DNA of 64,000 bases from Nitrososphaeria archaeon (GCA_963760525.1 CAVXDT010000009.1:15611-79610), one strand, 5' to 3'; shown: positions 1 through 64,000, counted from the first letter of the stretch. A program made the numbers and translations. Notes: generated by a model not told the origin, from the letters alone.

Positions 1-20
1 TTATGTAAAGGTGCGACCAA

Positions 21-1166
21 TTGGGAGTGAGATTTAATGCTGCTACCGTTTCAGAGCCAAATGTAATAGAGGTTAGAGAATACAATAAACCTGAGTTGGC
101 TTCACAAGATTGGTTGCTTAAAGTCAAAATGGTTGGAATCTGTGGGACAGACCACCATATGATAAGCAGTAGGAAGCCCTTTCCATGGGAAGAAACTATC
201 TATCCTTTTATTCCAGGCCACGAGTTTGTAGGTGAAATAGAGGAGACGGGATCAGATTTTAGCGGAGTTGACGCACAAGGTCTCCCACTGAAAAAAGGAG
301 ACTATGTTACAGCTCGCCCTATAGGCAAAGATAGTGTCCCCTGTGGGAAATGCTATTACTGTATGAATGGCATGCCTATGTTCTGCCCAGCTCGTGTTCC
401 CATAAACCATCCAATGCTTCTTAGAGGTTTTCAAAGAGCTTATGCCGAGTGTAGGTACATGCATAGTTCTGAAACCATCTATAAACTTCCTGAAGACATG
501 CCTTCGGAGGTTGCCGTGCTCACTGAACCGTTAGCCGTTGCAATACATGCTTTTGAGAGGGCTTCGGATACTGGAAGCTCTTGGCTGTTTCGGGGAATGG
601 GCCCAGGCAAGACAGTTGTAATACAGGGATCTGGCACAATAGGGATTCTGCTGACGATAATGGCTAAAATTCTGGGTGCATGGAAGATTATCGTCGTAGG
701 CGCTCCAGATAACAGGCTAGCCCTATGCCGGGAATTCGGAGCAGACGAGACAATAAGCATAGAAAGACTTTCTACCCCTGAAGAAAGAACTAAAGCTGTC
801 AAAGAGTTGACGAGCTACAAGGCGGGCGCAGACGTTGTGATAGAGGCGGCTGGTGTCCCAAACGCTTTCGTGGAAGCCCTTGAGATGGTAAGGTCCCGCG
901 GAACCATTGTTGAAGTGGGACATTTTACGGATAGGGGGACTGCTCCAATTAATCCCTTCCAATTCTGCGCGAAAGCAATCAACATATTCGGTGTGTGGGG
1001 AGGAGGGCCTGGAGGCTTTCTATGGGCGGAAAGGATTCTAGAGCGAAACTGGCATACAATACCATTTCAGAAGATAGTCACTCATAAGTTTCCCTTGGCC
1101 AAAGTTAAGGAAGCTCTTGAAATATCCAGAAAGCTTGAAAGCATGAAAACCGTGCTAATGCCATAG
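21..1166 (+). CDS. Zn-dependent alcohol/polyol dehydrogenase (MDR family)
   Basis: CGTD catalytic Zn Cys, GHE motif, structural Zn CGKCYYC...C, GSGTIG nucleotide-binding loop; TTG start. Confidence 0.9.
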   Translation: MGVRFNAATVSEPNVIEVREYNKPELASQDWLLKVKMVGICGTDHHMISSRKPFPWEETIYPFIPGHEFVGEIEETGSDFSGVDAQGLPLKKGDYVTARPIGKDSVPCGKCYYCMNGMPMFCPARVPINHPMLLRGFQRAYAECRYMHSSETIYKLPEDMPSEVAVLTEPLAVAIHAFERASDTGSSWLFRGMGPGKTVVIQGSGTIGILLTIMAKILGAWKIIVVGAPDNRLALCREFGADETISIERLSTPEERTKAVKELTSYKAGADVVIEAAGVPNAFVEALEMVRSRGTIVEVGHFTDRGTAPINPFQFCAKAINIFGVWGGGPGGFLWAERILERNWHTIPFQKIVTHKFPLAKVKEALEISRKLESMKTVLMP

Positions 1167-1346
1167 AATAGATTGCGGCATCTCTTCCGAAAAATAGAGT
1201 ACCTATTAAAGAAGAAATTCCGTTAATCTGGTTTCTCTTTGACCGTATCTTTCTAAGGAACAAACACATCAATCCTGTCGCCGCTTCCGCACAACATACA
1301 ACAAGTCTTGTAAAAGTTAAATACGTGCAATAGGGTGTTTCAATAG

Positions 1347-2020
1347 ATGAAACGATTAGTCTCAGTGGGATTAATGATGCTGCTTGCTAGCTATCGCACT
1401 AATACCTCATGTCACAGCAGCATCCGACTCCAACGTAATTGGCGTTGTGACTCAAACGGATGGCCACTACGAAATGCCGATGAAGTGAACTGCGAATGGA
1501 ACACATTTATCTGGGATAATGCCGAAAACTTTTCCACCTCTGCCTGGAACACAATGGGCTTATGAAGTAGTTTCAGTCACCGTACCATATAACTCGGTAG
1601 TAGACATCTACATGACAGACGTATTGCTAAAAGGTGACGTCTTTGAGATTTACGAAGTCAATGGGGTAGCTGCTACACACTCTATTCTGATCGGTACAAC
1701 ACCATGGGTGCCTCAAGGGCCAAACCCTGACCCGACAATGACTAGTAATCCTGATGTCGCTTGGAATGACCCAACTTATAGTCATGGCAAGTTCACATGG
1801 TCTCTGAGCGCTGGAACACACTACTTCGCCATCAGAGCAGCAACCAGCCCGTGGGGAATTGGTGGCGCGTACATCAAGTTCTGTCCAGAAACCGCTATCT
1901 CCTGTCGGAGGCAACCTTCTACCCAGAAGTAGCTCTGTTATATCGGTTGTCGCGCTGTTCGGAGCTATTGGCGTTGTAGTAGTCGTAGTCGGTTCCAGAA
2001 AGAAGAAACGCGTACTCTAA
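1347..2020 (+). CDS. Exported cell-surface protein with C-terminal PVGG-TM-basic tail (interrupted by several frameshifts)
   Basis: Signal-peptide-like MKRLVSVGLMMLL; body in ORF 1519..1932; frame from 1901 reads PVGGNLLPRSSSVISVVALFGAIGVVVVVVGSRKKKRVL* (TAA 2018-2020); TATA-like GTTAAATA upstream, T tract downstream. Confidence 0.7.
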
Positions 2021-2032
2021 CAAGCCCACTAC

Positions 2033-2047
2033 TTTTTTCTTTTTTTT
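2033..2047 (+). terminator. Archaeal oligo-T terminator
   Basis: TTTTTTCTTTTTTTT starting 13 nt after the TAA at 2020. Confidence 0.6.
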
Positions 2048-2143
2048 CTCACATATTCGTCGCCAAGCTGTAGAGCTTATGGAATTCAACCGACTTCTAT
2101 CTGCCCAAAAATCTTAAATAATAAGTCGCCAATTGCATACCAA

Positions 2144-3003
2144 GTGCTTGCCATTAACAATTCAAAGATTCTCATAATTGGATTGGGACAAATGGGCAAT
2201 GACGACGCAGAATACCTATCATCTAGGGGAATAATGGCTGACGGATGGGATAATGATGAAAAAGCAGTTTGGCAAGCTGTAGATAGAGGGGTAATATCCC
2301 AAAAAGCTAAATCTTTTTCTGGATATGATTATTACTTGATCTGTATTCCAACGAATGACCCAAAAAACATCTTTGAACCTTCACTAAATGACCTTTTTAA
2401 AATAGTTGAAAGGTTATCTCGACAAGGTAAGACAGGTGCGTTGATAGGAATTGAAAGCACTGTAATGAAGGGAACATCAAATAAAGTCAAAGAAATTCTA
2501 AGACACAGGTTACATGTAGCATATTTTCCACATAGGTATTATGTCCGTGAGAAGGAGAATCATAGGATCAAGGACAGACAAGAGTTTTAGGAGGATGTGA
2601 GCCATGCTGCCTTAACGCTGCATTACATTTCTACGGCGAAATGCTAGAGATTCCTATCCATCCAGTTAGTTCTGTTGACTATGCTGAACTTAGCAAATTA
2701 GTTGAGAACGCATACAGATTTATGGAAATTGCTTTTGCAGAGGAAATAAAAATGGTTTGTGATGAACACGGTCTAGAATTTGAAGAGTTGAGGAGAGCAA
2801 TAAACTCCATGTGGAATGTAAGGTTGCTCGAAGCTAAGGAAGGCATAGGGGGACACTGCTTGCCAAAAGACAGCCAAATGTATTTGGATCTATCCAACTC
2901 CTTCTTGGGAATCAGCCTCGTTGATTCAGCGAAGAAGATAGACTTTCAATATAGATTGCACTTGTGGGAGAAGAATACTATGAAGAACATTCGACCTCTG
3001 TAA
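2144..3003 (+). CDS. UDP-glucose/GDP-mannose dehydrogenase-like protein, short form (frameshift near 2570-2590)
   Basis: GLGQMG Rossmann, IESTV, AELSKLVENAYR, catalytic GIGGHCLPKD; frame of 2641 ORF extends upstream as TRVLGGCEPCC. Confidence 0.8.
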
Positions 3004-3087
3004 CATTACTACAATAACCAGCCTAAGAAATTCTTTATTTATTGTTTCATTTATAAGGATAAATAAAGCCTCTGCAAACATGAGAAT

Positions 3088-5637
3088 ATGCAATTGGATG
3101 GTATGAAATTTGGGAGAATAAAGAAAGTCGAAAGCATCTCAAAAGTTTCAAATAAAATAATTTTTAAATGCAAAACAAATAGAGGAAATGAAGCTGAAGT
3201 CAGGCTCACCGTTTTTGATGATGGTATTTTAAGAATTCAAATGATGCCTAAACCTGCACTCGAAAAAGAGAAGGCACTTCTGGAAATAATGGAGCCGAGA
3301 GCTCTGAAACACTTTGAATTCAAGGAGGAAGCGGGCTCAGCAAGGATAACAGCAGACTCCTTGGTGATCACTGTCCGGAAGGACCCTTGGAATCTTTCGA
3401 TAGCTGACAAGTCAGGCACAACTGTATTTGCTGAGAACTCCGAAGATATTAATACTCACGCTGTTAGGACGACTCTCCCACTTGGATACTTTGAAGACAA
3501 GGAAGGCAATGTCGCAGGTGTCAACGATTCTTTCACTCTCTCTGCAGACGAACACTTCTACGGTTTAGGCGAGAAATTCACGGAGTTAGATAAGAAGGGA
3601 AGAACAATTGTATGCTGGAACATCAATCCATTCGGAGTGGGGACGGAGGAAGCGTACAAGAACATTCCGTTTGTCATAAGCACGCGAGGCTATGGCATAT
3701 TTCTAAATTCTACTTACAGGAGTGAATGGAAGCTCGGAAGCGAGTCCAACATGTCATACACCATATTCACCGAAGATCCAAAACTGGACTTGTTCCTCAT
3801 TTACGGGCCACAATTGAAGAAAGTTCTTTCCAAATATAGTGAAATAACCGGAAAACCTAGTATGCCACCGCTTTGGTCGCTGGGTGCTTGGTACACCGTC
3901 CACATATGGGACGATGTCAGAGAACTTGAGGAACTATGCAAGAAATTTAGTGAACATGATTTGCTTTCTAACTTGATCATGATCGAGTGGGATTTTAGGT
4001 TATGGATGGGTGATGTCAAAGAGAGAGGACCATTAGAATGGAACAATCAAAGTATACCCGTATTAAAGGAAATAGTTGGAATCCTGGAGAAATATGATAA
4101 GAAGTTAATACTGTGCGAGTCACCATACGTTGATAGAAGCAGTGAAACTTTCGAAATATTGAAGCAAAGAGGTTTCCTTGTGAAAGACAGCAATGGCTCA
4201 ATTCTGATAGAACATCTTGGATACAAGTATGTGAAGGGATTGGACCAGCTGAAACAAGATAAGACGAAGGCGTTAGGCGTCGGAGACATAGTAAAGGATT
4301 CGGAGAAACTAGAAGCTCAAGGTATGGTGTCAAACAGGTTTGAGGAAGATTGGAGGGAGAGACACGTCAAGGAATTCTATACTCCTGTAGGCTTCTTCGA
4401 TTTCACAAACCCCGATGCTGTCATCTGGTGGAAAGACATGCATAAGAAACTAATAAACATCGGAGTACAAGCATATTTCTGTGATTTCGGAGAGGACATA
4501 CCAGTTTACGCGTCCTTCCACAATGGGAAAACGGGAAAAGAAATGCACAATATCTACCAGCTGCTCTATCAGAAAGCTACGTACGAATGCTTCGAGGAAA
4601 CTGGAAAGGAAGGAATCTTATGTAACAGGTCCGGATATGCTGGCTCACAGAAATACCCCATACATTGGTCAGGCGATCCAGCAAGCACTTTCCTGGACAT
4701 GGTGGCGAACATTAGAGCAGGACAAAGCCTGGGAATGTCTGGAGTCCCATTCTGGAGCCACGACACTGGAGGATTCAAGGGATTTCCAACCCCGGAACTC
4801 TTCATTCGCTGGCTACAGTTCAGCATATTCTCACCATTCATCAGATTCCATGGAGCCTTAGAGAAAAAAGGAGATGGCCCAAGACTACCATGGCACTATG
4901 ACAGCAAGACCGTCAAGACTACAAGTACACTACTTAAGTTAAGGTACAACCTAATCCCATATCTGTACTCTTACATTTATGATGCGACAAGGACGGGATT
5001 GCCCATCATGAGACCGATGGCTCTGGAATTTCAGGATGACCCGAGCACACATACTATTGACACACAATACATGTTCGGAAGCGAGATATTAGTCGCACCG
5101 ATTATTCAAGAGTCAAGAGATGGCTCTGGAACAAGCTCTCGTTCCATTTACCTGCCTAAGGGAAAATGGGTAGATTACTGGAATAATGCGATATTGGAAG
5201 GACCCACGAATATCACGTACAAAGCGGAACAGGACAAGATTCCATTGTTTATCAGGATGAATTCCATAATTCCCACATTCTCTGAAAAATGCAGCCTTAG
5301 GGAATCTTCATTCAATAATTTAGTTCTCAAGTGCTATGTTGAAGATAAGGCACGCTTTTCGCTTTATGACAGTAAGAAAGTGACTGAGATAGGGTGCATG
5401 AACAAAAAGGATATGATCATCTTAGACATAGGTCCATCTGAGAGAACATATACTATCGTGCTCAATTCTCCTCATTTTGCTCCTTCAACGGTAGAGATAA
5501 ACAAAGAAACCTTGGAAAAAGCTAGGGACCTTACGAATTTGGAGAGCAAGAGTGTCGGATGGTGCCTCAACGATAAAGACCTTATAGTGAAGTTTCACAC
5601 GAATGGCAAGAGTTGTTTGATAACGATTCACAAATAA
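3088..5637 (+). CDS. Glycoside hydrolase family 31 (YicI alpha-xylosidase-like)
   Basis: YGLGE, YKNIPF, DFTNP, nucleophile CDFGE, acid/base WSGD, WSHDTGGF, GLPIMRPM. Confidence 0.92.
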   Translation: MQLDGMKFGRIKKVESISKVSNKIIFKCKTNRGNEAEVRLTVFDDGILRIQMMPKPALEKEKALLEIMEPRALKHFEFKEEAGSARITADSLVITVRKDPWNLSIADKSGTTVFAENSEDINTHAVRTTLPLGYFEDKEGNVAGVNDSFTLSADEHFYGLGEKFTELDKKGRTIVCWNINPFGVGTEEAYKNIPFVISTRGYGIFLNSTYRSEWKLGSESNMSYTIFTEDPKLDLFLIYGPQLKKVLSKYSEITGKPSMPPLWSLGAWYTVHIWDDVRELEELCKKFSEHDLLSNLIMIEWDFRLWMGDVKERGPLEWNNQSIPVLKEIVGILEKYDKKLILCESPYVDRSSETFEILKQRGFLVKDSNGSILIEHLGYKYVKGLDQLKQDKTKALGVGDIVKDSEKLEAQGMVSNRFEEDWRERHVKEFYTPVGFFDFTNPDAVIWWKDMHKKLINIGVQAYFCDFGEDIPVYASFHNGKTGKEMHNIYQLLYQKATYECFEETGKEGILCNRSGYAGSQKYPIHWSGDPASTFLDMVANIRAGQSLGMSGVPFWSHDTGGFKGFPTPELFIRWLQFSIFSPFIRFHGALEKKGDGPRLPWHYDSKTVKTTSTLLKLRYNLIPYLYSYIYDATRTGLPIMRPMALEFQDDPSTHTIDTQYMFGSEILVAPIIQESRDGSGTSSRSIYLPKGKWVDYWNNAILEGPTNITYKAEQDKIPLFIRMNSIIPTFSEKCSLRESSFNNLVLKCYVEDKARFSLYDSKKVTEIGCMNKKDMIILDIGPSERTYTIVLNSPHFAPSTVEINKETLEKARDLTNLESKSVGWCLNDKDLIVKFHTNGKSCLITIHK

Positions 5638-5742
5638 GCAGCGATACAGTAAGATGATATCCAGTAGTAAGACACTATTCACAATCTACGATGCATACGA
5701 GCACATGTTGCGTAATATGCGGGTGTACCTGCACTACGTGAT

Positions 5743-7122
5743 CTAAACCTTTAAACCTGACTCTGCGAGTTCTTTCTCAACTCTACTCCGGATTTCAAGG
5801 AACTCATTGCTGGGAGTTCTGGAGCGCAGGTCAAAACATTCGAGAATACTCCTTCCTTTGGGTGGGTTGCTGAGTCTATCCTTATACTTCATATGGAGTT
5901 GCCCTATGATCTTGTTCGCTTCTTCTCTCCTTAATCTCGAGCTCACTGCTGCTTTGGCAACATCGATCATCCATAGTGCTTCTGTAGGCGTCTGCACATT
6001 GTTCCATCTGGGAACCGACGTTGTACACGTGTGCAGCGCGATATTTGCACCGTCTCCGACAAGAGCAATCGTCTTAGCAGCCACCTCTTGCAGGCACATG
6101 TCCGTACATGGACCAGCGTAATGCGTTATGTATTGCAGCAAAGGAAGCTCGGTGTTCCGAATTAGAGCTTGTATTGCCACACTCCTTGCCCAGACGACTT
6201 CCCTCTCCCTGTCCTTGTTCATCCAAATGTTCCATACATCCGTACTTCCAAAATTAGGACGATAGGCCAGAAGCCCGTTAATCTGCGCTGAAACCGCCCC
6301 TATAGCGCCACCCTCAGGTTCGCCTGAGTAACCACCTATACCTGCTGGTAAACCACCACCAACAATATTACAACCGTATTCTTGGGCTACAACTGAGGCT
6401 GTCAAGTACTCATATTCTAATTTTTGTCCGTTGAGTGGATTAAGGCTGACACCGTCATTGTGTCGGATACCATACTCTGGCTCAAGTATAGAAGTTATCG
6501 TCGCAGCTTTTGGTGAAATAGGATAGGCAAGAATTCCCATTCCAGGTCGCCCAGCTTTTCTCACTCCTTCTTTAAGCCACCCCACTTGCCTCCTGACCCC
6601 GTAGACCTCGAGAGGTAACCCCCAAATCTGATGCCCCTCTATTGTTGGGAAATTGCATCCTTCAATGATGTAGGCTTCAGGGATCATCGCGACGGCCTTA
6701 ATCAATTCTGGAATTATGTTTTCATTGTATGGCGCATGGAAACCGGGACAAATCCCTGGTGGACGCGAGTCTTCGATATTCCTCTTGATGAACCTTCTTT
6801 GATCCCGTCCCTCTCCGAAGACCACTTCATTCCTTATATTTCTTAGGTAAGTTCTGATCTCCTCTTCTGTCCACTTAATTATCCTGTTCGTTGTTACGCA
6901 GTAACCTCCTGTTTCCAGCAAAAGCTCTATTCCAGCTTCAAACACGGAGTCAGCCATACCATCATCCAAGTTGATGAAGATGTTCGGATTCTTTGGAGAT
7001 TGTATCTTAGGATACCTTTTTCTAACCTCTTCAGTCTTCCTGAAGTACATAAAGTCGAATTCCTTTTCAGTCACTTTTTCTCCGGACTTCGCCCTTTCTA
7101 AGACATCTAACATATCCAGCAC
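5743..7122 (-). CDS. mtmB: Monomethylamine methyltransferase MtmB homologue, pyrrolysine-free
   Basis: About 460 aa; MADSVFEAGIELLLETGGYC, AGRPGMG, GGYSGEPEG, AGPCTDMCL; no in-frame TAG. Confidence 0.85.
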   Translation of the reverse strand: MLDMLDVLERAKSGEKVTEKEFDFMYFRKTEEVRKRYPKIQSPKNPNIFINLDDGMADSVFEAGIELLLETGGYCVTTNRIIKWTEEEIRTYLRNIRNEVVFGEGRDQRRFIKRNIEDSRPPGICPGFHAPYNENIIPELIKAVAMIPEAYIIEGCNFPTIEGHQIWGLPLEVYGVRRQVGWLKEGVRKAGRPGMGILAYPISPKAATITSILEPEYGIRHNDGVSLNPLNGQKLEYEYLTASVVAQEYGCNIVGGGLPAGIGGYSGEPEGGAIGAVSAQINGLLAYRPNFGSTDVWNIWMNKDREREVVWARSVAIQALIRNTELPLLQYITHYAGPCTDMCLQEVAAKTIALVGDGANIALHTCTTSVPRWNNVQTPTEALWMIDVAKAAVSSRLRREEANKIIGQLHMKYKDRLSNPPKGRSILECFDLRSRTPSNEFLEIRSRVEKELAESGLKV

Positions 7123-7126
7123 AAAA

Positions 7127-7819
7127 TCACCTTTTTGATTTGCTCTCTACTAGTCTCTTGATGACTTCTACTGCTTCAACCGCGTCCTTGCCATACCCGT
7201 CTGCACCTATCTCTTTAGCCCATTCGGGGTATACGCTTCCTCCCCCGATAACGACTTTGGATTTTCCTTTGAGACCTCTACGCTTAATCTCTTCTATTAG
7301 TTCCCTTTGAGCGGGCATAGTTATGGTCATCAGCGCTGAAGCAGCTATAACGTCAGCTTCGACTTCCAACGCCTTTTCTATGAACCTCTCTGGTGAGACA
7401 TCCTTCCCGATGTCGTGGACTTCGAACCCTGCAGCTATAAGGAGGGCTGCAACGATGTTCTTGCCAATGTCATGTATGTCGCCTTCAACGGTTCCTATCA
7501 CGACTGTTCCGTGTTTAGCCAGCTTAGCTTTTTCTTTAGGTATGGCTTTCTCTAATATTCTGAGCGCTTCTGTCATCGCGTCACCTGCCATAACTAAGTG
7601 TGGCAGGAATGCTTCGCCTTTTTGAAACTTCTCACCTACCTTACGAACACCCTTGGCTGCTCCTTCCTCTATGGCCAGTATTGGGTCGACCCCCGCCTTC
7701 AAAGCTTTCTTGGCAGCTTCCCTTGCGGCCTCCACGTCACAATTTTCAACTGCCTGCTCCAAATCTCTTAGAATAGACGCCACAATCTTTTCCTCCAAGA
7801 CCATTATTTCTTTGCCCAC
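7127..7819 (-). CDS. Methyltransferase cognate corrinoid protein (MtbC/MttC type)
   Basis: B12-binding GDIHDIGKNIV, SALMT, IGGG; N-terminal cap FLPHLVMAG. Confidence 0.93.
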   Translation of the reverse strand: MGKEIMVLEEKIVASILRDLEQAVENCDVEAAREAAKKALKAGVDPILAIEEGAAKGVRKVGEKFQKGEAFLPHLVMAGDAMTEALRILEKAIPKEKAKLAKHGTVVIGTVEGDIHDIGKNIVAALLIAAGFEVHDIGKDVSPERFIEKALEVEADVIAASALMTITMPAQRELIEEIKRRGLKGKSKVVIGGGSVYPEWAKEIGADGYGKDAVEAVEVIKRLVESKSKR

Positions 7820-7856
7820 CTTATTAATTTTTTACCTTAAGATACAGTGACGTTAT

Positions 7857-9302
7857 CTAGCTTTTCAGTTCCCTTTCCTTAATCTCCTTAACTATTCGTT
7901 CTAACTTAGCTTCAACATCCTTTTCCAGAGGCGTCGGTTGATATTCTCTTAGGATCCTTCGAACCTCTTCTCTTGCCACATCTTTCAATTCTTTTGCGCC
8001 AGCCCTCTTCCATTCGTCTCTTGATCTTCTATCACTGAGCTTTGGGAAATACTGCTCAGATTTCAGATATTCTATGGTATGTTTCTGTCCCAAGAATTGT
8101 CCGCCAGGCCCGACCGATTCTATTATCTTGGTCGCCAGAGTCGCTTCGTTTACATCGATTCCGTCAAGGGCTCTGTAAGCCATCCCGCATATTTCGTGGT
8201 CTATGACTAAGCTCTCATAGCTGACCGTTAACGCGTATTCTATCGTTCCCGGATACCATATATAGTTCACGCCAGCCAAAGCTGCCATAAATAGGGTTAT
8301 GGCTTTCTCGTATCCCGCTTGAATATCGAGAACCTTGGATTCCGTATCACTCGCGGTTCCGCGGGAAGGCACTCCGTAATATCGAGCTAGCTGGGCTGTT
8401 GCCACGTTGAACAATCCAGCTTCCACAGCGCCCTTCGCAATTATTCCAGAGCGCATATCCATGATTGTGCTCGCAGTTCCGTAAAATACGGGCGTGCCAG
8501 GATTCACAAGCTGTGCAACAGTAATTCCACTTAAGATCTCAGCGTTTTGGATCACAAGTGAGCCCGCCAAGGTCACCGGTGCGGTGGCACCTGCCTGCAC
8601 CTCAGAAGTGATATCAACGGGCAACCCATGTTTAGCATATTCTATCAGGCCTTCAGTCTGTCCTTCCTGTAGCTGCAATGGCGCGACGGTGTTGCATGTT
8701 GTGAAGATGTTGGGTTTTTTTCTAAGGTCTTCTATTTCACAGCCTGCTAGAGCTGAGGCCATCCTGATGCAGTCTCGGGCCTTAGCCTTATCTCGACCAG
8801 TTCCTTTAACAACTTTCTCTGAGCTCTTGACGCTCGTCAAGTACGCATACGCATGAACCACTTGATCGGGTACACCCTCTATGTGAGGCATCATCACTCC
8901 ACTATGGGGTAGCTTGTAATATTCGAGGGCACTCGCGATCCTGGTGAGGTTTGCCACATCGTCGAGCGTAGTTCTTCTTTTCTCACCGGAATCTAGGTCG
9001 ATGATGTTTATCCGCCCTATCATAGGACCGAAGTAAACTTTATCAGGTTCTATCTTCACGTTGTTTATCGGGTTTCTGGCATAAAGGACGAATTCGCTCG
9101 GCGCTTTTCCCACGCTTTCTTCCACCAAATGCGATGGCATCTTGACAAGTTTACTCTTCTCATCCACATACGCTCCAGCATCTTTGAGTAAACTGACTGC
9201 TGATGGCGAATAAACTTTGATGCCCACCCTCTCTAGAACATCTAAGGTGGACCGATGGATGTCATAGATCAGATCCTTGGACAGGATTTCATATCTACGC
9301 AA
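7857..9302 (-). CDS. Trimethylamine methyltransferase (MttB/MtgB superfamily), pyrrolysine-free
   Basis: GATAPVTLAG, QNAEILSG, QLVNPGTPV, SKVLDIQAGYEK, VGPGGQFL; no in-frame TAG. Confidence 0.9.
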   Translation of the reverse strand: MRRYEILSKDLIYDIHRSTLDVLERVGIKVYSPSAVSLLKDAGAYVDEKSKLVKMPSHLVEESVGKAPSEFVLYARNPINNVKIEPDKVYFGPMIGRINIIDLDSGEKRRTTLDDVANLTRIASALEYYKLPHSGVMMPHIEGVPDQVVHAYAYLTSVKSSEKVVKGTGRDKAKARDCIRMASALAGCEIEDLRKKPNIFTTCNTVAPLQLQEGQTEGLIEYAKHGLPVDITSEVQAGATAPVTLAGSLVIQNAEILSGITVAQLVNPGTPVFYGTASTIMDMRSGIIAKGAVEAGLFNVATAQLARYYGVPSRGTASDTESKVLDIQAGYEKAITLFMAALAGVNYIWYPGTIEYALTVSYESLVIDHEICGMAYRALDGIDVNEATLATKIIESVGPGGQFLGQKHTIEYLKSEQYFPKLSDRRSRDEWKRAGAKELKDVAREEVRRILREYQPTPLEKDVEAKLERIVKEIKERELKS

Positions 9303-9341
9303 TTCTTAAGCCTCCTTATCAGCGCACTTATCGTTTTCTTT

Positions 9342-9407
9342 GCTTAAAAAATTATTCCTGCTGAGAATAGACCATGACATCTTACGTGATGTGTAAAACT
9401 TTAATAT
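9342..9407. promoter_or_regulatory. Divergent promoter pair with central imperfect palindrome
   Basis: Minus-strand TTTTTAAG near 9342-9350, plus-strand AAAACTTTAATA near 9395-9406, and ACATC-ttacgt-GATGT at 9377-9392 between them. Confidence 0.45.
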
Positions 9408-9442
9408 CATGTCCCTAATTTGCTTTCAATGAGGTATTCCAG

Positions 9443-10537
9443 ATGGAAAAACCTAAATTTGCCATAATTGGCGCGGGGCATGGAGGCCATGTTTTCGCAG
9501 CCCACCTAGGCATTATGGGTTATAACGTAAAGATATACGATATCGATGAGAGAGCTATTGGGCCGATACAGGAGAAGGGTGGAATAGAGCTGTCAGGTGT
9601 CCTTCAAGGATTCGGGAAGGTTGAGCTCGCTTCAACAAACATAAGAGAGGTTATCGAGGGTGCAGATGTCATAATGGTCGTAGTTCCTGCCTCCTCCCAC
9701 AGGAATGTTGCGGAGAGTTTGGCTCCGCACGTAGTGGATGGGCAAATAATTGTGTTAAACCCAGGCCGCACCTTCGGAGCACTCGAAGTCAAAAACATCT
9801 TAGATAGTAGACAGGTTGGGGAAAAAGTAACTATTGCAGAAGCCCAAACGCTAATCTACCTTGCCAGGCGTACCGGACCAGCTCAAGCGCGGATGCTTGC
9901 CCTCAAGAAGGAAGGAAGCATTCCGTTAGCAGCTATCCCATCAAGAGAAACCAATAAAGTGTTGAAAGTTTTGAATACGCCGTTTCCGACATATGGCAAA
10001 GCTAACAATGTTCTTGACACGAGCATGAATAACTTTGGAGCTATTGTTCACACGACCCCCCTTGTTTTCAATGCTGGTCGCGCAGAGTCCAAGTCACCTT
10101 TCAAGTGGTATCATGAAGGGATAACGAAATCCGTGGCAGATGTTCTGGAAGTACTGGATCGGGAACGCATGAATGTCTCAGAAGCTGTAGGAGCGGACAC
10201 GTATTCCTTGCAGGAATACATCTATCACGCCTATGGCGTAAGAGGGGCAACTGCGTACGAAGCAATCCAAAACACCGCTGCCTACGGAGGAGTCATGGGC
10301 CCAGATACACTTCAGCACAGATTCATGTTTGAAGACATTCCAACAGGCTTGGTTCCGTTCGCGTCCCTCGGAGAACTCTTGAACGTTCCTGCACCGAACA
10401 TAAAACTGATCATACAGGTAGCATCACTACTGGTCAAAGCGGACCTCTGGCACATGGGAAGAACAGTTCAGAAACTGGGGCTAGCAGGCCTGAGCGCCAA
10501 GGAGATACAGAAGCTTGTAATCGAAGGCAAAATATAA
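9443..10537 (+). CDS. NAD(P)-dependent opine (octopine/nopaline) dehydrogenase family
   Basis: GAGHGG Rossmann, LNPGRTFGALE, NNFGAIVH, LDRERM, HRFMFEDIPTGLVP. Confidence 0.9.
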   Translation: MEKPKFAIIGAGHGGHVFAAHLGIMGYNVKIYDIDERAIGPIQEKGGIELSGVLQGFGKVELASTNIREVIEGADVIMVVVPASSHRNVAESLAPHVVDGQIIVLNPGRTFGALEVKNILDSRQVGEKVTIAEAQTLIYLARRTGPAQARMLALKKEGSIPLAAIPSRETNKVLKVLNTPFPTYGKANNVLDTSMNNFGAIVHTTPLVFNAGRAESKSPFKWYHEGITKSVADVLEVLDRERMNVSEAVGADTYSLQEYIYHAYGVRGATAYEAIQNTAAYGGVMGPDTLQHRFMFEDIPTGLVPFASLGELLNVPAPNIKLIIQVASLLVKADLWHMGRTVQKLGLAGLSAKEIQKLVIEGKI

Positions 10538-10666
10538 GCCTAGAACTGCCCATTTAGCTGACATAACAAAATAGGATGCACAAAAAATACCCCCCTTCTA
10601 CCTATTCCATTTATTATCTCTTTTCATACAAAAAAAGGAGGAATGGTTAGCTGTGTTATGTTTTTC

Positions 10667-11428
10667 CTACTTTCTCCTCTTCTTCTTTTCCAAGTAGAAG
10701 ATTCCAGCTGCTGGAACGATCAAGACTCCTGAGAACAGTAGACCGTACTTCGAGAGTAGACTTTGTGGTTCGCTGGAGACAACTAGTTCGCCGCCGACAG
10801 GAGCTGGTCCATAGTGGCATACGTTATCCGTCCAACCCCAAGCAGAAATCTTGTCATCTTCAAGATAGTGACCCTCCACTTCATACCAGAAGACCTTCGG
10901 GTTGGGATCGTAAGCGTTCGCCCTAAAGGAGAAGCCATAAGCACGCTCTCCGAAAACAATAGGATCAAGCAAAGGCGGTCCGGGGTAATAAGGGTCAGTT
11001 GTTCCCTGAAAACCAGTTATTGAAGGATCTATGTTTCTAGCATCAGCCAAAGGCAGTACTGAATTGATGGGAAGATTCATAGTTAGGGTCCAAGATGAGT
11101 GGCCAGCAAATCTGGTGAAGGAACCCACTGTTGTTGACGAATAGCTAAATCTGGTTTCAATGCCAACCCACCAAATGTTCACGGTTTCCACGTTAAAGCA
11201 AATCTGGTAGGAGTAAGTCCAAGTTCCATCAAGGTTATCCGTTATCTTTTCCAATACGCTAATTCTTGGCGGATGGTCAGCCACCATGCTACTTGCTTGC
11301 ACATCACTTTGTGAGACACCAAGGAATGGATCTTGTTGTGATTCAGCGAAAACGGGAACTGCAGAAAAGGATAAGAACACAACTAGTAAGACCGCAAATA
11401 TCATCATGACACGTTTGTACTCTGTCAA
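10667..11428 (-). CDS. Exported cell-surface protein with C-terminal PVGG-TM-basic tail
   Basis: Signal peptide KRVMMIFAVLLVVFLSFSAVPVFA; ends PAPVGGELVV...YGLLFSGVLIVPAAGIFYLEKKKRRK; TTG start at 11428 chosen because AAAGGTTTAAATA promoter lies inside the longer ORF. Confidence 0.75.
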   Translation of the reverse strand: MTEYKRVMMIFAVLLVVFLSFSAVPVFAESQQDPFLGVSQSDVQASSMVADHPPRISVLEKITDNLDGTWTYSYQICFNVETVNIWWVGIETRFSYSSTTVGSFTRFAGHSSWTLTMNLPINSVLPLADARNIDPSITGFQGTTDPYYPGPPLLDPIVFGERAYGFSFRANAYDPNPKVFWYEVEGHYLEDDKISAWGWTDNVCHYGPAPVGGELVVSSEPQSLLSKYGLLFSGVLIVPAAGIFYLEKKKRRK

Positions 11429-11651
11429 ACCATCACTTAACGTGCAATCGACGCTGACAGTATTTAAACCTTTGGCTTGATGGAAAAGGTTTTCGCACAC
11501 GGTCTACTGATTTTTGCTCTGGACAACGTCGCAAGAAGAATATAAAACAACTGCAAAAACGAATCAAAAAATCGTTATGTGATTTTACTTTTTCTTGTGT
11601 GTTCCTACTAATCTGTCAACCTTTCTAAACAAAGAAATAACAGTCAACTAT

Positions 11652-13541
11652 CTATTTGCCACCACTAATTGCGATGTCTTTAACAGATGGAAATCTACTT
11701 AGATCTTCATGCGGGATCAGCATAGCTTTCAAGAATTCCTTGCTAAAATCGGGGTTTGCACCCAGTTCCAGATAACGAACTTTCTTCGATATCTCATCAG
11801 CATCTCTTCTGGCTTCTTTGGAGATTAAGGCCATCTTAGCACCCGTTACAGCAGTATTACCGACAAGCCTTATCTTCTTCGTGGACACATCTGGTATCAA
11901 ACCGATGAGTTTCGCGTTTTCAGGATTGATGTAGGTTCCGAAGGCACCAGCGATAAAGACTCTGTCAATCTCCCTTTCCCTAACATTTTTGTCCTTCATT
12001 AATATTGAGCATCCCGTGTATATGGCTGCCTTCGCAAGCTGTATCTCACGGACATCCTTCTGGGTTACTGTAATCTCTCTACCCGTAGCTGTTCCGTGGC
12101 CCCAGGCTATGACGAACTCAACTTCACCAGCGCTCTCCCTAACTCTTGGAGTTTCCATTTGGCGGTTAAATCTTCCTTGGCGGTCTATGATTCCACGCTT
12201 GAACATTTCCGCAACAGCGTCAATCATGGCTGATCCACATAACCCAGTAGGCTTCTCATTCCCTATTGTCTCATATTCAACCTCAAAATCTGAGCTTATG
12301 CGGACTCTTTCTATGGCACCTTCAACAGCCTTCATACCATGTTTTATGTGCATTCCTTCAAAGGCGGGTCCAGAAGCGCAGGAACATGAAAGCAAATCAT
12401 TAGTATTCCCGATAAAGACTTCAGTGTTCGTCCCTATATCGACAAGCAGCGAGAGCTCATCGGACTCGTATATCCCAGTAGCCAAAACATCGGCAACAGC
12501 ATCAGCCCCGACGAACCCCGCAACAATCGGTAGAACAGTAACGATGCCAGAAGGATTCACATTTATGTTCAGTTCCCTAGCTTCAACATTAACCTGTCTT
12601 TTCACCGCTGGTACAAAGGGTGATAGTGCAGTATACTTCGGCTGTATTGCTAGAAGAAAGTGGTGCATCGCTGTGTTACCGACAACTACGACTTCGTATA
12701 TTTTCTTCGAATTTATCCTAGTTCTTCTACATACCTCATCTAGAATCTCGTTTATTGCTTCTACAACAAGTTTCTGCAGCAGCTTCAGATTCTCAGGTTT
12801 AGCTGTTGCAAACGTTATTCTCGTCATTATGTCTTCGCCATACATGATTTGAGGGTTTTCAACTGATCCTGTATCTAGAATCTCAGCAGTTGTCAAGTCC
12901 ACCAAGTAACCAACAATCTTTGAAGTACCTACATCGACAGCGAAGCCGAACAGCCCGTTTGAAACATTCCTTGGCTCAACAGAGATAACTCTTTGGTTAT
13001 TCCAAATGGTTACGGTCAAGTCGAAACTTGAATTGCGAATAATATCAGGCAGCCTCTTAAGAATCGCGTAGTCGATCTCCAGGTTATCAACCTTTGTCAC
13101 ACTAGATAATGAATCAAGAATCCTTTCATAATCCGGCCTTATATTCGATAATGTAGGCTTCAGCAATACGACATCAAATTTTTCCACAGCTGGATTTAAC
13201 TCCACTGACCTTTCTGCTCCAGTAATCTGAATTTTACGAAAACCCAGCCTGCTCTTGGGTGGGATTAATATGGTAACGTCCCCTAATGCCTTAGCCTGGC
13301 AAGCTAATCTGTAGCCAGCCCCGATTTCCGACTCAGATAGATGCTTTTTTTCAGCTTCAGTGAACTTGCTCAACGCCTTAGAGTTGGCAACCACTCTACA
13401 TTTTCCGCATAAGCCTTTTCCACCACATTCAGATCTGATGCCAGCCCCAGCTTTCTTGGCCACTTGGAAGATTACAGTTCCACTTGGCGTTCTTATCTTT
13501 TTCCCTTCAGGCTCAAAGACTACTGTTATATCGGTCATCAT
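11652..13541 (-). CDS. Corrinoid reductive activase (RACo/DUF4445 ASKHA ATPase with N-terminal 2Fe-2S)
   Basis: CGGKGLCGKC...RLACQ, DVGTS, GNTAMHH, DIGTN, GPAFEG, GLCGS, QLAKAA, AGAFG. Confidence 0.92.
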   Translation of the reverse strand: MMTDITVVFEPEGKKIRTPSGTVIFQVAKKAGAGIRSECGGKGLCGKCRVVANSKALSKFTEAEKKHLSESEIGAGYRLACQAKALGDVTILIPPKSRLGFRKIQITGAERSVELNPAVEKFDVVLLKPTLSNIRPDYERILDSLSSVTKVDNLEIDYAILKRLPDIIRNSSFDLTVTIWNNQRVISVEPRNVSNGLFGFAVDVGTSKIVGYLVDLTTAEILDTGSVENPQIMYGEDIMTRITFATAKPENLKLLQKLVVEAINEILDEVCRRTRINSKKIYEVVVVGNTAMHHFLLAIQPKYTALSPFVPAVKRQVNVEARELNINVNPSGIVTVLPIVAGFVGADAVADVLATGIYESDELSLLVDIGTNTEVFIGNTNDLLSCSCASGPAFEGMHIKHGMKAVEGAIERVRISSDFEVEYETIGNEKPTGLCGSAMIDAVAEMFKRGIIDRQGRFNRQMETPRVRESAGEVEFVIAWGHGTATGREITVTQKDVREIQLAKAAIYTGCSILMKDKNVREREIDRVFIAGAFGTYINPENAKLIGLIPDVSTKKIRLVGNTAVTGAKMALISKEARRDADEISKKVRYLELGANPDFSKEFLKAMLIPHEDLSRFPSVKDIAISGGK

Positions 13542-13734
13542 GATATGCCTCGATTCACGTCTTGAGTATAAATTCCTTCAGGTTTATGGCATTCACTGTT
13601 GGAAGAATATTGAATAAGACACAAATGGACATGCCATAATTTGTCATGAGGTTAGTTGTAACAGTATTCATTGCTGGTTTTCTATTGTTAAACAAGTAGA
13701 AAAAAGGTGATGGGGATGATGATGATGCCAGACG

Positions 13735-14082
13735 TTAGAACAAAAGTTTCAGTATTCCGAACCCAAGAAGTGCCAGTATAGCGACTATCACTACGAAGAA
13801 TATCACTGCAACAATAGCTATCACAAATGCTTTTAGCCATCCACAGTCGAAGAAGTGTTTAATCAGTGCAAGCCAAATTACGAACATGATAAGTGCTGAT
13901 GCCAAGGTTCCGAAGAGAGCGCCGACTACCGCACCTGCTACTGTTCCCATAACTACTATCCATATTGCGTCTGTGAATTTTGCTTTTTCCTTCCCAACGA
14001 GCGCCCTTCCAGCTAGCCAGAGAACTGGCGCGATAATGATGACCCCCACGACAACCTGAATCAATAACGCAACGAGGTCCAT
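13735..14082 (-). CDS. Small 4-TM membrane protein of unknown function
   Basis: Four hydrophobic segments; GGTAGTGAG upstream of ATG; T-tract downstream. Confidence 0.75.
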   Translation of the reverse strand: MDLVALLIQVVVGVIIIAPVLWLAGRALVGKEKAKFTDAIWIVVMGTVAGAVVGALFGTLASALIMFVIWLALIKHFFDCGWLKAFVIAIVAVIFFVVIVAILALLGFGILKLLF

Positions 14083-14147
14083 TCCTCACTACCTTCGCTA
14101 ACTAGATTTGTGCGCTTCCCTTTAAGTTTATAGTCGCTCTTGCTAGT

Positions 14148-14201
14148 TGATTTCATAAGATTTGTTCCTAAAGCTTAAATATAGAATACGTGATTTCATA
14201 A
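14148..14201 (+). promoter_or_regulatory. TATA box flanked by an 11-bp direct repeat
   Basis: TGATTTCATAA at 14148-14158 and 14191-14201 around AAAGCTTAAATA (14170-14181). Confidence 0.5.
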
Positions 14202-14216
14202 AACAAGTGAACTGTT

Positions 14217-15278
14217 TTGAGAAAGACTATGAAAGCAGCATTTAAAACACGCAAAGGAGATTTTGAGATAAAAGAAGTGCCCATTCCGGAAGTCACTCGC
14301 CCAGATTATGCTCTGGCAAAGGTAAAAGCAGCAGGCGTATGTGGCAGCGACCTTGGCTTCTGGAAAAGATCTTCAATATTCGATGGCATGATAACAGGAC
14401 ATGAACTCGCAGGTGAAGTCGTCGAAGTAGGAGACAACGTGAAGAATATCAAGAAAGGTGATAGAGTAGCAATTGAATCGCTTGTGGGATGTGGACATTG
14501 CTTCTGGTGCAGGGTAGGACAGTACCATCTTTGCCCAGAACTCTTCGATCTACGATTCGCAACCTTGTCCAGAGCATTCTCCGAATATGTTGCAGGTCCA
14601 GCAAAGAACTTCTACAAGATACCCGAGCATGTTCCCTTTGACGAGGCAGCCATACTCGACGTTTACGGCACGAGCGTTCACGCATGCAACCGTACAAACA
14701 TAAGGATGGATGAAACCGTCGTTATCATAGGAGCAGGACCTATCGGCCTTACAATGCTTGAACTTGCCAATGTAGCTGGAGCGAAAGCGATCGTTACAGG
14801 AGTATATGAGTATCAGCTGGATCTGGCAAAGAAACTAGGCGCATATTCTGTCATCAACAGCAGGAAGCAAGACGCTCTGAAGAAGATACTTGAATTAACG
14901 GACGGGAGAGGAGCTGACAAGATTTACGAATGTGTAGGAGGAAAACACGCTCCCACAACTATGCAGGAAGCAACATCCTACGTGCGAAGTGGAGGGAAAA
15001 TTGCAATTCTCGGACTGCTTGGCGAAGACTTGCCTCCCATGAAGTTCAACTGGTCTAAAATCGTTTTACAAGAAGTCGATATAGTACCCGTAATGAGTTT
15101 TTCGCATTGGGGAAATGACAGCGAATTCAAAATTGTCTTGGACCTATTGATAAACGGGAAGCTAGATGCGAAGAGCCTTATCACACACAGATTTCCGTTG
15201 GAGAAGATAAACGAAGCCTTCGAAGTAGCTGCGGATAAGAAGGTGACGAAAGCCATAAAGGTAGTATTGGTTTCCTGA
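14217..15278 (+). CDS. Zn-dependent alcohol/sugar dehydrogenase (MDR family)
   Basis: CGSD, GHE, CGHCFWC...C, GAGPIG. Confidence 0.92.
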   Translation: MRKTMKAAFKTRKGDFEIKEVPIPEVTRPDYALAKVKAAGVCGSDLGFWKRSSIFDGMITGHELAGEVVEVGDNVKNIKKGDRVAIESLVGCGHCFWCRVGQYHLCPELFDLRFATLSRAFSEYVAGPAKNFYKIPEHVPFDEAAILDVYGTSVHACNRTNIRMDETVVIIGAGPIGLTMLELANVAGAKAIVTGVYEYQLDLAKKLGAYSVINSRKQDALKKILELTDGRGADKIYECVGGKHAPTTMQEATSYVRSGGKIAILGLLGEDLPPMKFNWSKIVLQEVDIVPVMSFSHWGNDSEFKIVLDLLINGKLDAKSLITHRFPLEKINEAFEVAADKKVTKAIKVVLVS

Positions 15279-15377
15279 CCAATCTTTACCGCCTCCTTCC
15301 TTTTTGTTCAAATCACGAACGTCAATATGTAAAAAGCATGATTGAATGTTGACATAGAGCTTCCAGTGAAGAATTCT

Positions 15378-16085
15378 CTAGGTTGAATTCCATTTGTGAG
15401 ATTTCTTTAGGTTGAACAATACTGTTGTGAAGACAAATCCAAACAATAGATTTAGGAATCTGGATAGATCATAAAACATGGATGACGAGATTTCGGTTAG
15501 AAGCGTGGAAAAAGTTAACACAAGTATGGACAAGCTAAGAAGTGTAGACACAACAAGGTATTGTCTGTGCGACCATTTCAGTCTCATGAAAGCATATAGC
15601 AACAGGCCTAATGCAAACCCTAAGATTGCATAAACGACAACTTGAAAACCAGACAATCTTGGAATATGCAAATTGTAGCCATATAGAATAAGATACATCA
15701 ATACATTTACTGTGATAGTTGAAACTATTGGAATTAACCATGCAAGCTTCACCACTTTATCTAGTAGAACTATATCTGAGCTCACACTAAACATCCTTGA
15801 GAGAGATATGGCCAAAAAGAGGATTATTATCAAAAATATGGTAGAAAAGACATTCATGAAAACGCTGAAGATACTCGTCTGCAAGAAAATCGATGTGATG
15901 ATCCCTAACGGATTCTTAGAGGAAAGTTCAAACTGATAGGCAATATCACCATTCAGAATCAACCATATGTTTACACCTATGAGAATTGCAAGTAGAACTA
16001 TGTAAAAGAGAAAAACAGACTTGTATTCACGCAAATACTCCCTTGGAATAATTTTTCTAGAATTGGGAGTAAGGCTTTCCTGCAT
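15378..16085 (-). CDS. Rhomboid-fold membrane protein lacking catalytic residues
   Basis: About 6 TM; PLGIITSIFLQ...N, GFQVVVYAILG and SRFLNLLFG align with rhomboid motifs but without the Ser/His dyad. Confidence 0.6.
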   Translation of the reverse strand: MQESLTPNSRKIIPREYLREYKSVFLFYIVLLAILIGVNIWLILNGDIAYQFELSSKNPLGIITSIFLQTSIFSVFMNVFSTIFLIIILFLAISLSRMFSVSSDIVLLDKVVKLAWLIPIVSTITVNVLMYLILYGYNLHIPRLSGFQVVVYAILGFALGLLLYAFMRLKWSHRQYLVVSTLLSLSILVLTFSTLLTEISSSMFYDLSRFLNLLFGFVFTTVLFNLKKSHKWNST

Positions 16086-16231
16086 TAGCGCGTGAGTTGT
16101 TTTTATCTTATATAATGTTGTCGTTTGTATAAGACCATATTAGTCTATGAATGACAACACAATAATAACAGCGTTTTAGTTCAGGCTTCTAGATCAACCT
16201 AAGAGAATGGTGGCATGCATTATTTATTTTA

Positions 16232-16717
16232 TTATTCGCTTACTTGGGAGACAGTAGCACTGTTTATGGACACGATTTCATCAGGTCTTATTTCAAGCAA
16301 AGCATGCCCTATTCCTCCACCACCTACTACAGAATTGAGCTTCATCAAGCCCTCATCCACTATTATGGGCACCTTGTTCTTATGGCAGATTGGGGGAACT
16401 CCACCAACCTCGTATCCCAAGATCTCTTTTACCTCTTTCGCCTTCGCAATCCTCATATGTTTCATACCTAATAATTTTCCTACCTTCTCCAAAGAAACCC
16501 GTTTGTCACCTCCATTGATTATCAGAAATGGCTCGTTCAATTCACTCATGAGAAGGAGGCTCTTCGCGATCTTGCACTTGGGGATGTTCAGCTGTGCTAC
16601 TGCAGCATCAACTGTCATCGTGTGCTTTTCAAAATAGAGTATTTTGGCATCTACCTTGTTCTTTGTTATGAATTCTTGAAGCTCTTTGTCGCTTAGCACC
16701 GTAGTACCACATGACAC
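16232..16717 (-). CDS. YbaK/EbsC aminoacyl-tRNA deacylase
   Basis: TVDAAV, IAKSLL, GYEVGGVPP, GGGG. Confidence 0.9.
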   Translation of the reverse strand: MSCGTTVLSDKELQEFITKNKVDAKILYFEKHTMTVDAAVAQLNIPKCKIAKSLLLMSELNEPFLIINGGDKRVSLEKVGKLLGMKHMRIAKAKEVKEILGYEVGGVPPICHKNKVPIIVDEGLMKLNSVVGGGGIGHALLEIRPDEIVSINSATVSQVSE

Positions 16718-16804
16718 ATCTGCATTTGCATACTAAAACCTATTCTCTTCGAGTAATTCCTATTTAACATGAAAAGGTTTTACTAGGGCAAAAGGATTTA
16801 GTTA

Positions 16805-17866
16805 TTGTGTGTATGGCACTTGAAAGTAGCTGCGTATTATGGATTGAATGATTTCAGGATTGAAGATGTTCCAGTTCCTGGAGTGGGTGCTGAAGAGATA
16901 CTGGTTAGGGTCAAGGCGTGTGGGATCTGTTCTACAGACATCTTCAAAGCTAAATATGGTAAAGCCAAAGCTGGAGCAGTTCTTGGCCATGAAATTTCAG
17001 GGGAAGTTGCTGATGTAGGATCCAGAGTAGTAGGCTTCAAGGTTGGAGATAGAGTCGGAGTCCTACATCATGCCCCATGTGATACCTGCTACTTCTGCTC
17101 GAGGGGACAGGAGGACCTCTGTGACCAATATAGGCGAGGTGGGATAGTCCCAGGTGGTTTTTCAGAGTATATTCTGGTGTCGCCAGAGCTGGTGAAGAAG
17201 ACGGTGTTTAAGATTCCAGATAATATGACATATGTAGAAGCCACCTTGATGGAGCCAACCGCATGTAGTGTAAAGGCTCTATCTAAAAGCCAAATTTCAC
17301 CGGGTGACACTCTATTGGTTGTAGGAGATGGGCCGATGGGCATTCTCCTATCTACTCTCGCAAGATATTTTGGGGTATCACAAGTGATATTAGGCGGACA
17401 TCATGATAGTAGGATCAGAATAGCTGAGAAAGTAGGTGCTGACCACGCTTATAATTCTCAAAAGGTGAACTTGAGAGATCAAGTGAAGAATTTGACAAAC
17501 GGTAGAGGAGCGGACATAGTAATAGTTGCTGTGGCTTCGACAGTTTTGGTTCAAGAAGCCTTCAAGATGGTTAGGGACGGAGGAAAAATCTGCTTGTTCG
17601 GAGATTTTAGGGATGTTCCCGAGCCTCCTATTGAAGTCTTTCCGGACTCGATGATCAGCCAGAACAAATCGCTTTTCGGAAGCTGGGGATGTTCTCCAAA
17701 AGACTATCAGACCGCCTTAGACTTGATACGGATGAGCCGTGTTCCAGCAAAAGAACTGATAACACACGTTTTGCCTATTGAAAGTTTCAATGAAGCGCTT
17801 AGTCTGATAGAAAGAAAGGAAGAATGTTTAAGGGTAGTCATCCAACTTCAAGAAGGAAAAATCTAG
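16805..17866 (+). CDS. Zn-dependent dehydrogenase (sorbitol/iditol dehydrogenase-like)
   Basis: GICSTD, GHE, CDTCYFC...C, GDGPMG; true start probably a few codons downstream. Confidence 0.9.
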   Translation: MCVWHLKVAAYYGLNDFRIEDVPVPGVGAEEILVRVKACGICSTDIFKAKYGKAKAGAVLGHEISGEVADVGSRVVGFKVGDRVGVLHHAPCDTCYFCSRGQEDLCDQYRRGGIVPGGFSEYILVSPELVKKTVFKIPDNMTYVEATLMEPTACSVKALSKSQISPGDTLLVVGDGPMGILLSTLARYFGVSQVILGGHHDSRIRIAEKVGADHAYNSQKVNLRDQVKNLTNGRGADIVIVAVASTVLVQEAFKMVRDGGKICLFGDFRDVPEPPIEVFPDSMISQNKSLFGSWGCSPKDYQTALDLIRMSRVPAKELITHVLPIESFNEALSLIERKEECLRVVIQLQEGKI

Positions 17867-18201
17867 ACGAAAGCAGTTACATAGAGGACTGTCAATGTCT
17901 CCTTATTTGGATTACTTAAGCCATGAGGTACATCGCCTGAGACATAGAACACAGAGCCTTCTGATACAGCCTGCTCTTTATCTCCCACCATAATGATTCC
18001 CGATCCGGACATTACGTAGTAAATCTCTTCTTTTTCTGGATGAGTATGCTTTGGGAAGACGCCATTTGAAGGAATACGTAGAAAACCTAAACCCTCAAAC
18101 CTGCCCTCACCTGGCTTCTGTCTCATAATTCTCTTGATATCTGCAACACCTTTCGTATAGGGTTCAAAAGCTGCGTCCTTAGAGTTAATTATTCTCCACA
18201 T
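17863..18201 (-). CDS. Cupin domain protein
   Basis: HTHPEKEEIYYV and PHG metal motifs. Confidence 0.88.
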   Translation of the reverse strand: MWRIINSKDAAFEPYTKGVADIKRIMRQKPGEGRFEGLGFLRIPSNGVFPKHTHPEKEEIYYVMSGSGIIMVGDKEQAVSEGSVFYVSGDVPHGLSNPNKETLTVLYVTAFV

Positions 18202-18352
18202 ACCATCACCATCTCTTTAACATAAAACTGCAAATAACAATATAAATCTTCTTCTTTCCATTAAACTAAAGCACATTGCCTGACTTACTTTTGCTTAAAC
18301 ATAGGATAATCATCAAAGCGTGATTACTATGATTGCCCTTTGAATTCAACGC

Positions 18353-18679
18353 CTAGCCTTCCAGCCAAGTATCAAGTGTTCGTTCCCGGTCAGGAAGAGA
18401 TTTTCCAAAGCCCATGATAGAAAAAAGTTGTTCAAGACTCCTTAGAATCTTACTCTTAGATTTAATACGCTTATGTGAAAAGATCTTTTCAACCCTCTCT
18501 TCTGTTAAGCTTAGGAGAGCGTTCAGGTCTATATTGTCCCAAGAACCTCTAAAGCCAAGCTCTCTAAGGGTGAAGTGCTGCTTTAACTCCCTCTTAATGC
18601 TAGCGGAGATGTCTATAACGAGGTTTCTCTCCATAACATCCATGGAGAGAAAGTCCTTCCACCTGTACCTTCCCATCAA
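18353..18679 (-). CDS. Hypothetical protein with C-terminal PIP-box-like motif
   Basis: 108-aa ORF with upstream AAAGGTTTAT promoter; ends RERTLDTWLEG. Confidence 0.6.
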   Translation of the reverse strand: MMGRYRWKDFLSMDVMERNLVIDISASIKRELKQHFTLRELGFRGSWDNIDLNALLSLTEERVEKIFSHKRIKSKSKILRSLEQLFSIMGFGKSLPDRERTLDTWLEG

Positions 18680-18953
18680 TCATCCAAGAGGTTTTCCACC
18701 TACCATGGCATAAACCTTTGATTCAATGTGATCGTTACCAGCAAGACTGATAAACAATCTAAGAAAGAAACGTGAGTCTATGAGAATGTGGATTTGACAG
18801 AGGGATACTTCAAATGAAAACTAAACTGGTGGCGTACAAACTAGAAAAAGTGAATAATACTAAGTAAAGGACTAGACTTCATATTATAAGTAAAGCTATT
18901 CTAATATAATGGCATAATTCATTTTTACTTGCTTACATGATATAATAAGCTTA

Positions 18954-19574
18954 TTATGGTTGTCCCATAAATTCAACGAATTCTTTGGGAGTTCTTTCCT
19001 TAAGAGTATAATTTGTTCTTTTCTCTATCCCAATTGTTGAATAAGGCATTGGTCCATAATCGTGGCCTGGATAGACTTCTATGCCATCATCGAGTTTCAT
19101 AAGCTTATGGAAAAGGCTTTTATACATTTCCACAACACTTCCTCCTGGCATATCTGTTCTCCCACATTCTCCTACAAAAAGTGTGTCGCCTGTCAGCAGT
19201 TTTCCGTCGACTAGAAGACAAATGCTGTCAGCACTATGCCCAGGAGTATGTATTATGCTTATTACCACTTTTCCTAAGGCGACAGTATCTCCATCCACTA
19301 CGCCGACATCTTTCCTAGAATTTGATAATGTGTGCGCAACTAGTTTTGCATTATACTTTGATACAAGCACATGATTGCCAAAAGTATGGTCGCTGTGACT
19401 GTGAGTATTAATTACATATTTTAACTTCATGTTTTTGTCGTCGAGTATTTGAATAATAGCGTCTGCATTGTAACTGGGGTCTACAACAGCAGACTCCCTT
19501 GTTTCAGTATCTGAAATGATATAGGAGAAGTTGTCACCTTCACTCTTGACCTGTTCAAAGTACATAAGAAACAC
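18954..19574 (-). CDS. Metallo-beta-lactamase fold hydrolase (glyoxalase II/persulfide dioxygenase-like)
   Basis: THSHSDH, HTPGHS, TGDTLF, GRTD, PGHDYG. Confidence 0.92.
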   Translation of the reverse strand: MFLMYFEQVKSEGDNFSYIISDTETRESAVVDPSYNADAIIQILDDKNMKLKYVINTHSHSDHTFGNHVLVSKYNAKLVAHTLSNSRKDVGVVDGDTVALGKVVISIIHTPGHSADSICLLVDGKLLTGDTLFVGECGRTDMPGGSVVEMYKSLFHKLMKLDDGIEVYPGHDYGPMPYSTIGIEKRTNYTLKERTPKEFVEFMGQP

Positions 19575-19598
19575 CTACAACTTTCTAATATAGTTCCA

Positions 19599-20057
19599 CT
19601 AAAGTACTCTTTTTATTTCTTCTTTGAGCTGTCCATCTGTTTTATCTGCCGGATCTATGCCTAATGCTCTTGCAGCCTCTTCAAGCTTCAGTCTTTCAGG
19701 CTGCTTATTCAATTCCTTCTTCAACATTTCCGGTGCCTTATTCAATTCTTTCTTCAACATTTCCGGTGCCTTATTCAATTCTTTCATCAACATTTCCGGT
19801 GCTTTGCTCAGGTCCCCCTTCAACATTTCTGGCACCTTGTTCAGGTCCACATTTAATGGCGTCATATTAAGTTCCGACTGAGCCTTATCTATTTCCTTCT
19901 GTATCTGCATCCTAGCCTTCTGAAATTCCCCAGTAGCTCTACCTATGGTCTTTGCGAGTTCGGGTATTTTGTTGCTGCCAAACAACACCACAACTAGGAC
20001 GACTATGACCCATAACCATTCTTGCCCGAGTATTTGCAGTACGAAGTCTTCTAACAT
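19599..20057 (-). CDS. tatA: Twin-arginine translocase TatA/TatB subunit with internal repeat
   Basis: EW-TM-FG hinge, KIPELAKTIGRATGEF amphipathic helix, archaeal-type tail AARALGID..KTD.QL. Confidence 0.88.
   Translation of the reverse strand: MLEDFVLQILGQEWLWVIVVLVVVLFGSNKIPELAKTIGRATGEFQKARMQIQKEIDKAQSELNMTPLNVDLNKVPEMLKGDLSKAPEMLMKELNKAPEMLKKELNKAPEMLKKELNKQPERLKLEEAARALGIDPADKTDGQLKEEIKRVL
19705..19848. repeat. 33-bp tandem repeat, 4 full copies plus a partial
   Basis: Unit TTATTCAATTCCTTCTTCAACATTTCCGGTGCC starting 19705, 19738, 19771, 19804, partial 19837; encodes KAPEMLKKELN-type 11-mers. Confidence 0.93.
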
Positions 20058-20229
20058 ACACTCACAGCAAGATGGTCCATATTGCGGTTCTATTTAGCTT
20101 TACCTTATCTGTCAAATGTTCAAGATGTAGAAAAATGTAGCAGAACGTAGCATAGTACTATGATACCCAATAAGCTCGGCGGATAAAATAGATAAGAGGG
20201 CAGAGTAGTTTCGGGGATATTGTTCGTCT

Positions 20230-21600
20230 TCAGGCTACGTATATGACCATTAGATCCATTAGATTCGTTCCTGTGTCATATGTGTAGACAGCATCTTTTA
20301 TTCTTCTAAAAACGGAAGATGAATTATGCTTTCTCAGTTCTTCCCCGATGTTTATGCCTTTTCTCTCTGCTAGTTCAACCGTTTTACCATCCACTATTGC
20401 TCCAGCTATGTTAGTCGGCCCGTCGGTACCATCTGTAGCTATTGAAGCGATGAAGATTCTGTCGAAACCAGATATCTCCTGTGCAGCTGAAAGTACCATT
20501 TCTTGGTTTCTACCTCCTTCACCATGGTTTTCTCCCTGCATTGAGACAGTTGTCTCTCCCCCTGCAATCAAGACGCATGGTGGTTCAAAAGGCGTGCCAA
20601 CATTATGAATCGTCTTTGCTATGCCTGCGAGCATCCTTCCGACATCCTTCGCCTCACCTTCGACCCCAGTTGAGAACACATGCGCCTTCATGCCCAGTTT
20701 TGCCGCTTCTTCTCTGGCTTGCGAGCACATCATAATATTGTCCGCAATAACAATATTATGCACTTTAATCCTTCTTCTATCGTAATCCTTCTGTTTTGGA
20801 GTCTCTCTCTCAAAGCTATCTTCTTCAAGATAAGATTTCACACTTGATGGAATACGCTCTATCAAGTTGTATTGGTTAAGAACTCTGATTGCGTCCTCAA
20901 AAGTCGAGTTGTCCGGGACTGTTGGCCCCCAAGGCAACCCTCCGATTTCGTCAACTGATATCAGGCCAATCACAGTGGCCTCATCAGCTAATATGGCAAG
21001 CTTACCTCTTCCTAAACTGGACAGATGATTTCTCACAATGTTCATTTTTTCAATTGGTACACCTGACTTCAATAGTAGATCATAGGTTTCTTCAAATTCC
21101 ATACGAGTAACTCCTTCTGGGGGGGATGATGCTAAAGCTGTCCAACCTCCGCTTACACAGACTATGAGTAGGTCCTTCTTGCTTACTTTTCCAGCTATTC
21201 TGATTACCTCTTCTGCTCCTCGAACACTCTCACGGTCAGGTATAGGATGTCCTGCGAAGATTGTTGGCATCTTCCTGGTTTTTAGTTGACACCCTTTCTT
21301 TTCGATAACAACCCCTTCGCTAATTCTCTCTCCAAGAGCATCCTCCAAGGCAAGAGCCATAAAGCTTGAGTTCTTCCCGCCAGCTATGACAAAGATGTGT
21401 TCAACGTCATCTAGTTTTATTTCAATATCATTTATCTTTAGAGTATTATCTTCTACTCTCAAAATCCTCTTGATAATGGTATAATAGTTCATTTCTCTGA
21501 TGGTCTGCTCGATTATTTTGATGATAATTCCACGTTCCTCCCTAAGATCTTTGGATAAGAGTTCTTCCTTGTTCTTGATTATCAAAACCTGTGCCCTCAC
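20230..21600 (-). CDS. Glycerate 2-kinase family protein (class II, MOFRL), copy 1
   Basis: AGHPIPD, VSGG, NIVRNHLS, GGETTV, GGRNQE, TDGTDGPT, TGTNLMD. Confidence 0.9.
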   Translation of the reverse strand: MRAQVLIIKNKEELLSKDLREERGIIIKIIEQTIREMNYYTIIKRILRVEDNTLKINDIEIKLDDVEHIFVIAGGKNSSFMALALEDALGERISEGVVIEKKGCQLKTRKMPTIFAGHPIPDRESVRGAEEVIRIAGKVSKKDLLIVCVSGGWTALASSPPEGVTRMEFEETYDLLLKSGVPIEKMNIVRNHLSSLGRGKLAILADEATVIGLISVDEIGGLPWGPTVPDNSTFEDAIRVLNQYNLIERIPSSVKSYLEEDSFERETPKQKDYDRRRIKVHNIVIADNIMMCSQAREEAAKLGMKAHVFSTGVEGEAKDVGRMLAGIAKTIHNVGTPFEPPCVLIAGGETTVSMQGENHGEGGRNQEMVLSAAQEISGFDRIFIASIATDGTDGPTNIAGAIVDGKTVELAERKGINIGEELRKHNSSSVFRRIKDAVYTYDTGTNLMDLMVIYVA

Positions 21601-21610
21601 TTAATCCATT

Positions 21611-22894
21611 TCATAGGGGGATTCTATAGTTTCTTCCAGCGTATCTTGCCATCTTACCTAATTCTTCCTCTGTTCTTATTAGCTGATTGAATTGTGCAAC
21701 TCTCTCGCTTCTCGTCGGTGCTCCGTTCTTTATTTGACCCGCGTTTATTGCTACTGTCAAGTCAGCAAGCCATGTGTCTTCGGTTTGCGCTGACCTTTCC
21801 GAAACCAGGACGCTATAACCGTTCCTGTTCGCGTATGAAGCTGTTTCCAATGCCTCGCTTAAAGTTCCTATCTGGTTCACCTTAAGGAGCACGGTGTTTG
21901 CTGCTTTCATCTGAACTCCTTTGATTAGACGACTGATATTTGAAACGAAGAAATCATCTCCCACTATTTGAATGCCTAGCCTCCTCGTGATTTCCGCGAA
22001 CCCTTCAAAATCATCCTCGTAAAGCGGGTCCTCTATTGACTTTAGAGGGTATGTCTTAACGAGCTCTTCATATATGTCCATCAGTTGCTCTCTCGTGACC
22101 TCTTTCCCTCTATATCTATAGTTCCCAGTTTTCTCGTGATACATGTGCGTTGAGGCTGCGTCCATCGCAAGTATGAAATCGTTTCCATATCCTTCTTCAT
22201 CGATTGCTGCCAGTATTATTTCATAAGCTTCTCCAGGATCGCTTATTCCAGGGGGTGAAAACGATCCCTCATCACCAGTGTTCAAAGAGTACTTTCCATA
22301 TTTCTTAGAAAGCATTTTTCCTAAGGTATGATATACTTCACAACCCATTTGCATGGCTTCTGCGAAAGTCTTTGCTCCCACTGGCATTACATTGAATTCC
22401 TGAAAATCGAGGTCAGTGGCAGCAAGTTTCCCGCCGCAAATATAAAGAAACATGGGAACAGGTAGGACATAGGAATCTGTTCCGCCAATATATCGATAGA
22501 CAGGCAGTGAAAGAGCACTTGCAGCTGCTTTTGCTACTGCCCAAGATGTTGCGACCAAAGCATTTCCTCCCAGCTTTGATTTGTCGCTTGTGCCATCTTT
22601 TTCAATCATAGCATAGTCTATTTCTCTTTGATGTCGAACATCATATCCTTTGATTAAATTTGCTATGACTTCATTCACCATCCCTACTGCTTTTCGAACT
22701 CCTAACCCCCCATACCTTTCACCTCCATCTCTGAACTCAAAAGCCTCATATCTTCCCCTTGAGCGCCCAGCAGGCGTGTCCGCTCGCCCCAGAAAACCTC
22801 CTTCAGTGATAACATCAACTTCTATAGTAGGATCGCCTCTGCAATCCAAGATTTCCCTAGCCTTAACCTCCCCTATTCTAAAATTGTTTTCCAT
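21611..22894 (-). CDS. Enolase homologue with altered active site, copy 1
   Basis: REILDCRGDPTIEV, LGGNA, QEF, GDEG, IEDP, GDD, LLKVNQIG; SERSAQTED in place of SHRSGETED. Confidence 0.88.
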   Translation of the reverse strand: MENNFRIGEVKAREILDCRGDPTIEVDVITEGGFLGRADTPAGRSRGRYEAFEFRDGGERYGGLGVRKAVGMVNEVIANLIKGYDVRHQREIDYAMIEKDGTSDKSKLGGNALVATSWAVAKAAASALSLPVYRYIGGTDSYVLPVPMFLYICGGKLAATDLDFQEFNVMPVGAKTFAEAMQMGCEVYHTLGKMLSKKYGKYSLNTGDEGSFSPPGISDPGEAYEIILAAIDEEGYGNDFILAMDAASTHMYHEKTGNYRYRGKEVTREQLMDIYEELVKTYPLKSIEDPLYEDDFEGFAEITRRLGIQIVGDDFFVSNISRLIKGVQMKAANTVLLKVNQIGTLSEALETASYANRNGYSVLVSERSAQTEDTWLADLTVAINAGQIKNGAPTRSERVAQFNQLIRTEEELGKMARYAGRNYRIPL

Positions 22895-23090
22895 TATTGA
22901 TCTTTCTCATTTTACGGTTCCAATTGTATCATTATATAAATCTTAGTCGCGCTGAAAGAAGACTTCCGAAAGAACAGTGAAATGAAGTCTTTATGTGTTC
23001 ATTCTTTTATGACTCGACCCAACATCCTCAACGTGCTAAGGTATTGATCTTTAGTAATCTTACCTTTTTTCTCCTCTGCTATTTGCTTGC

Positions 23091-24299
23091 CTAATCCAGC
23101 TTGTCATATAGTAGATCAGCAACTGTCATTGCCATAATCTTCGCAGGAATAATATATGCCATTTCTTTATCTTTCAATTCGAAGTCCTTTGTGTGAACAC
23201 CTCCGGTGAACCCCCCTATCATAGGATGTAGAACTGGCATGATCATGCTGACATCTCCCATATCTGTTGACCATGCTCTATGTACTGGTTCCTCCATGAC
23301 TTGTGCAAACTGGGATGCGTTATTCGAAAAGATTTCAGCTAGTCGTATGCTTGGAGACAGGGGCATGAAATTGCAGAATTGACTGATTTTAACTTTGGCT
23401 CCTATGGCCTGCGCTCCAGAAACCAAGGCTTTGTTTATTCTACTATCAGTTTCTGTTAACGCTTCAAGAGTGCGTGCTTTGACATATGATGAGACTTCTA
23501 CTTGAGAGGGGACAATGTTCTCACTTTCGCCCCCTTTTGTTATTATAGGAGTGAACCTAATGTAGTCCTCATCTCTAAATGTTTCCCTTAGAGCGTTTAC
23601 AGCCTGTAACCCTAACAGAGCGGCATTCAAAGCGTTTATTCCATCCCACGGAGCCCCAGTATAATGTGCTGCCTTACCCAAGTACCTAATCGACTTGATA
23701 ATTGATGCATTTGTCGAAAGTCTAGGCCAGATTTTCCTTTCTGTCGTGTTTCCTTCCGCATGACACATCATTGCTATATCTATATCATCGAATCCTCCAA
23801 GCCTAATCAATTCCTGTTTTCCAGCCATAAACTCCAGTTTTCCTTCATCAACAAGTTTTCTTCGATATTCGTAATCTGAACCTTCTTCTGCAGGTGCTCC
23901 AAATAATGTAACAGATCCATTTAGTTCGTCAATGACACCTGAATCGACGAGACCAAATCCAGCTCCTATAACTTCTGTAATCTGTGCAAAGTGACCGCAT
24001 GCGTGTGCAACTGTCCCCACTGCCATGGGATGTAAAGGGCACACTACTGCGTCCAGTTCGCCAACTATTGAAACGTTAATTTGTCCAGTTCCAACTTTTC
24101 CTCTTATTCCTGTTATTGCTAGGTCGTCTTTGATTTCCAAGTCTAATTCCTCAAATTTCTTCTTCACCTTGCTTGAAGTTCTGAATTCCTTAAAACCTAG
24201 TTCGGGATTCCTTTGGATATCATCTGCAAAAGACGACAACTCCTGACTTCTCTCATCAATCGCTTCACAGACCCTTTTCTTCAGCTGGCTTAACGACAT
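23091..24299 (-). CDS. M20D amidohydrolase (Acy1L2/AbgB-like)
   Basis: NPELGFKE, ELDA, HACGH, PAEE, GKAAH..APWDGINAL, STDMGDVS. Confidence 0.9.
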   Translation of the reverse strand: MSLSQLKKRVCEAIDERSQELSSFADDIQRNPELGFKEFRTSSKVKKKFEELDLEIKDDLAITGIRGKVGTGQINVSIVGELDAVVCPLHPMAVGTVAHACGHFAQITEVIGAGFGLVDSGVIDELNGSVTLFGAPAEEGSDYEYRRKLVDEGKLEFMAGKQELIRLGGFDDIDIAMMCHAEGNTTERKIWPRLSTNASIIKSIRYLGKAAHYTGAPWDGINALNAALLGLQAVNALRETFRDEDYIRFTPIITKGGESENIVPSQVEVSSYVKARTLEALTETDSRINKALVSGAQAIGAKVKISQFCNFMPLSPSIRLAEIFSNNASQFAQVMEEPVHRAWSTDMGDVSMIMPVLHPMIGGFTGGVHTKDFELKDKEMAYIIPAKIMAMTVADLLYDKLD

Positions 24300-24333
24300 T
24301 TCTCAAATCTCTTGATATCAACAAACAAAATAT

Positions 24334-24984
24334 TCATATAAAAGACTTGCCATCGAATTTCCTGAGAAAGTCTTTTGTTTTTATGAGTTCACAGCAAATC
24401 CTCTTCAGTTCTTCGATACCCTTGTCATATATACCGGAGATCGCATCTTCTATCACTACAAGTCTGAAATCTCTTTCACTAGCTTCATATATCGATGTTC
24501 TTGGACAATTTGGAAAATTACACCCTGTGAAAACTAAAGTTGATACGCCCTTTTCTTCGAGAAAATCCTCCAACTGAGTTGCATAAAATGCACCCCATCT
24601 AGATTTATAAATTACAAACTCGTTTAGCCCAATCTTCTGAATTTCGCCCTTCAACAGTTTTTCAGCATCTAATCTAGCATCATTAGGTCTTAGCTCCCTA
24701 ACTAATTCAAAACCTTTGGAATTTGGGGGAACTATTCTTAACCCTTCCTCAATTTTCTTTTTTCTGCACATGTCAGCATTTGAACCATTTTCCTTGTAGA
24801 TTCTAACCACATGTACTATCAGTTTACTCCTTTCTCTAAATTTATTCAAAATCGCAACTATGTTTGGAATAATTTCATATGTTCCCTCAATCTCATAAGG
24901 TCCCATTCTTGATGAGAAATCATTTTGCATATCAATAGTCAGTAATCCAATATTCTCATAATTTGGTTCAGTATATAGATCCAT
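24334..24984 (-). CDS. Isochorismatase-family cysteine hydrolase
   Basis: IDMQNDF, KSRWGAFY, GCNFPNCPRTS (Asp-Lys-Cys triad). Confidence 0.9.
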   Translation of the reverse strand: MDLYTEPNYENIGLLTIDMQNDFSSRMGPYEIEGTYEIIPNIVAILNKFRERSKLIVHVVRIYKENGSNADMCRKKKIEEGLRIVPPNSKGFELVRELRPNDARLDAEKLLKGEIQKIGLNEFVIYKSRWGAFYATQLEDFLEEKGVSTLVFTGCNFPNCPRTSIYEASERDFRLVVIEDAISGIYDKGIEELKRICCELIKTKDFLRKFDGKSFI

Positions 24985-25103
24985 TATGATTCAATTAGGA
25001 TTATCTTGATTAAAATCTTTCTATAATTTCTTTGGGAGAGATTCAGAACCCAAAACCAAGAACAATATATCATGTCTAATATCGTATCTAGTATTGTATC
25101 TGA

Positions 25104-26639
25104 TTAAGCTATTTTTTTCAGCCAACCCATTGTGAGCTTGACACTTTCTTTCCAACCCTTGTAGAGATGATCGCTTTTCTCTTTAGACCATTTTGGCTCG
25201 AAAACTCTGTCCACAGCCCAAAGTTTTCGTAACTCATCCAAATCTTTCCAAAATCCAACTGCAATACCAGCAGCATATGCCGCACCCAAGGAGGTAGTTT
25301 CAGTAAACCTGGGTCTTACGACATTGCATCCTAAGATAGACGCTTGGAGCTGCATTAGATAGTTGTTAACACTAGCCCCACCGTCAACCTTCAAGGCTTC
25401 TAGTTTCATATTAGAGTCATTAACCATGGCTTCAAATACATCTCGCGTTTGCCAACATATCGATTCAAGAGTTGCGTGTACAAGATGCTCCCTTTTTATG
25501 AAACTGGTCAATCCGCAGATCACTCCTCGGGCGTTAGAGTCCAAAAAGGAGCGTAGAGTCCACTGAATGCTGGAACAAAGTATATTCCTCCAGATCCTTC
25601 CTCACTTATCGATTCAGCTATCTTTTCTGTTTCAGAGGACGATTTGATCAGCTTGAGATTGTCCCGAAGCCATTGTATAGCAGAGCCAGCTATAGCAATA
25701 GAACCTTCTAAAGCATAGTAGCATCGGTTTCTTTCTAGACTAAACGCTACAGTTGTGAGAAGCCTATTCCTTGAGAATCTTGGTTCCTCTTCCTATAGTA
25801 GCTAGTATAAAACATCCCGTTCCATACGTATTCTTGACCTCTCCCTCTTTGAAACATGCTTGCCCAACTAGAGCTGCTTGCTGGTCACCTAGGTCTCCGC
25901 AAACTGGAATCGCTGCTCCAAGAATGCCATCAACTTGTGTATACCCGTATATTTCCTTGTCAGAGGAAGGTCTGAGTTTAGGTAGAATACTTTCTGGAAT
26001 CCCTAGAAGATCCAGCATTTCTTTATCCCAAACTAACTTTCTAATGTTCATTAACATTGTGCGAGAACCGTTTGTGTAGTCCGTTACGTGAGCCCCCTTT
26101 TTTGGTCCTCCAGTAAGCCACCATATTAACCATGAATCAATATTTCCAAAGTATACCATCTCCTTTTCAGCTTTTTCACGAATTCCTGGCACATTATCTA
26201 AAATCCATTTTATTTTAGGACCCGAGAAATAAGTAGAAGAAAATAAGCCTGTACGCTTTTGGATAAAATCATCGTGTTCCCGTAAACTATCGCATATATC
26301 CTTTGTTCGAGTGCACTGCCAGACAATGGCATTGTAATAAGGTCGACCTGTTTTAGGATTCCAAAGTATAGTAGTTTCACGTTGATTGGTGACGCCTATT
26401 GCTGCGATTTCGTTTGGCTGGATTCTAGTTTCTTTTAATGCTGCATTTATGACATTGCAGGTTTTTTCAATTATCTCAATAGGATCGTGTTCTACCCATC
26501 CCGGTCTTGGGTAGGTCTGCTGATGTTCAGAGTACTTCCAGGCAACCCTATTTCCGTCATGGTCAATAATCAAACATTTCGTTCCAGTAGTCCCTTGGTC
26601 AATAGTCAAACAGTATCGTTTATCCGTCATGATTACCAT
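25104..26639 (-). CDS. glpK: Glycerol kinase (two single-base frameshifts near 25790 and 25542)
   Basis: [42 protein letters not shown]; uncalled middle frame reads [34 protein letters not shown]; C-terminal [12 protein letters not shown]. Confidence 0.92.
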
Positions 26640-26762
26640 TTAGCATCTGACTTGAGCTTAAAAGTAGTATGTTTTCTTATCTTTACTGATAAGTGAAGTG
26701 TCAATTTCAACATTCCATAATATTTTTATATAAATTGGAAACTAGATTAAGCTGATTCACAT

Positions 26763-28229
26763 TTGAGAATGTTAAACATGGAGACACTAGTTTCGCATGG
26801 CAATACAATCGGAAGAAAGGCAGTGGCTGAAATCCTTGAAGCTGGACTTCTAGCAGCAGATCCATATCGCAATACTAGGAAATTGATTAGGTTACAAAAT
26901 AATAGTTTGATAGTAGGTTGTAAGGAGTACGAACCGCCTGGGGACCCCAGCAGTGGGGATGCAGTTTTTGACCTATCCAAAGTTGGAAGCATATACGTTG
27001 TGGGAGCAGCAAAAGGAGTTCAAGGAGCAGCAAAAGCAATTGAAGATATCCTGCAAGACAAATTGACTGGAGGCCATGTCATAGCGAAAAAAGGCGATCC
27101 GCTTATTCTGAAAAAAATTGGAGTTACCGAAGGCGCTCATCCTGTGCCAGATGAGAACTGTGTGGAAGGATGTAAGAAGATTGTTCAAATCGCCGAAAAA
27201 GCAAAGGAAGGTGATCTTGTGTTCACAATTAGTGGAAATGGCGGTTCTTCGCTGCTTACTCTACCTGTGCCTGGTGTAAGCATTGAAGATGTTAGGCAAT
27301 TAACGTATAGAATGCAGATCGAATTGGGTGTACCTACTGAAGACTTGAATGTTGTCCGAAATCACTTGGATGTTCTGAAAGTTGGCAGGCTTTCAAAGCT
27401 AATATATCCTGCAACCACGATACATATCCTTCTATGGGATCCTGGAGATCCTTTACCTTCTACAAGTGGTGCTTCTGGCTATGAACGGCTATTATCGAAC
27501 AATCTTTGGCTTCACGCTCTCCCTGATCATACAACCTTTACTGACGCTGTTCATGTGTTAAAGAAATGGAAAATGTGGGATGAAGTTCCAAAGTCTATTA
27601 GATCACACATTGAGGCTGCTGATCCCAAATTTGAGACGCCTAAGAAAGAAGATTTTGACAACATGACGTTCCGTATTTTCGGCATATTGCCTAGGAGGGG
27701 AGCCATAGAGGAAGCTAGAAGAAAATCAGAAGCTTTGGGTTTCAATCCAGTTATTCTAACTGAATGGATGCAAGCTGAAGCAAAAGACGCAGGTAGGGTC
27801 ATAGCCCAGATAGCCAAGAATGTTGACAATGCAGGTAGACCGTTTAAACCACCATGTGTTTTAATAACTACAGGAGAACTTCTTGTATCAGTTGGAAATG
27901 AACGAGGTATAGGTGGCAGAAATCAAGAGTTTATCCTTTCTGCAGCACTGGAGATAAAGGGAAGCCAGAACATTGTGATGGGAGCGGTGGACACAGATGG
28001 AACAGATGGCCCCGGTCAACAGTTCGTCGAAGGACAGGAAAAAGTACCATGCTTATCTGGAGCAATAGTTGACGGATTCACTTTTGGAGAAGCCACCAGG
28101 ATGGAACTTGACATAATAAAGGAACTAAAGGCTCACAATTCCTCAATACCTTTGATTAAGTTAGGCGATGGCGTTATCGCAACACAAGGAGTAAGCCTTG
28201 GTGACCTTGGAATAACGCTTATACTTTAA
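26763..28229 (+). CDS. Glycerate 2-kinase family protein (class II, MOFRL), copy 2
   Basis: GAAKG, GAHPVPD, NGGSSLL, NVVRNHL, GGRNQE, TDGTDGP. Confidence 0.88.
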   Translation: MRMLNMETLVSHGNTIGRKAVAEILEAGLLAADPYRNTRKLIRLQNNSLIVGCKEYEPPGDPSSGDAVFDLSKVGSIYVVGAAKGVQGAAKAIEDILQDKLTGGHVIAKKGDPLILKKIGVTEGAHPVPDENCVEGCKKIVQIAEKAKEGDLVFTISGNGGSSLLTLPVPGVSIEDVRQLTYRMQIELGVPTEDLNVVRNHLDVLKVGRLSKLIYPATTIHILLWDPGDPLPSTSGASGYERLLSNNLWLHALPDHTTFTDAVHVLKKWKMWDEVPKSIRSHIEAADPKFETPKKEDFDNMTFRIFGILPRRGAIEEARRKSEALGFNPVILTEWMQAEAKDAGRVIAQIAKNVDNAGRPFKPPCVLITTGELLVSVGNERGIGGRNQEFILSAALEIKGSQNIVMGAVDTDGTDGPGQQFVEGQEKVPCLSGAIVDGFTFGEATRMELDIIKELKAHNSSIPLIKLGDGVIATQGVSLGDLGITLIL

Positions 28230-28253
28230 CAATTCTGAGGTAGATGTGGTTAA

Positions 28254-29528
28254 ATGAGCTCTAGAATAAAATCAATACACGCAAGACAGATACTTTCGAT
28301 AAGAGGGCATCCTGGTATAGAAACAACTGTAACAACAGAAGATGGTTCGACCGGAACAGCAGTCGTCACCGCTGGAGTTTCCATCGGAGAACATGAGGTA
28401 TTCTTTGTTAACGATGGTGGGAAAAAATGGAATGGACTTGGACAACAGAAAGCAGTTGACACGGTCAACAATATTATCGGACCTACTGTTGTCGGTTTGG
28501 ATGCAACTAACCAAAGCTTGATTGACGAAGCAATGCTCAAGTTGGATGGTACGCCAAACAAAACAAGATTGGGAGGAAATTCCATAGCAAGCGTTTCAGC
28601 AGCTACACTAAAGGCTGCATCAAAAGGTCTTATGATTCCATTATATCAGCATATTGGTGGCGTAAATGCCCGAGTGATTCCAGTTCCAGGGGTAATCTCT
28701 TTCGTAGGTGGTGAGAGATATGGTAGTGGCCAGAGAGCAGGAGACAAGCCAAGCTATTCTTTCATGGCCTACGGTTTCAAATGTTTTTCTGAAGCTTCCT
28801 ATGCCTGCTGGGAACTCAAAAATGAATTTCATCAGACATTAAGGAAGAGGCTTGATATGAGGGTTCCGACGTTTAATTTTGGCTTTGCGCTGGTTCCACC
28901 TGGCAAAGTCGACCACGACCGTGAACTGTGGGAAATGATGGTTGAAACCATTGACAATCTCGGATATAAGAATAGGGTTGGAATACAAGTAGATGTTGCT
29001 GCAGGAACATACTTTGACAAGAAGAAGAACGCGTTTGTAGGACTCTTTTCCAGAGAAGATAAGACAAAAGAGGACATGATAGAGCTCTACAAAGAAGTTG
29101 TGAAGAACTACCCATTCCTAATTATTGAAGACCCACTGGACGAAAACGATTACGAGGGGCATGCTATTGTAACTAAGGAGCTTGGGATTCAGATAGTTGG
29201 CGACGACCTTTTCACTACTAACATCGAACGGGTAAGGAAAGGCGTAGAAGTGAAAGCATGCAATACCATACTTCTAAAAGTTAACCAGATAGGCTCTATA
29301 ACTGAAGCTTTTGATATGGTAGAATTTGCACACAAACACAACTATGCAGTAATGCCTTGCAGCAGTAGAGGCGAAGGATCTGATATAGCTGACTATTCTG
29401 TTGGACTTGGAACTGGGCAGATGAGAGAAGGAGGATTTGATGATACTGCTAACAGAGCGCTGCAAATCGAAGAAGAACTTGGCAGCAGATCTAAGTTCCT
29501 AGGAAAAGCAGCGTACAAATCCTCTTAG
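28254..29528 (+). CDS. Highly divergent enolase-fold protein, copy 2
   Basis: DGTPNKTRLGGN, DVAA, IEDP, GDDLFTTN, LLKVNQIG retained; QEF, GDEGG, SHRS and QIKTG not conserved. Confidence 0.85.
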   Translation: MSSRIKSIHARQILSIRGHPGIETTVTTEDGSTGTAVVTAGVSIGEHEVFFVNDGGKKWNGLGQQKAVDTVNNIIGPTVVGLDATNQSLIDEAMLKLDGTPNKTRLGGNSIASVSAATLKAASKGLMIPLYQHIGGVNARVIPVPGVISFVGGERYGSGQRAGDKPSYSFMAYGFKCFSEASYACWELKNEFHQTLRKRLDMRVPTFNFGFALVPPGKVDHDRELWEMMVETIDNLGYKNRVGIQVDVAAGTYFDKKKNAFVGLFSREDKTKEDMIELYKEVVKNYPFLIIEDPLDENDYEGHAIVTKELGIQIVGDDLFTTNIERVRKGVEVKACNTILLKVNQIGSITEAFDMVEFAHKHNYAVMPCSSRGEGSDIADYSVGLGTGQMREGGFDDTANRALQIEEELGSRSKFLGKAAYKSS

Positions 29529-29624
29529 GTCACATTAAAAAGAATATGCTATGTAATGAAAAGAACGTTAAGCAAGCTGCTATGCCTTTGCTTGCTCTTT
29601 CTACAGCATAGCTGTCAATGAAAT

Positions 29625-31055
29625 CTAGTGTACTACTTGATCCAATAGACGACCTTCTCTGTCTAAGAGCTGTATTTGTAAAGGCATCTGACCCCACGCA
29701 TGAGTAGCACAGCTTAAGCAAGGATCAAAAGCTCTCACAACCGCTTCTACCCTATTGAGCATTCCTTCTTCTATCTTCTTTCCTTTGACAAACTTCTGAG
29801 CCACTTGTGTCACGGCCTTATTGTAGGCTAGATTGTTGTGCTCAGTCGCAATTATCAAATTGCAATAGCCTATCCTTCCTTCTCTGTCAACTTTATAGTG
29901 GTGAATTAGCGTTCCTCTAGGAGCTTCGGCCACACCTACTCCTTCGCTGCTATTGACAGACGCGTTTGCCCGAACTTTATCTCCTAATATATTAGGGTCT
30001 TGTAGCAACAGTTTTGTCTTCTCCAAGCAGAAGAGTATTTCTATTAGTCGTGCGTAATGATAGTGGAAAGTGCTTAATACAATACCGTTCTTGCCAAGTT
30101 TTTTGAACTCCTTCAGCTCTTCATCTGCTAATGGGGTACCACAATGCGAACAAACGTTTAACCTGGCAAGTGGACCTACCCTGTATATCCCTTTTGTATA
30201 ACCTAGCGGTAGATAGTAGGGGAATTTCATATAGGACCAGGGTTCAACCGCTTCTCCAATGTATTCATAGTACTTTGAAGGATCAAGCCTATCTGCAATA
30301 ATTTTGCCCTCTGAACTCACTATTCTAATGGTTCCATCGTAGTGTTCGAGACCGCCATCAGATGTTACGAGACCCAAGAAGTAGGTTGGAAAGTTGCCAA
30401 AACTTTCTATTTCATCCTTGAAATTGGTGAACATATTCTTGAAAGTTGAAATTGCCTTGAGAGTCGTATCCATAGCCTCAGGTAAACCCTCAGAAATCTT
30501 GTCCAGCTTTTCCTTAGAAGCAGGCACCTTTACACCGCCTGGAACAGTCCAGTCGCTTGCATGCACCCTCTTGCCTCCTAACGATTCTATGATATTTTGA
30601 CCGAATTGCCTCAGTCTTATGCCCTGTCTAGCGAGTTCAGGATATTTTTCAATTAGACCAAATACGTTTCTCTTCGCTGGATCTGAATCAAATCCTAAGA
30701 GGAAGTCTGGGGAAGAAAGATGGAAGAAGCTGAGTGCATGCGATTGAATCAACTGTCCGTTATGCATAAGACGACGTAAGAGCTCAGCTGTTCTAGGAAT
30801 CTTCACAGCCAGGATTTCATCACATGCTTTAGCTGAGGCGAGCATATGGCTTACTGGACAGATACCACAAGTTCTAGAAGTAATGTTTGGCATTTCATAG
30901 AATGGACGACCTTCACAGAACTTCTCAAATCCTCTGAAATCAGTAACATGAAATCTTGCCTCTCTCACGGACCCATCGTCTTCGAGAAAGACAGTTACCT
31001 TCGCGTGCCCTTCTATCCTTGTTACGGGATTTATTATTAAGACTTTTTCTGTCAT
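29625..31055 (-). CDS. hoxH: Group 3d [NiFe]-hydrogenase large subunit
   Basis: [21 protein letters not shown]1 [11 protein letters not shown]2 [15 protein letters not shown]. Confidence 0.93.
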
Positions 31056-31067
31056 TCTTCTTCACTC

Positions 31068-31601
31068 TTAACCATACTTTGTCAGACCTTCCATATTCGG
31101 AACTCTCCCGGAAAGGAGTTCGGTCACCACATAGTTGATGAGATCTGCTGAGGGCGGACATCCTGGAACAAAATAGTCTACTTTAACGATTTCATGCAGT
31201 GGGTGAACATATTTGAGCAGTTTTGGAACGTCATCGGGAATCTGTTGCTGGATTGTAGAGTTGTCGATGAACTCCTTTTGAAGAACAGCATTCACACTGT
31301 CATTGATAGCATTTCTCAGGGCGGTTACATTGCCTGTGACAGCACAATCGCCTAGTGAAACAAGTACTTTCGTCTTAATTCGAGCGCGTTTCAGCAGCTC
31401 CAATTGCTCATGGTTTGCAACAGCACCTTCAATGAAAGTCACATCAACACCTTCTGGAAATTCTTTAACATCTACGATAGGGCTATAGACCAGTTCAATC
31501 TTATCAGCCAAGTTAATTAGGCGTTCATCTTGGTCAAGGAAAGACATGTGACACCCTGAACAACCACTTAGCCAGATTGTGGCCACCTTTACTTTTGCCA
31601 A
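31068..31601 (-). CDS. hoxY: [NiFe]-hydrogenase small subunit
   Basis: WLSGCSGCHMSFLD, GDCAVTGNV, PGCPP; short HoxY size; TTG start at 31601 preferred over 31634. Confidence 0.92.
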   Translation of the reverse strand: MAKVKVATIWLSGCSGCHMSFLDQDERLINLADKIELVYSPIVDVKEFPEGVDVTFIEGAVANHEQLELLKRARIKTKVLVSLGDCAVTGNVTALRNAINDSVNAVLQKEFIDNSTIQQQIPDDVPKLLKYVHPLHEIVKVDYFVPGCPPSADLINYVVTELLSGRVPNMEGLTKYG

Positions 31602-31608
31602 TTCCTTC

Positions 31609-32334
31609 TCACCTTCTCCTCCTTTCCATGACAAATGCTGTGAAATCCTTGTTCTTCACATCTTCCAAGGGTTTACCTCTGATGTATATTGCCCCCACTG
31701 GGCAAACTACTGAACATTTCTGACATGACGTGCAAGAGGGAGAATTGCCCCAGGTTTCGTCAAGGTCCATAATAATCTGGGAGCCCTTTCCCCTATTCTT
31801 AAGGTCAAGAGTGTGAACGCCTTCTATTTCATCACATACTCTAACGCAGCGAGTACAAATGATGCACCTGTTTCGGTCTATAGCGAATCTCTCATGGGAA
31901 CAGTCAACTTCTAGAGCAGTCCATTCTCGGTTGAACCTAACATGGTCCACTCCCAGCATCTTTGCGAGATCCTGAAGTTCACAGCTGCCATTGGCTACGC
32001 AGACCGCGCAGATATGAGTCCTCTCAGATAGGATCAGTTCCAGAAGCATTTTGCGATAGTTCGTAAGCTTGTCGGAGCTTGTTATCACATATAGTCCGTT
32101 AGCTGCTGGCGTCGTGCAAGCAGGGAAGAGTTTTGACGAACCTTTGATTTCAACGAGGCATAAACGACATCCTCCCATTGTGGAAAGACCTTCCATGTAG
32201 CATAGCGTAGGAATATATATGCTATTTTCTTTGGCAACCTTGAGTATTGTATCATCCGCAGCAGCCAAAACTTCTTTTCCATCTATTATGAATTTGATTG
32301 TCTTAGCACTCAAGTTCCTATTCAACCTCGTCAA
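31609..32334 (-). CDS. hoxU: Diaphorase Fe-S subunit
   Basis: IPTLC, GGCRLC, HICAVCVANGSCELQ, CIICTRCVRVC, CTSCQKC..VCP. Confidence 0.92.
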   Translation of the reverse strand: MTRLNRNLSAKTIKFIIDGKEVLAAADDTILKVAKENSIYIPTLCYMEGLSTMGGCRLCLVEIKGSSKLFPACTTPAANGLYVITSSDKLTNYRKMLLELILSERTHICAVCVANGSCELQDLAKMLGVDHVRFNREWTALEVDCSHERFAIDRNRCIICTRCVRVCDEIEGVHTLDLKNRGKGSQIIMDLDETWGNSPSCTSCQKCSVVCPVGAIYIRGKPLEDVKNKDFTAFVMERRRR

Positions 32335-33997
32335 GTAAGGTTTTATCCAACTCCTTCACTCCTTTGAAACACTTGCCAGCTGGACATTTATGTTCAGTGA
32401 TATGGGAATCATATTCGTCCCTGAAGTAGCGTATCGTAGATAAAACTGGATTTGGAGCAGTTTGACCGAGTCCACATAAACTGGCATCTCTTGTAATATA
32501 ACCTAGACTTTCTAGTAAATCTAAATCTTCAGTCTTTCCTCTGCCATTTGTAATCCTTTGAAGAATCTCATCCGTTTTAACAAGACCAACACGGCACGGG
32601 ACACATTTCCCACAGGACTCGTCAACACAGAATTCAGTGAAGAACTTTGCTGTGTCAACCATACAGGATGTGTCGTCTATAACAACTATGCCACCTGATC
32701 CCATTATTGCCCCTGCTTTGGTCAGAGAATCATAGTCTATAGGTAGGTCAAGACAGCTCTCAGGGAGACAACCGCCCGAAGGACCGCCTACTAGAACAGC
32801 TTTGAACTTTCTACCTTTGGCAACACCACCACCTATACTAAACACGATATCCCTTAATGTTATTCCCATCGGAACTTCTATTAACCCAGGATTGTTGACT
32901 TTCCCAGTCAGTGAAAAACACTTTGTGCCCTTACAGGTTTCAACTCCAATTTCAGAGAACCATGTAGAACCGTTCAGCATGATTATTGGTATGTTTGCCA
33001 AAGTCTCAACATTGTTTATCAAAGTAGGTTTCCCAAATAACCCTGACGTAGCAGGATATGGCGGACGTGGACGTGGCATAGCTCTACGCCCTTCTATGGA
33101 CGCAAGAATACCCATTTCCTCACCAGCAATAAAAGCACCAGCTCCCAGTCTCAGGTCGATGTCAAATGACAAATTTGAACCGAAGACATTCTTTCCGAGA
33201 AAGCCCATAGACCTTGCTTGCTGTATAGCCTTTCTCAGAGTCTGTACAGCTAATGGGTATTCAGCACGAATGTATATGTAACCTGTTTCAGCTCCAATAG
33301 CGTATGCTGCTATGAGCATGCCTTCGAGGATAGCATGCGGATCAGCTTCAGCAAGAGTTCTATTTGCAAATACTCCCGGGTCACCTTCATCTAGATTCGC
33401 TACAATATATTTTGGTGAACCTTGTGCCTTTTCCACAAAATCCCATTTCTGCCCTGTTACAAAACCTGCTCCTCCCCGACCTCTAAGACCACTAGCTCGA
33501 ACTTCATCTATAACCTGCCTTGGGCTCATTTGTGTAACCACTTTAAGGAGAGCATAATACCCTTGCATAGCTATGTAATCTTCAATTCTGAGAGGATCAA
33601 TTTTGCCCGCGTTCCTCATAACTACCCTATGTTGCTTCTGGAAGAAACCAGGGTTGGTGTAAAGCAAGTCTTTCACAGGTCTATCGTTAACGATATGTTC
33701 ACGAACTATTTCGCGAGCTGACTCAGGATTAACATTTTGATACATATGATCTCCTGGGTCAACGATCACTACTGGACCTACATAGCAGGTTCCCACACAA
33801 CCTGTCCTAGCAACCTTACACATGTCCTTAACGTTGAATTCTTTAACAGCGTCTTCGAAGGCCTTCAATATCCTCAGTGCTCCCAAGGACATGCAACCGC
33901 TTGAGCAGCAAACACTAATCCTATACTTGTATGCATTCCTGTCCTCGAGCTCTTTTTCTCTCATTTCCTTAAGAAGAGTTTCAAAAGGCATGCTCAT
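32318..33997 (-). CDS. hoxF: NADH-binding diaphorase subunit (NuoF-like)
   Basis: N-terminal thioredoxin-like 2Fe-2S, SGLRGRGGAGF, DEGDPG, GAGAFIAGEE, ESCGKCVPCR. Confidence 0.93.
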   Translation of the reverse strand: MSMPFETLLKEMREKELEDRNAYKYRISVCCSSGCMSLGALRILKAFEDAVKEFNVKDMCKVARTGCVGTCYVGPVVIVDPGDHMYQNVNPESAREIVREHIVNDRPVKDLLYTNPGFFQKQHRVVMRNAGKIDPLRIEDYIAMQGYYALLKVVTQMSPRQVIDEVRASGLRGRGGAGFVTGQKWDFVEKAQGSPKYIVANLDEGDPGVFANRTLAEADPHAILEGMLIAAYAIGAETGYIYIRAEYPLAVQTLRKAIQQARSMGFLGKNVFGSNLSFDIDLRLGAGAFIAGEEMGILASIEGRRAMPRPRPPYPATSGLFGKPTLINNVETLANIPIIMLNGSTWFSEIGVETCKGTKCFSLTGKVNNPGLIEVPMGITLRDIVFSIGGGVAKGRKFKAVLVGGPSGGCLPESCLDLPIDYDSLTKAGAIMGSGGIVVIDDTSCMVDTAKFFTEFCVDESCGKCVPCRVGLVKTDEILQRITNGRGKTEDLDLLESLGYITRDASLCGLGQTAPNPVLSTIRYFRDEYDSHITEHKCPAGKCFKGVKELDKTLLDEVE

Positions 33998-34533
33998 CGC
34001 ACCTGCTCATTTGATTTCAACTGATCCAGTACTTGTTTTATTTTGTCTATCACAGCCTCTTTTGTCGCCTTTGAAATAGTCTGATCGTCGACTGTAACAT
34101 TGGGAGCCATAGCACAAGCACCTATACATCTTGTGATAAACAGGGATAGCTTTCCATCAGCGCTTGTTTCACCACGTTTTATGTTAAATTCCTGTTCAGC
34201 CGACGTTATTATATCTTCTACCCCTTTTACGTAACAAGCAGTACCTAGGCAAAAAGTTGCTGCATGCTCTCCAGGTTTCTTCAACCTAAACAAGTTGTAG
34301 AACGTTGCCACACCAAGAACGTGGCTCGGAGGAATATGCAGAGATCTAGCGACATGTATCAACAATCGCCTATCAAGATATCCGAAGATTTCTTGGGTGC
34401 TGTGAAGAATCTCAAGAAGAGAGTCCCTTGAATATTGATGTTGTTTCATAATATTGTCCAACAGCAACATACGTTTGTCATCCTGCAAAATTGGTTTTGA
34501 GCTATTTTCAGACAATATAGACCGCGCTCTCAA
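33994..34533 (-). CDS. hoxE: NuoE-like 2Fe-2S subunit
   Basis: GVATFY, CLGTACYVKG, RCIGACAMAP. Confidence 0.9.
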   Translation of the reverse strand: MRARSILSENSSKPILQDDKRMLLLDNIMKQHQYSRDSLLEILHSTQEIFGYLDRRLLIHVARSLHIPPSHVLGVATFYNLFRLKKPGEHAATFCLGTACYVKGVEDIITSAEQEFNIKRGETSADGKLSLFITRCIGACAMAPNVTVDDQTISKATKEAVIDKIKQVLDQLKSNEQVR

Positions 34534-34733
34534 AAAGTTGCTTTTTACCCTTATTTAACAATTATCATAGGAAAGTTCTGAGAAATACCCAATTTGACCT
34601 TTCTGGAGTGCAGTAATTTTCATCAAAGTGATTATATGATCCTACAACCTGCCCTATCCAATCTATTCATTATACTGTAATATTAAGCAAATCTTAAACA
34701 TGTGTATAATTGATATGTTTACGGTGGAAAAGT

Positions 34734-35150
34734 TTGGTCAAAGTCGGGAATTTTGAAGTAGTCGAAGATCTGTTTTACTCAAAAGATTGGATGTGGGTAA
34801 AAGTGGAAGATGGCAGAGTCAGAACTGGAATAACCGATTATGCGCAAAAGCAACTGCGCGAGGTAGTGTTTGCTGAGCTTCCTGAAGCAGGTAAAGAAAT
34901 AGTAAAGGGCGAGCCGTTTGGTACAGTAGAATCGGTTAAATCGGTATCAGATCTGGTGGCATCAATTAGTGGTAAGATAGAAGCGGTAAACAAGAAAGTG
35001 AAAGACAACCCGGAAATACTTAACGAAGATCCCTATGGCGAAGGATGGATTCTACTTGTATCTCCAACCAACCTTGAAAAAGATCTTGAAGCCCTAATGA
35101 ACTTCGAAAAAGCTTTAGAATGGCACAAAGAAATGGAAAAAGAAGGTTAA
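34734..35150 (+). CDS. gcvH: Glycine cleavage H / lipoyl carrier protein
   Basis: GITDYAQ, VESVKSVSD lipoyl-Lys motif, NEDPYGEGWI; TTG start at 34734 after GGTGG. Confidence 0.92.
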   Translation: MVKVGNFEVVEDLFYSKDWMWVKVEDGRVRTGITDYAQKQLREVVFAELPEAGKEIVKGEPFGTVESVKSVSDLVASISGKIEAVNKKVKDNPEILNEDPYGEGWILLVSPTNLEKDLEALMNFEKALEWHKEMEKEG

Positions 35151-35154
35151 GTAA

Positions 35155-36500
35155 ATGCCTAAGAAAATAGTTATCGTAGGAGCAAATGCGTCAGGTGTTG
35201 ACGCAGCAGTAGCAGCTCGAAAAATTGACAGGGAAGCAGAAATTATGCTTCTAACAAAAGAGAATGTCGGAGCATACTCCAGATGCGGTCTTCCCTTCGT
35301 ACTAAGTGGGCACATACCTGCTTTCGACAACCTAATTGTTTACTCGCCTACATTCTATCGCATGATGAAATTTGACCTACGTCTGGAGACTGCAGCTACA
35401 AATATTGATACAAAAAACAAAAAAGTCGAAATCGAAGCGAAAGACGGAAAACAGGAAATTCTTCAATATGATAGTCTAATACTAGCCACAGGAGGGGGTC
35501 CTTTTAGTCTTCCTATAGAAGGAATGAATAAGGAAGGCGTCTTCAACCTTCATACTCTGAAAGATGGTGAGAGATTAGCAAATGCTATGAAGACCGCTCA
35601 GTCAGCCATTGTCATAGGATCAGGCCTTGTGGGCCTGGAAGCTGCTGATGCTTTCAGGGAAAAGGGAATAAAGTCCACAATCAGTCGAGATGCTTCCAGT
35701 CGATTCTTCCAAGGCTTCTTGACCGAGATATGTCAGAAGAGCTCCAGAAAGGCCTTGAAGGGAACGGTATCCGAATTATTTTAGGAAAGCCGGCGGGAGC
35801 GATACTTGGAGCAGACAAGGTGCAGGGCTGTATCGGTGGGAGGAGAAGAGGTCCCTGCAGACATAGTCGTCAACGCTGCAGGAGTCAGACCAAACGTCGA
35901 GCTGGCCAAAAAAGCGGGATAGTCATCGGTGAGACAGGGGGCATAAAGACGAATATTCGAAAATGCGGACAAGCGCAGAAGATGTTTATGCTGTTGGAGA
36001 CTGTGCTGAGACAACTCATCATGTTACTCACAGGCCGGCTCTTCCTCTGCTTGGGTCAACGGCTGTCAGAGAGGGTAAGAGTAGCGGGTATAAACGCTGC
36101 AGGAGGATACTCGATATTTCCAGGAACACTTTTCTCAGTGGGTCTCCAAAATGTTCGACTTCGAGGTAGGGGCAACCGGTCTAACAGAATTTTGGGCCTC
36201 TAAATCGGGATAGAAGTTGCTGTTGGCAAAATTAGTGGTCACACAAAGGCACTTTATTACCCCGGAGCCTTTCAATTAAAAGTGAAGCTCATAGTTGAAA
36301 AAGAAACCAAAAAGATTGTCGGCGGAGAAATTGTCGGCGGAGAAGAAGTGACCCAGAGTATCAACGCCCTTTCATTGGCCATCCAGAACAATATGACGGT
36401 CCATGAGCTCATGAAGGCTGACACCTGCTATGCTCCTTCTGTATGCGAGACTTGGGAACCAATGGTTCTGGCGGCAGAGATGGCGATCAGAAGACTGTAG
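35155..36500 (+). CDS. Single-cysteine FAD-dependent pyridine nucleotide-disulfide oxidoreductase (CoADR/Nox/Nsr class), multiple frameshifts
   Basis: YSRCGLP redox Cys, LILATG, GSGLVGLE, VYAVGDC, C-terminal CYAP; pieces spread over ORFs 35155, 35730, 35963, 36282. Confidence 0.85.
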
Positions 36501-36528
36501 CCTGCCACTATTAATGTTAGAAAGAAAG

Positions 36529-36580
36529 GGCTAAAGTAATCACTTTAGCCTGTAATATTGATAGAGAATTAATGCATTAA
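36529..36580. promoter_or_regulatory. Two palindromes upstream of hdrA
   Basis: GGCTAAAGT-aatc-ACTTTAGCC (36529-36550) and TTAATGCATTAA (36569-36580). Confidence 0.5.
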
Positions 36581-36644
36581 AGTTGACTTGCAAACACAAA
36601 GATTATTTACCCTTTGGTATGAGAAAAGGGAGCAAGTCAAAACT

Positions 36645-37962
36645 ATGTCGAATTCGGTTCTAGTAATCGGAGGCGGAATAGCGGGAATTCAAGCCTCTTT
36701 GGACCTTGCTAATCGTGGAATCCAAGTCTACCTAGTTGAAAAACTTCCAAGCATAGGTGGACGCATGGCACAGCTTGACAAAACCTTCCCGACATTGGAC
36801 TGTTCAATTTGTATACTTGCACCAAAAATGATTGAATGTTACAGACACCCAAACATTGCGCTTCTAACCTACTCAGAAGTTAAAGAAGTTAGGGGTAAAG
36901 CAGGCGACTTCAATGTTAAAATCCACAAGAAAACCCGCTACGTAGATGTAGAAAAGTGCACGGGATGTGGCACTTGCATGGAAAAATGCCCTGTGAAGGT
37001 TCCGAATGAGTTTGACATGGGACTTGGAAACAGAAAAGCCATATTCATGCTCTTTAAACAAGCGGTGCCCTTAGTTGCAACAATCGACCCAGAACACTGC
37101 TTATACTTCACTAAGGGCATTTGCAGGGTTTGCCAGAGATTCTGTCCCTCGAAAGCTATCAACTACGAACAAAAACTTGAAGAAAAAATAATAGACGTTT
37201 CATCCATAATCCTAGCAACGGGTTTTGATATCTTCAACCCGTCTTCTATGAGCGAATATGGCTATGGTAGATTCAGGAATGTCATTCATTCAATGGAATT
37301 TGAAAGAATTATATGCGCTTCAGGACCAACGGGAGGCCACCTTATTAGACCCTCAGATGGAAAAGAGCCAAAAAGCGTTGTTTTTGTCCAATGTGTTGGC
37401 TCAAGAAGCCAGCATGGACAATTCCCATTCTGTTCAAGCGTGTGTTGTGTTTACGCTACAAAAGAATCCATTCTAATTAAGGATCACGCTCCAGAAACGG
37501 ATGTGTACATAATGTATATCGACATGAGAGCGGTAGGGAAAGGTTTTCAGGAATTTGTTGACAGAGCCAAAAGAGAATATGGAATCAAGTACGTAAGAGC
37601 TCACCCAGGTGGAATAGCCGAAGACCCCATCACAAAGAGTCTGCAGATTCACTATGAAGACATTCCAACCGGTAAGATGAAGACTTTGGAGGCTGATCTG
37701 GTAGTTCTTTGCCCAGCACTAATACCTAAGGAAGACAACAAAGTCATTAGCTAAGGCGATGGGGCTTGAACTTGACGAATACGGGTTCTTTAAGTCAAAG
37801 GAGCAGCTCATAGCACCAGTTGACACAAACGTCCCTGGAGTATACATATGTGGATACTGTCAATCTCCTAAAGATATTCCCGAAAGCGTCGCTCAAGCAA
37901 GTGGTGCAGCTGCGCGTGCTGCGGAAGTAACGGAATACAAAGTTAAGGAGGTCATGGTATGA
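36645..37962 (+). CDS. hdrA: HdrA-like flavoprotein 1 (FAD domain with inserted ferredoxin; frameshift near 37742)
   Basis: [50 protein letters not shown]; ends [15 protein letters not shown] in ORF 37759..37962. Confidence 0.9.
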
Positions 37963-39656
37963 GCGAGAAGAAGAATCTTCGCATAGGAGTGTTTGTCTGT
38001 CACTGTGGAGTCAACATTGGAGCAGTAGTAAACGTTCCTGAAGTAGTCAAATACGCAGAGACCTTACCTGATGTTATATACGCTGAAGGTAATCTCTACA
38101 CGTGCTCATCTGAAGGATTAAGCAAGATCAAAGATGCAATCAGGAAACACGAGCTCAACCGTGTAGTTGTAGCTTCATGCACTCCAAGGACCCACGAACC
38201 ACTCTTTCGAAGCGCATGTGAAGAAGCAGGAATGAACAAGTACCTATTTCACATGGCTAATATAAGAGAACAGTGCAGCTGGGTCCATGCTAAAGAACCA
38301 CTGAAAGCCACAGAAAAAGCTAAAGAGGTTATTAGGATGGGTGTGGCTAGAGCAGCTTTGCTTGAACCCCAAAACGAGCCCGAAATCGAGGTTCAACCAT
38401 CAGCACTCGTAATAGGCGGTGGGATTGCGGGAATGACCGCATCGCTGAGCCTGGCAAACCAAGGGTTCCAAGTACACTTAATTGAAAAGGAGCCTGAGCT
38501 CGGGGGAAAGCTTCGAGAACTTCATAGGTTATATCCGAGTGAAAAAGACGCTGAGGAAGTTTTGGGGAAATATGTGCAAGCTATAAGATTAAGCCCGAAC
38601 ATAAAGACATATACTTCATCTACTGTAAAGCATAATGGAGGTTTCATAGGTAACTTTAAAGTTACAATAGATCACAAAAGCAAAGAAGAGTCTTTGGATG
38701 TAGGAACTATAATAGTCGCGACAGGTGCAGAAATCCTCAAGCCGCAAGGAATGTATCTCTACGGAGAAAACAAGAATGTCATCACACAACTTGAACTAGA
38801 ACATCTCTTAAAAGAAAGAATGCTTCCTAAGCCAAACTATGTCGTCATAATCCAATGTGCTGGTGCAAGAGAAGAAAAAGAGGGTGGAAGAAATTATTGT
38901 TCGAGAATCTGTTGCGCTGTCGCTCTCAAAAACGCTCTGGAAATCAAGGAAATGTATCCAGAAGCTGAGGTTGCAATACTCTATAGAGACATGCAATCTT
39001 ATGGACGGGAATATGAGGAACAGTATAAAGAAGCACGAGAGAGCTTCGTGCAATTTATAAGATTCGACAAGGAAGACCCACCACAGGTTTCATCGGATCC
39101 AAATGGAAAGATCATTGTAAAAGTTCACGATATCTCAGTCAACACAACTCTCGAACTTCAACCTGACCTCGTTGTTTTATCAACTCCATTAATTCAACCC
39201 GAAGAAATCAAAGAGCTCTCTAGAATGCTTAAAGTTCCACTTGGAGCGGACGGGTTCTTCTTCGAAGCTCATGTCAAGCTTAGGCCGGTTGATTTTGCCA
39301 CTGATGGGATATATGTCTGTGGGACCGCCCATAGCCCAAAGACTATTCCAGAAAGTATCGCTCAAGCTTATGCTGCAGCTTCACGAGCAGGTATCCCGAT
39401 GGCTCTGAGACATGTTAAAACTGAAGCTATAACAGCCTCAGTAAGAGGAGAAGTGTGCACAGGCTGCGGAACCTGTATCAAACTATGTCCCTATAGTGCC
39501 ATACAGAAAGACGAGAAAGGAGTTGCAAAAGTCAATGATGTGCTTTGCAAAGGATGTGGAGTTTGCGCTGCAAGCTGCCCGGAAAGAGCAATAACAATGA
39601 GACACTTTAGTGACACGCAAGTGCTAGCTGAAGCAATGGCGGCTTTGGGGAGGTAA
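37959..39656 (+). CDS. hdrA: HdrA-like flavoprotein 2 (N-terminal Fe-S domain, FAD domain, C-terminal ferredoxin)
   Basis: [43 protein letters not shown], two CxxCxxC; own GGAGGT ribosome site and ATGA overlap. Confidence 0.92.
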   Translation: MSEKKNLRIGVFVCHCGVNIGAVVNVPEVVKYAETLPDVIYAEGNLYTCSSEGLSKIKDAIRKHELNRVVVASCTPRTHEPLFRSACEEAGMNKYLFHMANIREQCSWVHAKEPLKATEKAKEVIRMGVARAALLEPQNEPEIEVQPSALVIGGGIAGMTASLSLANQGFQVHLIEKEPELGGKLRELHRLYPSEKDAEEVLGKYVQAIRLSPNIKTYTSSTVKHNGGFIGNFKVTIDHKSKEESLDVGTIIVATGAEILKPQGMYLYGENKNVITQLELEHLLKERMLPKPNYVVIIQCAGAREEKEGGRNYCSRICCAVALKNALEIKEMYPEAEVAILYRDMQSYGREYEEQYKEARESFVQFIRFDKEDPPQVSSDPNGKIIVKVHDISVNTTLELQPDLVVLSTPLIQPEEIKELSRMLKVPLGADGFFFEAHVKLRPVDFATDGIYVCGTAHSPKTIPESIAQAYAAASRAGIPMALRHVKTEAITASVRGEVCTGCGTCIKLCPYSAIQKDEKGVAKVNDVLCKGCGVCAASCPERAITMRHFSDTQVLAEAMAALGR

Positions 39657-40432
39657 TGGTAATGAGCGAGTTTGAACCCAAGATTGTTGGTTTCCTATGC
39701 AATTGGTGCAGCTATGCAGGCGCAGACCTTGCCGGGGTGAGCAGAATACAGTACCCACCCAACATAAGGATTGTTCGCGTCATGTGCAGCGGAAGAATCG
39801 ACCCGACAATCCCACTTGAAGTTCTGATGGGAGGGGCTGATGGAGTGCTTGTGTTAGGATGCCACCCTGGAGACTGCCATTACGTTGAAGGAAACCTATA
39901 TGAAGAGAAAAAGATCGTATTGGCGAAGAAACTCTTAGCGCTAACAGGTCTTGAACCTGAACGTCTCAAACTTGAATGGGTTTCAGCATCTGAAGGACAG
40001 CGATTCGCTAAGTTGGTGACAGAATTCACGGAGCAAGTAAGGAAGTTAGGCCCTTCGCCAGTGTCAGGAATGAACCAGGATATTTTTTTGAATATTCAAG
40101 CAGCAAGAAATGCAGCTGCAAAATTTAGATTAAGGGTTATCGTAGGAAGAGAAAGGGAATTAACTGAGAAGACTAATGTTTACAAAGAAAAGATCTCTCA
40201 AGATGAATATGATTCTTTGTTAGATGAGATAGTTGAAACCGAATATATTCGCCAAAAAATTCATCTTATTACACGGAAAAAACCTTTGTCTATCACAGAT
40301 ATAGCATCAACTGTTCATATGAAACCTGCTGAAGTACTTGGAGAAATCGTGGAAATGCGCAGAAAAAACATGATAGCGGTGGACTCAATAAAAGATCAAA
40401 CACCACTCTATAAGGCGTTGGAGGTCGAGTGA
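39656..40432 (+). CDS. mvhD: MvhD 2Fe-2S subunit with C-terminal extension
   Basis: [35 protein letters not shown], plus about 120 extra residues. Confidence 0.92.
   Translation: MVMSEFEPKIVGFLCNWCSYAGADLAGVSRIQYPPNIRIVRVMCSGRIDPTIPLEVLMGGADGVLVLGCHPGDCHYVEGNLYEEKKIVLAKKLLALTGLEPERLKLEWVSASEGQRFAKLVTEFTEQVRKLGPSPVSGMNQDIFLNIQAARNAAAKFRLRVIVGRERELTEKTNVYKEKISQDEYDSLLDEIVETEYIRQKIHLITRKKPLSITDIASTVHMKPAEVLGEIVEMRRKNMIAVDSIKDQTPLYKALEVE
39668..39798 (+). repeat. 131-bp dispersed direct repeat, copy 1 (mvhD 5' end)
   Basis: Matches 43474..43604 with one mismatch seen (39778 C vs 43584 A). Confidence 0.9.
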
Positions 40433-40436
40433 ACAA

Positions 40437-43400
40437 ATGGAAGATAAGAAGGTGGGCGCAGTTCTCGTATTAGGAGGGGGAGTAGCTGGAATACAGGCAA
40501 GCCTCGACCTAGCAGACTCAAGCTTCAGAGTTTACTTGGTTGATCAAGGTTCCAGTATAGGTGGAGTGATGGCTCAGCTTGACAAGACATTCCCAACAAA
40601 CGACTGTTCAATGTGTATCCTTTCACCGAAACTGGTTGCAACAGGAAGACACCCCAACATAACCATCTTAACAAATGCTGAAATAACAGGTCTAAAAGGT
40701 GAAGCAGGAAACTTTGAAGTTGAACTTCGAAAGAAGAGCAGGTACATAATTGAAGAAAAATGTAATGGCTGCGGACTATGTGCACAGAAATGCCCAATTG
40801 AAGCTGTGGACACATTCAACGAGGGTCTGGGAAAGAGAAACGCAATATACATTGAATATCCTCAAGCTGTCCCATTGAAATATACTATTGATCGCGAAAA
40901 ATGCATAGGATGTGGAACATGCTCAGAAATATGTAAAGCACAAGCGGTCTTTTACGAACAAGAAGAAACCGAAACCACACTTAAAGTGGGTTCGATAATC
41001 CTTGCCCCAGGATTTGAGCCCTTTGATGCGAAAATGAAAAGTGAATACGGATATGGTCGATACCAAAACGTTGTGACAAGCATAGAATTTGAGCGAATAC
41101 TAAGCGCTTCAGGACCCTATGGTGGTCTTGTGCTTCGACCTTCAGATGGTGAAATCCCTAAGAAGATTGCTTTCATTCAATGTGTTGGTTCACGGGACTA
41201 CCAATTAGGTAACAACTATTGTTCTGCAGCATGTTGCATGTACGGAATGAAGGAGGCGGTCATAGCAAAGGAGCATACTCCAACGAAGCTCAATGCGTCC
41301 ATTTTTTATATGGACATGCGATCATTTGGAAAGGAATTTGATGCTTACAGGAATCGCGCAGAAGAAGAATACGGAATAGGATTTGTGAGGTCAAGGGTCG
41401 CTAGTTTGACAGAGGACCCGAAAACAAACAGTGTCATAGTAAATTATATCGTGGATAATAGTCCAAGAACAGAAGATTTTGATATGGTTGTATTGGTTAC
41501 TGGAATGCGGCCACCGAAGGATGCTGAAAGACTTGCTGAGAGTTTGGGAATAAAGCTCAACAAATACAACTTCTGTCAAACTGAGACTTTTTCACCGATG
41601 GAAACCTCGAAAAGAGGTATTTTTGTCTGTGGCGCATTTAGTAGTCCGAAAGATATTCCAGAAAGTGTCGCACAGGCAAGTGGAGCAGCATCTATGGCAA
41701 TGAGCGTAATTGCTAGCGAAAGGGGAACCCTAATCACCAAGAAGGAGTACCCGCCGGAGAGAGACGTAAGCTTAGAAGAACCTCGCATAGGTGTTTTTGT
41801 ATGCCATTGCGGCATTAACATCGGTGGGGTAGTGAATGTTCCTGAAGTGGTTGAATACTCGAAAGAACTACCCAACGTAGTCTATGCAGAGGCCAACATG
41901 TACACGTGCTCACAGGACACTCAGAAACTAATTGCGGAAAAGATTAAAATAAACAGACTCAATCGTGTTATAGTAGCTTCGTGTACACCAAGAACTCATG
42001 AACCACTGTTCAAAGAGACAGTTCAGGAGGCGGGGTTGAACCCATATCTCTTTGAGATGACTAACATACGTGATCAGTGCAGTTGGGTGCATATGCACGA
42101 GCCCGAGGAGGCAACGCAGAAGGCTAAAGAGCTTGTAAGGTCTATCGTAGCTAAAGCAAAGCTTTTGAAACCTTTACAGAAACCAAGAGTAAGCGTTGTA
42201 CCCGTTGGGCTGGTCATAGGTGGTGGCGTCTCAGGAATGACCGCTGCATTGAAACTGGCGGAGCAGGGATTCGAAATTCATCTTGTCGAGAAAGAGAAGG
42301 AATTAGGTGGTTACTTGCGCAATATCCATTATCTGCTCGAAGATGATATTGACCCACAAAAGGAACTTTTACGATTGGTTAGGGCTGTTACCGAAAACGA
42401 GAAGATACATGTCTATACTGGAGCAGAAGTCGTTGACGTCTATGGATTTGTCGGCAACTTCAAGTCCAAAGTGAAGTTGGAAGAGGGGATAGAAAAGGAA
42501 ATCAAGCACGGCACAGTTATCGTTGCCACAGGTGCAATTGAATACAAACCGACAGAGTATTTGTACGGTGAAGATCCTAGAATTGTCACACAACATCAAC
42601 TCGAAGAAATGATTGCTGAAGGCAAATTCAAGGCGAAAAACGTGCTTATGATCCAGTGCGTCGGAGCCAGAAACGACGAGAATCCGAACTGCTCAAGAAT
42701 ATGCTGTGGTCAAGCTGTAAAGAATTCCTTACGAATCAAGGATATTAGTCCTGAAACTGAAGTTTACGTTTTATATAAAGACATGAGAGCTTATGGTTTT
42801 AGAGAGGATTATTACCGCGACGCTGCCATGAAGGGCGTATTATTTGTGAACTATGATGATAAGAAGAACCGAAAGTTGGAAAAGATGACTTGGGAGGACT
42901 TGCGGTTACATTCTGGGAGCCCACGTTAGGTGAAGAGATAAGGATTAATCCGGATATGATAGCTCTAAGCGCTGCTACAATACCTAATCCGAACAATAAG
43001 CGGTTGGCTGAAATGCTTAAAGTGCCATTGACAAAAGATGGCTTCTTCTTGGAAGCTCATATGAAACTTAGACCTGTAGATTTCGCAACGGAAGGAGTGT
43101 TTTTGTGTGGCATGGCACATTCACCTAAGTATATAGATGAAAGTATTGCTCAAGCTTGTGCAGCAGCAGCAAGAGCTGCAACCATACTTTCGAAAGAAAC
43201 TCTTGAGATGGAGGGAATTATCGCCAGTGTCGAAGAAGACTTATGCGGCGGATGCAAGATTTGTGAGAACCTATGCCCATACAGAGCAATCGAAATGAAA
43301 GATAAGGAAGGTAAAACTGTTGCGCATGTGGTTGAAGCCCTATGTAAGGGGTGTGGTGTTTGTGGTGCAGCATGCCCGACTAAAGCCATTACTATGGGGC

Positions 43401-43462
43401 ACTTTACGACCGAAGAGATATTGGCTCAAGTCAAAGCCATATTACTGGAGGTTAAGGCATGA
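40437..43462 (+). CDS. hdrA: Double-length HdrA-like flavoprotein 3 (two FAD modules; frameshifted near 42870-42890)
   Basis: GGGVAG and GGGVSG FAD motifs, [12 protein letters not shown], internal [15 protein letters not shown] and C-terminal ferredoxin in ORF 42890..43462. Confidence 0.9.
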
Positions 43463-43899
43463 TGGAAAAAAATGAGTTTGAACCCAAGATTGTTGGTTTC
43501 CTATGCAATTGGTGCAGCTATGCAGGCGCAGACCTTGCCGGGGTGAGCAGAATACAGTACCCACCCAACATAAGGATTGTTCGAGTCATGTGCAGCGGAA
43601 GAATAGAACCGTCATTCGTCTTGGAAGCCTTCAAGGATGGTGCGGATGGAGTGCTTGTTGCTGGTTGCCATTTGCCATCTGACTGTCATTACATTAGTGG
43701 AAACTTTAAGGCTTTTAGACGTGTCACGCTGCTGAAGGAGGTTCTCAAAGAATTCGGAATTGAGCCAGAAAGGCTGAGACTAGAATGGATTTCAGCAAGT
43801 GAAGGAGATAAGTTTGCTGCTGTGGTTCGTGACATGGTGGAAAAGATGAAAAAGCTTGGGCCAAATACAATCATGGTTAAAAAGGTTGATGTACAATGA
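43459..43899 (+). CDS. mvhD: MvhD 2Fe-2S subunit, copy 2
   Basis: [36 protein letters not shown]. Confidence 0.93.
43474..43604 (+). repeat. 131-bp dispersed direct repeat, copy 2
   Basis: Matches 39668..39798. Confidence 0.9.
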
Positions 43900-44414
43900 G
43901 TGAGATAGAAAAGGAAGTAGTAAAAGCGTCTGAGATCGATCCCAAGTTCAAGTATGAAATCTCAAAGATACACGGTGGCGAAAAACTGATGCGCTGTTTC
44001 CAATGTGGAACATGCACTTCGGACTGTCCAGTTGCAAGATTTAGTGACACCTATAGGCCAGGACAGATAATCCGCATGGCGCAACTCGGATTGAAGGACA
44101 AAGTGTTGAAGAGCGATACGCTGTGGTTGTGTGCGTCATGCTTCACATGCACCGACCGCTGCCCACAAGACGTTGAGGTCGCAAGTGTTATACGCGTACT
44201 TAGAAATCTGGCGGTAGAACAAGGTGCTGTACCTCAAGTGTTCAAGGAACAATATGCAAGTGTACTGGCGTCAGGATACGCTTATAAGATTCCCGAATTG
44301 CGCTTGAAAAAACGCGAGTCTCTAGGATTGCCACCATTGCCAACAGGGAAACCTGAAAGTATCCGCAAATCACTGAGCAGTGTGAAATTCCTCAAACATG
44401 TAGAGGGGAAATAG
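43896..44414 (+). CDS. hdrC: Heterodisulfide reductase subunit C
   Basis: [12 protein letters not shown] and [14 protein letters not shown]. Confidence 0.93.
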
Positions 44415-44418
44415 AAAT

Positions 44419-45309
44419 ATGGCAGAAAACAGATATCTAATATTCCTCGGATGTGCAATCCCATATCGTGTTCCAGCATTTGAAATTTCAGCTAGGAAGA
44501 CACTTGCAAGGTTGGGTGTGGAATTAGTTGAGATGCCTGAGTTCAACTGTTGCGGTTTGCCATTAGACCCTGTTAGTCATGATACAATGCTTATATTGGC
44601 TGCGAGAAACTTGGCGTTAGCTGAGCAAAAAGGTCTAGACATCATTACCTTATGCCCCGGTTGTGCCGGGACATTGAAGAAGGTCAGCAAGATGTTGAAA
44701 CAAGACAAAGCACTATGCGATGAAATAAATGGCCATTTGGGAGAGGTAGGGCTTGAGTTCAAGGGAACAGTTAACGTGAAGCATCTTATGCAAGTATTGA
44801 TTGAAGACATAGGAATAGAGAAGGTGAAGAATTCAGTCGTTAACCCACTTACAACGCTGAAAGTCGCTGAACACAATGGATGCCACATCTCGCGCCCTAA
44901 GGAATATATTGGTTTTGATGACGCAGAAAATCCAATGACACTCAAAAAACTGATTGAAGCAACAGGAGCAACATGCTTGGACTACATGGATGAAACAGAA
45001 TGTTGTGGCGCCCCAAGTGTAGGCGTTAATGACACTATCGTATTAAAACTTGCAAGGGACAAGCTGAATAATATTAAAGTTGTAGGCGCTCAAGCTCTAT
45101 AACTATCTGCCCATTTTGTCACATTATGTATGACACGAATGAAGTGCGCATAGAGAAAATGTTCAGTGAAGTTTATGGTATTCCAGTGCTTCATTATCCA
45201 CAACTACTTGGTCTGGCAATGGGTTTGAAACCTGAAGAGCTTGCTTTCGGCGATTTGAGGGTTACACACGTCCAAAATACTGAATAGTCTCCCTCAAGCT
45301 GATAAATGA
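44419..45309 (+). CDS. hdrB: Heterodisulfide reductase subunit B (frameshift near 45098, probably another near 45265)
   Basis: FLGC, NCCG, LCPGC, HNGCH, ECCG; shifted frame continues ITICPFCHIMYD...IPVLHYPQLLGLAMG; end at 45287 or 45309 (ATGA overlap with mvhG). Confidence 0.9.
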
Positions 45310-46290
45310 TGTCGAAAGAAAAACTGAAGGTAGCCTTCTATTGGGCTGCCAGCTGTGGCGGATGCGAAATTGCAGTGCTTGACATAAATGAGAAAATACT
45401 TGACATAGTGCAAATTGCTGACATCGTCTTCTGGCCAGTAGCAATGGACATAAAGTACAAAGATGTTGAGTCGATGCCAGATAATTACATTGACATATGC
45501 TTCTTCAACGGTTCTGTGAGAACTGAGGAGCAAGAGCATATGGCTAAGCTCATGAGGAGTAAGTCTAAGACACTCGTCACTTTTGGCTCCTGCGCTCAAG
45601 AAGGATGTGTGCCAGGACTAGCGAATCTGTATGAACGCAAAGAGATACTAAATAAAACTACTTGGAGAGCAGATATGTCTCAAATCCTGATGGCGTCATC
45701 CCATTGAACAAGACGGTAATTAGAGAAGGAGAGCTCAGGCTTCCTAAGTTCTATGACACTGTGAGGACTCTGGACCAAACTGTTGACGTGGATTACTACT
45801 TGCCCGGCTGCCCACCTCCAGTAAAGCTAATACTGGGTGCTCTTGACGCCATAGCGAAAGGCAAATTGCCACCTAAGGGTTCGGTGCTTGCCCTCTGAAG
45901 TCAGTATGCGATGAATGCCCAAGGAAGAAGGAGAACAAGAGGATTTCAAGGATTTACCGTGTTCATGAGAAAGTTCCTGAACCCGAGAAGTGCCTACTTG
46001 AGCAGGGGATAATCTGCATGGGACCTGGAACCCGCAGTGGCTGCGGGGCTCAATGCTTGACTGCTGACATGCCATGCACCGGATGCGGTGGACCATGCCC
46101 AAATTCAGTGGAGCAAGGTGCTGCCATGATTAGTGCAATAGCATCTATACTTGGATTAGACGATGAAAATGAGCACTTCACCAAGGAAGATGTTGAGAAT
46201 CTAATGAGCCAAATCAAAGATCCTATCGGTACATTTTACATGTATTCTTTGCCAGCATCAATATTGAGAAGGAAAGTGATAACCAAATGA
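45306..46290 (+). CDS. mvhG: Group 3c hydrogenase small subunit (frameshifted into three ORFs)
   Basis: ASCGGCE, FGSCA..GCVPGL, LPGCPP, CMGPGTRSGCGAQC..MPCTGCGG. Confidence 0.9.
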
Positions 46291-47783
46291 AAGAAATAAT
46301 CATTGACCCAATAACAAGGCTTGAAGGGCATGGTAACATTTCAATATTCTTAAATGACGCCGGAGAGGTAGAAAATGCCTACTTGAAGGTTCCCGAGCTT
46401 AGAGGATTCGAACAGTTCTGTATTGGAAGAAGAGCTGAGCTCATGCCCGTTCTGACTTCCAGGATTTGTGGAGTCTGCCCAGTCGCCCACCACACTGCAG
46501 CAACCAAAGCCCTAGATTCGGCATTTAAAGTTGAACCTCCTTCAGCAGCCAAGAAGCTCAGAGAACTTATGTACTCCGGTTATCTTATTTATGATCATAT
46601 CTTACATTTCTACTATTTGGGCGGTCCAGACTTCATAGTTGGCCCTGAAGCGCCACCGGGCAAGAGAAACATCTTAGGGGTGATCGAGAAGGTTGGTATT
46701 GATGTAGCAAGGCAGGTCATTAAGCACAGAGCATACGGACAAAAGATTACTGAGATTCTGGGCGGAAAGGCAACACATCCTGTCTGCGGTTTGCCTGGTG
46801 GATTCTCAAAGCCTTTGAGTGAGGAAAATCGGGTCCAAATTGAGGAGATGGCTACTTCCTGCCATGATTTCGCTAAGTTTACGCTTAAAATATTTCATGA
46901 TATTGTACTGGGAAATAGCAAATATGTGGACATGATTAAGAGCGATGCTTATACGATGAGGACCTACTACATGGGTTTAGTCGACAGTAATAACAAAGTC
47001 AATTTCTATGATGGAAGAGTTAGAGTTGTTGACCCCAAAGGGAATGAGTTCTTGAAGTTTGAGCCAAAGGATTACCTGAACAATATTGGCGAAAGTGTTG
47101 AGAAATGGACCTATGCGAAATTTCCATATCTCAAGAAGGTCGGTTGGAATGGATTGACTTGTGGAGAAGCAAGCGGGATTTACCGTGTAGGACCTTTAGG
47201 TCGACTTAATGCATCGGATGGTATGGCTACACCATTTGCCCAAGCTGAATATGATGAGATGTACAAAACTCTCGGTAGGCCTATACATGGGACGTTGGCC
47301 TATCATTGGGCAAGATTGATTGAGCTTCTATATGCTACTGAGAGAGCGCTTGAGCTAATTAGGGATCCAGAGATTACGAGTAAAAACGTTAGGAACAAAC
47401 CTGGTGAGCCAGGTGAAGGCGTAGGAGTAGTCGAAGCAGCGAGAGGAACTCTGTTTCATCATTACGTTCTTGACAGCGACGCGTTGATCAAGGATGTAAA
47501 TATGATAGTAGCCACAACAAATAATTATCCAGCAATTTGCATGTCTATTAGAGATGCTGCCAAAGGTTTAATTCATGGAGCTAATGTAGATCAAGGAATT
47601 TTGAATAAAGTGGAGATGGCTTTTAGAGCTTACGACCCGTGCTTTGGATGCGCTACACACTTCGCAATCGGGCAAATGCCTTTGACTTTGAAGATATACA
47701 ACCATAGAAAGGAACTTGTTAGACATTGCAAAGATAGAAGTTCCTATTTTCCCTTAAAAACAATACTGTCCTGTGAAGGCTAA
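46287..47783 (+). CDS. mvhA: Group 3c [NiFe]-hydrogenase large subunit
   Basis: PITRLEGHG, ELRGFE, L1 RICGVCP, L2 DPCFGCATH; true stop may be TAG at 47735-47737 after an indel. Confidence 0.93.
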   Translation: MKEIIIDPITRLEGHGNISIFLNDAGEVENAYLKVPELRGFEQFCIGRRAELMPVLTSRICGVCPVAHHTAATKALDSAFKVEPPSAAKKLRELMYSGYLIYDHILHFYYLGGPDFIVGPEAPPGKRNILGVIEKVGIDVARQVIKHRAYGQKITEILGGKATHPVCGLPGGFSKPLSEENRVQIEEMATSCHDFAKFTLKIFHDIVLGNSKYVDMIKSDAYTMRTYYMGLVDSNNKVNFYDGRVRVVDPKGNEFLKFEPKDYLNNIGESVEKWTYAKFPYLKKVGWNGLTCGEASGIYRVGPLGRLNASDGMATPFAQAEYDEMYKTLGRPIHGTLAYHWARLIELLYATERALELIRDPEITSKNVRNKPGEPGEGVGVVEAARGTLFHHYVLDSDALIKDVNMIVATTNNYPAICMSIRDAAKGLIHGANVDQGILNKVEMAFRAYDPCFGCATHFAIGQMPLTLKIYNHRKELVRHCKDRSSYFPLKTILSCEG

Positions 47784-47864
47784 TATTTTCCAAGCGAAAA
47801 CCTAAATCGAGACAACTCTCTTGAAAAGAAAGGTTAAATATTATTCTGTCGTTGATAGGGTTGA

Positions 47865-48212
47865 ATGGAAATGCAAGTTGCATTTGTTCTTATAAATGCA
47901 GATTTGGGAGCTGAAGAAGAAATAGCGAAAGAACTGAAAAAGATACCTGAAGTCAAAGAAGTGTACGTGGTCTATGGTACCTATGACGTGATTGCTAAGA
48001 TTCAAGCAGAGACCATGGACAAGCTGAAAGATACGATTACTTGGAAGATACGACATCTGCAGAATGTACGCTCGACTCTGACGATGGTCGTAATGGAAAG
48101 CTCCAGAAAAAGCAGGTCTCAAACAGAAATAGCTACTTTCGCATATGCGTTGGAATGTGTTATTAGAGTTTTCTTTATAATCTTACGTAAGGATACTAAA
48201 CGAGAGTCTTGA
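47865..48212 (+). CDS. Stand-alone Lrp/AsnC ligand-binding (RAM) domain protein
   Basis: AFVLIN, VYGTYDVIAKI, NVRSTLTM; no HTH; last ~35 aa probably artefactual. Confidence 0.85.
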   Translation: MEMQVAFVLINADLGAEEEIAKELKKIPEVKEVYVVYGTYDVIAKIQAETMDKLKDTITWKIRHLQNVRSTLTMVVMESSRKSRSQTEIATFAYALECVIRVFFIILRKDTKRES

Positions 48213-48280
48213 TTGTGCGATTCTCATGACCGGAACCTAAGCATTCTAGCCTGATTTATTTTCACCCAGATAGGAATTTC

Positions 48281-48312
48281 CTCTACTCTTTCAAGACGTT
48301 GGGAGAGTAGAG
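48281..48312 (+). other. 14-bp RNA-type stem-loop between convergent genes
   Basis: CTCTACTCTTTCAA-gacg-TTGGGAGAGTAGAG, two G.U pairs on the plus strand. Confidence 0.6.
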
Positions 48313-48332
48313 AATGCCATGTGCAGATATCC

Positions 48333-49189
48333 TCAGTCTAAGAACCTGTCAAAGAATTCTTGAGGCAATGAACAACATGCCTTGACAATGTTCAGACGGA
48401 GCTTCTGAGCTATTTTCGCCCTTGGCACAGCTATCCTATCAAGAAAACAATCATTAATTAATCCTTCATCAAAAAGGCTTTTGTATTTCGGAGGTCTCAT
48501 ACAACCAAGTGCAATCTCTCCTTGAACCTTTGCGAGTATGAGAATATCTCAGTTTAAATCACCTATTCTCGGAGACTTGAAGTTAGCCATGGGAGTATTA
48601 GCTGTTGGCATAAAGATCAGAAAGGTCATTAGATAAGCCCGATGGTCTATTACAATATCTATAGCTTCTCGCTCCTTTCAATTTCACCATATCTTGAACC
48701 TATAAGAACATGTGGAGCTATATATGAGGGACCATGTCCAAGCAAAAGTTCGAAGCTTTTTACATAGTCTGAAGGCTCTTTTTTTAAGCCTTGGACTTCT
48801 TTAATTACTACCGGATCAATCATCATTCCGTAATCAACCACGTCTACCTTATTGTTTCTCATCTGTGTTGCCAAATCTTTGTCCACTAGACCAGAGTGCA
48901 CACTGACAACTAGGTCAAAGTCTTTTTTTATTTCCTTTACAATCTGTAAGAAAGGCATTATAGGTAATACGCCTTCAAGGTTAAATCCCCCACTCAAGAG
49001 AATGCCCCTCGCACCTTTCGAGGTTAGAAATCGAGCCACATCATACAACTGCTTAGGCGTAGAAGCGCCTATCATGCCTTCAAGATAGTTTCCCATGCAG
49101 AACTTGCACTTAAGTTGGCAGCTTGCAGCGGTAATACTTACTGCAGGATACTTTACTCTTGGAAAGAAAGCAATGGTTCTCATCTTCAC
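48333..49189 (-). CDS. lipS1: Archaeal-type lipoyl synthase subunit 1 (radical SAM; frameshifts near 48675 and 48555)
   Basis: SITAASCQLKCKFC, LLSGG, APHV; uncalled downstream frames give FMPTANTPM, IALGCMRP and KACCSLP...FLD* (TGA 48333-48335). Confidence 0.82.
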
Positions 49190-50145
49190 CCACTGAAGTT
49201 TTGTTTAAGCTGCCTTTGGACTAGCTGATGTTCAACCTCAAACATAGACATTGATGGGTAATTGTATATTTTGGATGGTCTTTCGTTGTAGAAAGGACGG
49301 TTACATCCGGGGCAACCAGAAGTAAGAAACGCATACTTCAAGTCCTCTGATTTCTCGTTTAGGTCAATCTTGAGATCATTTCCCTCAAGTATTTCGTTAA
49401 GCTTTAAACCCTTACTAAGCAGGAACCTAATCACTTGAATTCGCCTGTATTGTATTATTTCTGGCTGAGAAAGATGCGCCATTGGCGTTCCCTGCGATGG
49501 TGTGAATGAAAAGAGGGCGACCTCTGCACCTTTTTCGTAAACTTTCTCCATCGTCTTTGCGAACTCGGTTTCAGTCTGACCTATTCCGAATATTAAGTGG
49601 ACACAGACATGTCCATTTCCAAAGAGCGCGACGCTTCTTTCAATAAACGCCCAAAAATCATCCCATTTAAATGGCTTCTTAATTATGTCAAATGCTTCAC
49701 GAGAAGCTACATCTAACCCGACACCAATACGATCAATTCCAAGATACTTCAACGCCTTCAGGGTGGAATAGTCTACGGGTGTAGTTCCTACAGAGATAGG
49801 TGTCTTAATACCTGCATCTACTATTTCCTTCACGATTTTTGTTAGTTCATTTTGAAAATCGTTTTTGACAACATTCTGAACACATATCCTGGTAAATGCA
49901 GTGCTCTTTTTAAGGTCAACAATAAGTCGCTCCAATTCAACTCTTGGCCAACGAACTCTTGAGATAAAGTCCTTGTTGCTTTGATTAGATGAACTTTGTG
50001 AGCAGAAAAGACATCGCGCCTGACAGCCTTTATAGTTATATTGCAGAAGATATGCAGTTGTAGGATGTTCCAGCATGTTCATCTTTTCCCTACCCAATGA
50101 AGCCAATGTGCCAATTGAAGCTCTGACCAGCATGTTACCAACCAT
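49186..50145 (-). CDS. lipS2: Archaeal-type lipoyl synthase subunit 2 (radical SAM)
   Basis: PTTAYL, CQARCLFCSQ, SRVRWP, HLIFGIG, C-terminal TSGCPGCNRP. Confidence 0.85.
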   Translation of the reverse strand: MVGNMLVRASIGTLASLGREKMNMLEHPTTAYLLQYNYKGCQARCLFCSQSSSNQSNKDFISRVRWPRVELERLIVDLKKSTAFTRICVQNVVKNDFQNELTKIVKEIVDAGIKTPISVGTTPVDYSTLKALKYLGIDRIGVGLDVASREAFDIIKKPFKWDDFWAFIERSVALFGNGHVCVHLIFGIGQTETEFAKTMEKVYEKGAEVALFSFTPSQGTPMAHLSQPEIIQYRRIQVIRFLLSKGLKLNEILEGNDLKIDLNEKSEDLKYAFLTSGCPGCNRPFYNERPSKIYNYPSMSMFEVEHQLVQRQLKQNFSG

Positions 50146-50350
50146 CTTATCTAATGCCCTATTTCTCTTCTTTTTTACAGTTACTTAATTGGATAAAAAT
50201 ATTGCTATTCTGAAACCTGTCCAAAAAAAGCCATACTATGACTTCTAAGAATGGGATCTTCTTTCTAATCTTTTTTTCTTAAATGGAGATTAGATAGCAT
50301 ATATAGGTGAGTTAAAGTTAATCAATCCTGCCTTCTTTCTAGGGCGGATT

Positions 50351-50650
50351 GTGGGAAGTTTGAGCCTTCAGGATAATAATAATGATAACACAGTCAGAAC
50401 ATCAATCCCAGTATTGGGAATGGATTGCTACGAATGTTCCAAGATCATTGTAAAAACTGTCAAGAAAATAAGTGGGGTTCAAGATGTTAAAGTAAACTAC
50501 ATGATTGGAACAGTGGAGGTAAACTTTCAGCCCGGTAAGACTTCAAAAGTTATGATTGAGAAAGCTATAGAAGATGCAGGCTACAAAATTGCCTATAAGA
50601 GTTACGTAACTATGACAGATAAGATGAAGAGCTTTTTTCTGAAGAAGTGA
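50351..50650 (+). CDS. Heavy-metal-associated (CopZ-like) metal chaperone
   Basis: GMDCYEC motif, IEDAGY. Confidence 0.88.
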   Translation: MGSLSLQDNNNDNTVRTSIPVLGMDCYECSKIIVKTVKKISGVQDVKVNYMIGTVEVNFQPGKTSKVMIEKAIEDAGYKIAYKSYVTMTDKMKSFFLKK

Positions 50651-50876
50651 GGATTTTGCTTGAAAGTTTTAGATATGTTGGAGACTTATTAGGAGGCTTG
50701 ACTTAGCTCATGTTGATTCTGTAGATTCGCTGTTAATATGTTAGTAAGGCATACCTTCCAATATAGATCCTGATTTTTGGCCTCCTTTGGTATGTGAAGA
50801 CCTTTAAACAAATGAAACAGAAATATTCTCATTTGGTGAAGAAAGTTTAAATCTGATAAGCTAGGAACTTGCACAT

Positions 50877-52031
50877 ATGAATTCCCAGCCTAAGAGAACT
50901 CACCTTTTCAATTTTCATAAAAAGTATGGGCAGATTACCGAATTCGCTGGATTCGAACATGCCTTGTGGTATGAAGGTATCGCTCAAGAACATCTAGCTG
51001 TAAGAAACACTGTTGGAGTATTTGATGTTACACATATGGGAAGGACAATAATTGAAGGAGAAGATGCTATCAACCTTATGGAAAAATGCTTTCCTAGAAA
51101 GGTTTCTAATATGAGCGTGAACCAAGGTAGATATGGATTTCTCTTAAACGAGAAGGGCGGGATTATGGATGATCTCACTGTCTTCAGGCTCAAGGAGAAG
51201 GAGTTCCTGTTGGTCTGTAATGCTTCAAATAGGCAAAAGGACTTCTCATGGATAAAGAAAGCATCTGAAAACCTAAATGCCAGCGTGACGGATGTATCAG
51301 ATCAGTCAGTAATGCTAGCTGTTCAAGGGCCTAAAGCAATGGATACGCTGCAACAGATGTCGGACAAAGAACTTGCTTCTATAAAGAGATATTGGGGTGA
51401 CTGGATCAAGCTTGATGAATTTCATGTGCTAGCCACAAGAACAGGTTATACGGGGGAAGATGGCTTCGAAATCTATCTCTGGAATACGCCACTCACTATG
51501 ACTGAGACAGCAGAGAAACTCTTATGGAGCATCCTTAGAGCAGGTGAGAAATACAGTATAAGACCCTGTGGCTTAGGTGCAAGAGATACCTTAAGACTTG
51601 AGGCAGGAATGTGCCTTTACGGAAACGACATCGATGAGAATACTTCACCTTTGGAAGCAGGTTTTACACCATTGATAGATTTTGACAAAACAGATTTCAT
51701 AGGAAGAACAGCTCTAATAGAACAAAAAGAAAAAGGGATAGACAGACTTAGAGTTGGAGTTCGTATGACAAAGACTGGCATCCCGAGACACGGATATGAA
51801 CTCTATTCTGACAACAAGAGGATAGGAGACCTAACTAGCGGGACATTCTCACCGCTTTTGAAGGTTGGAATAAGTCTCGGATATGCTCTAACTGAATACT
51901 CCAAAATAGGGACAGAGATCCAAGTCAAGATAAGAGACAAGTTAGTAGACGCTTTTGTCGCAGAAACACCATTCTATGACACAAAGGAATACGGGTATAA
52001 AAGAGCTGTTCAAAACACTACAGCTATATAG
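50877..52031 (+). CDS. gcvT: Glycine cleavage T protein (aminomethyltransferase)
   Basis: EHLAVR, FDVTHMG, GGIMDD, QGP, RTGYTGEDGFE, GLGARDTLRLEAG. Confidence 0.95.
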   Translation: MNSQPKRTHLFNFHKKYGQITEFAGFEHALWYEGIAQEHLAVRNTVGVFDVTHMGRTIIEGEDAINLMEKCFPRKVSNMSVNQGRYGFLLNEKGGIMDDLTVFRLKEKEFLLVCNASNRQKDFSWIKKASENLNASVTDVSDQSVMLAVQGPKAMDTLQQMSDKELASIKRYWGDWIKLDEFHVLATRTGYTGEDGFEIYLWNTPLTMTETAEKLLWSILRAGEKYSIRPCGLGARDTLRLEAGMCLYGNDIDENTSPLEAGFTPLIDFDKTDFIGRTALIEQKEKGIDRLRVGVRMTKTGIPRHGYELYSDNKRIGDLTSGTFSPLLKVGISLGYALTEYSKIGTEIQVKIRDKLVDAFVAETPFYDTKEYGYKRAVQNTTAI

Positions 52032-52039
52032 TATCTCAT

Positions 52040-52621
52040 CTACTTGGAATATCTGTCGTTCTCCCAGACTTTAGCAGTGTCACTGTATCCTCTCTTTTCC
52101 CAGAACCCAAGTTCCTTTGCTTTTGCGAAACGTATCTGTTTTATCCACATAGTACTCTTGTATGCGTACTTGATAGGTACGACCAGCCTAAGCGGCCCTC
52201 CTAAAGACACCTCAAGAGGCCTCCCATTGAGTCGATAGGCAAGAAGAACATTTTCCTGTAGCAGGTCAATAAGATCGAGAGAAGTTGTGTAGCCATCGAG
52301 ACACTTGAAGAATACATATTTAGCCTCCTTTTTTGGCTCCACCATGTCTATTAATGTTGTAAATTTAACACCATACCATCTGCAATCGGGAACACTCCAA
52401 CCTTCTACACAATGGAAGTCACTTCTAGATTCTATCGAAGGTAATTCTAGGAAGTCCTTCCAACTCAATTCAATTGGTTTTTCCACTTCACCATCCACCG
52501 TCAGCTTCCAGTTCTCTAAATCTATTTTGGGGTTATTTCGGACTATTCCGGGATGGTCTATGTTCCACCTAAGGATTTCTTTGATTTCATGTTGGTCTGG
52601 TGGCAGGATACTATCCTTCAT
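52040..52621 (-). CDS. Molybdopterin-binding sulfite-oxidase-like oxidoreductase (YuiH type)
   Basis: WKLTVDGEV, DFHCVEGWS, GGPLRLVVP..YAYKS..W, GFWE.RGY. Confidence 0.9.
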   Translation of the reverse strand: MKDSILPPDQHEIKEILRWNIDHPGIVRNNPKIDLENWKLTVDGEVEKPIELSWKDFLELPSIESRSDFHCVEGWSVPDCRWYGVKFTTLIDMVEPKKEAKYVFFKCLDGYTTSLDLIDLLQENVLLAYRLNGRPLEVSLGGPLRLVVPIKYAYKSTMWIKQIRFAKAKELGFWEKRGYSDTAKVWENDRYSK

Positions 52622-52708
52622 CAGTCTTGATTGCGCGTTGCAAAATACTTAAAGGTTATTGCTATCTAATTGGTTACAATAAAATAGAGATTGGCAAAGC
52701 TGTACTTT

Positions 52709-53650
52709 TCATCTTATTACTGCGAAGTATATCCCCAATAGTATCAATCCCCCTCCAGCAATTACAAGATACGAAGGTGTCTCATTAAAAAGTATTACTG
52801 CGAGCAATGTTGAACCAAAGGCTTCGCCATATACTGTGGCGCTAACATTTGAAGTCTTCATGTATTTTAGACTATAATTGTAAGAATTGTGTCCTAAGCA
52901 GGAAGGGCCTATCGCTAGGAGCAAGAAGACTAAGAAATCTGTTTCAGTATAACCTATGAAGGGAACTCTATACACTAACATGAAAAGAAAAAGAAACAGA
53001 GCTGAGAATCCATAGACAAATGTGACATACGGGACAAAATTGATCCTTGGACGTAGCTTTCGTCCTATGTAGAAGTATAATCCTGCTAAGACTGCTCCTC
53101 CTAGGGAGAGAATGTCACCATAGATATTTCCTAAGCCAGTGTCAGCGCCCAATATTAATATTGCACCAACAAAACACAATATAAGACCTACCGAGAATCT
53201 TCGGTCAACTTTTTCTCTTAGGAAAACGTAAGCGAAGAAAGTTGCAAAAAAAGGGGAAGTATCAACGAGAATCACGCTCGCAGCAACGGTAGTGAAATTA
53301 AGAGAGGAAATCCAAAGTGCAAAATGAATAGCTAAAACCAGCCCGTTAAGAATCAAAACCATAAAATCAATGCGACGCAATTTTGTGAAGGTGTCTAACT
53401 TGATTAAACCAAACAATGCCATCAATATTGTCGCAAAAAAAAGTCTGTAGAACGCAATTGCAAGTGAAGGTGCTGAGCTATATCTTATCAATATGGCTCC
53501 GAATGCGAAACTTATCACTCCTACCATGAGAAAGAGCTTTGGACTTATTGTAACCTTAGTATTGTGCTTCGCTTCCAACAACTTCCAATATAATCCATGG
53601 CTTAAAATGATTTTACATACGATATATTGGATTCCTTTTCTCAATTGCAT
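52709..53650 (-). CDS. DMT/EamA family transporter
   Basis: About 10 TM; IAFYRL, HFALWISSL.FTTVA, GD.LSL, LGHN.YN; real start probably near 53578. Confidence 0.9.
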   Translation of the reverse strand: MQLRKGIQYIVCKIILSHGLYWKLLEAKHNTKVTISPKLFLMVGVISFAFGAILIRYSSAPSLAIAFYRLFFATILMALFGLIKLDTFTKLRRIDFMVLILNGLVLAIHFALWISSLNFTTVAASVILVDTSPFFATFFAYVFLREKVDRRFSVGLILCFVGAILILGADTGLGNIYGDILSLGGAVLAGLYFYIGRKLRPRINFVPYVTFVYGFSALFLFLFMLVYRVPFIGYTETDFLVFLLLAIGPSCLGHNSYNYSLKYMKTSNVSATVYGEAFGSTLLAVILFNETPSYLVIAGGGLILLGIYFAVIR

Positions 53651-53736
53651 TTCTCTTTTTACCGTAAATTATTTTACTAATAGTATTAATGCCTCTCCGA
53701 TAATAGCTGCGAACAAATATCCACTGTGTGTGTTGG

Positions 53737-54584
53737 TTAAGGCGAAACTGATATGACGATTTGGCTTTGGAAGCGATATTGGCTAAATCCATCATAGGGG
53801 AAGCTAGCTTCTACCGAGTATTCTCCTTGACGTCGGAAAGTGTACTTGTATTCTAATTCGATTTTGGAACCAGATTTCAGAACCCTTCCCTGTATCACTT
53901 GAATACATGTCTTGTTCATGTCTATACCGATTGGGAAGATCTCAGTTTTAGTGTTGTCTGACTCTATAATGAGTACTCTGATATCCGGATGGCATGGAGT
54001 AGGTGATGAATACTCAAAATCGTTTTGTGCTGGATTTGACACTTCTACTTTTATGGTAACCTCTTCTCCTTCATTGTACTTTTCTTTGTTTGGTTTGATC
54101 AACACAATCATGCTGTCATTTCTTACAATGAGTTGGTTGATATCTGAAACTAGGTTAGCCACGTTAGTAAGGGGAGTAGGTTTTTTGCTGTATCTGTCCA
54201 TATGAATGTCAAAAGTTCGTCTTCTCCGTATACCTTCATATTGTAATTGAAATAATCAGCTGAGCCTCGTTCTGCCTCAAGCTCCAAGCCATTTGGATAG
54301 CTGTCAGTCAGAATTTTTATCCTTCTTTCCAGCTCTTCCAATTGGGAGCTTGACGCTTGTGTTCTTCCAGAAAAACCAGTTTTTGTGTTATTGTAAACCG
54401 CAGTTCTATCACGTAAGAAGTCAGCATGTATCTGCATATTTGCAAACCCGCCTGTGATGTCCAATTCAAAAAGCTTTTCTGGCTCATAAATTGGTAAAAG
54501 GAAAAGTACAGCTATGAAGAGGCACAGGGATAATGCCAGACTTGCTATGGTGACTGTAAACAAACGCATATTAATCGAAAGCAT
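53737..54584 (-). CDS. Membrane-anchored two-domain protein, candidate protease inhibitor (frameshift in A6 run at 54181-54186)
   Basis: N-terminal TM; TGGFA...ADYFNY (emfourin-like); one extra A joins it to an Ig-like domain with PC...CIQV..LKSG (BsuPI-like). Confidence 0.6.
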
Positions 54585-54826
54585 TTACACCTATCTTGAT
54601 TCTTTGCAACTATCTATTTAAGGACTGTCTGTCTTAACATCATAGTAGTAGAAATGTTTTTCCCATCCGCTAAGAACATTGTAAGCATGCTTCCCTTGTC
54701 CAAATATCATTATTAAAAGACACCCTAAGCATAGCCAATAGTTCATATGCTTATTATGGCTTTCTCGATTTAGACTTGCACACTTGCTATTTAGTATAAG
54801 CTTAACGACTGTTCATAGCTCTTACT

Positions 54827-55558
54827 CTACTTTGATGAAGGATTGAAAAATAGTTGGGAATACTTTTCGCCTGAAAGCAAATCGCTAGACTTTTCGTCAG
54901 CTACCACTTTTCCACTCAACAAGACGTATCCTCGATCTGATATTTCCAATGCCTTTTTGACATTCTGTTCCACAAGGACTACAGTAATTCCTCTTTCCCT
55001 TATTTCAGAAACTTTTTTGAGTAAAGCTAGAGTCGCTTTAGGAGAAAGACCAGTTGTAGGCTCGTCTAGAAGAATCAGCTTGGGCTTAGAAACTAATGCC
55101 CTGGCAACAGCGAGCATCTGTCGTTCACCTCCACTTAATGTCTTAGCTAAATTACGCCTTCTCCGTTCAATTTCAGGAAAAAGCTTGAAAACGTCATCAA
55201 CATCACCTTTAACGTTCTCTCTATCTTTCCTGAGGAAAGCACCCAGTGTTAAGTTTTCTTCAACTGTCATTGCAGGGAACACATTCTGCATTTGTGGCGT
55301 ATAAGCGATACCCATACCAGCAACTTTACTCGATGAGAAACCCTTGATGCTGAAACCATTGAAGCTAACATCTCCTTTGAATATAGTTGTTAGCCCATAT
55401 ATTGTATTTAGCAATGTCGTCTTGCCTGCACCATTTGGGCCTATTATCGCCACTATCTCCTTTTCGTTGACAGTTATCATGACATCATGTAATATTTCCA
55501 TCTTGCCATAACCAGAACATATTCCTTCAATAGACAGCATAGGATGTTCGAGTGACAT
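54827..55558 (-). CDS. livF: Branched-chain amino acid ABC transporter ATPase
   Basis: GPNGAGKTT, LSGGERQM, LDEP, VEQN. Confidence 0.93.
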   Translation of the reverse strand: MSLEHPMLSIEGICSGYGKMEILHDVMITVNEKEIVAIIGPNGAGKTTLLNTIYGLTTIFKGDVSFNGFSIKGFSSSKVAGMGIAYTPQMQNVFPAMTVEENLTLGAFLRKDRENVKGDVDDVFKLFPEIERRRRNLAKTLSGGERQMLAVARALVSKPKLILLDEPTTGLSPKATLALLKKVSEIRERGITVVLVEQNVKKALEISDRGYVLLSGKVVADEKSSDLLSGEKYSQLFFNPSSK

Positions 55559-55561
55559 AAA

Positions 55562-56323
55562 TCATTCACCAATGTAAGTCTCAATGACCTTTTTGTTCTC
55601 TCTAACTTGCTTTGGGGTTCCTTCAGCTAGCATTTTTCCCAAGTTCAATACATAAACATAATCCACATAGTCCAATAGTACTTCAATTCTGTGCTCTATA
55701 ATGAACAGAGTCAAACCAAGTTTTTCACGCATCATTTTAATGTGTTCAAAAACGCTCCTTGCAGTAGCATAATTGACCCCTGCTGCTGGCTCATCCAAGA
55801 GAAGCAGCTTTGCACCTCCCATTATACTTCGAGCAGTTTCTATAAGTTTTATGTAGGCAGCAGAAAGCTCGGAGACACGAGATCTTTCGAAACCTTCAAT
55901 GCCAAATATTTTGGTTAACTCGAGAGCCTTCCCTGCAAGTGAGATCTCTTTTTGTTGCCAATTCTTGCTTCTCAAAGCTCGCAAAGGGTTCTCATCATCT
56001 TGCTCTGGATCTGGAATGAGCATATTTTCTAGAACAGTTAACCTGTTAAATAGCCTAGGTATTTGGAAAGTTCTAACCAGCCCCATTCTGAAAACTTCAT
56101 TTGGGTTTAATCCATCGATCCTCTTACCTTGGAATATTATCTCACCACTGTCTGGAGGGTAAAAGCCAGTTACTACGTTAAAGAGGGTTGTCTTACCACT
56201 TCCGTTTGGTCCGATTAGACCGATTATTGAGCCTTTGTTAATGCTTACGTTAACATTGTCAAGTGCTTTTATTCCGCCAAAACTTTTGGAAGCCCCTCTG
56301 ACCTCAAGAATGCTCTCCATCAT
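55562..56323 (-). CDS. livG: Branched-chain amino acid ABC transporter ATPase
   Basis: FGGIKAL, GPNGSGKTT, RTFQ, LDEPAAG, IEH. Confidence 0.93.
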   Translation of the reverse strand: MMESILEVRGASKSFGGIKALDNVNVSINKGSIIGLIGPNGSGKTTLFNVVTGFYPPDSGEIIFQGKRIDGLNPNEVFRMGLVRTFQIPRLFNRLTVLENMLIPDPEQDDENPLRALRSKNWQQKEISLAGKALELTKIFGIEGFERSRVSELSAAYIKLIETARSIMGGAKLLLLDEPAAGVNYATARSVFEHIKMMREKLGLTLFIIEHRIEVLLDYVDYVYVLNLGKMLAEGTPKQVRENKKVIETYIGE

Positions 56324-57351
56324 TTCTTTGCCTCCTCCTTTGACATCACGTCTAGAGCTACTGTCTTGATTGGTTTTTCTGGGATTAGACCTCTAGGTTT
56401 GAACATCAGTGTCATGATAATAATAAGTCCGAGTATCATCCATCTAAGAAAATTCGGATCTATTATAAGAGAAGGGAAGAAAACGTTGAGTAAGAATGAC
56501 AATCGGTCTATTAATGTTATGATCAAAGATCCTATCAGAGAACCCTTAATATTTCCCATACCACCCAAAATAACCATACCCCAAACATCAAAAGTAACTG
56601 TTGTTATCAACATGTCAGGGGTAGCGAATCCAATGTATGAGACAAGTAGTACACCTGCTATTCCAGCTAATCCAGATCCTATGAAAAGAACCTTTGCCTT
56701 GAACTTTGGGACATTTTTACCAAGACACAATGCAGCAATTTCATCTTCCCTTATCGATTTCATCACCCTCCCAAAGGGGGAATTGACCAATTTCACAGCA
56801 AATACGTACGTTAGAGCAAGAAGTCCCATTACAAGAGATAGGAAAACGATTTGTTTAGCCATCGGATCTGAAATCCACGAGAACGGATTTGGGACACCAG
56901 CTATCCCATAAGTTCCTCCTGCGGGATTATAGTTTCTTAGAAAGACCCTCAGCATTTCCCCAAAACTTACTAAAGTTATGCCTACAAAGGCAGGACCAAC
57001 ACGCAAAGTGGGGTATGTGATTAAATATCCAACTGAGCCTGCAACCAAAAAAGCTAACGCCAAGACCAGGATGAACAAAAACATATTCAGGGCAGGATTC
57101 GCAGAACCGTACTTAGAAAGCGCTGTTATTGCTTCAAGTGATGCGATAGGTGCATTTACTCCGTTTACAGCTAATATGACCATCACAGTTATTAGGGCAT
57201 TCAAGTAAGCACCTATCCCATAAAATGCTACCTTTCCAAAGTTAGATATTCCTGTGAAACCAATTTCAAGATTGAGACTTACGCTGAGGATAGCGTAAAC
57301 TCCATACAACGTAAGCCAAGAAACTAAAAAACCGACAATATCCACATTCAA
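56320..57351 (-). CDS. livM: Branched-chain amino acid ABC permease
   Basis: SLNL..GFTG..NFG, SPFGR...IREDE.AA, LGGMG, PRGL. Confidence 0.92.
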   Translation of the reverse strand: MNVDIVGFLVSWLTLYGVYAILSVSLNLEIGFTGISNFGKVAFYGIGAYLNALITVMVILAVNGVNAPIASLEAITALSKYGSANPALNMFLFILVLALAFLVAGSVGYLITYPTLRVGPAFVGITLVSFGEMLRVFLRNYNPAGGTYGIAGVPNPFSWISDPMAKQIVFLSLVMGLLALTYVFAVKLVNSPFGRVMKSIREDEIAALCLGKNVPKFKAKVLFIGSGLAGIAGVLLVSYIGFATPDMLITTVTFDVWGMVILGGMGNIKGSLIGSLIITLIDRLSFLLNVFFPSLIIDPNFLRWMILGLIIIMTLMFKPRGLIPEKPIKTVALDVMSKEEAKK

Positions 57352-58292
57352 TTCTTTTCAGCCCTCTTTTTTCTGAACCTATACGGTAGACCGCCTCCTG
57401 CGCCAAGAGGAGGTTTAGCAAGAATCACGAGTAGAAGTATACTAAACGATATAAAAGGACGAAAACTCAATTCGAGGCCAACAAGGTCATGCAATGCAGA
57501 TGTGACAATATTCTCCGCGAATGAAACAGTAAAGGCTCCGACAACTGTTAGAGGAAGACTGTATAAACCACCTATGACTGAAGCTGCAAAAAGCTGTAGA
57601 ATTAAAGTGTCACCTGTTTCCGGCGTTGCCTGTGCAAAAAGAGCGTACATAACGCCTCCGACAGAAGCCATTCCGCCTGTTATTGCCCATGTTAGAAGCA
57701 TTATTCTATTCTTGTTCAAACCCACTATTTCGGATAAGGAAGCATTCTCTGAAACTGCTCTCATGGACAACCCTATTCTGGTCTTGAACATAAGAATGTA
57801 GAAAGACAACATGACAACTACTGTTGTCGCAACAATTGTCTGAAACATTCCACTTAGATTAACGCCCATGAATGGAACAGTAGCGAAAATGTCTATCTTA
57901 GGCTTTGCTAGGTAAAGCTCCACCTTGAGCTGAGTTTGTAGATAGCTTAATATGCCGTAGAGCAAATACTTGAGAAAAATCCACAAGCCTAAACTTGAAA
58001 TCATCCACATAGTAGGGTTGTTCTCTCTTTTCTGAATGGGCTTGAAGACTAATATATGCATTAATGCCCCCAAAATTGCACAAAACGCAAAAGCAAATAT
58101 CAGGATGAGGAAAATGTTGGATGTGAAGAAGAAACTCAATAACACAGCAACATATGCACCATATCCCAAAAAAATAGTGTGAGCGAAATTAATGAACTTT
58201 GTGACTCTGTAACTTAGAGTCAGTGGGATGGCCATCATAGTATATAGGCATCCTACCATGATCATGTTTAGTAGGTCGATTAACGCGACCAA
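57348..58292 (-). CDS. livH: Branched-chain amino acid ABC permease
   Basis: INFAH, TRIGLSMRAVSEN..L..VG, AASVIGG. Confidence 0.92.
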   Translation of the reverse strand: MVALIDLLNMIMVGCLYTMMAIPLTLSYRVTKFINFAHTIFLGYGAYVAVLLSFFFTSNIFLILIFAFAFCAILGALMHILVFKPIQKRENNPTMWMISSLGLWIFLKYLLYGILSYLQTQLKVELYLAKPKIDIFATVPFMGVNLSGMFQTIVATTVVVMLSFYILMFKTRIGLSMRAVSENASLSEIVGLNKNRIMLLTWAITGGMASVGGVMYALFAQATPETGDTLILQLFAASVIGGLYSLPLTVVGAFTVSFAENIVTSALHDLVGLELSFRPFISFSILLLVILAKPPLGAGGGLPYRFRKKRAEKN

Positions 58293-58324
58293 AAATCATC
58301 ACTAAAAAAAGAGATAGAAGGCGG

Positions 58325-59614
58325 TTAATCCCACGTTAGCGTACCGCCTGAATAGCTTCCAATGTCCTGATAGACATAGGTTGACCCTGAAGGTGCTATT
58401 GTCCATATGCCATAGTCCTGAGCAGCTTTGTCTCCGTTTGCATCAAAAGCCATAGGACCTGAAACGCCATTATACGTATTGGCAAAATTCACAATCGCTG
58501 CAGCTAGTGCTGCACCATCGTTTTGCCCACCTAAATCTAGGATTGCATTTCCAGCAATGATTATAGCATCATATATGTTCGCTGAGAAGACTGGGGGATC
58601 AGAACCTGTTTTGGCTTTGTACTGTTGCACGAATGCTACATAGTTTGGATTCTCTCTGAAGAGAGGCCTTGTCCCATACAATGAGACTATTTGGGCGAAT
58701 TTTCCAATTGGCTCGCTGAGTAACTCCTTTGTACCTTGGATGCCTTCACTTGAGAACCACCTGACATTAGATAGTATTGCATCATCTTTAGCGTGGGAGA
58801 GTATGTTAGTCCCGTCTGTGTCGTATGTTATTATGACGACGCCATCAGCTCCACTAGAAGTGACTTTGCTGCTTAGTTGTGCAACTTCGCTAGCATAGTC
58901 TGCTTGTCCCACAGCATATTTCAGATCTTCAACTTTTCCACCATATTTAGCGAACTCTTTTGTGAAGAAGTCTGCGAAAGCGATACCGTAGTCATCGTCT
59001 CTGTGGAAGAGCACCACTGAATCTATGGGTGAACCACTGAGTGACTTTTGACTTGCAACCATTTTAGCTAAGGCTGCGGCTTGACCTACATCAGAGCCAA
59101 CAGTTCTGTATATGTAGTCGTCAGGGATAGCAAGTGTAGGAGCGGTTGAAGAGGGAGAAAGCATGACAATCTTGTTTTCATCGACATAGCTTTTTACTGC
59201 CTTGGCCTGTGAACTTCCTGCAGGTCCGATTATGACTCTTATTCCTGCTTGGTAAAGATTCTGAACATTCTTCAAAGCGTCTTCTGGAGTTGTCTTGTCG
59301 TCAAGTTCCACTAAAGAGAATTTGACACTCATACCGTGTAATGTTGATGGCGAGTTCAGTTCGTCTAAAGCCATTTCTATAACAGTCTTCCATTGAGTTC
59401 CTATAGAAGACAGTTCGCCTGTCAGAGGAAGTGTTGCTCCAATCTTGTATTCAACAGCTGCAGGTGATATTGTGGAAGTTGTTGTTATGGTACTTGTGAC
59501 AACGTTTGGTGCTAAAGATGACATATATGCGTAGACTGCGGCAGCTCCGATTATGATCCCTACTACTAGGAATACTAGGACATTTGCACTTAATGCCTTT
59601 CTCTTTAAAGTCAT
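58325..59614 (-). CDS. livK: Branched-chain amino acid ABC substrate-binding protein, N-terminally anchored
   Basis: N-terminal TM, Thr/Ser linker, IGATLPLTG, IIGP..S, SPSSTAP.L, YD, GVSG...FD.NGD. Confidence 0.9.
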   Translation of the reverse strand: MTLKRKALSANVLVFLVVGIIIGAAAVYAYMSSLAPNVVTSTITTTSTISPAAVEYKIGATLPLTGELSSIGTQWKTVIEMALDELNSPSTLHGMSVKFSLVELDDKTTPEDALKNVQNLYQAGIRVIIGPAGSSQAKAVKSYVDENKIVMLSPSSTAPTLAIPDDYIYRTVGSDVGQAAALAKMVASQKSLSGSPIDSVVLFHRDDDYGIAFADFFTKEFAKYGGKVEDLKYAVGQADYASEVAQLSSKVTSSGADGVVIITYDTDGTNILSHAKDDAILSNVRWFSSEGIQGTKELLSEPIGKFAQIVSLYGTRPLFRENPNYVAFVQQYKAKTGSDPPVFSANIYDAIIIAGNAILDLGGQNDGAALAAAIVNFANTYNGVSGPMAFDANGDKAAQDYGIWTIAPSGSTYVYQDIGSYSGGTLTWD

Positions 59615-59825
59615 TGGACAAAAGCACTTGAAGCCAATTATTTAAATGTAATGCTAGAGAAAATTGAGATTGCAAATTTCTTCTTATATTTTGCATATTT
59701 TATGTTCGATAATTGCAGTTCTTTTTTTGCCAATAACTAGCGATCACATTTTTATCTTGACATAGAAAATAAATGGATGTACAAGATTTATATAGAAACA
59801 AATTGATTGGCAATAGCTGAATTTC

Positions 59826-60275
59826 ATGACCATTCTAGAAATAGGTTCTAAGCTGCCAGATATTGAGGTATTAGACCAAAGTGGAAAAAGATCGAATTTA
59901 AGGGAACTTGTAGGAAAACCTACCGTAGTCTACTTTTATCCAAAGGATCAGACACCAGGCTGCATTAAGGAGGCTTGTTCATTTAGAGACACAAGAAGCA
60001 TGTTTCAAGGTGTAAATGTTATAGGCGTGAGCACGCAAAGCATAGGTTCCCATGACAGATTTGCCAGGAAATATGGATTGAATTTCCCTTTGATAGCAGA
60101 TGAAGACAAACGTGTATCGAAATTCTTTGGCGTACTGAGGGAAACTGGGGTTGCAAACAGAACCACATTCATCTTTGATAAGGATGGAACATTAGTGTTC
60201 GTATATCCAAAGGTGGACCCCGAAGAACATGCAATGGAAGTTCTAAACAAGATAAGAGAACTTAAACTAGTATAA
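59826..60275 (+). CDS. bcp: Peroxiredoxin Q/BCP
   Basis: YFYPKDQTPGCIKEAC, RTTF. Confidence 0.93.
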   Translation: MTILEIGSKLPDIEVLDQSGKRSNLRELVGKPTVVYFYPKDQTPGCIKEACSFRDTRSMFQGVNVIGVSTQSIGSHDRFARKYGLNFPLIADEDKRVSKFFGVLRETGVANRTTFIFDKDGTLVFVYPKVDPEEHAMEVLNKIRELKLV

Positions 60276-60294
60276 TACGCATACACCAGTATTT

Positions 60295-61476
60295 TCATAA
60301 TTCCGTTTTTCTTGCTCCTTCTACCATATTCTTCAATTTCTGCATTATGATTTTCCAATCCCTTCTTGTTCTCAGTCCACAGTCAGGATTAACAGCGATC
60401 TTGGAGGAATCTCCTATGATCTTGTGGACATAAAGAAGACGATCTCTAATCAGCTCAGGCGATTCTACCAGAGTATTGTTTACCATCTTGGCATTTTCCC
60501 CAATTTCGCCTTCAAAATCATGCACATTGAGCACGCCAATGCCAAATGCCCCAGCGTAGCCATTTTCTACAAACTTTCTGAGATGAGAATACCCAGGCCT
60601 GTCTTGGATGCCAGTTCCCAGTCTCAAGCTATCTCTGTTTGCAAATTCCAGTGTCAACTGACAACAGTTCTTAAGCTCGGGAGCATACTTGGCAAGAATC
60701 GAGTAGTCGCTATAACAGTTGTGGAGGCTGAACTTTGAAGGGAAACCTTTTGTCAGAGTATTGAATGATTCCACAAATATCTGCATTTCTTCTTTTTGTG
60801 TATGACATGCGGCAGCAGGTTCGTCGATTTGAATTCGTTCAGCACCATTCTCAACGAGTTCTTTGATTTCTGGCCGAAGAACTTTTTCTACTAGATCGAA
60901 AACAAGCTCGGCTTTTGCCTTCTGTTTTGCTTCTTTAAGTGAACCAGCTTGATCTAAATTCTTTCTCATGTAATAGTCATTGAGTGTCCAGTCTGCTAGA
61001 GTATATGGGCCAATTATTGGAACCTTCAATTGCCTTTTTGCAATTGACTTTGCAAGCTTCAGTTCCTGAAGATATATTGATTTCTTACGAGCTACCGCTT
61101 TGGTAACAGAGGCTATTCTGTAGTACTTGTTATCCAATGATTGGACTTTGCCTGAGAACTTTAGACCGCTTATTTTGCTGGCTGGATGCTCGTACATTTC
61201 AACTCGGAGCATTTCTCCAGTGTAAACTATGTCAAGACCGGTTTTCTCAAGAAATCTAATTGCGTATGTGACAACCCATTTTCTTATTTCAGCTCTCTTT
61301 CTTGGGGAATCTCGCTCTTGCAGCAGTCTAGTAAGCTCATCATTATCAGCGATCTCAAGTTCATCTCCCCAAGATTTCGCTTCTATCAAATCTTCTCTAG
61401 ATACTGATAATCCAGCCCTACTTTTCAGAAACCATGCGGGTTTTGGCAGGCTTCCTACTTCTTGTGTTGTCAGCAT
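60295..61476 (-). CDS. metE: Cobalamin-independent methionine synthase, catalytic (C-terminal) half
   Basis: VGSLPKP, GPYTL, IQIDEPA, Zn ligands HNC, LEFA, NPDCGL. Confidence 0.88.
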   Translation of the reverse strand: MLTTQEVGSLPKPAWFLKSRAGLSVSREDLIEAKSWGDELEIADNDELTRLLQERDSPRKRAEIRKWVVTYAIRFLEKTGLDIVYTGEMLRVEMYEHPASKISGLKFSGKVQSLDNKYYRIASVTKAVARKKSIYLQELKLAKSIAKRQLKVPIIGPYTLADWTLNDYYMRKNLDQAGSLKEAKQKAKAELVFDLVEKVLRPEIKELVENGAERIQIDEPAAACHTQKEEMQIFVESFNTLTKGFPSKFSLHNCYSDYSILAKYAPELKNCCQLTLEFANRDSLRLGTGIQDRPGYSHLRKFVENGYAGAFGIGVLNVHDFEGEIGENAKMVNNTLVESPELIRDRLLYVHKIIGDSSKIAVNPDCGLRTRRDWKIIMQKLKNMVEGARKTEL

Positions 61477-62441
61477 TCTATTTTAGCCTCTATCTCTTCT
61501 CTCAGGAATCTAAGAGCATGAAGTTTTCTGTCAGCTATTTTTCTGGGCAAGTAGTGGAGATCTGTATTTGGACATATCGCTATCTGATTGAATCTAATTC
61601 TGCTTATTATCTCAACAGATTTATCCAACAATTTGGGTGTTTCTTCTATCGGACTTAATGAATCCACTATTCCCAAAGCTAACTTGCATCCTTCGAAATT
61701 GCTTAGAGCATTTGGAGGGGTCTCTGTTAGGTCGACACCCAATTGAACATTATCGAGTTCTAGCATAAGATCCTGTATTTTTGATATGTCACCGAAAAAT
61801 GTGTGGATGATTGTGCGAGACTCGTCATGAATTAGCTTTCCAAGAATTTCAGATATCTGGGAAAAGCATGCCTTATCTGGCTTGAAGCTTTCTGACACAA
61901 GACAGGGCTCCTGAAACATGAAAGTGAGCGTTCTATCTTGAAGGAGTTCTTGTACAAAACCAGAGAGAACCTTTGCATACGCAGACATTAATTCCCAGAA
62001 ATCATGATAGTATCTGTCTTCTGAAAGTTGGGTTAGCGTATATGGACCCGGTAAGATTATCATTTTGTCATAATTGCGGGGGATTGCTTGCAGTCTATAT
62101 GATTTTCTTAGAGGGGTACTTTCTAGTGATAATTCTCCGAGTACAATAGGCTTTCTGTAGAACGTGTTTGTTTCGAACCATCTCGAATAACCTCCTGGGA
62201 TTATGCCTTTCATATTCCTTACAAATGGTCTTAGAGGGTCGGGCCAGCAGAGCATTCCATCAGAGACAATAGTGAGATTCGACCTTATCTGCAGGTTGAC
62301 AAGTGCCCTCGTGTCTTCTGCCCAGTATTTTTGGAGTTGAATTTCACTTAATTCTCCTTTGTCAAATCTCCTAGTTGCTTCTAGTAGCGTATCGGATCTA
62401 GCATGTATTCCAGAAAGAAAAGCGCCTACATCCACATCCAC
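61470..62441 (-). CDS. MetE N-terminal-like half (split MetE partner)
   Basis: SDGML.W.D, RWFETNTFYRKP, PGPYT, QEP, LGIVD; lacks HxC/DCG Zn ligands; overlaps catalytic half. Confidence 0.82.
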   Translation of the reverse strand: MDVDVGAFLSGIHARSDTLLEATRRFDKGELSEIQLQKYWAEDTRALVNLQIRSNLTIVSDGMLCWPDPLRPFVRNMKGIIPGGYSRWFETNTFYRKPIVLGELSLESTPLRKSYRLQAIPRNYDKMIILPGPYTLTQLSEDRYYHDFWELMSAYAKVLSGFVQELLQDRTLTFMFQEPCLVSESFKPDKACFSQISEILGKLIHDESRTIIHTFFGDISKIQDLMLELDNVQLGVDLTETPPNALSNFEGCKLALGIVDSLSPIEETPKLLDKSVEIISRIRFNQIAICPNTDLHYLPRKIADRKLHALRFLREEIEAKIEC

Positions 62442-62535
62442 TTTTTCTAATCAAAGACTTAAAAGGCTTCTTTATTTGAGCAGTTACAAGAAACATTTCA
62501 TTCACAGCACGTCGAAATTGATTTGAATATTTCCA

Positions 62536-63033
62536 TTATATCTTCACAATTCTAACGTTTCTTTTTTCCAGATCAACAATTGCTAAGGTTGATTTTCCTG
62601 TCAAATAGCCACAAAGTTCACCTGGATTAACTAAGATACCTTTTGCGAAGATTTTCTTGACGACTTTGTGCCAGTGTCCGTAGACGACTAAGTCATACAC
62701 CCCATTGGAGGCTAAGACTTCAGCCAGTTCTTCATCTTCGCCATGCATAAGAGCTACCTTATGATTGCCAATCATTACAGTGACCTTGGGCCATATGAGT
62801 GTGCATTTCTTGTTTGTGGACATCATTTCTTTGAGCCTGATCCTTTCTCCATCATTATTGCCAAAGGTAACATAAAGCGGTTGATTCAGAGTAAAGAGGA
62901 GATCCAAGGCAAATGGGCTCACAATGTCACCAGCATGTAGTACGAAATCGACATTTTCTGAGTTTAATAGTGACACCGCCTTCATGATGACTGGAAGATT
63001 GTCGTGTGAATCGCTTATTATACCGACTTTCAA
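62536..63033 (-). CDS. Metallophosphoesterase (YfcE/MJ0936 family)
   Basis: SDSHD, HAGD, GNND, HG, GHWH, NPG. Confidence 0.92.
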   Translation of the reverse strand: MKVGIISDSHDNLPVIMKAVSLLNSENVDFVLHAGDIVSPFALDLLFTLNQPLYVTFGNNDGERIRLKEMMSTNKKCTLIWPKVTVMIGNHKVALMHGEDEELAEVLASNGVYDLVVYGHWHKVVKKIFAKGILVNPGELCGYLTGKSTLAIVDLEKRNVRIVKI

Positions 63034-63100
63034 CTGTCACACACAACATATGCTGCTGCAAAGAACACAATAAGTCTTTCTGCGAGAAACCAGGGAAGAG

Positions 63101-63403
63101 CTATTTGAGAAGACCCAGTACGTCATCCAGAAGTTTGAGGCCACTGTTCAGCTCTTCTTTTCCTTTACTTGTGACTTCGTAATATTTCCTATAATTGCCA
63201 CTTCGTGTTATATACCCTTCTCTTTTGAGCCTATAAAGTACCGAATAGACCGTAATAACTCGGGTATTTATCTTTTATCTGGAGCGAATCTGTTCATATA
63301 GTTCTCTGCTCAGCATTGGCTTCTCTGAAATTAGCTTAATGGCGTAAAGCCAGAGATTGTTCAATATAAGGGACTCCTTGAGTCGGTCGAGAGGTTTCCC
63401 CAT
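63101..63403 (-). CDS. PadR-family regulator missed by the ORF track (in-frame TAA at codon 43)
   Basis: MGKPLDRLKESLILNNLWLYAIKLISEKPMLSRELYEQIRSR*KINTRVITVYSVLYRLKREGYI...RKYYEVTSKGKEEL; TAA at 63275-63277. Confidence 0.8.
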
Positions 63404-63480
63404 ATCTTATTGTGTGTGAACTTGATAATATTTAAGTTAGTCAACAAACATTTATATTAGTAAATATTTATAGCAGTAAC

Positions 63481-64000
63481 ATGTCTAAGATTAAGGTAGC
63501 ACTTGCTGGAATAGGCAACACCGCTTCAGCTTTAGTGCAGTCAACCTTCCTATGTAGAGAAAAAGGAGAAAGCACCTCTTTAGGAGGATACAAAATATCA
63601 GATATAGAATTTGTCGCTGCATTTGATGTTAACAAGAAAAGGTTGGAAAAGATTTGTCAGAAGCCATTTTCGCAAAACCGAACATAACATCAAAATTTGC
63701 CCATATGAAGAAAATTGGGACTATAGTGAAGCAAGGACCTGTGATGGATGGAGTGGCGGATCACATGACAAGCATAATGAATCCTATTTCAGGAGCTTGC
63801 ACCCTTGAAGAAGCATCAAAGGAAATTAAAGAAGCGGATGTTCTACTAAGCCTTCTTCCTGTTGGAAGTGAAAACGCAACTCAATTCTATGCAGAGCAAA
63901 GTTCTTAAAAAGCAGGAATAGCTTTTGTAAACACCATACCTGCATTTATTGCGAGCAATCCTAAATGGAGTATTAAATTTGAAGAAGCGAACTTGCCAGT
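63481..64000 (+). CDS. ino1: myo-inositol-1-phosphate synthase, 5' part (frameshifts near 63640 and 63900; runs off the window)
   Basis: [54 protein letters not shown]. Confidence 0.9.

Follow-up and report, generated by a model that had tools for sequence, protein, structure and literature searches.

Two gene pairs of a MOFRL kinase and a variant enolase in a Nitrososphaeria archaeon: a candidate route into phosphoenolpyruvate

Genes at the locus

The window (the whole 64,000-nucleotide stretch of Nitrososphaeria archaeon DNA that was analysed) contains two pairs of genes, each consisting of a MOFRL/DUF4147 kinase and an enolase with Enolase_N and Enolase_C domains. In the first pair, on the minus strand, the stop of eno1 (21611..22894, 427 aa, the T1 variant) lies 10 bp from the start of gk1 (20230..21600, 456 aa); in the second, on the plus strand, gk2 (26763..28229, 488 aa) ends 24 bp before the start of eno2 (28254..29528, 424 aa, the T2 variant). 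The first-pass annotation had described two dissimilar kinases, each within 25 bp of a non-canonical enolase. This description holds for the distances, since both gaps fall below that figure, for the dissimilarity, with 33% identity between gk1 and gk2 and 38% between eno1 and eno2, and for the enolases, where the alignments show altered catalytic residues in both proteins.

The annotation also had glpK, an M20 amidohydrolase and a cysteine hydrolase flanking the pairs. All three are present in the window, but they are not conserved in the loci of 14 relatives, where neither the M20 homologue nor the cysteine hydrolase was found. The M20-type gene (23091..24299, minus strand) lies upstream of eno1 across a gap of 197 bp and is possibly co-transcribed with it; it scores 151.2 bits against TIGR01891, whose cut-off is 153.75, with weak Pfam M20 matches, and another T1 locus has an M20 gene ∼1.6 kb upstream. 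The cysteine hydrolase, of the isochorismatase family (24334..24984, minus strand, 35 bp upstream of the M20 gene), matches Pfam Isochorismatase at 88.3 bits and the NCBIfam biuret amidohydrolase and RutB models weakly. Whether either gene belongs with the first pair is uncertain. The glycerol kinase gene glpK (25104..26639, minus strand, divergent from gk2) is a neighbour and not part of either module. Its N- and C-terminal parts match NF000756 at 411.8 and 193.4 bits, there are in-frame stops, and the middle third is in another frame; there are therefore two frameshifts, near 25775 and 25545, which rule out an intact gene. The contigs of close relatives, in three runs, have one extra base behind 25540.

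The variant enolases and their kinases

Both enolases match the capping (Enolase_N) and TIM barrel (Enolase_C) domains of Pfam strongly and exceed the 300-bit cut-off of the NCBIfam enolase model TIGR01060, eno1 with 512.8 bits and eno2 with 330.1 bits. With canonical enolase (EC 4.2.1.11; TIGR01060; structure 2pa6) they share the two-domain fold and the residues Ser39, D246, E295, D320 and K345, which are, in yeast enolase numbering, the lid serine, the three metal ligands and the general base. These five residues are each present in at least 90% of the 18 T1 and 44 T2 rows of the alignments, the exceptions being the divergent second copies L060_2640, L063_10302 and L065_10305, which lack K345, one of the three being altered also at Ser39 and D320.

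The differences from canonical enolase, judged from the alignments, lie on the leaving-group side of the active site in both proteins. The first point to note is that His373 and His159 (in the SHRSGE and GGxHA motifs), which are histidine in 28 of 28 canonical rows, are replaced in both. In eno1, which aligns to the M. jannaschii enolase 2pa6 with 506 bits and ∼60% identity, the changes are H373E, H159L and an Arg-rich lid, PAGRSRGRYEA; E168, E211, D246, E295, D320, K345, R374, S375 and K396 are retained, and the signature SLQEEDEDKERSK is common to 13 rows. The pocket of eno2 is rebuilt further, at E168, E211 and K396 as well as at H373. Aligned to 2pa6, eno2 has Q167P, E168S, H373S, H159R and K396R, R374-S375 is swapped to S-R, and the GDEGG loop of E211 is degenerate, being replaced by sequence that is not conserved within the T2 clade. 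Thus the feature made up of the general acid Glu211 and Glu168 is present in eno1 and absent in eno2, which of the catalytic set keeps only the five residues named above. It has also gained a Gly/Arg/Lys-rich loop, RYGSGQRAGDKPS, and an invariant eno2-type signature is seen in family alignments A1 and A2. At the aligned Lys396 column the eno2 type has R, with the downstream RxER motif gone, where eno1 retains K. The residue changes are clade-wide, as shown by the motifs of the 18 T1 and 44 T2 rows.

Members of the enolase subgroup within the enolase superfamily are usually assigned a single function. The pairs may simply convert D-glycerate via 2-phosphoglycerate to phosphoenolpyruvate (PEP), as operon-private isozymes of glycerate 2-kinase and enolase that complete the catabolism of sugar acids, glyoxylate/ureides or serine. 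On this view the altered residues would adjust kinetics, metal use or regulation or, in eno2, relocate the acid catalyst. We give this explanation a real but minority chance of being right. It is favoured by the TIGR01060 scores and by the canonical acid/base set of eno1: because E168, E211, K345, K396 and the metal ligands are kept, at ∼60% identity to the archaeal enolase, eno1 may well still act on 2-phosphoglycerate. It sits less easily with the eno2 type, which lacks E168, E211 and H373 and whose E211 loop varies even inside the clade.

The loss of acid-side residues in eno2-type proteins could instead mean that the variants are no longer lyases, but racemases or epimerases acting on a 2-phospho acid, or catalytically dead proteins with a binding or moonlighting role, retained next to the kinase for regulation. 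The enolase superfamily does include racemases and epimerases, according to the part of PMC6946804 that bears on this, and genes for LarA-type 2-hydroxyacid racemases recur near the pairs, so that stereo-inversion matters in these operons. A 1,1-proton transfer, however, depends on a second base across from Lys345, on the very face that eno2 has lost. Epimerisation, which the first-pass annotation offered beside dehydration as the enolase step, is therefore unlikely for the eno2 type, as far as the alignments can be read. The metal ligands, lid serine and Lys345, invariant in the 44 T2 and 18 T1 rows apart from the second copies, and the 60–70% identity of variant enolases between archaea and bacteria both argue for a working active site. 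We regard a non-lyase role as very improbable.

The kinases have the DUF4147 plus MOFRL architecture (181 and 113.8 bits for gk1, 144.5 and 61.6 bits for gk2), as does gk3, a third, unpaired kinase of the host. This is the architecture of class II (MOFRL) glycerate 2-kinase (EC 2.7.1.165), known examples of which are P. horikoshii PH0495 (PDB 1x3l), T. maritima TM1585 (2b8n) and the T. tenax enzyme treated in the relevant portion of PMC2063504. The reaction type is probably the same, that is, ATP-dependent 2-O-phosphorylation of a 2-hydroxy acid. In support of plain D-glycerate as the substrate, the solved structures nearest to both kinases are of the glycerate 2-kinase family, PH0495 (297 bits for gk1, 215 bits for gk2) and TM1585. 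Unlike class II glycerate 2-kinases, gk1 and gk2 fall far under both NCBIfam equivalog cut-offs, 550 bits for NF041176 and 670 bits for NF040791 (212/135 bits for gk1, 115/86 for gk2; gk3, at 131/111, is also under both), and their clades are defined by the enolase partner. In a quick tree, whose members were all collected through enolase neighbours and include no characterised glycerate kinase, T1-partnered and T2-partnered kinases form two clades with 99% support each; gk1 is placed in the clade adjoining T1 enolases and gk2 in the T2-partnered clade. The latter also contains gk3, which lies beside an aldehyde:ferredoxin oxidoreductase gene, a glyceraldehyde-to-glycerate context, and this placement too favours plain glycerate.

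Distribution and gene contexts of the pairs

Neighbourhood analysis shows that the pairing is conserved elsewhere, both pairs occurring across archaea and several bacterial phyla; Bathyarchaeia, Chloroflexota, Bacillota, Spirochaetota, Atribacterota and Actinomycetota are among the groups that have them. In a set of 94 enolases drawn from related loci, a MOFRL kinase lies within 600 bp of 16 of 18 T1 and 34 of 44 T2 enolases but of none of the 28 canonical ones, and counted by locus the kinase is present in 30/36 with an eno2-like enolase, 11/12 with a non-canonical eno1-like enolase and 0/26 with a canonical one; these counts overstate independence, because one pattern-based scan supplied the loci and many of the rows are related to one another. 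Variant–kinase pairing is nevertheless far above chance. Each of T1 and T2 forms a single enolase clade (support 98 and 100), and the kinases form two clades that match them. Orthologues of gk2, 67–69% identical, lie directly upstream of eno2 orthologues in the loci of four relatives, and in a fifth the contig stops where eno2 begins.

The two genes can also be fused. Five protein clusters (P0127, P0129, P0131, P0137 and P0176, ∼900–917 aa) have an N-terminal DUF4147/MOFRL kinase and a C-terminal enolase with yet another set of residues (QE to ED, E211 to I/V/T, H373 to L). In a further type, an APH-fold kinase lies directly upstream of an H373A/S enolase (L102, L109). Both resemble our pairs in the replacement of position 373 and the coupling to a kinase, but differ from eno1 and eno2 in their residue sets and in having a single polypeptide or another kinase fold; they are known from sequence alone. 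Each of the two pairs combines a replaced residue 373, an adjacent kinase and another enolase in the genome, and the same combination, with the kinase adjacent or fused, is found in other genomes. We call this a kinase-coupled variant enolase module, a working class rather than a curated family. Databases name these proteins ‘enolase’ or ‘phosphopyruvate hydratase’, and our literature search returned no description of such kinase–variant enolase pairs.

A separate canonical enolase is indeed encoded elsewhere in the host genome, a 1.2 Mb metagenome-assembled genome (MAG) with four enolase-family and three MOFRL genes. It lies in a ribosomal-protein cluster and, despite a long branch, has 13 of 13 signature residues intact. 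This type is present in 10/10 genomes of the window's family, and the other families of the class have it as their only enolase. The ten genomes hold 38 MOFRL genes, of which 18 lie beside a variant enolase and none adjoins the ribosomal-cluster enolase. The third extra enolase of the host, enoB (G000:C3:67222-68553), groups with the APH-coupled type (support 83, long branches). More widely, a second, higher-scoring enolase match was found in 26 of 28 genomes with T2 and 14 of 15 with T1/TB, 40 of 43 overall; in the other three (G044, G060 and G078, all MAGs) no canonical copy was found.

This distribution counts against plain glycerate, since ordinary 2-phosphoglycerate would go to the resident enolase and nothing would tie a kinase to an enolase of its own. 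The link is strict for the variants and absent for canonical enolases, the partners co-diversify, and fusions exist. In addition, small genomes hold up to six MOFRL genes and 4–11 enolase-family matches (11 in one Bacillota genome), which one substrate hardly explains.

The gene contexts point the other way. T2 pairs occur with sugar-acid dehydratases (MR_MLE, GD_AH), KDPG, HpcH and class I/II aldolases, aldehyde dehydrogenase, D-2-hydroxyacid dehydrogenase and TRAP, ABC and MFS uptake systems. Three loci (L063, L065 and L069) have a glucarate/galactarate-like gene set around the pair, L055–L059 have KDPG aldolase with aldehyde dehydrogenase, and L077 has a TRAP transporter and a D-2-hydroxyacid dehydrogenase. 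T1 pairs are found with class V aminotransferase, a hydroxypyruvate/glyoxylate-reductase-like dehydrogenase, aldehyde:ferredoxin oxidoreductase and M20/ureide-type genes. The sugar-acid interpretation put forward in the first-pass annotation gains partial support: the second pair lies in sugar or sugar-acid catabolic operons of relatives and bacteria, but the first is mostly in nitrogen-compound contexts.

These contexts are pathways that classically end in D-glycerate, which counts against non-glycerate substrates and makes plain conversion of glycerate to PEP a strong rival. In the lower branches of the non-phosphorylative Entner–Doudoroff, glucarate/galactarate and glyoxylate/serine routes, an aldehyde or keto acid is turned into D-glycerate, then 2-phosphoglycerate, then PEP, so the kinase-then-enolase logic is the same, and similar upstream genes surround the pairs. 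The gud/gar pathway ends with a glycerate kinase giving 2-phosphoglycerate and, in the pathways as described in the pertinent portions of PMC11775122 and PMC2063504, the last step falls to the housekeeping enolase and the kinase gene is not accompanied by an enolase gene of its own. Here, in contrast, the one constant partner of the kinase is a rebuilt enolase. The next commonest neighbour family is present at 6 of 34 loci and no third gene is conserved, in keeping with a product that is a common metabolite, such as PEP; a racemase product would need a further conserved enzyme.

Candidate reactions and substrates

Taken together, the pairs probably form a two-step route into PEP, unstudied so far, each acting as a self-contained module of two enzymes. 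The MOFRL kinase would transfer phosphate from ATP to the hydroxyl at C2 of a small 2-hydroxy acid resembling glycerate. The variant enolase would bind the resulting 2-phospho acid with two Mg2+ ions, using the conserved lid Ser39, D246, E295 and D320, Lys345 would take the C2 proton, and the C3 group would be expelled, giving PEP or a close analogue, so that a further dedicated enzyme would not be needed. Central D-glycerate and 2-phosphoglycerate would be served by the ribosomal-cluster enolase. Because each enolase has a rebuilt leaving-group pocket and its own co-evolving clade of kinases, we infer two different substrates, neither of them plain D-glycerate. We consider this reading, with 2-phosphorylation followed by elimination to PEP in both pairs, to have slightly better than an even chance.

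A bolder and rather unlikely version is that the variants are a family of ‘phosphorylate-then-eliminate’ lyases, expelling C3 groups other than hydroxide from 2-phospho-C3 acids to give PEP, with two such routes side by side in the window. The eno2 type lacks the acid catalyst and has the new Gly/Arg/Lys-rich loop, which may be anion-hole-like. Its substrate could be (S)-3-sulfolactate, whose spatial arrangement is that of D-glycerate, phosphorylated by a sulfolactate kinase, with 2-phospho-3-sulfolactate yielding PEP and sulfite; that of the eno1 type, which has three Glu residues in its pocket and nitrogen-rich gene contexts, could be isoserine 2-phosphate, yielding PEP and ammonia, or the mirror-image L-glycerate 2-phosphate. 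Precedents for the chemistry exist: methylaspartate ammonia-lyase, of the enolase superfamily, carries out beta-elimination of ammonia, and the phosphosulfolactate synthase ComA joins PEP and sulfite to 2-phospho-3-sulfolactate. They show that ammonia or sulfite can leave or join C3 of a Mg-stabilised carboxylate enolate. The analogy is functional only, since both enzymes lie outside the enolase subgroup and the fold of ComA is unrelated.

Should the pairs prove to be isozymes for plain glycerate, the finding would be ordinary, although an enolase that works without Glu211 would still be of enzymological interest. The sulfolactate route, if true, would be a new desulfonation that closes sulfoglycolysis in anaerobes. 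More generally, if the substrate is not 2-phosphoglycerate, anaerobes of sediments and guts would share a widespread catabolic step that has gone unrecognised, and many genome-scale models would mis-assign these genes.

Two kinase–enolase pairs in an archaeal window

The metagenome-assembled genome that holds the window is 1.22 Mb in size and 68.5% complete. The window itself is archaeal, with genes for a class I LysRS, CDC48, ribosomal protein L18e, PAC2 and HTH_10 regulators, and the nearest homologues of its proteins carry source names from Bathyarchaeia or Nitrososphaeria. ORFs were called mechanically and assigned by domain scanning. On the minus strand, eno1 (21611-22894) is followed after 10 bp by gk1 (20230-21600), which encodes a kinase with DUF4147 and MOFRL domains; on the plus strand, gk2 (26763-28229) is followed after 24 bp by eno2 (28254-29528). 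The two kinases are 33% identical to each other and the two enolases 38%. Thus the pairs, their gaps of less than 25 bp and their dissimilarity stand as described in the first-pass annotation, but glpK (25104-26639, minus strand), which it had listed among the genes between them, is broken and not intact.

The middle third of glpK lies in another frame, which implies two frameshifts, one near 25775 and one near 25545. The one near 25545 coincides with a T5 run of the coding strand, and in three sediment runs (X1, X2 and X3) the contigs of close relatives have an additional base behind 25540 that would bring the gene back into frame at that spot. Either the assembly is wrong here or glpK is a pseudogene of this strain. 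In the same three runs, relatives' contigs have an additional G behind 23100, three codons ahead of the stop of the M20-type amidohydrolase gene (23091-24299, minus strand), and given this base the C-terminus of the M20 protein may be mis-read in the window. The M20 gene and an isochorismatase-family hydrolase gene (24334-24984, minus strand) lie immediately upstream of eno1-gk1. Neither these two genes nor glpK had homologues in the 14 loci of relatives, and they were dropped as module parts because they are not conserved. Directly downstream of eno2 is a complete hoxE-F-U-Y-H-like bidirectional [NiFe] hydrogenase cluster (29625-34533, minus strand), whose HoxE, HoxU, NuoF-like, small-subunit and large-subunit matches to named models are at or under cut-off.

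Canonical and variant enolases

The window's genome has four genes above the TIGR01060 cut-off and three MOFRL genes. As the first-pass annotation had anticipated, a separate canonical enolase is present: the gene at C12:72851-74095 keeps all 13 signature residues and lies inside the archaeal cluster S4-S11-RpoD-L18e-L13-S9 ... enolase-S2-Memo-mevalonate kinase. Context alone is not a safe proof of this assignment, as PMC4390880 makes the case that the diverged enolase of Methanococci and Thermococci is the copy inside the cluster. We therefore take the ribosomal-cluster enolase as canonical on the basis of its full residue set and because sister families within the class have no other enolase type; in the window's family this type is present in 10 of 10 genomes. 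The third extra enolase, enoB (C3:67222-68553; locus L009:9223-10554), is flanked by HTH_10 and HTH_20 genes with no kinase adjoining, and has an altered E211 loop and H373A. The third MOFRL gene, gk3 (C10:36051-37517), adjoins an aldehyde:ferredoxin oxidoreductase gene; on its other side is a gene for a Staygreen-family protein (Pfam PF12638, 159.8 bits), unexpected in an archaeon, and the three genes together span C10:35494-39571 (locus L011:6495-10572).

We aligned eno1 and eno2 to M. jannaschii enolase 2pa6 and 92 other enolases, with residues numbered as in yeast enolase. Canonical enolase holds its 2-phospho-carboxylate on two Mg2+ ions, and Lys345 takes the C2 proton. The eno1 product (type T1) retains S39, Q167, E168, E211, D246, E295, D320, K345, R374, S375 and K396; it carries H159L and H373E, so that SHRSGETED reads SERSAQTED, and its lid is Arg-rich (PSGASTG to PAGRSRG). 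The eno2 product (type T2) retains S39, D246, E295, D320 and K345, with Q167P, E168S, H373S, K396R and a swap of R374-S375 to S-R. Its GDEGG loop, which bears the acid E211, is replaced by sequence unconserved even inside the clade, and GGxHAG...QEF is replaced by a new conserved loop, RYGGGxRxGxKPS. These changes are clade-wide (18 T1 and 44 T2 rows), and in the enolase tree (FastTree) T2 and T1 each form one clade, with support of 100 and 98, respectively. Homologues of eno2 are numerous, at 60-95% identity across Bathyarchaeia and Chloroflexota.

A second enolase is usual in the genomes that hold a variant. A clearly higher-scoring match accompanies T2 in 26 of 28 genomes, the exceptions (G044 and G060) both being MAGs; in 23 of those 26 the second enolase scores at least 580 bits, T2 itself scoring ∼270-330 bits, and in the archaeal T2 genomes G041, G042 and G045 it scores 404-447 bits. 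Genomes with T1 or TB, the fourth signature (H373A/S), have a second match in 14 of 15 cases (the exception is G078), and in the bacterial ones this is the higher-scoring enolase. Several genomes have 5-11 enolase-family matches each, some of which are fragments: 11 in a 2.6-Mb Christensenellaceae MAG (G052; loci L050/L054), nine in an Atribacterota MAG (G048) and nine in an Anaerolineales MAG (G064).

Conservation of the pairing

Within the window's family, gk1 and eno1 adjoin in all six loci compared, and gk2 and eno2 in four of six; in the fifth the contig ends where eno2 begins, and the sixth holds an additional eno2 copy of genome G006 that stands alone. This copy (L026; G006:C5, 9343-10635) is 71% identical to eno2, has no kinase, and adjoins a flavodoxin-like gene and an aldo-keto reductase gene with a 4Fe-4S domain. 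A pattern scan with one genome per species gave 79 loci, in which a MOFRL kinase was present at 30 of 36 eno2-like loci, at 11 of 12 eno1-like loci that lack SHRSGE, and at none of the 26 with the canonical motif. When 94 enolases of at least 380 aa were sorted by residue signature, a MOFRL gene lay within 600 bp for 16/18 T1, 34/44 T2 and 0/28 canonical enolases. The pairing extends well beyond this genome; these loci come from a single motif-based scan of species representatives, and the counts include kin and are not independent. For a 17th T1 a GntR gene intervenes between enolase and kinase, and two more T2 genes are in eno2-eno2'-kinase operons. None of the four TB rows, which include enoB, adjoins a MOFRL gene; an APH-fold kinase gene directly precedes the enolase in two of them (L102 and L109).

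An unbiased comparison of coordinates in ten genomes of the family placed 18 of 38 MOFRL genes within ∼1.5 kb of a variant enolase, including the MOFRL neighbours of enoB-like genes in G003, G007 and G009, whereas none of the 38 adjoins the ribosomal-cluster gene. In nine sister-family genomes with enolase and MOFRL genes on one contig, the single canonical enolase is >100 kb from the MOFRL gene(s). The enoB-like genes at G007:C5:72897-74132 and G009:C19:7367-8605 each have one in-frame stop (TAA and TGA, respectively), and may be pseudogenes or sequencing errors.

The kinases also fall into partner-specific clades in a quick IQ-TREE analysis, built from kinases that were reached through a neighbouring enolase gene, none of them a characterised glycerate kinase. 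The T1-partnered clade comprises 16 paired kinases and four not scored as paired, the T2-partnered clade 34 and three, each with 99% support. Archaea and bacteria are intermixed in both clades, so the pair travels as a unit.

Among long eno2 relatives, DUF4147 and MOFRL occur in the same polypeptide in 6 of 107. Five protein clusters (P0127, P0129, P0131, P0137 and P0176) are clean fusions of N-terminal kinase and C-terminal enolase (904-917 aa), with QE changed to ED, E211 to I/V/T and H373 to L, and are a further kinase-linked enolase type. The sixth, P0227, was set aside as a likely frameshift artefact, as its linker resembles out-of-frame translation. Many of the long proteins in P0132-P0225 are eukaryotic, several named from dinoflagellates, and their Pfam lists combine enolase with GAPDH, PGK, PGI, PGM or TPI domains; they are unrelated to the finding.

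Gene contexts and predicted reactions

Only the kinase is conserved with the variant enolase, the next commonest neighbour family being found at 6 of 34 loci. Because no third gene is conserved, the product of kinase and enolase together is suggested to be a common metabolite, most simply PEP. Since the lid Ser, the metal triad and Lys345 are kept, binding of a 2-phospho-carboxylate on two Mg2+ ions and abstraction of the C2 proton are predicted, from the canonical mechanism, for both eno1 and eno2. The altered part of both variants is the side that handles the C3 substituent.

T1 modules have nitrogen-flavoured contexts: class V or class III aminotransferases, M20, creatininase-type and Amidohydro_3 hydrolases, two OTCase-like genes with an amino-acid-kinase-family (carbamate-kinase-like) gene, dihydroorotate/dihydropyrimidine-dehydrogenase-like genes, a D-serine-dehydratase-like PLP enzyme, LarA-type racemases, AOR, a GlcDF-like oxidase and, in Actinomycetota, GntR regulators with ABC importers. 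In family relatives (L033, G002:C10 5779-11788; L030-L032 and L035) proA (560 bits over cut-off) follows eno1-gk1 and proC is divergent; in L033 proB also precedes the pair, which thus lies inside a proline-biosynthesis gene set. This arrangement is absent from the window and was not seen outside the family, and we judged it to be family-level synteny.

T2 modules sit in sugar and sugar-acid operons. In the window's family, genes for a D-2-hydroxyacid dehydrogenase, an FGGY kinase, a DeoC/LacD-type aldolase, a Zn-ADH, a further FGGY kinase and an MFS transporter are upstream, and a LarA-type racemase and a TPP enzyme follow gk2-eno2. In Clostridia, Ldh_2, KDPG aldolase, SDR and AKR genes precede the pair, and aldehyde dehydrogenase, PfkB kinase, isomerase and class II aldolase genes come after it. 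A Chloroflexi MAG has isomerase, PfkB, class II aldolase and gk2-eno2-gk2; a spirochaete and a Eubacteriaceae MAG have two MR_MLE genes, a 2-hydroxyacid dehydrogenase, a GD_AH dehydratase, an FAH-family hydrolase, a TRAP transporter and eno2-eno2'-gk2; and a Bacillota MAG has a TRAP transporter, a 2-hydroxyacid dehydrogenase and eno2-gk2.

Such surroundings favour the main rival account, which the first-pass annotation had itself named as the refuting case, namely that both pairs merely convert D-glycerate via 2-PG to PEP. Glucarate/galactarate-like, KDPG-aldolase plus aldehyde-dehydrogenase, hydroxypyruvate-reductase-like and ureide-like gene sets classically end in D-glycerate (PMC11775122 on the gud/gar pathway and PMC2063504 on a plain glycerate kinase). 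The canonical acid/base set of eno1 is complete, and gk3, in a glyceraldehyde-oxidation context, falls within the T2-partnered kinase clade. However, ordinary 2-PG would be consumed by the resident enolase, and a strict kinase partnership would then be hard to explain; we regard this account as the less likely one, but as a strong rival. A kinase partner that is strict, co-evolving and in some proteins fused would be understandable if what the kinase makes is a metabolite private to the pair.

A full-text search among papers readable without subscription turned up no account of enolases that are kinase-coupled or acid-less; related papers deal with enolase paralogues of archaea that lie in the ribosomal superoperon (PMC4390880) and with MR/MLE-type 'enolase paralogs' of SAR202 (PMC6946804).

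Speculatively, acids of the form X-CH2-CH(OH)-COO-, such as L-glycerate, (S)-sulfolactate or isoserine, could give PEP directly. In eno2, the missing acid catalyst and the newly acquired Gly/Arg/Lys loop might suit an anionic or protonation-free leaving group, and the third Glu of eno1 (position 373) a cationic one. In the annotated T2 operons, sulfoglycolysis markers gave distant matches only: the isomerase reached 97-144 bits against SftI, where the cut-off is 700, and Ldh_2 reached 272 bits against L-sulfolactate dehydrogenase, where it is 500; the best match of the aldehyde dehydrogenase was the SSADH subfamily, under cut-off, and the TPP enzyme matched PRK06154 rather than Xsc. These operons showed no gene for a sulfoquinovosidase, a sulfite exporter or a sulfite reductase. 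Sulfolactate is kept only as a bold reading. Overall, judging from sequence and gene neighbourhood, we lean towards the view that each pair would be a 'phosphorylate-then-eliminate' module, and that the two would differ in the glycerate-like 2-hydroxy acid on which they act.

Follow-up and report, generated by a model that had tools for sequence, protein, structure and literature searches.

A specialised GcvH paralogue and a CoADR-type flavoprotein encoded next to Mvh/Hdr genes of a Nitrososphaeria archaeon: a candidate disulfide couple for HdrB

The locus is located in a stretch of 64,000 nucleotides from a Nitrososphaeria archaeon (GCA_963760525.1, CAVXDT010000009.1:15611-79610), which is referred to as the window and from whose first letter all positions are counted. 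Pfam and NCBIfam searches recover the gene order proposed in an earlier, sequence-only reading of this DNA, every gene named there being present at its coordinates. The first gene of interest is gcvH (34734-35150, plus strand; PF01597, 2.6e-38), coding for a protein of 138 residues, and its TTG start at 34734 agrees with the start of its orthologues. It is followed by the gene of its partner, a flavoprotein of the CoADR/Nox type (35155-36500, plus strand; Pyr_redox_2), and by a spacer of 144 bp (36501-36644, assigned to neither strand) with two 9-bp inverted repeats; the palindromic gap described earlier is therefore real. The Hdr/Mvh genes, all on the plus strand, start with hdrA1 (36645-37962), a short HdrA in which Pfam finds neither the N-terminal nor the C-terminal ferredoxin domain; its orthologue in G029, a genome of a sister genus, has 438 residues and scores highest with the HdrA2/HdrA models of NCBIfam. 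Then come hdrA2 (37959-39656; 565 residues; Pfam, NCBIfam), an mvhD with a C-terminal extension (39656-40432; 258 residues; PF02662, 1.4e-52), hdrA3 (40437-43462; Pfam), which codes for a double-module HdrA of about 1000 residues and is one uninterrupted reading frame in G029, a second mvhD (43459-43899; 146 residues; PF02662, 2.4e-56), hdrC (43896-44414), with eight cysteines and two CxxCxxCxxxC motifs, and hdrB (44419 to about 45300; PF02754), with two CCG domains. The [NiFe]-hydrogenase is encoded by mvhG (small subunit, 45306-46290; Pfam), whose G029 orthologue of 328 residues scores highest with the VhuG model, and by mvhA (large subunit, 46287-47783; Pfam), with the RICGVC and DPCFGC motifs.

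Downstream of mvhA is the gene of a small protein with an Lrp/AsnC ligand-binding domain (47865-48212, plus strand; Pfam), a homologue of which precedes gcvH, in divergent orientation, in G029 and in G005, a second genome of the sister genus. The two lipoyl synthase halves are on the minus strand: lipS1 (about 48250-49189; NF053742, N-terminal part 4.8e-47) and lipS2 (49186-50145; NF053743, 305.6 bits, cut-off 270). The N-terminal piece of lipS1 reaches 160.8 against a cut-off of 230 and covers 164 of the 268 positions of NF053742, because the gene is frameshifted. An ordinary glycine-cleavage T protein is encoded by gcvT (50877-52031, plus strand; PF01571, 1.3e-82), which is probably a mere neighbour, outside the gcvH-hdr-mvh module. 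On the other side, a HoxEFUYH-type hydrogenase operon (29625-34533) lies divergently upstream of gcvH. Synteny, named as a check in the first reading, is observed: G029 and G005 share the entire series of genes from gcvH to mvhA, with 75-91% protein identity, and this recurrence shows that the arrangement exceeds chance. The lipS/gcvT neighbourhood is not found beside the cluster in these two genomes.

About 15 indels of one or two bases, which are unique to this assembly and are probably assembly errors, occur in the genes of the flavoprotein, hdrA1, hdrA3, hdrB, mvhG and lipS1. The flavoprotein gene is interrupted by eight or nine of them (its G029 orthologue, of 446 residues, is intact), hdrA1 and hdrA3 have one frameshift each, near 37749 and 42861, and in hdrB two indels, near 45098 and 45265, shift the C-terminal part, the G029 orthologue again being intact. 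There are two frameshifts in mvhG, and at least one together with an in-frame stop in lipS1. As they stand, these interruptions count against a working GcvH-Mvh/Hdr system.

Judged from its sequence, the GcvH of the window is an extra, specialised paralogue and not the housekeeping H protein. The genome has three GcvH genes, the other two being on other contigs. The GcvH of the window scores 126 on TIGR00527 (cut-off 115.85) and 143.9 on NF002270 (cut-off 117), and the canonical GcvH proteins of relatives score 149-164 on the GcvH model. In the GcvH tree (n=47) all eight Hdr/CCG-linked sequences, together with one other, are split from 38 canonical ones with a branch support of 96/89, and the six genomes of two further genera of the same family, g3 and g4, have canonical GcvH only and no CCG protein. 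The lipoyl-lysine is in the sequence VESVKSV (conserved ESVK motif) and is invariant across 45 orthologues. There is no cysteine in this GcvH or in its G029 and G005 orthologues, and the calculated pI of 4.68-4.83 is at the boundary of the criterion for LbpA (basic surface, pI above about 4.5; GcvH is acidic).

The flavoprotein combines a Pyr_redox_2 with a dimerisation domain and has one redox cysteine near residue 42-44, as is characteristic of the CoADR/Nox/Npx class. This is Cys44, in YSRCGLPF, which is invariant in four orthologues; the only other cysteines are at positions 282, 423 and 429, and a CxxxxC redox disulfide is absent. For the G029 orthologue the CoADR models score highest, yet below their cut-offs (TIGR03385, 346.2 against 578.8). 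The closest PDB matches are NADH oxidases and CoADR, and also NADH peroxidase, and the PDB relatives include the CoA-persulfide reductase 8a56; Pfam and NCBIfam find no rhodanese domain. A classical dihydrolipoyl dehydrogenase was considered as well and rejected (TIGR01350, 148.5 against a cut-off of 408.8, no CxxxxC). The tie between GcvH and the flavoprotein is conserved: the two genes are within 500 bp of each other in 49 of 60 loci retrieved from the phylum's species genomes, in 53 of 80 loci from metagenomes and in all four close genome-contig loci having upstream sequence. The most frequent neighbours of the pair are GAPDH and PGK (23 of 60 species-genome loci and, in another count, 15 of 58).

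The linkage to Hdr/Mvh genes put forward in the sequence-only reading is borne out beyond this lineage, since the pair adjoins Hdr/Mvh genes in at least five families and in six or more gene orders, with distances that often do not exceed 700 bp. Such genes are present in the flanks of 11 of the 50 pair loci of species genomes (3/4 in family f40, 1/4 in f43, 5/6 in f46 and 2/2 in f67), at distances of 10 bp, 54-153 bp and 572-694 bp, and the gene order varies from locus to locus. The HdrB proteins of loci L049, L122 and L066 are merely 41-43% identical to that of G029, and at least four changes are required to place the Hdr-neighbour label on the flavoprotein tree. HdrD/HdrB-like genes are the immediate neighbours of GcvH-like genes at L035, L039 and L008, loci from two further families of the class. 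Against this linkage, 39 of the 50 pair loci have no Hdr gene nearby, and none is found near the pair in families f25 (0/24), f30 (0/7) and f34 (0/2). In the two most-sampled families the pair is not beside Hdr/Mvh genes. For 16 metagenome pairs the flanking sequence extends at least 5 kb in either direction; Hdr/Mvh genes are missing from the flanks of 11 of these, occur within 6 kb of four and are found only at about 9 kb from one. Two features of individual loci also count against the link, namely the hairpin-bearing gap of 144 bp between the pair and hdrA1 in the window and the divergent orientation of the pair and the mvh-hdr genes at L049. With CCG proteins in as many as 274 of 401 genomes, their co-occurrence with GcvH is uninformative. 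In families f6 and f7 of the class they are present in 7/8 and 14/17 genomes, and GcvH in 0/8 and 0/17, so lipoyl-GcvH cannot be a universal Hdr substrate.

HdrB itself looks functional, as the intact G029 orthologue has both complete CX(n)CCX(n)CXXC motifs, and it is the sole CCG protein in the assembled genome of the window. With the two four-cysteine motifs of HdrC, with MvhD and with the [NiFe] motifs of MvhA, the motif set of an MvhAGD-HdrABC complex is present, HdrB having been read in G029. The complex of hydrogenotrophic methanogens, reportedly described by Wagner et al. in 2017, has the same subunits (MvhA, MvhG, MvhD, HdrA, HdrB, HdrC), the two CCG motifs and the [NiFe] motifs; in contrast, HdrA is encoded here by three paralogues and MvhD by two genes, and no subunit reaches its NCBIfam equivalog cut-off (HdrB 282/345, HdrA 574/1100, VhuA 432/800, VhuG 219/450). 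In a genome-wide search mcrA (MCR_alpha) is found neither in the genome of the window (68.5% complete) nor in five relatives (76-97% complete), which extends the absence of mcr from the window to six genomes and makes CoM-S-S-CoB an unlikely substrate. DsrC, also missing from the window, is likewise not found in the lineage (G000, G029, G005, G035).

Lipoyl-GcvH may supply the disulfide on which HdrB acts, with the flavoprotein recycling it to NAD(P). This candidate reading is based on the extra paralogue, the conserved pair, the lack of GcvT in most carriers, the Hdr/Mvh neighbourhood and the absence of mcrA and DsrC; it is supported, unproven, and we hold it tentatively. GcvH would be a dedicated lipoyl carrier forming with the flavoprotein a two-gene couple that interconverts lipoamide/dihydrolipoamide and NAD(P)(H), and in this lineage the couple would be an integral part of the operon region that encodes an MvhAGD-HdrA(x3)BC complex. 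In HdrB, the lipoyl disulfide, a cofactor presumably made by the nearby LipS1/LipS2, would be the substrate of the two non-cubane clusters instead of CoM-S-S-CoB. Mvh/HdrA may pass the electrons from H2 partly to ferredoxin and partly to lipoyl-GcvH, the flavoprotein may reoxidise dihydrolipoyl-GcvH with NAD(P)+, and the net result of these two steps would be a reversible, near-equilibrium coupling of H2, ferredoxin and NAD(P). The lipoamide potential (E0' -0.29 V) is stated in the consulted part of PMC6067878 to permit direct transfer to NAD+. By our own estimate from the H2 and ferredoxin potentials, this same value leaves almost no driving force for H2 bifurcation, and as a Hox-type, NAD-linked hydrogenase adjoins the cluster, it is not obvious why H2 should need another route to NAD(P).

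The earlier interpretation also tied the lipoyl protein to glycine cleavage or synthesis. In an ordinary glycine cleavage system gcvH and the flavoprotein would be the H and L proteins, with gcvT 3 kb downstream, gcvP elsewhere and hdr/mvh unrelated. The pair does resemble H and L in having a lipoyl-lysine H-protein fold that passes the GcvH equivalog cut-offs and an adjoining pyridine-nucleotide disulfide oxidoreductase. In addition to the gcvT of the window, gcvPA, gcvPB and a further gcvP-like gene are found on other contigs, so that the lack of gcvP first noted is a property of the window and not of the genome, and no classical Lpd turns up in the assembly, which covers 68.5% of the genome. 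This last absence, first noted for the window, is probably due to genome incompleteness, as all five relatives searched have a separate Lpd-like protein of 480-496 residues with a strong Pyr_redox_dim match. Moreover, where a classical Lpd has CxxxxC, the flavoprotein has a lone active-site cysteine, the two further GcvH paralogues are of the type used by relatives, and gcvT and lipS are unlinked to the cluster in the sister genomes. The distribution also counts against this explanation: GcvT is present in just 14 of 50 pair genomes, 35 of the 36 genomes lacking it are at least 90% complete, and among five near-complete pair genomes four lack both GcvT and GcvP and four have the GcvH of the pair as their sole GcvH. 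A glycine-cleavage link is thus not supported, and we regard this explanation as very improbable.

Two other explanations retain the pair as a redox couple or carrier and give it a different task. The pair could work on its own as a dithiol relay, driven by NAD(P)H, that maintains thiol homeostasis or defends against peroxides, for example feeding OsmC/Ohr-type lipoyl-dependent peroxidases or keeping GAPDH-like cysteine enzymes reduced; HdrB would then use another disulfide, and its proximity would merely reflect redox-gene clustering or shared regulation. Ohr/OsmC enzymes are lipoyl-dependent peroxidases, and an OsmC gene is present in the G035 cluster alongside GcvH-like and CCG genes. The 39 pair loci devoid of Hdr neighbours, the frequency of GAPDH/PGK and the solved relatives of the flavoprotein (NADH oxidases, CoADR, NADH peroxidase) also agree with such a relay. 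We nevertheless find it rather doubtful, because Hdr/Mvh/CCG genes with differing HdrB types are within 700 bp of the pair in nine loci of four families, far above chance (roughly estimated at about 1% per locus), and because in G057 GcvH-like genes directly adjoin HdrD/HdrB-like genes without the flavoprotein. Alternatively, the lipoyl protein could carry sulfur in addition to electrons, as is proposed for LbpA, the flavoprotein being a persulfide/polysulfide reductase and H2 reducing sulfane sulfur. The sHdr-LbpA systems of sulfur oxidisers (Hyphomicrobium denitrificans, Thioalkalivibrio, Sulfolobales), as presented in the consulted parts of PMC6067878 and PMC10332631, likewise encode a GcvH-like lipoyl protein with Hdr-type CCG proteins and have LipS1/LipS2, the synthases typical of LbpA systems, nearby. 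LbpA is genetically essential in sHdr, and archaeal sulfur oxidisers have a flavoprotein disulfide reductase, dihydrolipoamide dehydrogenase, linked to hdr (PMC6067878, same part); the relative 8a56 also fits. This parallel, drawn already in the sequence-only reading, holds for the GcvH-like protein and LipS1/S2 but is loose, because the two conserved LbpA cysteines are absent from the carrier, which passes the GcvH model and has a pI of 4.7-4.8. In sHdr systems LbpA is accompanied by the gene set hdrC1B1A-hyp-hdrC2B2 and by the sulfur transferases DsrE/TusA. The Hdr genes of the window are of the hydrogenase-linked MvhAGD-HdrABC type: hdrC and hdrB are single, hdrA is present three times and mvhD twice, and mvhGA is also there. 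The flavoprotein belongs to the single-cysteine CoADR/Nox type instead of being a classical Lpd, and lacks a rhodanese domain; and the anaerobic organism shows no sign of oxidising sulfur. A role in sulfur transfer is improbable.

The reading of lipoyl-GcvH as the partner of HdrB is not new, having been suggested in print for the Culexarchaeia, in which GcvH is part of an Ehe/HdrBC/HdrA2B2C2/GcvH cluster (Kohtz et al. 2022, PMC9723716). As far as the consulted part of that paper goes, the Culexarchaeia too are TACK archaea that lack Mcr and are not methanogens, and their GcvH gene sits among those for HdrB and bifurcating Hdr; close to the pair at L066 and L185, an HdrB-like gene likewise neighbours the gene of a hydrogenase large subunit resembling group 4. 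The hydrogenase of the Culexarchaeia belongs to group 4, is bound to the membrane and is accompanied by SdhA and CdhA, whereas it is of the soluble Mvh type here, and the CoADR-type flavoprotein to which GcvH is tied here goes unmentioned in the same part. Relative to the sequence-only reading, the candidate role with HdrB has gained a specialised GcvH, a conserved flavoprotein tie and the recurrence beside Hdr/Mvh genes, and has lost the glycine-cleavage link.

A wider claim, that a GcvH-derived lipoyl protein and a single-cysteine, CoADR-type "lipoyl-protein dehydrogenase" are the physiological thiol/disulfide couple of HdrB/HdrD in Bathyarchaeia-like and other non-methanogenic archaea, seems to us somewhat unlikely at present. 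If true, Mvh-Hdr would be a reversible, electron-bifurcating H2:ferredoxin/NAD(P) system, feeding, among others, NADPH-dependent gluconeogenesis (GAPDH-PGK neighbours), and genomes without glycine cleavage would retain the whole lipoate synthesis pathway for this carrier alone. The lipoyl carrier of this uncultured sediment archaeon is in any case a testable candidate for the Hdr disulfide outside methanogens.

The Pfam and NCBIfam scans bear out the gene list of the sequence-only reading: on the forward strand, gcvH (34734–35150) is followed by a gene for a pyridine-nucleotide disulfide oxidoreductase (35155–36500; the flavoprotein), three hdrA genes (36645–37962, 37959–39656 and 40437–43462), two mvhD genes (39656–40432 and 43459–43899), hdrC, hdrB, mvhG and mvhA, the last ending at 47783. 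The 144-bp spacer with palindromes 5' of hdrA1 is also real, and it contains two 9-bp inverted repeats. A small Lrp/AsnC ligand-domain gene (47865–48212, +) is found 3' of mvhA, and beyond it are lipS1 and lipS2 on the opposite strand (NCBIfam: LipS2 at 305.6 bits, above the cut-off of 270; LipS1 as a piece matching 164 of the model's 268 positions); an HMA gene and gcvT (50877–52031) stand at the end of this stretch of genes. The linkage of gcvH with hdr and mvh extends beyond the window, as the entire order from gcvH to mvhA is retained in two genomes of a sister genus, G029 and G005, with 75–91% identity. Upstream of gcvH and divergent from it is a five-gene operon of the HoxEFUYH type (29625–34533, −), encoding NuoE-like, NuoF-like and NuoG-N-terminal-like subunits and the small and large [NiFe]-hydrogenase subunits; this is a second, NAD-linked hydrogenase beside the Mvh/Hdr cluster, not seen at the corresponding place in G029.

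Several further features of the region are worth recording. The Lrp/AsnC-type protein (also L004:19039–19329, in the G029 locus) has 115 residues and consists of the ligand-binding (RAM) domain alone; its homologues adjoin both canonical and Hdr-linked gcvH genes in relatives, and it is possible that it senses a small molecule for these loci. A single 810-residue frame in G029 (L004:13241–15673, −) comprises hdrA2 and the long mvhD, which are separate overlapping genes in the window, in G005 and in loci L182 and L186; it is a true fusion or else an assembly error in G029. Elsewhere in the window, the segment 5743–9302 (−) encodes a 481-aa MttB, a 230-aa corrinoid protein and a 459-aa MtmB-like protein that matches its profile over the full length. 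No in-frame TAG was found in these three genes, and an Rfam PYLIS_3 match (mttB pyrrolysine insertion) falls inside the mttB frame at 8249–8348; they are probably methyltransferase-family members without pyrrolysine, in an archaeon that is not a methanogen.

The assembly of the window's genome (G000; 1.22 Mb in 15 contigs, 68.5% complete) contains about 15 indels of one or two bases that occur in it alone, as seen by three-frame translation and alignment with two related genomes: eight or nine in the flavoprotein gene, one each in hdrA1 and hdrA3, two each in hdrB and mvhG, and at least one in lipS1. Because the breaks are frame changes, selenocysteine or pyrrolysine read-through is rejected as their cause. 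The indels are absent at the six covered sites (35682, 35694/35696, 35960, 36138, 36204 and 37746) in related-strain contigs from four other metagenomes. The segment 35600–36500 has the densest indels, and it is closer to G029 (0.87–0.91) than the flanking DNA (0.75–0.78), and it may be locally mis-assembled or strain-mixed. Pseudogene decay, by a recent real inactivation of genes in this strain, is less likely than an error-prone assembly in view of this similarity, of the 69–88% protein identity retained by the shifted frames and of a similar split between frames in one or more genes of another contig (C14); the indels are therefore more likely assembly errors. The intact G029 orthologues (locus L004) stood in wherever a whole protein was required. 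At most 13% of the sequence words of 35100–38100 were found in any sequencing run, with no RNA run among those listed.

G000 has three GcvH genes, and the one in the window is an extra paralogue. The encoded protein (138 aa, pI 4.7–4.8) has the lipoyl-lysine and passes the GcvH equivalog model with a score of 126 (cut-off 115.85), its canonical relatives scoring 149–164. It has no cysteine, and thus not the two conserved ones reported as characteristic of LbpA, the comparison being made through the published features of LbpA. In a tree of 47 GcvH sequences, it clusters with its G029 and G005 orthologues (support 100/96), and all eight sequences linked to Hdr or to genes of the HdrB/HdrD-type cysteine-rich (CCG) domain, together with one other, are split from the 38 others (branch support 96/89). 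GcvH is present in 55 of 201 genomes of the class-level sample; among the genes fetched (40 of the listed places and two orthologous loci), most are gcvT-gcvH pairs or belong to full gcv operons in the ammonia-oxidiser family, and those of the window's own family lie beside an asnC-like gene. The window's order comprises only the 10 genomes of this family. Contig C5 of G000 carries gcvPA/PB; contig C11 has another gcvP-like gene and a second gcvT-like match (about 8852–14072), the third GcvH paralogue (50021–50464) being 36 kb away; G000 may hold two glycine-cleavage-like sets.

The flavoprotein belongs to the CoADR/NADH-oxidase/peroxidase class, with a single Cys44 in the motif YSRCGLPF. Its best models are those of CoADR, which it matches below the cut-off (346 versus 579), the Lpd model being far lower (148 versus 409), and its closest solved structures are NADH oxidases and CoADR. 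A C-terminal cysteine pair (residues 423 and 429 of the L004:17166–18503 protein, in DTCYAPSVCETWEP) is invariant in the four aligned orthologues. C-terminal cysteine pairs contact the substrate in mercuric reductase and the large thioredoxin reductases, and by analogy this pair could be a second redox centre contacting a protein substrate.

In the gene neighbourhoods compared, what is conserved is gcvH together with the flavoprotein gene (the pair). A scan of genome_contigs gave 12 flavoprotein loci, five of them at 72% identity or more, and gcvH is directly upstream in all four of these five that have upstream sequence. When 80 of 126 metagenome relatives were kept, gcvH was adjacent in 53, and several of the remaining 27 have no upstream sequence. 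The flavoprotein occurs at E ≤ 1e-90 in 76 of the 401 genomes of a phylum-wide sample, and for the best 60 of these 76 loci, the 16 weakest matches being left out, gcvH is within 500 bp in 49 and within 6 kb in 50.

The sequence-only reading had linked this system to glycine cleavage or synthesis, and this branch is not supported. GcvT is found in 151 of the 401 genomes overall versus 14 of the 50 carrying the pair (cross-tabulated by hand), and 35 of the 36 pair genomes without GcvT are at least 90% complete. Of five near-complete pair genomes searched, four lack both GcvT and GcvP, and in four the GcvH of the pair is the sole GcvH; a separate Lpd-like protein of 482–515 residues is present in three. 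For the orthologous group, the proposal that the pair represents the glycine-cleavage H and L proteins therefore fails. Within the window's own lineage, the proximity of gcvT and lipS to the cluster is seen in G000 alone, not in G029 or G005.

The association with Hdr and Mvh recurs in part of the group. Hdr/Mvh genes flank 11 of 50 species-genome pair loci, counted over related genomes that are not independent observations, and they are distributed, by the survey tool's own family codes, as 3/4 in f40, 1/4 in f43, 5/6 in f46 and 2/2 in f67, with 0/24 in f25, 0/7 in f30 and 0/2 in f34. In nine loci of four families, an Hdr/Mvh gene is within 700 bp of the pair; as a rough estimate and not a test, the chance that a CCG locus lies within 1 kb of a given gene is about 1%, assuming about eight CCG loci per 1.6-Mb genome. 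HdrA/MvhD-type neighbours occur at 10 of 58 pair loci compared in metagenomes and close relatives (for HdrA in metagenome loci, a strict score filter giving 31 ORFs replaced an iterated profile that had drifted to 173 hits), and 16 metagenome pairs have 5 kb or more of sequence on each side: Hdr/Mvh lies within 6 kb in four of them and at 9 kb in a fifth, and the other 11 show none. On the flavoprotein tree, the Hdr-adjacent label requires at least four changes.

The arrangements differ. In L049 (flavoprotein 82% identical), the pair is divergent beside another Mvh-Hdr set, mvhG-mvhA-hdrA::mvhD-hdrC-hdrB, whose HdrB is only 43% identical to that of G029. L144 and L146 have the order lipS2/lipS1-gcvH-flavoprotein-mvhG-mvhA-hdrA-hdrC-hdrB-GAPDH-PGK, and in L182 and L186, three hdrA and two mvhD stand to one side and hdrC-hdrB to the other. 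In L188, a gene for an HdrD-like protein of 683 aa begins 10 bp after the pair; in L185, an HdrD-like protein of 379 aa is encoded next after gcvH, and nearby an HdrB-like gene adjoins that of a group-4-type hydrogenase subunit. In L162 (genome G353) and L164 (G341), mvhG and mvhA follow the flavoprotein within 54–134 bp and hdrA, hdrB, hdrC and mvhD were not found in the flanks; here the coupling of a hydrogenase to the pair may not involve Hdr. Two other families of the class have GcvH-like genes that lack the flavoprotein and adjoin CCG genes, as HdrD-like then GcvH in L035, as GcvH, HdrB-like and HdrC-like in L039, and, in L008 (genome G035), as a group of three GcvH-like, three CCG and one OsmC gene. 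Two of these three GcvH-like genes, in tandem (L008:6901–7317 and L008:7323–7694), have arginine where the lipoyl-lysine belongs, and the third has lysine. Divergent CCG genes such as those of L039 were missed by tblastn alone, and the CCG search was repeated with iterated profiles.

The majority of pairs are not adjacent to Hdr, and since CCG proteins are present in 274 of the 401 phylum-sample genomes, co-occurrence of the pair and CCG is uninformative; in families f6 and f7, CCG proteins are present and GcvH is not. The commonest neighbours of the pair are GAPDH and PGK (23 of 60 species-genome loci; 15 and 12, respectively, of 58 in the other set), their identity being confirmed by Pfam in the members scanned. 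They are directly 3' of the pair, for example, in L143, L149, L152, L153, L155, L156 and L051 (4110–6151), and they are also the last genes of the mvh-hdr operon in L144 and L146. Archaeal GAPDH and PGK act in gluconeogenesis, so these neighbours would fit, as a speculation, an NADPH-supplying role.

Established here are the gene identities, the complete CCG motifs of HdrB together with the [NiFe] motifs, the lipoyl-lysine residue, the gcvH-flavoprotein pairing and the phyletic distribution; the mechanism itself is a candidate. HdrB would reduce the lipoyl disulfide of GcvH instead of CoM-S-S-CoB, and the flavoprotein would interconvert lipoyl- and dihydrolipoyl-GcvH with NAD(P)(H), through a mixed disulfide at its Cys44 of the kind that CoADR forms with CoA. 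The sequence-only reading is supported in part: its Hdr link and its NAD(P) branch are plausible and find backing in the comparative data. The search for mcr is in agreement with it: MCR_alpha was not found in G000 or in five relatives (76–97% complete). A search for DsrC gave nothing in G000, G029, G005 and G035 and a single match in G057, another genome of the class. HdrB of the window is the sole CCG-domain protein of the assembled 68.5% of the genome; among the matches listed (at least 120), its homologues are 81–100% identical, and the named ones are proteins of Bathyarchaeia or Nitrososphaeria. A complex prediction for HdrB (30-row alignment) and GcvH (45-row), run without controls, gave scores of 0.00 and 0.00, which speak neither for nor against binding. 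The E0' of lipoamide is −0.29 V (PMC6067878). Taken with the potentials of H2 and ferredoxin, bifurcation with lipoamide would by estimate run near equilibrium, and the system could thus run in either direction. NAD-dependent bifurcating hydrogenases are reversible in direction.

A lipoyl carrier working with Hdr-type enzymes is an already known kind of system. LbpA is established genetically as working with sHdr (PMC6067878), and LipS1/LipS2 are established archaeal lipoyl synthases (PMC10332631). Kohtz et al. (2022; PMC9723716) describe the Hdr disulfide of Culexarchaeia as unknown and suggest that a GcvH in an Ehe/HdrBC/HdrA2B2C2 cluster could coordinate a disulfide for HdrB; in the literature searched, it is the only proposal of GcvH as an Hdr partner. 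No account was found there of a GcvH/CoADR-type pair, of a connection between it and Mvh-Hdr in Bathyarchaeia-like archaea, or of the pair in genomes without GcvT/P; the supplementary tables of PMC10332631, on how LipS1/S2, LipT and LbpA are distributed among archaea, may already list such genomes.

Many anaerobic archaea and bacteria have HdrABC/HdrD and no coenzyme M or B, and a quantitative picture of their energy metabolism, including H2 use, ferredoxin supply to the Wood-Ljungdahl pathway and fermentative H2 release, depends on knowing what these enzymes reduce. The locus and its relatives offer a concrete, clonable candidate, a 138-aa lipoyl protein and one flavoenzyme, together with a well-defined group of genomes where the lipoyl protein cannot be serving glycine cleavage, and the hypothesis is testable with three or four recombinant proteins. 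If the assignment of lipoyl-GcvH as Hdr partner is wrong, the pair would still be an undescribed, widespread lipoyl redox module of Bathyarchaeia.
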